A stretch of 37,632 nucleotides of DNA from positions 1 through 37,632 of the forward strand of contig RBNJ01000185.1 in the NCBI GenBank assembly GCA_003990765.1, written 5' to 3'. The translations under genes were made by a program, and so were the position numbers. This document shows, one piece after another, positions 1-37,632 of this stretch (positions within the stretch are counted from its first letter, which is position 1; each line of letters opens with the position of its first letter). Below the pieces are notes generated by a model. The model worked only from the letters and a program-made list of their open reading frames with translations. It did no database searches and was not told the DNA's origin. The stretch comes from Jimgerdemannia flammicorona (taxonomy: Eukaryota).

Positions 1-1180
1 TTTTTTTTCATTTGGGAGTCGTTTGAAATTACTCTGCGTTGCAGCAAAACCCTACCCACGACGGATGCCTTCATAGTATTTCACTTGTTCTTGACCAATG
101 ATGGTGGTATAATACCCTCGATACAATTATGTTCACATCGGCATCGACCTGGTCGACGACTTAAAGCGGACATAACTCGCGCCCAAAAAACCTTCGTTTA
201 CATTAGCACTTAATTTACATACAATAGATGGAATCATTTCTACGTGCCAGTTCTCCGTGTGGTGACCAACCACCGATGTCATGAACGTTCACATCGGCAC
301 CAAATACTTCCGAGCAACTTTATGATGATGCTGTGGATTTGGCGTCCCACCATATATATTGTGCCACTTGGGTATGTATCAGCGAATTGGAGGACAAAAA
401 TTATCGAGACATCAATAAGAATCGTGTCGAAATAGAACCTCTCACCCTCGAAGGCAGCAGTTGTACAAAGACATCCTACCCATCGTTTATTTAACAAAAG
501 ACAACTAGGAGAGACAAAATATGATTGGCTAGCACCGGGTGGCGGGGTAACGCGATAAACGTAAATGTAGGTCCGAACCGAATTTTATCCCATGTGTGCT
601 TTCGATATAAGCTGTTTCGGCTTTCGCGACTCTCGAGCCAGCTCGACACGTCCTTTTTCGCGCGGTGGCTACCCTGACGTTCGCCAGTGCCGTCTGACCA
701 TTGTTGTTCAGCACCCCTGCATCAGTTTAGCAGTAACTTCACTGCATCAAATTGTCCTTTCTCACGTCTGCCGATTGTTGTCCACCGCTCTTGCAGTGGA
801 CCATCCATCACTTCCATATCGTGGCCCGATATTCGATATCTGGCATGGCGTCTCAAATCTTTCATGCGTTTTGCCATCGCTATTTTGGACAGCATGCTGA
901 TGCTTCTCGCCGGCGGTCTGAAATATGTAACTAGGGCATATTCGTGAACGCAGTGATGGATAGGTGATTCCAGTTATAACCAGAAAAAAAAAAAAAAAAT
1001 GAATGATGGTTTTGAAAGGTCGTTTAGGAATGATTTAATCTCTAAATTAAACCCGACGACTTAAATTCGAGTGATACGATAAAAAACAAAGTTCAATCCG
1101 GAAGATTGAACCGCAATGGATTCAGCATGCGAATTAAGACTGAAACCGACGCAGGACACGTGTAGAATATCTGAAACCGC

Positions 1181-1217
<37 letters not shown>

Positions 1218-1486
1218 CTTGGCGGGGGGGACGGTCTTTGAATTATCAATTACTTGAATTGATATCAAAAAATTGGAACGAGATATGTAACGGTTTAATT
1301 AATGCATATGATAGAGGGTTTCTATAGTTCGCTCGACGTTATTCAATCTTATATAAACTTAGAATGAAATATAAATGGTGATGACATAAAATAAAAGGGC
1401 ATGCTTATAAACTAGATTTTTAAGGTATATATCCTCTATCCCTCCCATCCCAAACCGACAATTAGACCTATCTCTCGACGTTCCCT

Positions 1487-2386
1487 TCAGCTTCTCTCCG
1501 CCTCGGCCATAACCTTCCTATGGGCTCTGTGGTTGTATGCTCCTGTAAGAAGCATGAGTAGCACCGTCACGGACGAGAGGACGATGTTCCCAATGTACAC
1601 AATTTGGTCGATGGTGAGCGAGCTCTCAATCATGATGACCTTGACGACGAACTCGCCCAGCAAGCCGACACCCCACACGGCACTCAACAAACGCATGTCA
1701 CGTCGATACTGCGGGAAATTTTGCCAGAACCACTCGGGGCGCGCCATATCCGTCCCATCCGCGAGTGTCACAGGCGGAACCGGGAGGGCCTCCATTTGCA
1801 TCCGGAGGAAGAGGGGCCGGCTCACGTAGGAGCCAAAACGGAACGGGATGAGCGAGGCAAGGAAGATAACCCCAATTACGGATGTGATGGCCGACTCGCG
1901 GAGAAGGAGGAGACGCGGGTCTCCGTCGATGACGGCGAGGATAGCCGAGATGACAAAGGTGAAGAGGACTATAACCGAGATGGCGTTCAGCTGCCGGCGG
2001 GCAATGAGGCCGTAGATAATCATGAGGAGGGAGGGCGTACCGGAGATGAGGAGTGCCCAAATTGGGGCAAGGTAGTTCTTGAGAATGGAGTAAAGCGCGA
2101 GGGGAACGCCAACGTTAACGGCCATGTTGAGGACCAAATTCAGAATGTTCTTCATGAGGGCTTTCCCTGAGGTCCTGGTATCCGTGGCGGAAAAATTGAG
2201 GGCGATGGTGTGCATGTTGGGTTCGGTGCTTGGTGTACTTTGCCCCAGCGGGAGGCTTGGGTTAGACATGTCGATGTAGCCTTCGGACGAATTACGGTCG
2301 GAGGTGTTGTCGGGAGCTGGGGAAAGGTACAATTGGGAATTCATGATCAAGATAACTACTAATCGGATTGATTGGTTGCCAATCAT
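1487..2386 (-). CDS. VC0807-family (IspA-like) multi-pass membrane protein, intronless; alternative start at 2344 (MNSQ)
   Basis: 299-aa open frame with ~6 hydrophobic segments and family-type motifs NVGVPLALY, GDPRLLLLRES, RPLF and FPQYRRDMRLLSAVWGVGLLGEF. GC/CpG-rich, followed by an AT-rich 3' region. Confidence 0.8.
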   Translation of the reverse strand: MIGNQSIRLVVILIMNSQLYLSPAPDNTSDRNSSEGYIDMSNPSLPLGQSTPSTEPNMHTIALNFSATDTRTSGKALMKNILNLVLNMAVNVGVPLALYSILKNYLAPIWALLISGTPSLLMIIYGLIARRQLNAISVIVLFTFVISAILAVIDGDPRLLLLRESAITSVIGVIFLASLIPFRFGSYVSRPLFLRMQMEALPVPPVTLADGTDMARPEWFWQNFPQYRRDMRLLSAVWGVGLLGEFVVKVIMIESSLTIDQIVYIGNIVLSSVTVLLMLLTGAYNHRAHRKVMAEAERS

Positions 2387-4619
2387 AGAAATTACGTCGG
2401 AAAAGACCCAATTTCGTCAGTAACACACGCACAGTCCCAGTCCAAGGGTTCTGTGCCACGGGCAACTGCGTAAGAATCGTATTCTATCGTTCTGAGCTTG
2501 AAGGGGAACGGTGAGAATACAGTACAGGTAAATGTGCCACACGATCAACATCAGTCAGTGTGCAGTTCCTTTCTGGTACTGCGCGATATCGACTGTTATT
2601 ATCATACACAAATCCTGCGACTTATCGCAAACCTACAAATTGAATAGCCGTACGTCAAAGAGCGAGCGAGTTCGTCTGCGGTTGTTTACTTATTAAGCCC
2701 ATTCAGGACATGGACCAAAAGTCTACCCAAAAGCAGATAACACCGTGGCGTCAACCATAGACTGCACCGAACTACTCTCGGCTTCCTAATATCGTTAGTA
2801 GGTCGCCAAGATAGGCCTAATTATATGTTTGTTTGCCAAGCAGCCAAGGGAGGTGACGTCACATAATTACATGGCATGCTTGGGTGTTTACTTAAACGTA
2901 TGGCGCAGTACTCAATGTACAGTACCAAAATTTTGTGATGCAGACACGCCTCCTTCCTATGAGGCTGATGCGACAACGGTGGTATGGTACTGCCACCGAG
3001 TATACACGCTTAAAAAATGGCCTTCTAGCTTAGCGTCGCGAAGACATGTGCCAAATGGTCCGATGCTCTGCAGATTATTAGGGAGGTTGAATGTTCGCTC
3101 GCAATTTTATTTTCATTACCCAGCTCTTGTCGTGCCGTGGACAGACTCTGACATCTCTCAATATCAGAATTTCATGAGCGACGAGTCTACATTGACAATG
3201 GCGCTTTCTGAAATTTGTCCGACAGTTGCTTCCTTGGGCATAACACAAAAAGTGGCAATTGAGGACACAGGACAAAGCAAAAATGTAATACCGGAGAGTT
3301 ATCCACATGTCCTGATGCCTCTCTTTGCTTTTACAAGGTGGAAATGATTACAGCATGCCATGGTATTGATATTGGAGAGAAGTGTCATAGCTCGGAAGAA
3401 ATCCCAAAATAAATACATTCTTTAGATAGAGTAAATGTAAAGTATAACCTGAACGGGGTATGAATCCATAGAGATGTCCATGTCATAAAATGTGGTCTCA
3501 TGAAAACACCATTTGGATTTGGAGTAACTGGCTTATAATTATGTATACATCAACGGAGATGGAATCAATGATTTCTGCAACAAGTTGAACATAGATACTT
3601 ATACATGATAGTTGTGTAGAATCTCCCATATATCATATACTATCATAGCATATATTACAATCTTTGTTTACAAATTCAAGAGGGGGAATGTGATCTCTCT
3701 TAGTACTCAATAATTATTTACAGTATTATAATCTCAGTTTTATATACTTTATTAAGCTCTATTTTTCTAGGAGATTTATTATATAAAAGGCCCAAATGAT
3801 ATAGTCTTTGTCATTAAAGATAGAAATGAACCTTTTGTCTTTATTTATACTGATAACTGAAACTGTATTTTCTATAATAGTATCTGTAATTATAATAGAG
3901 ACTATTTCTATTATTAAAGTACTTATATAATTAGTATATCTATATTGCTAGATTGATCTTTATTTGACATTTTAATATAGAGTAATATATATTATAGTAT
4001 ATGTTTAGATATATTCTACTTATCACTAGTATGACTTATAATCTTTATAGTAAATTTTATAAAAATTTAAATAAAAAAGATAATTTTATTAAAGTTATAT
4101 ATATATATAAGTTATATATTTTAGATATTACTAATAAATTAATATAAAATTGATCTAAAAAAGAGTATAATATATATAAAGTTATATAAAGTTATTATTC
4201 TAATAATATGTAATTAGTAAACTCAGAATCTTATAATAGTATAATATACTAACTCAATAAAGATAAATTACAAGATTGAACTACTATACATATTGGCTTA
4301 AGCTCTTAGTTACTTTGTCAAAGTAACAAAATATTTAGTGGTTTCTTTCAAAAATAGATATAAGTTCTATTTATATAATATAGTGAATTCAGCAGATTTC
4401 TCATATTTTTCTAAAAATGGTAGACTTTTTAAATAGTAGATAATAGTAGACTTCTAGTTTTTCAAATAGTGGATCTTTAGACTTATATAGTCTGGCAAAT
4501 ATACTAAATCAGATCTTCTCTTCTTTATATTAAAAAGTAGATCAGAGTGTAAATTTAGAATAAAAGTTCACAATTTTCTAAAAGTGACTTTTAAGTAGAC
4601 ATTTCTCTTAAGTATTGCA

Positions 4620-5938
4620 ATTCTTCCTATAGTACTCTAAATGAGTAGAGTTTTAATCTCTGAAAATCAAAAACTGAGACTTTAAATTATATAAGAATAC
4701 TATAATATACCTTTTGTAGGACATTATGATAATAAAAAAACTCTTACTAATATAACTCAGAACTTTTATTAGCCAAGAATAACAGATGATATTAAGGATT
4801 TTTGTTATTTCTGTAATTTATATTAAAGAAATAAGACAAGAAATTAAGTACCTTCAGAACTTCTTCAATCTTTATCAATATCTACTAGAAATTAGAACCA
4901 GATTGCCTTAGACTTTATAATAAGACTACTTAAAACCAATCAAGGAAAAGATACTATAGTTGTATTCATAGATAGGCTTAGCAAATAAGCACACTTTAAA
5001 CCTACTACTACTATAGTTACTGTATCAGAAATAGTAAAGATTTTCTTATATATAGTTTTTAAACTATATAGACTACTCTCAGTAATAGTCTCAGATAGAG
5101 ACTCTAAATTTATAAGTACTTTCTGAAAAACATTCTTTAGAATAATAAATACCAAGTTATTATTCTCTACTGCCTACTATCTACAAACTGATAGTCAGAC
5201 AGAAAGAACTAACAGAACTCTCAAACAAATATTGAAAATATTCTATAGCTATAAATAAGATAACTGGGACCAATATCTTCTATTAGCAGAATTTGTTTAT
5301 AATAATATCAAACAGTCATCTACTCAAATGATACTTTTCTTTATAAATATTGGTCAATATCCATAAACTCTGACAACTATAGAAAAATCTATAGTATCTG
5401 CTATAGAAGACCTTATAGTAATTATTGGAAATATCATATAATTAATACAAAAAGAATTACAGAAGACTCAGGAGTAATAAGTTAAATATACCAACTAATA
5501 TAAAAGAGAAGTTCTCTTCAAAGTAGAAGACTTAGTTCTCTTAGAAGTCTCTAATATAACTGTATCAAATCAGACTAGATAACCTAAACAAAGTCTATGT
5601 CTAAAGTATATTAGATTCTATCTAGTTAAAAAAATAATATCTGATATATTATATTAATTAGAATTATCTCAAGATATGAAAATACATAATGTATTTCATA
5701 TCTCATTACTTAAGCAGTATACTCTAAATCAAAATCCTAATCAGAAAATACTCCCACCACTACTCTTAATAAATCAGAATATATTGTGGAATAAATTTTA
5801 GACTGCTGAGTTATAAAAAGAGAATAAGAAACCTCCTTGGAATATTTAGTAAAATGAGAAAGTTACTCTTTATATGACTCTATCTAGAAACTAGAAAGAA
5901 ACCTCACCAATACTATAGAAAAAATCTTAGAATATTTA
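4620..5938 (+). pseudogene. Element A integrase + chromodomain pseudogene
   Basis: Manual translation gives PFVGHY, IALDFI, IVVFIDRLSK*AHF, IVSDRDSKFIS, STAYYLQTDSQTERTNRTLKQIL, LAEFVYNN, IHNVFHISLLKQY and EYIVE*ILD...EYLVK*ESY..YDSI*KLERNL (5774-5938). Confidence 0.9.
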
Positions 5939-6002
5939 GTATAATAAAAAAGAAAACTGCAATCTCACTAATATATTACTCATATCTTCTAGTCTAAAGA
6001 GA

Positions 6003-6740
6003 ATGAATAGATACAATATATCTAGATAATGTGGACTATAATATACTGAATTTGGAGAAGTTGAACCTCCAACTTATAGTTCTGAGATTAATCTACTACC
6101 TACTATATTACAAGATACTGATTGCTAGGATAAAATAAGTAAATACAGAAAAAGTTATAAGAAAATTTTCATGAACTAAGACTGGTAACCTAAATAGATT
6201 GACTATGAGAATAAGATTGAGATAAAAGAAGTATAACTCCTTACACTATCAATAACTTCTATATCCAGAAGTCTAGATAGAGTGTCCATATTCTGATATA
6301 GCCTACTAGGTAACTAACTTAGTACAGTTTAGCACTTATCAATGTGGCCTAAAGTAATAGCTAGCTATAACTTTAACTTATATTTAGCTTATATCTAGTA
6401 GTATGGTAAAAAGAAGTCAGAAATTTCTAAGATATCAAAATACATCTAGTATATAGCATGACAAATCTTTACCAGAAGAACTCAGAATGGGTCAAACCTC
6501 TGATCTACAGACCAAAAGTCCAATATCTTAATAGAGTGATCAACTCTCTATAAAAGATTAAAAAAAATTTGAGAACTCAGCTTAAGAGCCAAATTAAGAC
6601 TTCTTAATTAAGTAAAGCTGAGCTCCAAACCCTAAGAATATTCTACAAGAATCTCAAAAAGAGAAAGAGATAAAAAAATTATATCAAGAAAATCTTATTT
6701 TAAAGAAAACTCTATAAGACTATTTAATGAGAATATTAAA
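6003..6740 (+). pseudogene. Probable decayed extra ORF between chromodomain and PPT of element A
   Basis: Protein-like translation with C>T/G>A-type stops (MWPKVIASYNFNLYL...KYI*YIA*QI / YQKNSEWVKPLIYRPKVQYLNRV); needs a frameshift. Confidence 0.35.
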
Positions 6741-6744
6741 TCTT

Positions 6745-6757
6745 AAAAGGGGAATAA
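6745..6757 (+). promoter_or_regulatory. Polypurine tract of element A
   Basis: AAAAGGGGAATAA immediately before LTR start TATAATGAAATTA (TGTAATGAAATTA in the second copy). Confidence 0.75.
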
Positions 6758-8673
6758 TATAATGAAATTACATTCTAATATTATAAAGGATGATATCATC
6801 AAGCTGATATTATTGGATTTGTATCACCAGTAAGATTACATACTAAAAAAATTAAGAATATTAGTAAGATCATAATGATTTTATACTAATTTTAGCTCTT
6901 TTTAGCTAGTAATATCATAGTAGTCACACTATTCTCTTTACTAGTTTAGTATATACTCACACTGATATCACTATAAATATACCTTAGAAATAGACTAAGG
7001 ATGCTAAAAATAGTATAGAACTAAATCAGTCTTCAGCTATATTGATGTTATAAACTAAAATAGTTTATAATATTATAGAAACTAGAATATATATATATAC
7101 TGATATTATTAGCTCTCTGATATCAGAAACTAGTAAGATCTTCAAAACTAGTGACTTCATGAACTAAACTAGACTATGATAAGTTATGAAATCATGATTA
7201 CTATATATTAAAATAGTTTATTTGATAAACAAATAAATATCCCATAAATTGGTTCTGAGAAATAATTATCTATACAAATATATAAATATACCCTCTAAAA
7301 AACAAAACTAAATATAAATAAATCATGCCCTCACCTTCTGAATATGTTTATGAAGTTCTCTAGAAAGTAGTCTATAATTATTACAACTAGTATAACTAGG
7401 AATATGTTGATCTTGATACTTATAATATAGAGTAGTTTTTAGAAGTTGCTGATGAGATTGCTGTAAGAATACAATCAATCATAAGATATGTCCAAATACT
7501 AAGAAATTATCAGACTGATAAACTCTTAGTATATAGTGGCTTAATTCTATCAGAGGTTATAGATGAATAAAATATCTCTATTTTCAGATAGTATATTCTA
7601 GTTTATACCTATCAACTACTCTATAGAATGCCCTATGTTATTAATGGTATAAGAGAAGTAACTCTTGCAGAAATTAGTAGTCTTGATGACTAATTAACAA
7701 GTCAAATTGAGCTAGACCTCATAAATGGCTTTAATCTGCAAAAGTACTATAATGATGATATATATATAACTATTGAGAATTAAGTCTTCAATAGACTCAT
7801 TAGTCTATTTTAAGTACTTACTTCTCAGGTTTAGATATCTACAAATATCTGACTATAAGGAATTTCTATACCATTTAATATAAGACTAGTCTCATTAATA
7901 TCTATACCATTATCTGTAATCACCAGATCAGAACTAGACTCTGATGAGTTTAGTATTATATTATCTAAATCCAAGACTCTGAGAGAAGTCTTATCTCCTT
8001 TCAGAAAAGTCTGTTACTACTTCATGATATAATATAATATATTATAAAGTCTCAGTCAAAATTTAGAATAATTACTTTATAGCTAGTATATAAAAATAAT
8101 ATTATTAAATAATATTATTATGACTTTATGATAACACTATTATAGTATAACTTTTACATTATTTCTAGTAACTTTTTATCTTATTTTTCTTAGCCAATAG
8201 TTAGTCAATGTTATGTAAGAGATCTTCAAAATATATAAATACTCTTAGAGAAATAACTCAAAAACTTTCAGAATTTACAGAATATTAAATAAAGAACAAT
8301 TAAGACTTAAGTCTATAATATATAAATAAGTTCCAGAATAATCTCCAATAGAAAGACTACATCTAAAAATAGATGTCCTGAACTCTATAAATACTTGAAC
8401 TCTGAAGAATCTAAATATAATTATCAGAACCAGACTATCTTAAAAAAAAAAATACTAAAAGACTTAGACTTTAAAGAATTAAAATCTGTAATTATCAAAT
8501 TATTATCTAAGTCTATCAGAAGGAGACTAGATCAATTAGAAGTACAACAGACAGTACTTAGACATTAAGACAGCTACTTCCTCAAGCTACAGATACCTAA
8601 TATAAGTATCTCTAAGTTATTAATATCAAGGATCATTAACTTAAAGAGTATAATTATTATAATAATGAAGATA
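6758..8673 (+). repeat. 3' LTR of element A (~1.9 kb, last ~10 bp missing); TATAAATA at 8234-8241
   Basis: Colinear with the reverse complement of 32103-34039; differences are mostly transitions. Confidence 0.9.
7325..8032 (+). pseudogene. LTR(U3)-encoded ORF of family A (~235 codons), decayed
   Basis: One frame from ATG 7325 (MPSPSEYVYEVL*KVV...) without frameshift. Several stops read W or Q in the second LTR copy. Aligns to the LTR ORFs of B and C. Confidence 0.75.
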
Positions 8674-9459
8674 AATTTAGTATATCTAAGCAGATCACAA
8701 TATGTTTAGTTAATCTCAAGTAATACTAGAATTATTATTATACTAAGTAAGAGTTTCTCCTATAGTTTGAAAAAAGAATTATAGTCTGTAAATAGTAAGT
8801 ACATATACTAACTGATTATCTATAAACTTTATATTTATTACTAAAAATTATTCAATATATCTCAGAGTACTTTTGTATACTATCTGCAGTATAGTATTTC
8901 TTTGCTTTAAATTTCATATTGTCCTTGAACAAAGTATTTAATATCAGCTTATATAGAATAGTAAGTAGATCTCAAATATTTACTAGTTCAAGTTTTAGAC
9001 ATATGAGTGATGTTAAAAATGTTACAATTGAAGAGCTAATTTGAAAAAGAGAATTATTAAATATTTATCAATTTAATAGAAATATTAACTATTTAATTAT
9101 ATACTACTCTATTTTTGGCTACTATATCTAAACATTTTATCATCTCTCTTAAGTTTATGAACTAGAGGGGCCTATTTACTATTGAAATTCTTCTATCTGT
9201 AAATATATTAAGAAGTTTATCTACAATCTTTAGGATATATTTCTACTTCAAAACAATAAATACATGAGTCAAATTTCTCTATCATTCTTTCAAAGATATA
9301 AAAGATTATTTATATCAGTTATAAATACCTATTTGAGTTTAGAAATCAATTTATTATACTATATAAGTATTTTCTTACTATTGATAATCTGATTACCAGT
9401 TAGTTTATAGATAATATAATTCTCACCAAACTTCAATATAGTAGATGGGCTTCTCTGAT

Positions 9460-9570
9460 CTTAAATTAAATTGTTATTCTCTCTGAATAATTATCATTTC
9501 TCTTAAATTGAATTGTTATTTTTACTGAACAATAGACTTTTCTATTCTTAAATTAAGCTGTTATTATGAA
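9460..9570. repeat. Imperfect ~42-44 bp tandem repeat (CTTAAATTRARYTGTTATT core x3)
   Basis: Core recurs at ~9460, ~9502 and ~9547. Confidence 0.55.
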
Positions 9571-10020
9571 ACCCAGATAAGTAGATAAAGATAGATCATT
9601 ACTGCTGATATTATCTTGAATTATATATACTCAGTATAATTATCTGAAACCTTCTAAGTTCATTTATATAGATTGCTCAAACTTGAAATATGTATAGAAT
9701 TCAAGATTAACTTATGAACTATAGATAAATTTATAGACAATAGTAGTATAATATTAAAGTTACTATAATATTAATAAACTGATAAACTTATCATCTGATA
9801 TTATATAAGTATATTATACATTTTACAGATATATCAAGTTAATCTTAAGACAGATTTGTACTTTAAGTTATAATATAAGTAAGAAAGCTTCATATTGATA
9901 GTAGATTTAAAGTAGAGAAGAATTTAAAGGAATATGAATTTTAACAGTAAGTTTATGATTATGAAATATACTGGTCTAAAATGAAATTATTTATCTAATT
10001 GGCTTTGTACTTTTACTCTT

Positions 10021-10075
10021 ACTTAATATGCTTACTTAATATACTTGCTTAATATATACTTATTTAATATACTTA
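10021..10075. repeat. Imperfect ~13-bp tandem repeat (ACTTAATATRCTT x4)
   Basis: Direct reading of acttaatatgctt acttaatatactt gcttaatatatactt atttaatatactt. Confidence 0.55.
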
Positions 10076-10127
10076 TACTTTATTATATTAACTAAACTTA
10101 TTATATTATTATATTCCTCAAGATATA

Positions 10128-10278
10128 TTGTGGTCTTAATGACTCACAGTTAGTCATCATTACTCATCTTATAGTCTGGATAAGTCATGCCATATGATCT
10201 TCTTGTGCTCTGATCTGGTGGCTTGTAAGGAATTGCTGTCTCTTGTACTGATGTCATCATTCTGAGATCACTGTTACA
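10128..10278 (-). repeat. Remnant (first ~150 bp) of element B 3' LTR
   Basis: Matches ~17316-17466; starts TGTAACAG on the minus strand directly after the PPT. Confidence 0.85.
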
Positions 10279-10639
10279 TCTTTCTCCTAGATAAGGATCT
10301 TCTTGAACATTCTTATTCATTGGTCCAGTTCTGAAAAATTTGCTAATCTAATAACCTCTGGCAGGGGGTTGAAAAGTAGTGTTTATGGGCTGATATCTTC
10401 CTTATGTATTTTGGTATGATGGTGAAGGGTCACTCCCTTCATATAGAGCAAGGGCCTGATTCTGATCTTTACCAATCAGTTGATGGTTTGAACTCCTCTG
10501 GCTTCAAAAGTCTTATGGATGAGTAGTTACTAGTACTATATCCCTTAGAGAATAGTCTAGACAGATTGCCTGCTAGTTACAGGATATGCTGTTATGATTC
10601 ACAGACTAGAACCTTACAGGTGGTCATTATGTTTTGCTT

Positions 10640-13600
10640 CTCTTGTATAGGTTTATAATACTTCTTGAGTCTGTTCCTGTATACTATGGTAGACAGTATG
10701 GTCTCTGAGAGTTTTCTAAGCCAGAAAGTAGTTCTCTTGATATCTTACACATAGAAGAGTTCTTCCCATTTGGGCTCTAGTTTTCATAACCATGAGGCTT
10801 CTACTATATTTCAATATAGTAGGACTTTTTCTCTAATTTGAATGAGTTCTAGGGTCTTGCAATTCTTTTCTGCATTCTTTCTCATCAGCACTTGTAACTT
10901 GATGATGTAATCTTTAGCCTTCTTTCTGATTTGGTGTAGTCTCCAGATTTCTGAGTCAACCTATCTCTAAGTTAGGTCTAGATTTATAGCTGAGATTTCA
11001 TCAGAATCTTCTTTTCTGAAGAGTAGTTCTCTTAAGGTAAAGTATGTACTCTGTGACTATATGTCTTGTAGGACAGAGAGGGTAGTTGAGAGGTAGTTAT
11101 CCCAATTTTCATATGTATCTGAGATCTTCACCAGAATATTCTTGAAGGTCTTGTTGGTTCTCTCTGTCTATTCATTTCCTTGAGGGTGGTATACAGTGGT
11201 CTTGATATACTGAATATTATATTTCTAATATATTATCTCATAGATCCATTGACAAATTCTGTACTGTAGTCTGTAGTGATTTGCTTTGGTGTCTTGTAGT
11301 GGTAGATGATTTCTCGGTATAAGAAGTCAGCTATAGAGAGGGCATTGGCTTCTTATAATGCTCCTGCTTCTATCTATTTGGTAAAAAGATCTACAATAAC
11401 TATAATGTAGTAGTTCCTGATAGTGTTACTAGTAGTGATTCAATGATATTCATTGCAATATAGCAAAAGGAGATAGGCTCAATTCTTAATGACCCAGATG
11501 TCTGGTCTTGCTGATCTTGTTGCTGTTTTTGGTACTTATCATACCCTTTGACAAATTGGCACAGATCTTCTTCCATCTTGGACCACTATATAGTTCTTTT
11601 TGTCTTATCATATATATTAGTTTCTCCTAGGTATCCTTGTTCATACATATACTTCTTTCATTATTTAATACTTCTTATATTCAGGTATTATAAGCTTTCC
11701 TCCTTTTCTAAGTATAGTGTTGTCTAGTTCAAACTATTTCCAAGTCTGATTAATAATGGTAATTATCCAGGGTTTGAGATGGTTGAGCATCTTCTGCTAC
11801 CTAAGGTAGCTGATTAATCTATAGTATAACTCTTTATTCATATTGAATAGTCTTGATGGAGGTGTTTTGGAGTGTCCTTGAGAGTACATCAGCATTGGCA
11901 TTAGTTCTTCCTGAGTGGTACTTGACAGTACAGTTATACTCTTGCAGCCTGTAGATCTATCTGGTATATATTCTTTTGGAGTTCAGAGTGTAGAATAGCT
12001 AGGTAAGAGCAGAATAGTCTGTTTGAATAGTGAAGTGTTTTCCAGCTAGGTAGTAGTGGAACTTATCTACTACCCAAACTACTGCTAAGTATTCAAGCTT
12101 GTATGACTCATAGTTCTGTTCTGCTCCATGGGTACCTCAGCTTACATAGGAGATGACATATTCATGTCTATCTTTCTTCTGAGCTAGGACTGCTCCAAGT
12201 CCTATAGCACTTGCATCTGTCTGCAGAATGAACTCTAGGTTTCAATCTAGTCTTCTGAGGATGGGTGCTTGAGTCAACCTGGTCTTGAGTTCATTGAAGG
12301 TTCCTTATCATTCCTTGGTCCATTCAAATTTGGTCTCCTTCTTCAGTAGCTTGTAGATAGGTGCTGCAATGTTAGAGTATTCTTTGATGAATCTTCTATA
12401 GTAGGAGGCCAGTCCAAGGAAGATATGGACTTCTGTAGTTATTCTGGGTCTTGGGTAGGCTGTAATAGTCTCAATCTTCATGGAGTCTGTGTGGATTCCA
12501 GTCTGGTTGATGAGGTGTCCTAGGTAGATGATTTTCTGAGCTACAAACTTACACTTCTTGGGCTTAATGTAGAGGTCATGCTCCTTGAGCTTCTTGAGAG
12601 CTAGCTGTATATGGTTGATATATTCCTGTACAGTATTGCTGAAGATGATCACATTATCAATATAGACAAAGAGCTATTTTCCAATCTCATTGCTGAAGAC
12701 TCTGTTCATCATTTACTAAAAACTTACTGGGGCATTGTACATTCCAAATAGCATTTGCAGGTAGATATAGGTGACATCAGGTATAATGAAAGCTGATTTC
12801 TCACTGGTATCTTGAGTGAGACCAATCTGATAGAAGCCTGAGAACAGATCCAAGATAGTATAGTATTTGGCTTTACTTTCAAGGGTGGTAAGGATTTCTT
12901 GAATATTTGGCAAGAGCTGTCTATTCTTCTTGGTAATTACATTGAGCTTCCTGTAGTCAATATAGAGTCTCAGGGCAAACTCTCCAGACTTGCTTTCTTT
13001 CTTTGAAGCAAGGACAATGAGTAAAGCCTAGGAACTGATAGCTTGCTTGATGATTCCAGCTTCTTCCATTTCCTTGAGTTCTGCTCACAGCCATTCTCTA
13101 TAGGTAGGTAGTATAGGTCTGGCTTTCTGGTAGATGGACTTGGTATTGCCAGTGTCAACTTCATAGTAGTACTTGGGTTCTTGATTGTGGATATCCCTGA
13201 AGTCTGTAGTAAGTACTCCTTCATTCTGGTGCAGGATCTTGAGAAGTTGTTCTTCCAGGGGAAAGTTTTCTCCAATAGTATATGTGTGCTTATTCTGGTT
13301 CTTATCTTTCTTGTACTCAAGTTCAGTAATCTTAGTGACAGTATAGGTTTCTCTTCCAGTAGATATAAAGCCTTATTCTTCTCTCTTAGTCTTGATGAGT
13401 TTGATGGCTTTGGTGATCTTAGGCTTCTTGATTTCATAGATCAGCATCTGGTCAATCCTGTTATGCTTCTTGACTTTGAATGAGGTGGTGGGGTTGTGAT
13501 TCTTAACTATGAGGAAGATCTTACCAGTATAATCAAGGTCAATTACTCCTCCTTCAACTGAGATTTCATTTTTGGCCAGACTGCTCCTGGTCTTGATAAT

Positions 13601-15850
13601 TCTGGTATGGTTCTCTGGTAGCTTGACTCCAATTCTAGTACTAAGTAGAGTGGTGGTCTGTGGTTTAAGGGTAGTATCTTGAATACTGGCAAGGTCCATC
13701 CCTATGGCTCCTTCAGTCTTGTATTCTGGGATCTTGGCTTTGAGGTAATTTGAGAGTGATGTCTGGTTCTTGTTCCTCCTCATCATCACTATCAGCTTGA
13801 AGCTCTGAGGGCTGGTCATCTTCTTTGGCTTTCCTTTTTGCTTCAGCAGCTTCTTGCTCATGCTTCTGTTGGTGGATTTTCCTGACTTCACTGATACAGG
13901 ACCAGCAGTCATTCAGGTGTTCAGAGCAGTATATCCTAGTATCATGGGGGCATCTTCCTTGAGGAGCATAGCCATCAATGATCTTGTTGTACTATGCTCA
14001 TCTGTGAGCTTGGATATCTTGTTCTTATTCTTGTTCACCAAGTACATAAAGACTTCTGTGTCCTCTTCATCTCTTTTCTCTATATCTGGTAGAACTCTTT
14101 TATGGACATTAATAGAGACTTATACCTTTCTTCCTCTATAGTTGATCTACATCTTCTGGGCATTGAGGTCAATGATGGCCTTAGCCTTGTGAAGTCATTG
14201 GTTGTCAATGAGGATGTCATAGTTGGTAGTACTTGTAACAATCACATCTACTGAAATGATAGCTCTTCCTATCTTGATGGAGACTTCTTGGATTTTGCTA
14301 AGAGGGGTAGCTTATATACTATCTGCTATAATATAGACCATCTTGGTGGACTCTTCAATGTCTCAGCCTAGGTGGTCAATTGCCTTCTTGCTTATGAGAT
14401 ATTCTCCAGTACTGATATCAATAATGGCATCAAAGATACAATCTTTGATCTGATATGGAGTATAGGCTGATGTTTTGTACTAGTCTTCAGATTTTTTGCC
14501 TGAGTCTTCTTGATCATCTTCTTATACATTGTGAGCTTCTATGATTTTGCATTCTTGGTTCTTGACAGTAGTTACAAGTCTTACTCTCAATTGCTATCTG
14601 AAGGTAGGGACTTTAGCTAGTTATCCAAAAGTAGCATTGACCTTCTGTTTCTTGAGGTCCTTATAGATATTATACTGGTAGATCTTGGTCTTATACAGCT
14701 TCTGTTTCTTCTTGCTTTCACTTTCTCCTAAGACTAGAGTAGTGTCTTCAATGATTTAGCAGATAGCTTCATCTAACTCCATATCTTGATCAATCTCCTC
14801 AAGTTGGGTCTTGCTTTGAATAGTAACAGCTGGGGTCTTCTTCAGTCTTCCAACTGGCTTGCTGTTGCTCTTCTTATCATAGGGCTTGAACTGGGTTCTA
14901 GTATCTTTAGTAATAGGGTAGAATTTGGGCTTTTCATAGTATTCTTCATCATCAGTATCACCAATATTCTTGATGACTACTGTATTGATTTGTTCTCTAG
15001 TTCTGGTAGCATTACTTGGTTGGGCTTTGTATCTTGTTTCAGTTATGTAACTCTTTGTATAGTGGCCTTCTTCTCTACATCTGAAGCATATGATATTGCA
15101 TTCTTCTGTAGCAGCTACAAATCTCTGTACTGGTCTCCTGTTGGTGCTTCGGACTTCTCTAACAACATTACCAAGGTGTGCAATTATCTTGGCAAACTGC
15201 TGGGCAAGTTCCTCCACTAGGTCAGCTTTGGTCATCTTGGAGATAGGTGGGAATAGTTGTCTGTTGATAGCTATAGTAAGTATAATACTGGTTGGCTTTG
15301 ATGGCTCCATATTGATGCCAGTTATTCTTTCTATTGAGTGTTTGGCAGAGTATCTGATAGTCCAATATCTCTGTATAAAGACTACTTTCTAATCAAGAGT
15401 CAGAGCAGCTGGGATAGACTGGATTACTAGGGCAATTTCATAGTAGACTTCTTTTAGGAAAATTGAATCAGCTATCCATTCCTTGAGAGTATTATCATAG
15501 TCAGCCAAGACAATCTGGTAGCAGATTTGGGTATAGAATGAGTTGGAATCTTTGCTAAGTCCCTAGCAGATATATAGTATTGAATTGATCTTTGAGAGCT
15601 TACTTAATCTCTTCAGTATAATATATAGTTCTGAAGAAGTTCTTCATATTGATAAGTTTGGCTATACCAGTATCAGCAATAGTGACTGCATTGAACTTGT
15701 CTCTAGTAGGTCCTCTGAGGCTAACTGGTAGAAGGGCCAATTGTATATCTATAGTGAGAGCTCATATAGTGGCAAATTATTCAAAGTCTTCAATGAAGGT
15801 CAGAATTAACTCTTCAGTAGTAAATCTATAGAATATAGAGAGACACATTT
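10640..15850 (-). pseudogene. Element B gag-pol pseudogene
   Basis: CFRCREEGHY knuckle (~15080), protease AIIDIST / YDILIDNQ*L, RT (LDLFSGFYQI, FGMYNAP, VYIDNVIIFS, FLGLASYYRRFI), RH (LQTDASAIGLGAVL, ANADVLSR), IN (KTTVYHPQGN, KLEPKWEE). Boundaries approximate. Confidence 0.9.
13358..13750 (-). pseudogene. dUTPase domain within element B pol (between protease and RT)
   Basis: Trimeric dUTPase motifs GAIGMDL, RSSLA, GGVIDLDYTG, RIDQML and REE*GFIST. Confidence 0.9.
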
Positions 15851-16051
15851 CTATCTTATCTTGAATTCTTGCAGAGAGTGACTCTTGTAGTCAGAGTAGT
15901 TATTGTGGTAGTTATTCATTTTTTAGCTTGAAAGTGAGAGATTTGTCTTGAATTACTAGCTAATGAGTACTAAGTTATTACATAGTAGGTGCTGAGTTCT
16001 TCAAATAGTCAGATTCTCTTCAAGATATATCTCTTAGACTAACTACAAGTT

Positions 16052-17466
16052 TGTTATAAGCAAGTTCTTATTGAAGTGCCTTCTCAAGGTCTTATAGTCC
16101 TCAAACTTTTTATCTTTAAACTGTCTTATTATCTCTTAGATTGCTTGTATAGAATTGAGTATAAATGAACTAAGAGAACTAAGTGGACTGACTTTATTTC
16201 AAAGAAGTATTTATATATAATATAATTAAGATATAAAGCTAAATATAAATTTCAATAATTAAATAAAATACTGAAATATAGAAAACTTCAGATATAAGTA
16301 CAAATTTGAGTACCTGTATAGATGGTTGTATAAGTTCAGAATACTAGTAGATTTCAGTTGTACAAGAAAAGGATGTCAGAAGATTCAGATATTACAAAGA
16401 ACTTAGAGTAGAATGTTCAGAATTCTGGAGACTTCATCTTCATCACTGCTAGAGGTTGGGATATCCTTGAAGAAAATGAGATTGGTGAACATTTCTGTGA
16501 GTATTTCATTTATTTTACATATATCACTAATTAGCAGGATGATGGCATCATTAATGATATTATTATATTTAGCAATAGAGAGAGCAAGGAGATATGGGGC
16601 TCTCCAATCTACAATATTCTCTTCTACAAAATAAGAGACAAATGTGGAGTCTTGGAAAGGTCTAATCTGGATACTGGGGCCTTAGAATACTGAGATCAAT
16701 CCTTGCAGGAATTGATCTAGATTATTCTGGAGAATGGAATTCCAGAACTCTTCTATCTCATCACTATTGAGAGTGATGATTGATTGGGCTTCTGTGGCCA
16801 CTATGGCCTCTAGTGTATTTATGTGGTAGGCTGACAGTTTCTTGAAGTCTGAGACTCTAGTGTACTCCAAGTTGGGGATTGACCATAGTGTATACTTAAA
16901 GACCTGATGAATCTTCTTAGCTGTTCTTATTTTATATACATCCATAAGAGTGGTATCTTATATCTCTTGGGGACTGGCCTGAGGGAATTCCTGGCAGAGG
17001 AGGTTTCCTATTTCATATTCCTACCACATCCAGAGATATTTGGTAGTAGTGGTAATTCTTGTTTCTATTTTATAGCAGTAGAGAGTAAAGTGGTAGAGAT
17101 CACTAGTATCTAGATTGAGGCTAGAAGTTCTTCTAGTATAGGTCCTCATGGCTCTTCTGATGTCTTAAAACATTCTTTCTTGGACTGAGGGGCTTTGGTG
17201 GTTCCTGGACCTTGAGGTTTGGTAGGCAGCAGACATTTGTTTATAGTGAGTCTTGTTTGAGTTACAGCTGTTGCAGTTCCTTAGTCCTTCTTTTATATTT
17301 CTTGAGTCATCTATCTTGTAGTTATAATGACTCATAGTTGGTCATCATTACTCATCTTGTAGCCTGAGTGAGTTATGCTATATGATCTTCTTGTACTCTA
17401 ATCTGGTAGCTTATAAGGAAAGACTGTCTTCTGTGATAATATCACTATTCTGAGATTACTGTTACA
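16052..17466 (-). repeat. 5' LTR of element B (~1.4 kb; inner boundary tentative)
   Basis: Outer 150 bp matches the 3' LTR remnant. ORF followed by TATAAATA (16208-16215) and AATAAA (16193-16198) on the minus strand, the same layout as the element C LTR. Candidate CA end at 16052. Confidence 0.55.
16403..17236 (-). pseudogene. LTR(U3)-encoded ORF of family B (~277 codons, 4 internal TAA/TAG stops, no frameshift)
   Basis: MSAAYQTSR...LNLDTSDLYHF...MW*EYEIGNLLCQE...AKKIHQVFKYTLWSIPNL...LQNNLDQFLQGLISVF*GPSIQI. Includes track ORF 16682-16945; homologous to the element C LTR ORF. Confidence 0.8.
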
Positions 17467-17532
17467 CTATAAGATAAAAAGCTTCTCACTTTTATCCAAT
17501 CTCTATAATTATAGAGATATTTTCTTTTAGGT

Positions 17533-17594
17533 TCCCTTTCAATAAAAATCTGCGAGACTATGAGTCTATTAAAAAAAAAAAAAAAAAAAAAAAA
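17533..17594 (+). mobile_element. Extremely 5'-truncated LINE/SINE-type retroposed insert (38 nt + ~A24) with 20-bp TSD
   Basis: AGAGATATTTTCTTTT(A/T)GGT duplicated at 17513-17532 and 17595-17614; AATAAA at 17541; polyA tail. Confidence 0.8.
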
Positions 17595-17956
17595 AGAGAT
17601 ATTTTCTTTTTGGTAAAATATTTATCTTATGGATAAACTATCAAGTTCTCTAATATATTTAGACATAGTCAATTCTTACAGAAAGACAGATCTAATAGAT
17701 GTAGATCCTTGTATTCTTTGATGTTAAAATCAAGCATATTGCTGAAACTAAGAATAAAGTAGCATATATACTCTTCCAGAGTACTCAGAAAGATGACCTT
17801 ATTATAATTAGTAATATTATCACTAGTCTATTTGAAGAAATTAAGAAGATATATATCAAAGATATCAATATATAAGAAATTGCTAAATAAATTCTTAAAA
17901 AAGATAGCAATATTATGAAAAAGATCTATAAGAATGTATCTGTTCAAAATAGCTAT

Positions 17957-20305
17957 TGTGGCATTGGTTATATATAATAAACTTTGACTACACGGCTCAA
18001 TGCGTGCCACTTGGTGAAGTACGCGATGGATAACTGAAGGTTTTGGTGACGTTCGCGGGTCAATGGTCATGTGATCGGGTCATTCGATTTGTGCGGTAAT
18101 AATGGTGGAAGGTCGTTCAATTGTTCGTTGGCTTAGGACATCAATGGCTCAATTGTTTAGTAGAAAAGGGTGTTGTTGCTAACAGAGGGCGGTTACTTGG
18201 GTGTGCTGGTGGCGATAAACTTGATGGCGAACTTGAATTTATGCGGCGACAATGGGCTTGCTCTTTATGCGGTCAATTAAAGCAGGCGATGGTCTTGACT
18301 TTAAGTGGTTCGTGGCGCAGTAGGTCGGGAATCGGTCGACAGCTCGCTCATCCGTCTTGTTTAACTTGAAAGGTTCCAGGTGGTTGTTTGAGTATCTTGG
18401 CGGGTCTTAGGCTGCGGTCTTGTTTTGGCTGGGTATCCTTGGTTTCCTTAGTTTTCCGGGTCTTGAATCTTGGCAGTCGAATGGCGGCGATCGGGTAACA
18501 TTTTCTTTCCATGGCAAGAGAAAATTCTTTAACTCAAACTTCTGAGCAATCCATTGCTCTAGGTTGTTATCTTGTTCTCAGAATTTATCCAGTCTCTTAG
18601 AGGTAGTGAGGTTTCTCAGTAATCCTTTTTACTTTTAAACACAAGCTGACTGACTGAGGTTTATTCACTCTAAGAATATGGGTTATTTATACAAGTTTGC
18701 TAGCTATGGGGGGAGGGGGCGTGACTAAGGCTAAGGTATACTACGTGGTGGTGAACTTCGCTATGCTATTGGTTTGCACGATGCGAGGTGCAGGCTATTG
18801 TTTACTATGGATTGGGTTGTAGGGGATAGCAATGCTGGAAATGGTTGTGACAATTGTTTGCACCGAATAGGGATAAGATGGGTACTAGTGCTGGATATGG
18901 ATGTTGTGGGTGGTAATGCTGGATTTGGACTTGCTGACATGATATGATGATTGTTGCCAGAAACAGTTGTGGAGAGTGGCAATGCTAAAAATGGACTTGC
19001 TGACTAAAATGCTGAAAATGGTGGCACTGGATAGCAATGCTGGATTCGGACTTGCTGACTTTGCTGACATGAAGGTTGCACAATTCTTATGGCTGATGGG
19101 TGGTACTTCTAGAGGGAATAGTAGTACCCTTCATCCATGGCGGGCAAATCTTGCTGGGTTGCGATTTCTTCTTCATCATATCTCTCCTCAAAGGGGGGGA
19201 GTGCCGGCCAAGAGGTGAGGGAGTAGAAAAGTGGCCAGTCATCTTCAACAACATTCTCCAACCCTTGAACAGCTTGAATGCAGACAGAGGACTGGTAGAC
19301 TCTCTGTTGCTCCTCTTCTTCTTCTGGAGACTTGTCAGTTTCAGTATCAGAGGGGGTTTCTTCAGGGGCAGGGTCTTGGAGTTCTTGGGCTTCCTCTTTA
19401 AAGATGGGGACCTCTTGGGCTTCTTCTTGATTCAGTTCCCAAATGATAAGATGTGAATTGTGGCTGACAGGGTGGTGGGTGGTTGGGGTAGCTCCAATGG
19501 GTGCTTTTATGGTAATGAGCGGTCCTTCAAATATCTCCATAAGACTCATTAGATGACCTTGATGGTTGTCTTGGAGTGGGGTGGTGTGGAAACCTGGCTG
19601 AGTAGGTTCGGTTTGTTGACTTCCTACGGCGACGCAGTTGCTGCCAATAGAGTTGGCTACTTCAGATTCTATCCAGTCAGCATCTTCAGTTGAAAGGCGG
19701 GAGAGGCTGCCAGCTGTTACTCCTTGCAGATGTGCTATAGCCCAGAGAATATGGTGGAAGATTTGATGGACATAGAGGGCTCTCTTGATTAGCTGGCTGG
19801 TGGTTAACATTTTGGTAATGAGATCTTCCCGGTCATCTTCTTGAGTCTCTTTGCAAAGGTGGTATCTGATTTCGTAGTCATGCCAGAGGGTCATTTGTTC
19901 AGTAGTGTCTTTGAGCTGTTGGGTCATTATATACCAGTAGTTGATAAAGTATCCAAGGTCCTCAGTGTAGAAGTTCAAGTGTTCAGAAGTATCTGGTCGC
20001 CAGATGGCCTTCTTGATAGCTTCAAAGATCAGGGTCTTTGGGCCAGGCAAAGGGGTAGAGCGGCAGGAGGTCTGGTTGGATCAGCAAATGGGAGGCATTG
20101 TGTGGTGGGTACTTGGTTCTTTGGTGCTGATCCCTGAGGCGGAGTATGGTTCCTTAAATAACGTGGTCTTCATTTTGGCTCAAATCATCTTGTCTTCTTT
20201 TGGAATGATCACCTAATGGGTCAGGCTGTCTATTTGATTGTCACGCCATTATGTTGTCTGATCTTAGCAGTCACCGGTACTCCATTGTCAATTGCATACG
20301 TCACA
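17957..20305 (-). repeat. 3' LTR of element C (2349 bp); TATAAATA 18684-18691, AATAAA 18660-18665
   Basis: Direct repeat of 28189-30541. Confidence 0.95.
19109..20173 (-). pseudogene. LTR(U3)-encoded ORF of family C, 3' LTR copy (354 aa; one early TGA; 313 aa still open)
   Basis: Track ORF 19109-20050 extends in frame to ATG 20173 (or 20098) through one TGA that is CGA in the other LTR. Helical-looking N-terminal domain, acidic C-terminal tail. Confidence 0.8.
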
Positions 20306-20316
20306 TCTGCCCCTTG
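20306..20316 (-). promoter_or_regulatory. Polypurine tract of element C
   Basis: CAAGGGGCAGA directly before TGTGACG (3' LTR start) on the minus strand. Confidence 0.65.
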
Positions 20317-20366
20317 CGAAATTAGAGCCGTCCTCGGCAGTGAAGGTTACACAGAGTTGGGTGGTC

Positions 20367-23300
20367 TTAACTCCAGGGATGAGCAGAATGCTGGCGCATT
20401 TGTAAGGACTGGCCATCCTTGTCTAGGGCGAGGGCTCCCATAGTCGCGGCTGGGGGTTTGAACCCATCAGAAATAGTATTACTTGTAATCCGAGGCAATT
20501 TCTTAGTAACAATGTCTGTCACGTAGATGGGCTTGAGTCTGGTTTCAACGTTGTTGGCTTTCTTGAGTTCCAAGTGAAACATCTGTCATATCTCCAGCTG
20601 AGGCGACACAGACAGAGTAAACAGGATTGTTCAAATGCATTTTGCTTCTCTTGAGTAGTAGAGTCTTATGCGGTTACGATGTATCTGGGTCTTGAGTATA
20701 ACTCCATCCAAGGTCTTGAGTTGATAAGTGTGATTCGCGAATACTTGGTGTATGAGATAGGGGCCTTCCCATTTTGGTTCAAGCTTGGCACTCCAATTTT
20801 CTTCTATGATGGTACGATACACCAGAACCTTTTGCCCAATGAGCAGGGGTTTGAGGTCGGCTTTGCGGTCATAGTACTTCTTTTGGCATTCTTGTGCCTT
20901 GGTGATAAATCTTCGTGCTTGCTGGCATATGTCGTATAACCAGGTGATCTCTTCTGTGACTCGTTTTGACAAATCTAGCTGGACTGGTTCAGTAGGATCT
21001 TGTGCTTCTCAGCCATACACCAAGTAGAAGGGGGTCTGTTGGGTAGCAGTTGCCTTAGAGGTACAGATGCTGAACAGAATTGCTGGTAGATAGATATCCC
21101 AGTTTAGTTGATCTCTCGTTCTACTGAGACCTCACTTGATGGTCTGGTTCATTCATTCAGTAAGTCCATTCGCCTGTGGGTGATAGGCCATTGTTGGTCG
21201 TAGCTTGATCTTGAAGTTGCTCGCAAAGGTCTTCATGGCTTGGTTGACAAATTCTCAGCCTTGGTCTGTAATGATTTCCTTGGGCACACTATGGCGGCTG
21301 AAAATTTCATCATACAGGATCCCAATAATTATCTGAGTATCAGCAGTCTCAATGGCAAAGGCTTTTGGCCATTTTGTCAGGTAGTCTTCGATAGTGAGAA
21401 TGTAGCGTCTTCCCTGGCTGGTTACTGGTAGAGGTCCAATAATGTCTATTCCCAGTCTTTGAAAGGCTCCAGCTGGTGCTGCGATTGGTATCAATGGTGC
21501 TCTGTCGGTAGGCTTTTGTCGGTATCTTTGGCAGGTATCACATTGTTGAATGTGTGTTGAAATTTGTTTTCTCATCTTGGGCCACCAGTATCACTTCTTG
21601 ATTCTTGCAATTGTGGCACCAATTCCTCAGTATGCATTTTGGTCATGATTTGTTGTCAGGATCTTCAATATTTCTTCTTCTGTTGGAACTCAGGTGTACT
21701 GCTCTCCTTCTACTCTCTAAAGTTTTCCATCGCCTTCTTGGAATTTCTTATAATTCCTTTGGATAAACAACTTGTGGGCTGGTTGGATTTCTTTCTTGAA
21801 GCTTCTATGGTGCAGACTCCAGATAAGGGCGAGGCACAATTCTTAGTTCATTTGGGTGAGCGGGAAGTAGCCTTCTCTCATGGGGGCTCCTTCCCTTCTT
21901 GTTGGTTTTGCGGGATTCTTAACAGAGTATTGACATTGGAATTCTTAGCACCTTTCTTATAGACAATAGTGAACTGATATTCTTGCAAAGACATGATCCA
22001 TCTAGTGAAGATTCCTGAGGGCTCCAGCTTATTGAACAACCATTGTAGAGCTTGATGGTCAGTGATGAGGGCAAATCTCTTTCCCAAGAGATAGTGTCGG
22101 AAGTGGTCTACAGCTCAAACTACTGCTAGGCATTCCAACTTAGTGGCTCCATAGTTTGCTTGTGTTTCATTTGTGGCCTTGCTAGCATATTCAATAACAT
22201 GCTCCCTCTTCTCATCATCTTGCTGAGACAGAATTGATCCAAGTCCTAAGGCTGAGGCATTAGTTGCCAGGATGAATGGTTTGCCAAAGTCTGATCGCAC
22301 CAGGACAGGGACTTCAGTAAGGGCCTTCTTGAGTAGGTCGAATGACTTTTGTTGTTCTTCTTTCCAGTAGAATGGTTGGTCCTTCTTGGAGATATCTCAG
22401 AGAGGTGCTGCCTTATCTGAAAACCTTGGGATGAATCGTCGATAGTAGAATGCCAGCATAAGGAAGGATAGGGTCTCTTTTGCTGAGGTCGGGGTTGGGT
22501 AGTTCTTGACTTTCTCCACCTTGCGGGAGTCGGCATGTATTCCTTGAGCTGAGACAACGTATCCCAGATATTCGACTTGATGTTTTCTGAAGAAGCACTT
22601 CTTGGCATTGAGTCTGAGTTCTGAATTTCGAATGGTATTGAATACTTCGTGGAGGTCTTGCAAATGTTGCTTGAATGTCTCAGAGTAGATGATTACATCA
22701 TCTATGTACACCAGTACATTTCTTCCAATGAGGTCCTGGTAGACATAGTTTATCATTCATTAGAATGAGGCGGGTATATTGCAGAGTCCAAAGGGCATTC
22801 ATAGGTATTTGTACTGTCCTCGTCTGGTGATGAAGGCCATCTTGCAGATATCTTCTTTGGCAATAGGTATTACTTGGAATCCTTGGAATTGATTGGTAGT
22901 AATCATGTACTTGGCTTTTCCAAGAGCATTGATGAGGTCATCAATTCTCAGCAGTGGGTAGGCATCTTCTGTGGTGACTTTGTTGAGTTTTCTAAAGTCC
23001 ACGACTAATCTCCATCCTCCTTTCTTTGGTACTATGATTGCTGGTGAAGCCCAGGGGCTTAATGATGGTCTGATGACTCTATTTCATAGCATTTCATCTA
23101 TGTGTTGTTGTTCAAATTCAATCAGATGATATGGTGTTTGGTAGGGTCATTGTCGGATCGGTCTCGCATCTCCAGTATATATAGGGTGTTCTCCGTATTG
23201 GTATGGTGGGAAGTTATCATATGTGGTGGTAAATATATCTTTGTACTCCTCTATCAACTCCTGTATCTGTTGTTGCTGATCCTTGGTTAGAGTTGTCTCG

Positions 23301-26300
23301 ATGTCAACAGCTTTGATTGCTGAATTTGCTGAGTCTTCCTCTCTGGTACCGTCAGTCTCACCAGAGAGGGCTTGCCATTTCCCAGGAATTCAAAGACTTC
23401 TTCCTTATAGGTGTCTATCAGTGGTTCAAAATATCCCAGTGTTGTTCCCTTGGGGATAGTTATTACTTCGAAGCCCAAGTTTCTGATAGGGATGTGGATC
23501 AGTGACATCTGGTCATGAATCCATTCTTCAGTCAGGAGGATGTGGTGTTCCTTTTGAAGCTCCAGTGATGGTGCAAATATCAAGTTGTTTGCTTCTATTG
23601 GTAGGTGCACATCTAGGCCTTTTTGCTGGTAGGGCTGCAGGAGGATGTCTTCTCTTGCTTGGATTGGGCAGCAGATGTGGGGTCTCATTTGTCGGAATTG
23701 AGCAACTGTTGCTAGATGAATCTTGATAGGTGGTGTCTGTAGATTTCTATTGGTGCTTCTAAAGCCTCCTTGTCCTCTGTTGGTATCTTCTAGTTGGTCT
23801 ACCTCTTGGATGGTCGGCTGTGATGTCTTGATAAACAGGATTTGGCAGATGGCTTCCATAGGACTGAAGAATTGGCTGGTTCTACTAGAATTGTGGATAA
23901 TGGCCTTCAAGGGACCTCGGTAGTCCTGATTGATGACTCCTCCTTCTACTGTGACTCCTTTGGTTGCCCATGAGGATCTTGAGGCCAATTGTCCATAATG
24001 CCCTGGTGATATAGCAAGTGCAATCTGTAGGTCAAAAGTCCTGATACTTCTGGGTCGGATTCTTGCTTGGTAGGGGAGGCAGAGGTCATAACCAACTGAT
24101 CCTTCTGTTTGTGCAAGAGGTGGCTGTGCCCAGGGGGAAAGTAGCTTGACCTGGATAATTGGTTGAGCTTTGAGGAATGGCACTTCAGCTGTTGCCATTG
24201 TAGGTGAGAAGTCCATGCACTCTGGTTTGAAGAAAGGCCAGTGAGCTCCTGTCTTTGAGTTTCTTGTGTAATTGAATCCAGTCTTTCCTAGAGGGTCCAG
24301 AGCTTCCATAAGGATGAAGGCAAGGTTGATTTCTTCTTTTCCTTGATGAGGGTGGCAGTACCAGTGAATGATAGCAAGAACTTCCAATGGTAGATCCCAG
24401 ATAGAGGTCTTGCTCTTGAACTTGCAATCTCCTTCATGGTTGATTTCTTTGCACTTCTAACAGGCCCAGCGAATTCAAGGTTCTTGCAGGGTGGGATCCT
24501 TTCTCTTAACTCGGCTCTTGTAGACATCTTCGCTGAGGTGAACATCTCAATGTTCACACCAGTAGCAGGTAAAGGTTTTTCTGCAATCACAATGTCCCTT
24601 CTTGACAAAGTCTTCATTTCACTGTTTGACCTCCCTACTGGTAGGGAATCTCTTCCGATACTTGTCATAGGTGGGCTGTGTGATCTAGAGGGCCCAGGTG
24701 ATAGTGTAAGAGCTGTTGCTTTCTCCTTCAATGGTAAGGGACTTGAATGTTTGGTGGGTGAGGATCTTCTGTCCTTCCTTATAGGTCTTCTTGAAGGTCT
24801 TCGGGGTTGAGGGTTGTATTCAGCTGTGGGATGGTGCTTGCTTCAATTCATCCTTATCATCAATTTCTGGCATTGGAATCTTCTTGAGATCCAGGATTCG
24901 GCAATTGCTGCAATCATCTCTTGGTGAGTGGAAGCTGATGAAATGTTCACATATGCCTCAATGAAAGGCTTGCATAATCCGATTTTCTACCAGTGGTGGT
25001 GGTGGTTGAGCAGAAGGTCCTGCAAACTCAAGTGCTGCCCTTGTATTAATGGCTCTATCAATGCTTTCTTCCAGGCCTTCAACACCAATAACTCCAATGA
25101 AAGAGTCTTCTTGTTCACTTTCTTGATTCCTTTGAGCATCGAAATCACTTCCTAGTTCTTGTAGGAAATTGGCCTCGCTTTCATCCTCGGTAGTAGTGGG
25201 GGTATCACTATGTCCTTGCCATTCTGTTTCTGAGGCTTGATTCATCTTTTTAGATGATCCTTTCGAGTCAATGGGCACCTTGTGCTTCTGTCCATGAATG
25301 GAGAAGACCAGGAGTTGTTTCTTGATATCTACATTGGCTCCAACTCGGCTTAACCAGTCAGTTCCCAGGATCAGGTCATAGGAGGTTGCAGGGGTTACAA
25401 TGGCTTTGGGTACATTGAGGCAGGCCTTTTCAACTTAAATGGAGATGTCTCTGACAAGTCCAAGGGGTGTGGAAGCTGATCCATCGGCCATAATAACTCT
25501 TGCTTTGGTTCCTTCATCTATTCCCCATCCAATTCGCTCCAACATTCTTTGGGTGATGATGCATACTGCTGCTCCAGTATCGACAAGGATTCTGGCATTT
25601 TCACCATGCACTTTTTTATTAGCGAGTCTTGTAGATTGATGTTCATGTCACTGGCTCTCATAGACTGTGTAGATAGTGCTAGGTTCTTGAGTATGTGGTC
25701 CTTGGACTGGAAGTCTCTTGGTATCTTCCTTGGCTTCTTTCAGGAATTTTCGCCTGACCTCTGGTGCATTCTTGAGGACTTGCTCAACTGTAAGACCAGC
25801 ATTCTGTAGGCAGATATGTTTCCAAAGTGAGGCTGCTGTATGGGGCTTGCTGCTTCTTCAGTGTCTTGGTCCCTTGGGGTGTAGTCTCTCATTCCTGACA
25901 GGCATTTCATCAGCTGAAGATTCTATGCTCATATGCTCATCTTCTTCAAGGTCTGGCAGGGTAGAGCTGGGGGTTATCCTAGATGGTCCGGCTTCTGGTT
26001 CAGGAGTATCTCTTCTAACCCGCTTTTCCTGTTCTTGTGGAGTGTCTGAAGAAGAATGACCATATTGTGGATGCTTGCCTGTGGATACTGTTACTGGCAG
26101 TTGAGGTGGGGGGTTTCTTTGTGGTCTTCCTTGTCCTCGGGTCTCTGCGGGGGCAGCTTCCCATGTCACCTTGGATGGAAAAGCCTCGAAGTATGGGTAG
26201 GTGTCATCTTCTTGACCATGGAGCCAGGCTGCTTCTTCTTCCATTTCCTGAGTCTCTTCATCTACCTGAAAGAGGTTGACATTCCTGTCATTGGACTGGG

Positions 26301-28119
26301 TGGGTTGGTTCCTTGGCCAATTCCTCTGGATGTGGCCTTGATTTCCACAGTTGAAGCAGGTGGGACCATAGGAACCAGTCGCTGATGAGGCTGTAGTTGC
26401 AGCTGGTAGTGTGGGGGCAGGATCTCTGTTGTCTTGTTGCCGGTAGTCTGGTCTGTTATCACAATAGTAGTCTTGTTGTCTTCTGCCTTAGTTGTTCAGC
26501 TGGGCAACCACAATGGCCAGGTCCTTCATTTGCTTGGTGAGCATTGTCATGGGGTCTTCTTGAACTCTTGATGTTTGCTGCTGCTGTGGTTGCCTAAATG
26601 GAGTCGGATTTGTGGGTGCTGGTCTGTTCTCATAGTTGGCTATCTGGGCTCTGAGGAAGGTATTCTCTTGCTCCATGATTGTTCCTTGGGTCCTTGGGGT
26701 TTCAGCTTGGATTGGCTCAGGATAGTCTTGTACTTGTTGTACTGGTCTATAATCTGCTTCCCAACATCCTTGTGCTCCAGCAACTTGCTGTTCGATGTTT
26801 CAATATCCCATCCTGATAACTTGCCTTTGGAGTTCTGGGTATAAGCCATTGAGGAAGGTGGTTGAGGCTAGGGCCAGTTGGACTGCTGGTTGAAGGTTCG
26901 CCTTGATCATTTGAGCTTGAATCCGATGGTAGAAACTCTTGGGAGTTTTATTAGCAGCTTGGCTCATGTAGGTCAAAGCCTCCTGTGCTTCTTGTTGGCA
27001 CTCAAATCCATTGAACTGGGCACGAAGCCAGGCTTTGTGAATCATGTATCTTGCTACATGATTTCTATCAGGTTGAAGGCCATCATTCAGTTCCTCTGCA
27101 TGGATTCCTCCTCCGGCTTGCTTGGTTTGATTATACCTCTGTAGGGCTGGTCCTCTCAAGAGTGACTCTACAATTCTGAGTTTCCTTGCAGCATCCCATT
27201 GTTTAGTGGCTGCTTGGACTTCAATTTCTCCAAAGAATTCCTCGATATCTTCGTTGTCTGCACCATGGAACTTCTGAAGGTAGCTCATGTCTGGCTCGTC
27301 TTCACTATCTAAATATTGTTCAGGGGTGGGGGATCTGGCAGATCCTCGGGGTAGTGGGAAAGGTGGTGGTACTAGTACTTGATGATCTAGAGGTGCTGGC
27401 AGAGGGCGGTGTCTTGGTGAGGGTGAGGGTAATCTGGCTCTTCTAATTAATGCTGGAGTTGAAGTCCTGGATAGTGGTGGAGATCTTCTGATAGACTAGT
27501 GGTAGTGGCAAGGTGTGAGTGACCAGGGTACTGAAGTTCAAGCAACTGATGGTGGGAGTGGACTGATATAACTGATAGTGAGTTTGTCTGCCCCTTGCTG
27601 TTGTGAAGTAGTGAGGTCTTGTTCGTCTAGTTGCTGCTGTGGGTCAGTGTCACTGTCTGGATAATAGTATAGGTTGAATTCGTCCCTTTGATGGTCTGAT
27701 CCCCAATCGTCGTCTTGCTCTGGTTGATATAGATGATAGTTCTCTTCCCCTTCTGATGTTTCAAAGTATACCTGGTCTAGTGGAGTGACTCAAGTAACAA
27801 CAGTAGTTATGTAGTCACTTCTGTCTGAGTTCTTCCTATGGATAAGGGTCTGATACTCCTCGGGGATATCCTCTTCTTCTTCTTGGCCTAAGTCTTGGAT
27901 CTGAAGGGGTGGTTCTGGTTGTCCTCTGAGTCGTCTCCTTTCTCTTGAAGTCAAACCATAATCTGGGTCACTTCTTTCTTCTGATTTGGTTTTCTGGCTA
28001 CTGGTGTTGAATAGGGTCCTGGCTACTGTTCTGACAAGGGTGTGGGCTTTCTTTTCGGCTGAGGAGGGCTGTTGCTGCCCCTGGTTTGGTTGCTGACTTA
28101 GTCCTGCTAAGTTCTCCAC
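20367..28119 (-). pseudogene. Element C gag-pol polyprotein pseudogene (ancestrally one ~2500-aa frame)
   Basis: Track ORFs starting 28119, 27288, 26676, 26244, 25278 and 24387 share one frame. Motifs: gag FHGADNEDIEEF, CFNCGNQGH knuckle, PR ILVDTGAA, dUTPase, RT YIDD, RH, IN (CDTCQR, LGIDIIGPL, IITDQG, KWEGPY). Frameshifts near 23300 and 21600-21850. Confidence 0.92.
23749..24159 (-). pseudogene. dUTPase domain within element C pol
   Basis: Motifs GSVGYDL, RSSWA, GGVINQDYRG, ICQILF and RGQGGFRST (D>N and G>R substitutions consistent with G>A decay). Confidence 0.92.
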
Positions 28120-28168
28120 TGTAGATAGCTGGGTTCTTGAGCCAAATGGTCAAGTCTTTTGAAAACTT

Positions 28169-28185
28169 TCCCAGTTGAGCCTCCA
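28169..28185 (-). promoter_or_regulatory. Primer binding site of element C
   Basis: TGGAGGCTCAACTGGGA, 3 nt after the 5' LTR end; looks complementary to a tRNA 3' end (identity uncertain, tRNA-Pro-like). Confidence 0.75.
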
Positions 28186-28188
28186 AAA

Positions 28189-30541
28189 TGTGGCGTTGGT
28201 TATGTATAATAAACTTCGACTGCACGGCTCAATGCGTGCCACTTGGTGAAGCGCACGATGGATAACTGAAGGTTTTGGTGACGTTCGCGGGTCAATGGTC
28301 ATGTGATTGGGTCGTTCGATTCATGCGGTAATAATGGCAGAAGGTCGTTCGATTGTTCATTGGCTCAGGACATTGATGGCTCAATTGTTTAGTGGAAAAG
28401 GGTGTTATTGCTAACAGAGGGTGGTTACTTGGGTGTGCTGGCAGCGATAAACTTGATGGCGAACTTGAATTTATGTGGCGACGACAGGCTTGCTCTTTAT
28501 GCGGTCAATTAAAGTGGGCGACAGTCTTGACTTTAAGCAGTTCGTGGCGCAGTAGGTTGGAAATCAGTCGACGGCTCGCTCGTCCATCTTGTTTAACTTG
28601 AAAGGTTCCAGGCAGTCATTTGAGTATCTTGGCGGGTCTTATGTAGGCTGCAGTCTTGTTTTGGCTGGGTATCCTTGGTTTCCTTGGTTTTCCGGGTCTT
28701 GAATCTTGGCAGTCAAATGGTGGCAGTTGGGTAATGTTTTCTTTCCATGGCAAGAGAAAATTCTTTAACTCAAACTTCTGAGCGATCTGTTGCTCTAGGT
28801 TGTTATCTTGTTCTCAGAATTTATCCAGTCTCTTGGAGGCAGTGAGGTTTCTCAGTAATCCTTTTTACTTTTAAACATAAGCTGACTGACTGAGGTTTAT
28901 TTACTCTAAGAATATGGGTTATTTATACAAGTTTGCTAGCTATGGGGGGAGGGGGTGCGACTAAGGCTAAGGTATACTACGTGGTGGTGAACTTCGCTAT
29001 GCTATTGGTTTGCATGATGCGAGGTGCAGACTATTGTTTACTATGGATTGGGTTGTAGGGGATAGTGACGCTGGAAACGGTTGTGACAATTGTTTGCACC
29101 GAATAGGGATAAGATGGATGCTAGTGCTGGATATGGATGTTGTGGGTGGTAATGCTGGATTCGGACTTGCTGACATGATACGATGATTGTTGCCAGAAAT
29201 GGTTGTGGAGGGTGGCAATGCTAAAAACGGACTTGCTGACTAAAATGCTGAAAATGGTGGCACTGGATAGCAATGCTGAATTCGGACTTACTGACTTTGC
29301 TGACATGAAGGTTGCACAATTCTCACGGCTGATGGGTGGTACTTCTAGAGGGAATAGTAGTACCCTTCATCCGTGGTGGGCAAATCTTGCTGGGTTGCGA
29401 TTTCTTCTTCATCATATCTCTCCTCAAAGGGGGGGAGTGCCGGCCAAGAGGTGAGGGGGTAGAAAAGTGGCCAGTCATCTTCAACAACATTCTCTAACCC
29501 TTGAACAGCTTGAATGTGGACAGAGGACTGGTAGACTCTCTGTTGCTCCTCTTCTTCTTCTGGAGACTTGTCAGTTTCAGTATCAGAGGAGATTTCTTCA
29601 GGGGCAGGGTCTTGGAGTTCTTGGGCTTCCTCTTTAAAGATGGAGACCTCTTGGGCTTCTTCTTGATTCAGTTCCCAAATGACGAGATGTGAATTGTGGC
29701 TGACAGGGTGGTGGGTGGTTGGGGTAGCTCCAATGGGTGCTTCTATGGTAATGAGCGGTCCTTCAAATATCTCCATAAGACTCATTAGATGACCTTGATG
29801 GTTGTCTCAGAGTGGGGTGGTGTGGAAACCTGGCTGAGTAGGTTCAGTTTGTTGACTTCCTACGGTGACGCAGTTGCTGCCAATAGAGTTGACTACTTCA
29901 GATTCTATCCAGTCAGCATCTTCAGTTGAAAGGCAGAAGAGGCTGCCAGCTGTTACTCCTTGCAGATATGCTATAGCCCAGGGAATATGGCAGAAGATTT
30001 GATGGACATGGAGGGCTCTCTTGATTAGCCGGCTAGTGGTTAACATTTCGGCAATGAGGTCTTCTTGGTCATCTTCTTGAGTCTCTTTGCAAAGGTGGTG
30101 TCCAATTTCGTAGTCATGCCAGAGGGTCATTCGTTCAGTAGTGTCTTTGAGCTGTTGGGTCATTATATACTGGTAGTTGATGAAGTGTCCAAGGTCCTCG
30201 GTGTAGAAGTTCAAGTGTTCAGAAGTATCTGGTTGCCAGATGGCCTTCTTGATAGCTTCAAAGATCAGGGTCTTTGGGCCAGGCAAAGGGGTAGAGCAGC
30301 GGGAGGTCTGGTTGGATCGGTGAATAGGAGGCATTATGTAGTGGGTACTTGGTTCTTTGGTGCTGATCCCTGAGGCGGAGTATGGTTCCTTAAATAACAT
30401 AGTCTTCATTTTGGCTCAGATCCTCTTGTCTTCTTTTGGGATGATCACCTAATGGGTCAGGCTGTCTATTTGATTGTCATGCCATTATGTTGTCTGATCT
30501 TAGCAGTCACCGGTACTCCATTGTCAATTGTATACATCACA
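28189..30541 (-). repeat. 5' LTR of element C (2353 bp); TATAAATA 28920-28927
   Basis: Direct repeat of 17957-20305 with a 4-bp indel. Confidence 0.95.
29345..30409 (-). pseudogene. LTR(U3)-encoded ORF of family C, 5' LTR copy (354 aa, one internal TGA at 29807)
   Basis: Track ORFs 29807-30409 and 29345-29785 are in frame. The TGA is CAA in the other LTR (ancestral CGA). Confidence 0.8.
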
Positions 30542-32102
30542 CTATATATACCTTAATAATATAAGAATTTAGGTCTCTGATATCCTTATCTACTTATAAA
30601 TTCTGTAAGAACTATATATATAATATATGTATCTATAGCTAGATATATGAGATTTGACAAGATATACTAATATATTATCTGAGACTTTTACTGATCTAAA
30701 TAATATTCAATATTAAGAATTATATTATATTCTGTGATATCTGCTAAAGATACAAGCTTAGTAACTAGATACTAGCTGATACACTATAGCTATTATTAAT
30801 TCTCATCTAAAATTGAGACTATATCCAAATAAACTTTATTGTTTAGTTGCTAAAAACCAAAAAGGATAGAGATGTGATCATTGTTTTCATTGATCATCTC
30901 AGTAAGTAAATCTACTTCATTATAACAATCATTACTATAATAGTATCAGAAACAGTATGCTATTTATTGATAATATATTCTACCTTCATAAACTACTATT
31001 AGTAATTATCTCAGACCAAGATGTAAAATTTATAAATAGCTTTTAGCAAGCACTCTTCAAGAGCCTAGAAAATATCTATAGTATATTACTTACAAATAGA
31101 TGGTCAGACAGAAAGAGCCAATAAAATCCTGAAATAGATACTTAGTATCTATTGCAGCTATAAGCAAAATGACTGGGATGAAAAGCTAATCTTAGCTAAA
31201 TTTATATATAATAATAGCTTAAGTATAAGTATCAAAATAATACTATTTTATCTAAACCATGAACAATATTCATAAACTCCTATAATTGCTATCTAAACTA
31301 TAGTATTAGCTATATAAGGAATTACTGATACTATATAAAATAACATCTAGTAAGTATAAGATGTTCTTATAGAGATATAAATAATATAAGTAATATATAC
31401 TAATAAAAATAGAAGAGAAGTTTCTTACAAAAAAGAAGAATAAGTATTACTCAGCACCTAGTATCTGACTCTAGAAAATACAGACTCCAAAAAGAAGCTT
31501 GGACCCTACTATATTAGACTATTCAAGATCTTTAAAAAATATGAATCTATTATATATAAGTTAGATCTCTCAGTAATACTAGGAAAAATCCACCCAGTAT
31601 TTTATATAGTACTCTAAATGAGCTAGTTCAGATCAGATTCAAATCAGATTCAAGTTGATCTGGATCAGCTCAGATAGAAAATGAGCTGATTCAGATTAAT
31701 TTGAATCAAACATTATTTTGATTTCCAAATTAGACAATTAAATGTTTACATCAATAACTTAATATATAATCTTCTAATTTTAATAATCATTATATCATTT
31801 GAAAGCCCTTAATAAGACCTTTCTAATGATATCAAGAACATTAAAATCAGATTATACATTGCTGAGCTATGTATTAAGAAAACCATTCTTTTAAAAATTA
31901 GTAAGTTGGATAATTTTCAAAATTGGTAAGTTAGACATTTTTCTTAATAACTCAACAATACATAATCCAATTTCAATATTCTTGATATTATTAGAAAGGC
32001 CTTATTAAGAGCTTTAAAATGACACTATTATTATTAAAATTAGATAATTATATATCAAGTTATTGATGTAAACATTTAATTATCTAATTTGGAAATCAAA
32101 AC

Positions 32103-34039
32103 TATAATAGTATGTCTTTACTATTATGGTAATTGTACTCTTTAAATTAATAATCCTTGATATCAATGACTTAAAGACACTTATGTCAGGTGTCTGTAGC
32201 TTGAGGAAGTAGCTGTCTTAACGTCTAAGTACTGTCTATTGTACTTCTAATTGATCTAGTCTCCTTCTGGTAGACTTAGATAATAATTTGGCAATTATAG
32301 ACTTTAATTCTTTAAAGTCTAAGTCCTTTAGTATATCTTTTTTAGATATAGTCTGATTCTGAGAATTATATTTATATTCTTCAGAGTTCAAATATATATA
32401 GAGTTCAGGACATCTATTTTTAGATGTAATCTTTTTAGTTAAAGTTATTCAGAGACTTATCTATATACTATAGACTTTAAGTCTTGATTGTTTTAAGAAT
32501 TATTCTGTAAATATTTCTGTCCTTTATTGAGTTGCTTGTTTAGGGGTATTTATATATTTTTAAGGACTTTACATATTGACTGACTATTGGTTAGAAGATA
32601 TAAGACAGAAAGTCACTAGAAATAATATAAAAGTTATATTAAAATAGTATTATTATGAAGTCATAATAATTCTATTTAATGATATCATTTTCATATGCTA
32701 TTTATGAAGTAATATTCTAGATTTTCGACTAAGACTTTGTGATGTAATATATTATATCATGAGATAGTAACAGACTTCTCTGAAAGGAGATAAGACTTTT
32801 TCCAAAGTCTCAGATCTAGATGATATAGTACTAGACTTATCAGAGTCTAGTTCTGATCTAGTGATCACAGATGATGATATAGATACTGGTGAGGCTAGTC
32901 TCACATTGAATAGTATAGGAATTCCCTGTAGCCAGATGTTTATAGATATCTGGACCTGAGAAGTGAGTGCTTGAAATAGACTAAGGAGTTTATTAAAGAC
33001 TTTATTCTCATATAGCTATATATCATCATTATGATACTCTTGTAGATTAAAGTCATTTATAAGGTCTAGCTCAATTTGACTTGTCAATTGATTGCTAAGG
33101 CTACTAATTTCAGCAGGAGTTACTCTTCTTATACTACTAATAGTATAGAGTATTCTCTAGAGTAATTGGTAGATATGAACTAAAATATACTATCTAAAAA
33201 TAGAGATATTATATTTATCTATAACCTCTGATAGAGTCAAGTCACTGTTTACTAGGAGTCTATCAGCTTGGTAGTTTCTTAGTATTTAGAAGTGTCTTAT
33301 GATTGATTACATTCTTACAGCAATCTCATCAGTAGTTTGTAAAAACTGCTCTATATTATAAATGTTAAGATCAATATATTCCCAGTTGTACTAGTATTAG
33401 TGATCAAAGACTACTTCCCAAAGAGCTTCATAGATATATTCAGAAGGTGTGAGCATGATTTGTTTAAATCTTAGTTTTGTTTTGAGGGAGAGGTGTCTAT
33501 ATGTTTATATGACTATTGTTTAGATAATTATTTTCCAGAGCCAATTTGTAGGATATTTATTTATTTATCAACCAAACTATTTTAGTATATGGTAACTATG
33601 ATTTCATAGCTTATCATAGTCTAGTTTAGCCCATTAAGTCACTAGTCTTAAAGATCTTACTAACTCCTGACATCAGAGGGCTGATAATATTAGTAGCTAA
33701 TTTTGATATACTCTAGTTTTTATAATATCATAGACTATTTTAGTTTATATCATCAATATGGCTAAAAACTAATTTAGTTTCATATTATTTTTAGCATTCT
33801 TGGTCTATTTCTGAGATATATCTATAGTGATGTCAGTGTGAGTATACACTAAACTAGTACAGAAGCTAGTGTGACTACTATGATATCACTGGCTGAAGAG
33901 AGCTGAAATTAGTGCAAAATCATTATGATCTCACTAATATTTTTGGTTTTTCTAATATGTAACCTTACTGGTAATATAAACTTATGATGTCAGCTTGATA
34001 ACATCATCCTTTATTATATTGGAATTTAATTTCATTACA
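32103..34039 (-). repeat. Solo LTR of family A (1937 bp) with 5-bp TSD AAAAC
   Basis: Reverse complement of 6758-8673; TG...TA(CA) ends; AAAAC at 32098-32102 and 34040-34044. Confidence 0.9.
32750..33456 (-). pseudogene. LTR(U3)-encoded ORF of family A, solo-LTR copy
   Basis: MLTPSEYIYEALWEVVFDH...NWEYIDLNIYNIEQF...VHIYQLL*RILYTISSIRRVTPAEISSLSNQLTSQIELDL; many stops complementary to the 7325-8032 copy. Confidence 0.75.
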
Positions 34040-34493
34040 AAAACAATGTTCAATTCAAATCAATCCAGATCAGCTTGTTTTCTATCTGAGCTAATCTAAA
34101 TAGAATTCAATCTAAATCTAATCTAAATCTAATCTGAATCTAATTCAGATTGAATTGATTGTTTGGAATACTAGTTTCATATATTTCAACTTTAGCTATA
34201 TACTCTAAATACCTTTAAAGAAAGAACTGTACAATCTTCAGATCTAGTAATTATTGATCAGTAATTAAAATATGAAGTAGATCATATCCTAGATCATAAG
34301 AATTACTGATTTGGATGAGTTACCAAGTCTACCTGATACTATTGTAAAATGAAAGAGATATCTCAAGTATGATACTATTTGGGAAAAAGAAGATAATCTT
34401 TTACCAAATATAGAAAAAGTAGTAATCTATATCTAGTATAATAGAAATTCTAACAGAATTTCTAAAAGATAGTCATATCTCTAAATACCCTTA

Positions 34494-35045
34494 ATGAAGA
34501 GAAGTATAAATATTCTGAAACAATTTCATATAGATAATCTACCTCTAATATAAGTATCTAGTAATAATACTGAGAACAAACTAAGAATAAAATTATTACT
34601 GCTATCCTTATAGCTATCAAATATCAATAGAATTCTACTGAACTACTTTCTGTCAACATATAAATCTCTAGAGACTCAGATCTAAATAAAGTCTAATAAT
34701 ATCTTAGAAGAATCAAATATTTCCAGATTTCTGCTATTAATAAGAATTAAAAGAGTATTATAAGATAGAATATCTCATCTATCAATAAGCTACTCTCAGT
34801 ACTACCAAACAACAAGTCTATCTTTTTATTGACAATTATATCTATATGGTTGCCAAAAGACTTTATATTCTTTTCTACACCTAACTCTAAGTTCTTGATT
34901 ACTTCTATAGAGTATTCTCTGAGAATATTATCAATTTAAATAATGAACAATAGAGTGATATTGTTTTTCAAGTAGTTCAGTATATTGCTCTTTAGTTTGA
35001 TGAGTATCTAGAGTTTAGTACTAAGTCTAATAGGTAGACTCAGAT
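34494..35045 (+). pseudogene. Decayed extra ORF between chromodomain and PPT of element D
   Basis: EYYKIEYLIY...YMVAKRLYILFYT*L*VLDYFYRVFSENIINLNNEQ*SDIVFQV (34752-34980), with gapless pattern similarity to the LTR-ORF core. Confidence 0.5.
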
Positions 35046-35059
35046 AAAGAAAGAAAGAA

Positions 35060-35403
35060 TGTAAAAAATTATTATATATCTATAAGTTACTAGAAATTCT
35101 GATAAAAATTCTGATATGAAATTTCTAACTAATAGTTATAGTTATTTAAAATAGTATAAATATATATAGATATATCCAGTATACTATATTTAGTCATAGT
35201 CCCAAATATGTATAAATACTCTCTATACTGAGTATATTATAACTTCAGCTTTACTTTTTCTAAATATAAGAATAAAATAGTATTCTTATTACAGAATTCT
35301 CAGACTTAACTTGTTAATAATTCTGAGTCTAATTAACTTATAATATAAGCATAATATTTCTATTAGTATAAGAATCCAAAAGTGATATCTAAACTCTATC
35401 ACA
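35060..35403 (+). repeat. Putative short 3' LTR of element D (~344 bp)
   Basis: Purine tract 35046-35059, TG start, TATAAATA ~35211, AATAAA ~35271, ends TCACA. No second copy in the window. Confidence 0.5.
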
Positions 35404-36121
35404 ATAAGCAATTAGAACTCAGTGCTTTCTCAAAAACTCAGAACTTAGGACTGATAGTCATTATTGACTATCTATAATATATTAATTCTATTAGTATATA
35501 GTTTTAGTAAAATTAATAAAAAATTATTTTATAAACTAAGTATATCTAAATAATTTAATAATCTTAATGTTTTTAATATTTAATAAATATATACTATATG
35601 TATCTTTTATATAATACTAAATATAATATAAAATAATATATTATTTTTTATTATAGATAGAAATTATTATATATTTTAAATTTTCTCTATTGAGATTTAT
35701 TTTCTTTTAATATTTTTTTAGTTTAATTTTTTTTAAAACTGAGATATCTGTATTAATACTATTTTTTCAAAACTTTCTCTATTATTAAACCCTTATAAAT
35801 ATAAATAATATCTATCTGACTACTTTTTTCCAACTATAATCTTTGAAAAAGTTAATAAAAAATATTCACTCTTATATTAATCATATTAATTAAGACTTAT
35901 TTTGAATACTGTAAAGTAGAATAAGAATACCCTCTTATAATATATAACTCTAAATTTTAGAACTTGTATGGCTACAACATTTTTCTATAAATATAAACAA
36001 TTCTGACAGAGTTAAAATTAAATCACTTATTGAAATATGTACATAGCTATAGAATAAAATTACACAAGAGTAAATCTCCTAGTTATATTGAACAGCCATA
36101 TTACCTAATTGTCATTGCCAT

Positions 36122-37632
36122 CTAAAGACGAGCAATTATGCATAGATTGTGAGCTCGATTACATCATGTAGCTGCACACAATGCTTCACAACATATCTCA
36201 GAAATTCAGTGTGGTCAAGGTCGTGTTCTGCTTCTGAGATTCAGCTAGAGAGTATGCCCCCTTGTCGCCAATGTTGTTATCTAAGGGATGGATGAACAAA
36301 TACGCACAGATCGTGAGCTTTATTCCATCGTGCAGCTGCACACAATGCTTCACATACTGTAGAGATTCAGCGTGGTCAAGGTCGTGTTCTGCTTCAGAGA
36401 CTCGGCTAAGGCGCGTGCCCCCTCGTCGCCGATGCTGTTATCTAAGGGATGGATGAGCAAACACGCACAGATCGTGAGCTTGATTCCATCGCGCAGCTGC
36501 ACACAATGCTTCACACAGTTCCGACATACAGGAGATTCAGCATGGTCAAGGTCGTGTTCTGCTTCAGAGACTCGGCTAAGGCGTGTGCCCCCTCGTCACC
36601 GATGCTGTTATCTAAGGGATGGATGAGCAAACACGCACAGATCGTGAGCTTGATTCCATCGCGCAGCTGCACACAATGCTTCATACAGTTCCGACATACC
36701 TTCAAGATTCAGCGTGGTCAAGGTCGTGTTCTGCTTCAGAGACTCGGCTAAGGCGCGTGCCCCCTCGTCGCCGATGCTGTTCCCTAAACATGAACAGGGG
36801 ATGGATGAGCAAACACGCACAGATCGTGAGCTTGATTCCATCGCGCAGCTGCACACAATGCTTCACACAGTTCCGACATACTTCCGAGCTTCAGCATGGT
36901 CAAGGTCGTGTTCTGCTTCAGAGACTCGGCTAAGGCATGTGCCCCCTCGTCGCCAATGCTGTTCCCTAAACATGAACAGGGGATGGATGAGCAAACACGC
37001 ACAGATCGTGAGCTTGATTCCATCACGCAGCTGCACACAATGCTTCACACAGTTCCGACATACTGTAGAGATTCAGCATGGTCAAGGTCGTGTTCTGCTT
37101 CAGAGACTCGGCTAAGGCATGTGCCCCCTCGTCGCCAATGCTGTTATCTAAGGGATGGATGAGCAAACACGCACAGATCGTGAGCTTGATTCCATCATGC
37201 AGCTGCATACAATGCTTCACATAGTTCCGACATACTGTAGAGATTCAGCATGGTCAAGGTCGTGTTCTGCTTCAGAGACTCGGCTAAGGCGCGTGCCCCC
37301 TCATCGCCGATGCTGTTCCCTAAACATGAGCAGGGGATGGATGAGCAAACACACACAGATCGTGAGCTTGATTCCATCACGCAGCTGCACACAATGCTTC
37401 ACACAGTTCCGACATACAAAAGAGATTCAGCGTGGTCAAGGTCGTGTTCTGCTTCAGAGACTCGGCTAAGGCGCGTGCCCCCTCGTCGCCGATGCTGTTA
37501 TCTAAGGGATGGATGAGCAAACACGCACAGATCGTGAGCTTGATTCCATCGCGCAGCTGCACACAATGCTTCACACAGTTCCGACATACTTTCGAGATTC
37601 AGCGTGGTCAAGGTCGTGTTCTGCTTCAGAGA
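36122..37632. repeat. Tandem array of ~172/182-bp exon+intron units (>=8.5 copies)
   Basis: Near-identical units including introns; two intron 3' variants (CCCTTAG|AT and CCCCTG(T/C)TCATGTTTAG|GG). Confidence 0.95.
36197..37632 (-). CDS. 3' part of a spliced RNI/NLRC3-like LRR protein gene (runs off the window). Exons 37590->end, 37418-37501, 37236-37319, 37064-37147, 36882-36965, 36700-36783, 36530-36611 (82 nt), 36358-36441, 36197-36280 (degenerate)
   Basis: Each 84-nt exon encodes xNSIGDEGARALAESLKQNTTLTTLNLx. Phase-1 introns GTATGT...TTAG of 88 or 98 nt (one of 77). The 82-nt exon creates a stop in the next exon. Confidence 0.85.

Follow-up and report, generated by a model that had tools for sequence, protein, structure and literature searches.

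An extra protein gene lies within the long terminal repeats of Ty3/gypsy retrotransposons in Jimgerdemannia flammicorona

To our knowledge, protein genes are almost never found in long terminal repeats (LTRs). In mouse mammary tumour virus (MMTV), the superantigen gene sag, whose product is a type II membrane glycoprotein, occupies the U3 of the LTR. Tas, a trans-activator of foamy viruses, has an acidic activating C-terminus and uses a promoter other than that of the LTR. For LTR retrotransposons, extra lineage-restricted ORFs beyond gag-pol are described in passages of PMC2864245 and PMC5408684; the former depicts an "add. ORF of unknown function" for some fungal chromoviruses, places a dUTPase between protease and RT in PosPlaTy3-5, and mentions Tmt1.

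The sequence of interest is a 37,632 nt window (contig RBNJ01000185.1, positions 1–37,632) from J. flammicorona. Several of its Ty3/gypsy retrotransposons harbour one additional protein gene, hitherto without a name, within their LTRs. The five ORFs described in a first-pass annotation—two in element C, one in element B, and two in copies of element A—are all present, each on the sense strand of its own element (Table 1). The carriers form a Ty3/gypsy group whose LTRs are unusually long (1.9–2.35 kb).

Table 1. Positions of the retrotransposon features and LTR ORFs in the window
Feature	Position	Strand	Details
A integrase	about 4665-5720	+	upstream of A1 LTR, same strand
A1 polypurine tract	6747-6756	+	AAAAGGGGAA; adjoins A1 LTR
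A1, 3' LTR of 5'-truncated element A	6757..8671	+	about 1.9 kb
LTR ORF, copy A1	7325..8032	+	235 codons, 12 internal stops
A1 TATAAATA box	8234-8241		downstream of A1 ORF
Element B	10050..17466	-	decayed Ty3/gypsy; CCHC gag, dUTPase, RT, RNase H, C-terminal part of integrase
B 3' LTR start	10278	-	TGTAACAG, preceded by polypurine tract AGGAGAAAGA
B core	16193..16215	-	TATAAATA 16215-16208, AATAAA 16198-16193; downstream of ORF, resembles C and A cores
LTR ORF, B	16403..17236	-	277 codons; begins about 230 nt past LTR start
B 5' LTR start	17466	-	TGTAACAG
C target-site duplication (ATAG)	17953-17956 and 30542-30545		4 bp
Element C	17957..30541	-	structurally complete Ty3/gypsy; ORFs interrupted by stop codons
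C 3' LTR	17957..20305	-	preceded by polypurine tract AAGGGGCAGA, 20306-20315
C 3' LTR core	about 18660-18691		TATAAATA/AATAAA, matching the 5' LTR core
LTR ORF, C 3' LTR	19109..20173	-	HMM 307.9 bits; 77% identical to intact relative P0001
C candidate primer-binding site	28171..28188	-	TTTTGGAGGCTCAACTGG; adjoins 5' LTR; TGG-containing stretch, by sequence inspection only
C 5' LTR	28189..30541	-	2353 bp, TGTGA...CCACA
C 5' LTR core	28896..28927	-	TATAAATA 28927-28920, then 19 nt later AATAAA 28901-28896; presumed genomic promoter and poly(A) signal
C imperfect direct repeats	29097..29295	-	three to four, 50-66 nt; between ORF stop and TATA box; enhancer-like
LTR ORF, C 5' LTR	29345..30409	-	conserved "MPP" start at 30334; HMM 311.8 bits
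A2, second A LTR copy	32115..34037	-	inverted relative to A1, both boundaries as in A1, 83% identical
LTR ORF, copy A2	32750..33456	-	234 codons, 7 internal stops

That the ORF lies inside an LTR is shown directly in element C, by its paired LTRs, the ATAG duplication, and the polypurine tract. The two LTRs are direct repeats with TG...CA ends, 94% identical over 2353 bp, and the element reads LTR, gag (CCHC), protease, dUTPase, RT, RNase H, integrase, LTR; this is the gag(CCHC)-PR-RT-RNase H-IN order of Ty3/gypsy elements (Metaviridae), with a dUTPase between PR and RT. The Pfam matches fall in the same order (zf-CCHC, Asp protease, dUTPase, RVT_1, RT_RNaseH, Integrase_H2C2/rve). Each C LTR contains a sense ORF of about 330–355 codons, upstream of the enhancer-like repeats and the TATAAATA/AATAAA core.

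For element A, an LTR location is well supported: the polypurine tract adjoins the ORF-bearing unit, and two independent copies share identical boundaries. These copies (6760–8671 versus 34037–32115) are separate insertions, not the LTR pair of one element. In element B, the location is inferred by analogy with the other elements. Its LTR copies are alike over only about 205–270 bp (17498–17227 versus 10319–10050); the B ORF is seen in a single LTR copy because the other, the 3' LTR, ends prematurely at about 10050–10109, that is, at about the ORF start.

The first-pass annotation assigned the three elements to divergent lineages, with A of chromodomain type. Divergence is a fair description of B versus C, whose pol domains share 31–47% identity; however, these two belong to one wider group, because in both a dUTPase separates protease from RT. 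Pfam (E≤0.01) returned only Integrase_H2C2 and SH3_Tf2-1 in A, and no chromodomain; the A pol is too decayed and truncated for placement in a lineage. According to the same annotation, the A, B, and C LTRs show no obvious DNA similarity to one another; blastn indeed finds none at E 1e-10, but a short TATAAATA(...)AATAA core is nonetheless common to all three.

Within the LTR, the gene begins after the first 130–570 nt and is followed by the enhancer-like repeats and then by TATAAATA and AATAAA; in both C LTRs and in A, it lies wholly inside the LTR and upstream of the TATA box. These motifs and repeats lead us to presume that the region holding the ORF is U3. In standard LTR formation, sequence downstream of the polypurine tract is copied to both LTRs, and since the gene lies downstream of that tract, reverse transcription would duplicate it into both LTRs at each jump. 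In the genomic RNA, the ORF would lie at the 3' end, past pol. A shorter mRNA would probably serve for translation. It would arise by splicing or from a separate promoter in the initial stretch of the LTR, and its 3' end would be set by the poly(A) signal within the LTR itself.

In a different layout, which we judge improbable, transcription would begin ahead of the ORF, close to the LTR's 5' end. Genomic RNA would then have the ORF as its first cistron, within an R/U5 of great length, and the full-length RNA would serve for its translation before gag; some plant elements do have leader ORFs ahead of gag. Of the four lineages for which DNA was available, three have a TATA-like box 44–80 nt before the start codon (TATAAAAG at 17297–17290 in B, TATAAAAG at 296–303 in L001, and TATAAATA at 7281–7288 in A1). 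However, C has no such box upstream of its ORF, and the A and B sequences are so A+T-rich that TATA-like words carry little meaning there. The arrangement conserved in A, B, and C, with TATAAATA followed by AATAAA about 17–26 nt on, is the usual one for U3/R, and the enhancer-like repeats of C, just upstream of the TATAAATA core, fit it also. Moreover, we know of no precedent for an R of more than 1 kb whose poly(A) signal has to go unused at the 5' end.

The ORF proteins resemble each other beyond chance, as the first-pass annotation had proposed. The C and B proteins share 28% identity over 183–193 aa (blastp, E 7e-18 to 1.6e-17); the A proteins match weakly (best E 8.5e-5, the C 3' copy against A2). 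An intact A-type relative, P0025, aligns by hhalign with the profile of B/C/D/E-type proteins over 184 colinear columns (probability 96.4%, E 1.4e-9), and the aligned columns include a common F-Q/E-G-P motif; an A-type profile gives a probability of 95.9% (E 6.4e-9). On these alignments, the A ORF is a distant yet real family member.

An HMM was built from 13 environmental relatives, with the window sequences excluded, and used to search all six frames of the window (E≤10). It matched five places, which are exactly the five ORFs in the correct frames: B at 328 bits, C at 312 and 308, A1 at 11.0, and A2 at 7.5. The family is small. Its 36 related protein ids, many of them fragmentary, come solely from environmental assemblies, on short contigs, and a length-windowed search of 1.84 billion representatives gave seven matches. 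The first-pass annotation called the family unrecognised, and so it stands: there is no Pfam match at E≤0.01 for single proteins or E≤5 for alignment members, no PDB sequence match, and no convincing fold match.

Each protein (234–342 aa) consists of (i) an N-terminal core, conserved and largely helical, that spans about 190–215 aa, and (ii) a poorly conserved C-terminal tail of 45–126 aa, in which about 30% of residues are W/F/Y/L/I/M/V. The tails are acidic or Ser-rich, as first described, and their charge is strongly negative (net -9 to -27). The AF2 model of the core is helical (pLDDT 53, pTM 0.51), although both of the structure models obtained are of low confidence. No DNA-binding fold is recognisable, and A-type proteins do not retain the basic N-terminus.

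Could the gene encode a structural or entry protein, namely another gag-like protein or an ORF3 of env type? A location 3' of pol is where other Ty3/gypsy groups have env-like ORFs, and the modelled helical core is reminiscent of gag domains, but we consider this very improbable. A gag identity, which the first-pass annotation had named among possible refutations, was rejected: hhalign against element C's own gag ORFs gives probabilities of 0.5% and 1.5%. The ORF proteins match no gag or env Pfam family either, a negative that weighs little against gag, given that the N-terminal part of C's own gag also has no Pfam match. An env-like ORF3 was likewise rejected: the proteins contain neither a signal peptide nor a membrane segment (maximum Kyte-Doolittle 19-mer 0.59–1.09), and the gene lies past the polypurine tract, within the LTR, rather than between pol and the LTR.

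All five window copies of the ORF are dead. No frameshift is present in any of them, and at 23 of their 25 internal stops the intact relatives have a Gln, Arg, or Trp codon, indicating that the copies died through C-to-T/G-to-A decay. All four stops of the B ORF (69% identical to intact relative P0009) are opposite Gln, and all seven of A2 (62% identical to P0025) are opposite Gln, Arg, or Trp. The two C ORFs have one TGA each, opposite Arg of P0001, at different codons; element C thus had an open frame at insertion. Since then, its LTRs have accumulated 135 transitions versus one transversion, with 4.75 differences per 100 nt in the ORF versus 4.8 in the neighbouring segments before the TATA box; equal rates are expected for a dead copy and are uninformative on selection.

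Elsewhere, uninterrupted full-length ORFs exist in five sub-lineages (324–331, 342, 291, 271, and 234 aa), with the qualification that gene callers output open frames only, which biases the set of relatives towards intact copies. That frames stay open in sub-lineages with 20–45% mutual identity, while B and C pol domains share 31–47%, points to protein-level selection. A captured host gene remnant or chance ORF, of no present use to the element, would suit the absence of a function or fold match, the dead window copies, and that gene-caller bias, but it is scarcely credible: the proteins are colinear across the five sub-lineages and keep invariant residues, a Met-Pro start, their length, and their tail character, unlike the surrounding LTR DNA, which is unalignable between lineages, and the 1.84 billion representatives include no cellular or longer relative within the length window searched.

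We therefore hold, with high confidence, that the family is a selected protein gene borne by the LTR. The best explanation as a whole, which we regard as likely, is a selected, U3-carried accessory gene that encodes a helical core plus an acidic, hydrophobic-studded tail, and whose product is probably a trans-acting regulator. The interpretation in the first-pass annotation is thus partly supported; intact ORFs favour its selected accessory gene, and the functions it proposed are guesses. Our own guess is that such a tail would best fit a trans-activator or adaptor, though the resemblance to acidic trans-activators is one of composition only. The protein may work in trans, in the nucleus, as the element's regulator; we put forward only tentatively that it might activate transcription from the LTR or, as an adaptor, use its tail to bind a host factor.

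Among known systems, the env-like ORF3 of Athila and errantiviruses, and the extra ORFs of the bdelloid elements Juno and Vesta, are likewise lineage-restricted genes beyond gag-pol. Unlike the gene reported here, such additional ORFs are described as lying outside the LTR, either before gag or in the interval from pol to the 3' LTR. The fungal additional ORF of PMC2864245, compared through its figure-legend description only, is possibly identical to our family. Fungal Ty3/gypsy elements with a dUTPase (Tmt1 from Tuber melanosporum, and those of Phanerochaete and Postia) resemble B and C in this enzyme; in the passages covered, no report of an LTR gene in them was found. Literature retrieved on LTR ORFs consisted mostly of MMTV papers.

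The genes nef of HIV/SIV, and tas/bel and bet of foamy viruses, also lie 3'-terminally in the genomic RNA and extend into U3. They differ in that they only overlap U3, whereas this gene is entirely inside, and they share no sequence or fold similarity with the family; by analogy, we think that the family may work like foamy virus Tas. From MMTV sag, the family differs in sequence (no Pfam match), in lacking a membrane anchor, and in its carrier, a Ty3/gypsy retrotransposon of a non-vertebrate host rather than a retrovirus. Membership of the Sag family was rejected, with no Pfam family at E≤0.01 or E≤5 and no hydrophobic segment. In layout, the two are alike: each is a sense gene that lies wholly in the LTR and precedes the promoter core, and is hence present in both LTRs, with a poly(A) signal soon after the TATA box, which implies a short R.

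Self-comparison, together with ORF and Pfam scans, revealed a nest of decayed LTR retrotransposons in the window, with a unique region to its left and a satellite to its right. The LTRs of these elements harbour a conserved protein gene. Element C (coordinates of this and other features are collected in the table) is bounded by direct repeats at 28189–30541 and 17957–20305 (2353 bp, 94% identical, TGTGA...CCACA ends), and ATAG on both flanks (30542–30545 and 17953–17956) represents the target duplication. A polypurine tract, AAGGGGCAGA, precedes the 3' LTR, and Pfam domains occur in the interior in the order CCHC zinc knuckle, aspartic protease, dUTPase, RT, RNase H and integrase. Repeats, termini, ATAG flanks, polypurine tract and domain order together identify C as a genuine Ty3/gypsy insertion whose LTRs are very long. 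The CCHC knuckle is separated from the LTR end by ~1.8 kb, an unusually long distance; between the 5' LTR and recognisable gag lie ~650 nt of open frames (27541–28149, minus strand) of 119 and 83 aa, neither of which matches Pfam.

Features of the window (forward-strand coordinates)
Feature	Position	Strand	Remarks
Unique region	1–3300		left part of window; ~46% G+C
299-aa ORF in unique region	1487–2386	minus	without Pfam family
A1, LTR of element A	about 6757–8671	plus	integrase on same strand upstream (Integrase_H2C2 + SH3_Tf2-1)
A1 LTR ORF	7325–8032	plus	
21% G+C stretch, 1.4 kb	8672–10049		between A1 LTR and truncated B 3' LTR
Element B, LTR start TGTAACAG	17466	minus	domain set as in C, dUTPase included
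B dUTPase	13376–13912	minus	between protease and RT; Pfam E 1e-22
B LTR ORF	16403–17236	minus	
Element C	30541 to 17957	minus	two direct repeats and internal Pfam domains
C LTR ORFs	29345–30409; 19109–20173	minus	
C dUTPase	23290–24456	minus	between protease and RT; Pfam E 8e-28
A2, LTR of element A	34037–32115	minus	opposite orientation to A1; both boundaries identical; 83% identity
A2 LTR ORF	32750–33456	minus	
Tandem satellite	36127–37632		period 170–182 bp; copies 79–90% alike; ~48% G+C

The dUTPase domains of B and C are 32% identical. Their pol domains are 31–47% identical, figures that are lowered by the decay of B. The two LTR copies of B are alike over only ~205–270 bp, up to roughly the ORF start codon, with homology ending at 10109–10050 in transition-tolerant and purine/pyrimidine alignments. 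The 1.4 kb below this point shows no match in the window above shuffled controls, even with a transition-blind alphabet; that it is B LTR decayed beyond recognition was rejected, as it does not match the rest of the 5' LTR. Since nothing below 10050 resembles the remaining 5' LTR, the 3' LTR of B is truncated. ATAG also lies directly before the LTR of B (17467–17470), and this 5' flank common to B and C may reflect a target-site preference of both lineages.

For element A, the common boundaries of A1 and A2, their opposite orientation and the polypurine tract that adjoins A1 (AAAAGGGGAA) define the unit as a ~1.9 kb LTR present in two separate insertions; the opposite orientation of these insertions rules out A1 and A2 as the LTR pair of one element. 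An A-like integrase fragment (31091–31445, plus strand), 68% identical to 5182–5536 (plus strand), is located a short way to the left of the inverted A2 LTR. This second fragment implies that at least three A-like insertions are nested in the window. Of the bystander features, the satellite starts right behind A+T-rich decayed repeats and runs past the window end. The ORF in the unique region probably encodes a host membrane protein. Its structural neighbour in the Atlas (TM 0.71) is a cluster of the eukaryotic 'transmembrane protein' kind that occurs most often in Mucoromycota, a faint clue to the host.

The five LTR ORFs described in the first-pass annotation are all present, each on the sense strand of its element. 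By blastp, the C and B ORFs are 28% identical over 183–193 residues (E 7e-18 to 1.6e-17); the match between A and C is weak alone (best E 8.5e-5). The C ORF retrieved two proteins from a 90%-clustered collection, the A2 ORF, read through its stops, another search result of two proteins, and a profile search 13; seven family proteins were found among 1.84 billion representatives. Relatives were sought within 0.55–1.75 times the query length, a range outside which fused or longer forms fall. With cluster members included, the family comprises 36 protein ids, many of them fragments; the known family is small. All 36 ids derive from environmental assemblies, on contigs of mostly ~0.6–2.4 kb, with single contigs of 4.8 and 19.4 kb. 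A scan of metagenomes for the DNA of relatives gave a single locus, L001 (1535 bp), in which the ORF is preceded by 375 nt and followed by 284 nt with no recognisable LTR end, and none of 131 pattern matches in viral contigs was a relative.

Full-length, uninterrupted ORFs fall into five sub-lineages: (i) a C-type of 324–331 aa (environmental proteins P0001, P0018 and P0022; 77% identical to the window copy), (ii) a P0004 type of 342 aa, (iii) an L001 type of 291 aa, (iv) a B-type of 271 aa (P0009), and (v) an A-type of 234 aa (P0025, P0027 and P0029). An intact A-type protein aligns with a profile of the other types at an hhalign probability of 96.4% (E 1.4e-9, 184 colinear columns), and an A-type profile does so at 95.9% (E 6.4e-9). 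The joint alignment retains a Met-Pro start, an H/Y-Q-[ILV] block, an L-S/N...E block and an F-[EQ]-G-P motif. The H/Y-Q-[ILV] block had already been noticed by eye, and the alignment first made that way proved correct. A profile HMM built from 13 of these proteins only and run on the window in all six frames matched, at E ≤ 10, the five ORFs and nothing else. Merging A1 and A2, with C or G placed at transition differences, gave an HMM score of 23.4 bits in the ORF frame, against 16.7 and 13.9 before the merge, while every other frame stayed at -2.3 or below; this supportive result was later superseded by the intact P0025.

The proposal that the ORFs lie inside the LTR holds for C, where the whole ORF is found in both LTRs; for B, it is by analogy, and from the TATA/AATAAA core behind the ORF, that a position inside the LTR appears likely. 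In C, the ORF lies 132–208 nt behind the LTR start and is followed by ~1.15 kb of LTR. Three to four imperfect 50–66-nt repeats (29097–29295) are found 3' of the stop, then TATAAATA (28927–28920) and, after another 19 nt, AATAAA. A comparable TATAAATA...AATAA core occurs in B and A, ~190–200 nt behind their ORFs. A TATA box with a poly(A) signal close behind is characteristic of retroelements with a short R, in which the signal is read only at the 3' end. This short-R arrangement suggests that the ORF lies in U3, at the 3' end of the genomic RNA. Alternatively, the genomic RNA could start upstream of the ORF, making it a leader cistron within a very long R/U5; the short-R core, with its TATA box and AATAAA, lies 3' of the ORF and argues against this, and we consider it unlikely.

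The protein has no credible Pfam family, in line with its initial description as unrecognised; matches were isolated and confined to single sequences. At E ≤ 0.01, no family was obtained for the C-type ORF pieces or for P0001. A match to ATG5_HBR (27 residues of one 91-aa B piece, E 2.4e-5) was rejected as noise, as were four unrelated families, each seen in one of 14 members in a scan at E ≤ 5 (E 0.06–0.2). A sequence profile search of the PDB with the family gave no match at E ≤ 10, and the ESM Atlas none at or above 0.9 (the Atlas's own model has a pLDDT of 0.35). AF2 modelled the full B-type protein at pLDDT 43 and a 215-aa C-type core as an all-helical bundle of low confidence (pLDDT 53.1, pTM 0.51). 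Foldseek returned nothing from the PDB at E ≤ 0.001 (best E 1.1), and a wide VIA-align search nothing at Z ≥ 5 (best Z 4.5); neither rose above background, and the protein is assigned to no known fold. A structural or env-like product is very unlikely: the family shows no similarity to the element's own gag, and no membrane segments were found in its proteins.

Behind the F-[EQ]-G-P block, the tail is not alignable between lineages. It is strongly acidic in every one of them (net charge -9 to -27), where the first-pass annotation had noted an acidic or Ser-rich tail, and ~30% of its residues are bulky hydrophobics, often in short clusters beside Asp, Glu or Ser runs. Acidic activation regions and short-motif docking tails typically have such a composition, which is the only hint of what the protein may do.

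All copies in the window are decayed. The two C ORF copies have one stop each, at different codons, indicating that the frame was open in the inserted element. Across the five copies, which align end to end in one frame, 23 of 25 internal stops align with codons for Gln, Arg or Trp in intact relatives. The C LTR pair differs by 135 transitions and one transversion, and A1 and A2 differ mostly by transitions. Stop positions, intact frame and transition excess indicate that a C-to-T process, RIP-like or linked to methylation, inactivated the copies, rather than frameshifts. The C ORF has accumulated 4.75 differences per 100 nt since insertion, versus 4.8 in the adjoining LTR segments that precede the TATA box; this equality is as expected for a dead copy and says nothing on selection. 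The TATA-to-end (R-U5) segment has 8.0 differences per 100 nt, more than the rest of the LTR (4.8). By context, 71 of the 135 transitions lie at CpG and 46 at CpA, about half and a third, respectively; the decay is RIP-like or methylation-driven, and its CpG share is unusual. That the ORF is a functionless remnant strikes us as scarcely credible.

During LTR formation, both LTRs receive a copy of whatever lies between the polypurine tract and R. An ORF in U3 is consequently doubled at each jump and left behind in solo LTRs. It would be expressed from a sub-genomic RNA ending at the LTR poly(A) signal. In B, L001 and A1, but not in C, TATA-like words found 44–80 nt before the start codon hint at an own promoter, A and B being so A+T-rich that such words carry little weight. 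The protein itself may work in trans, as a regulator or adaptor. Each long LTR could be a self-contained cassette of promoter, ORF and poly(A) signal, through which solo LTRs and dead elements dispersed in the genome would keep producing a trans-acting factor that serves the entire retrotransposon family, a possibility that we regard as doubtful. Such a factor would, for example, activate LTR transcription or blunt host repeat-silencing, and placement in U3 would let its gene double per jump and outlive its element.

The LTR ORF family is real and worth pursuing. Retrotransposon LTRs are regarded as non-coding control regions and are masked by annotation pipelines; it would be a mistake to dismiss long 'LTRs' that contain conserved ORFs as assembly or annotation noise. 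An ORF kept in the LTR across lineages whose pol domains are 31–47% identical (values lowered by the decay of B) would mean that simple Ty3/gypsy elements, and not complex retroviruses alone, evolve 3'-end accessory genes. If the cassette reading is true, this would be the first such accessory gene described for a non-retroviral LTR retrotransposon. The family offers a new set of proteins to test for transcriptional activation or the countering of genome defence, and an action on silencing or LTR promoters would have a bearing on the inflation of repeat-rich genomes.

Within the portions of the literature covered by our search, no fungal or other non-retroviral LTR retrotransposon was found to carry a gene within its LTR. 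The work on crapaud (PMC10787394) reports short LTRs (339–443 bp) with variable U3 regions and no ORF, and a figure legend in PMC2864245 refers, for some fungal chromoviruses, to an 'add. ORF of unknown function'. By position, the nearest known systems are MMTV sag, a gene in U3, and nef, tas and bet, which overlap U3. The LTR ORF falls outside the sag, nef, tas and bet families, as neither sequence membership nor a membrane anchor was found. By likely action, the nearest analogue would be an acidic trans-activator such as Tas.
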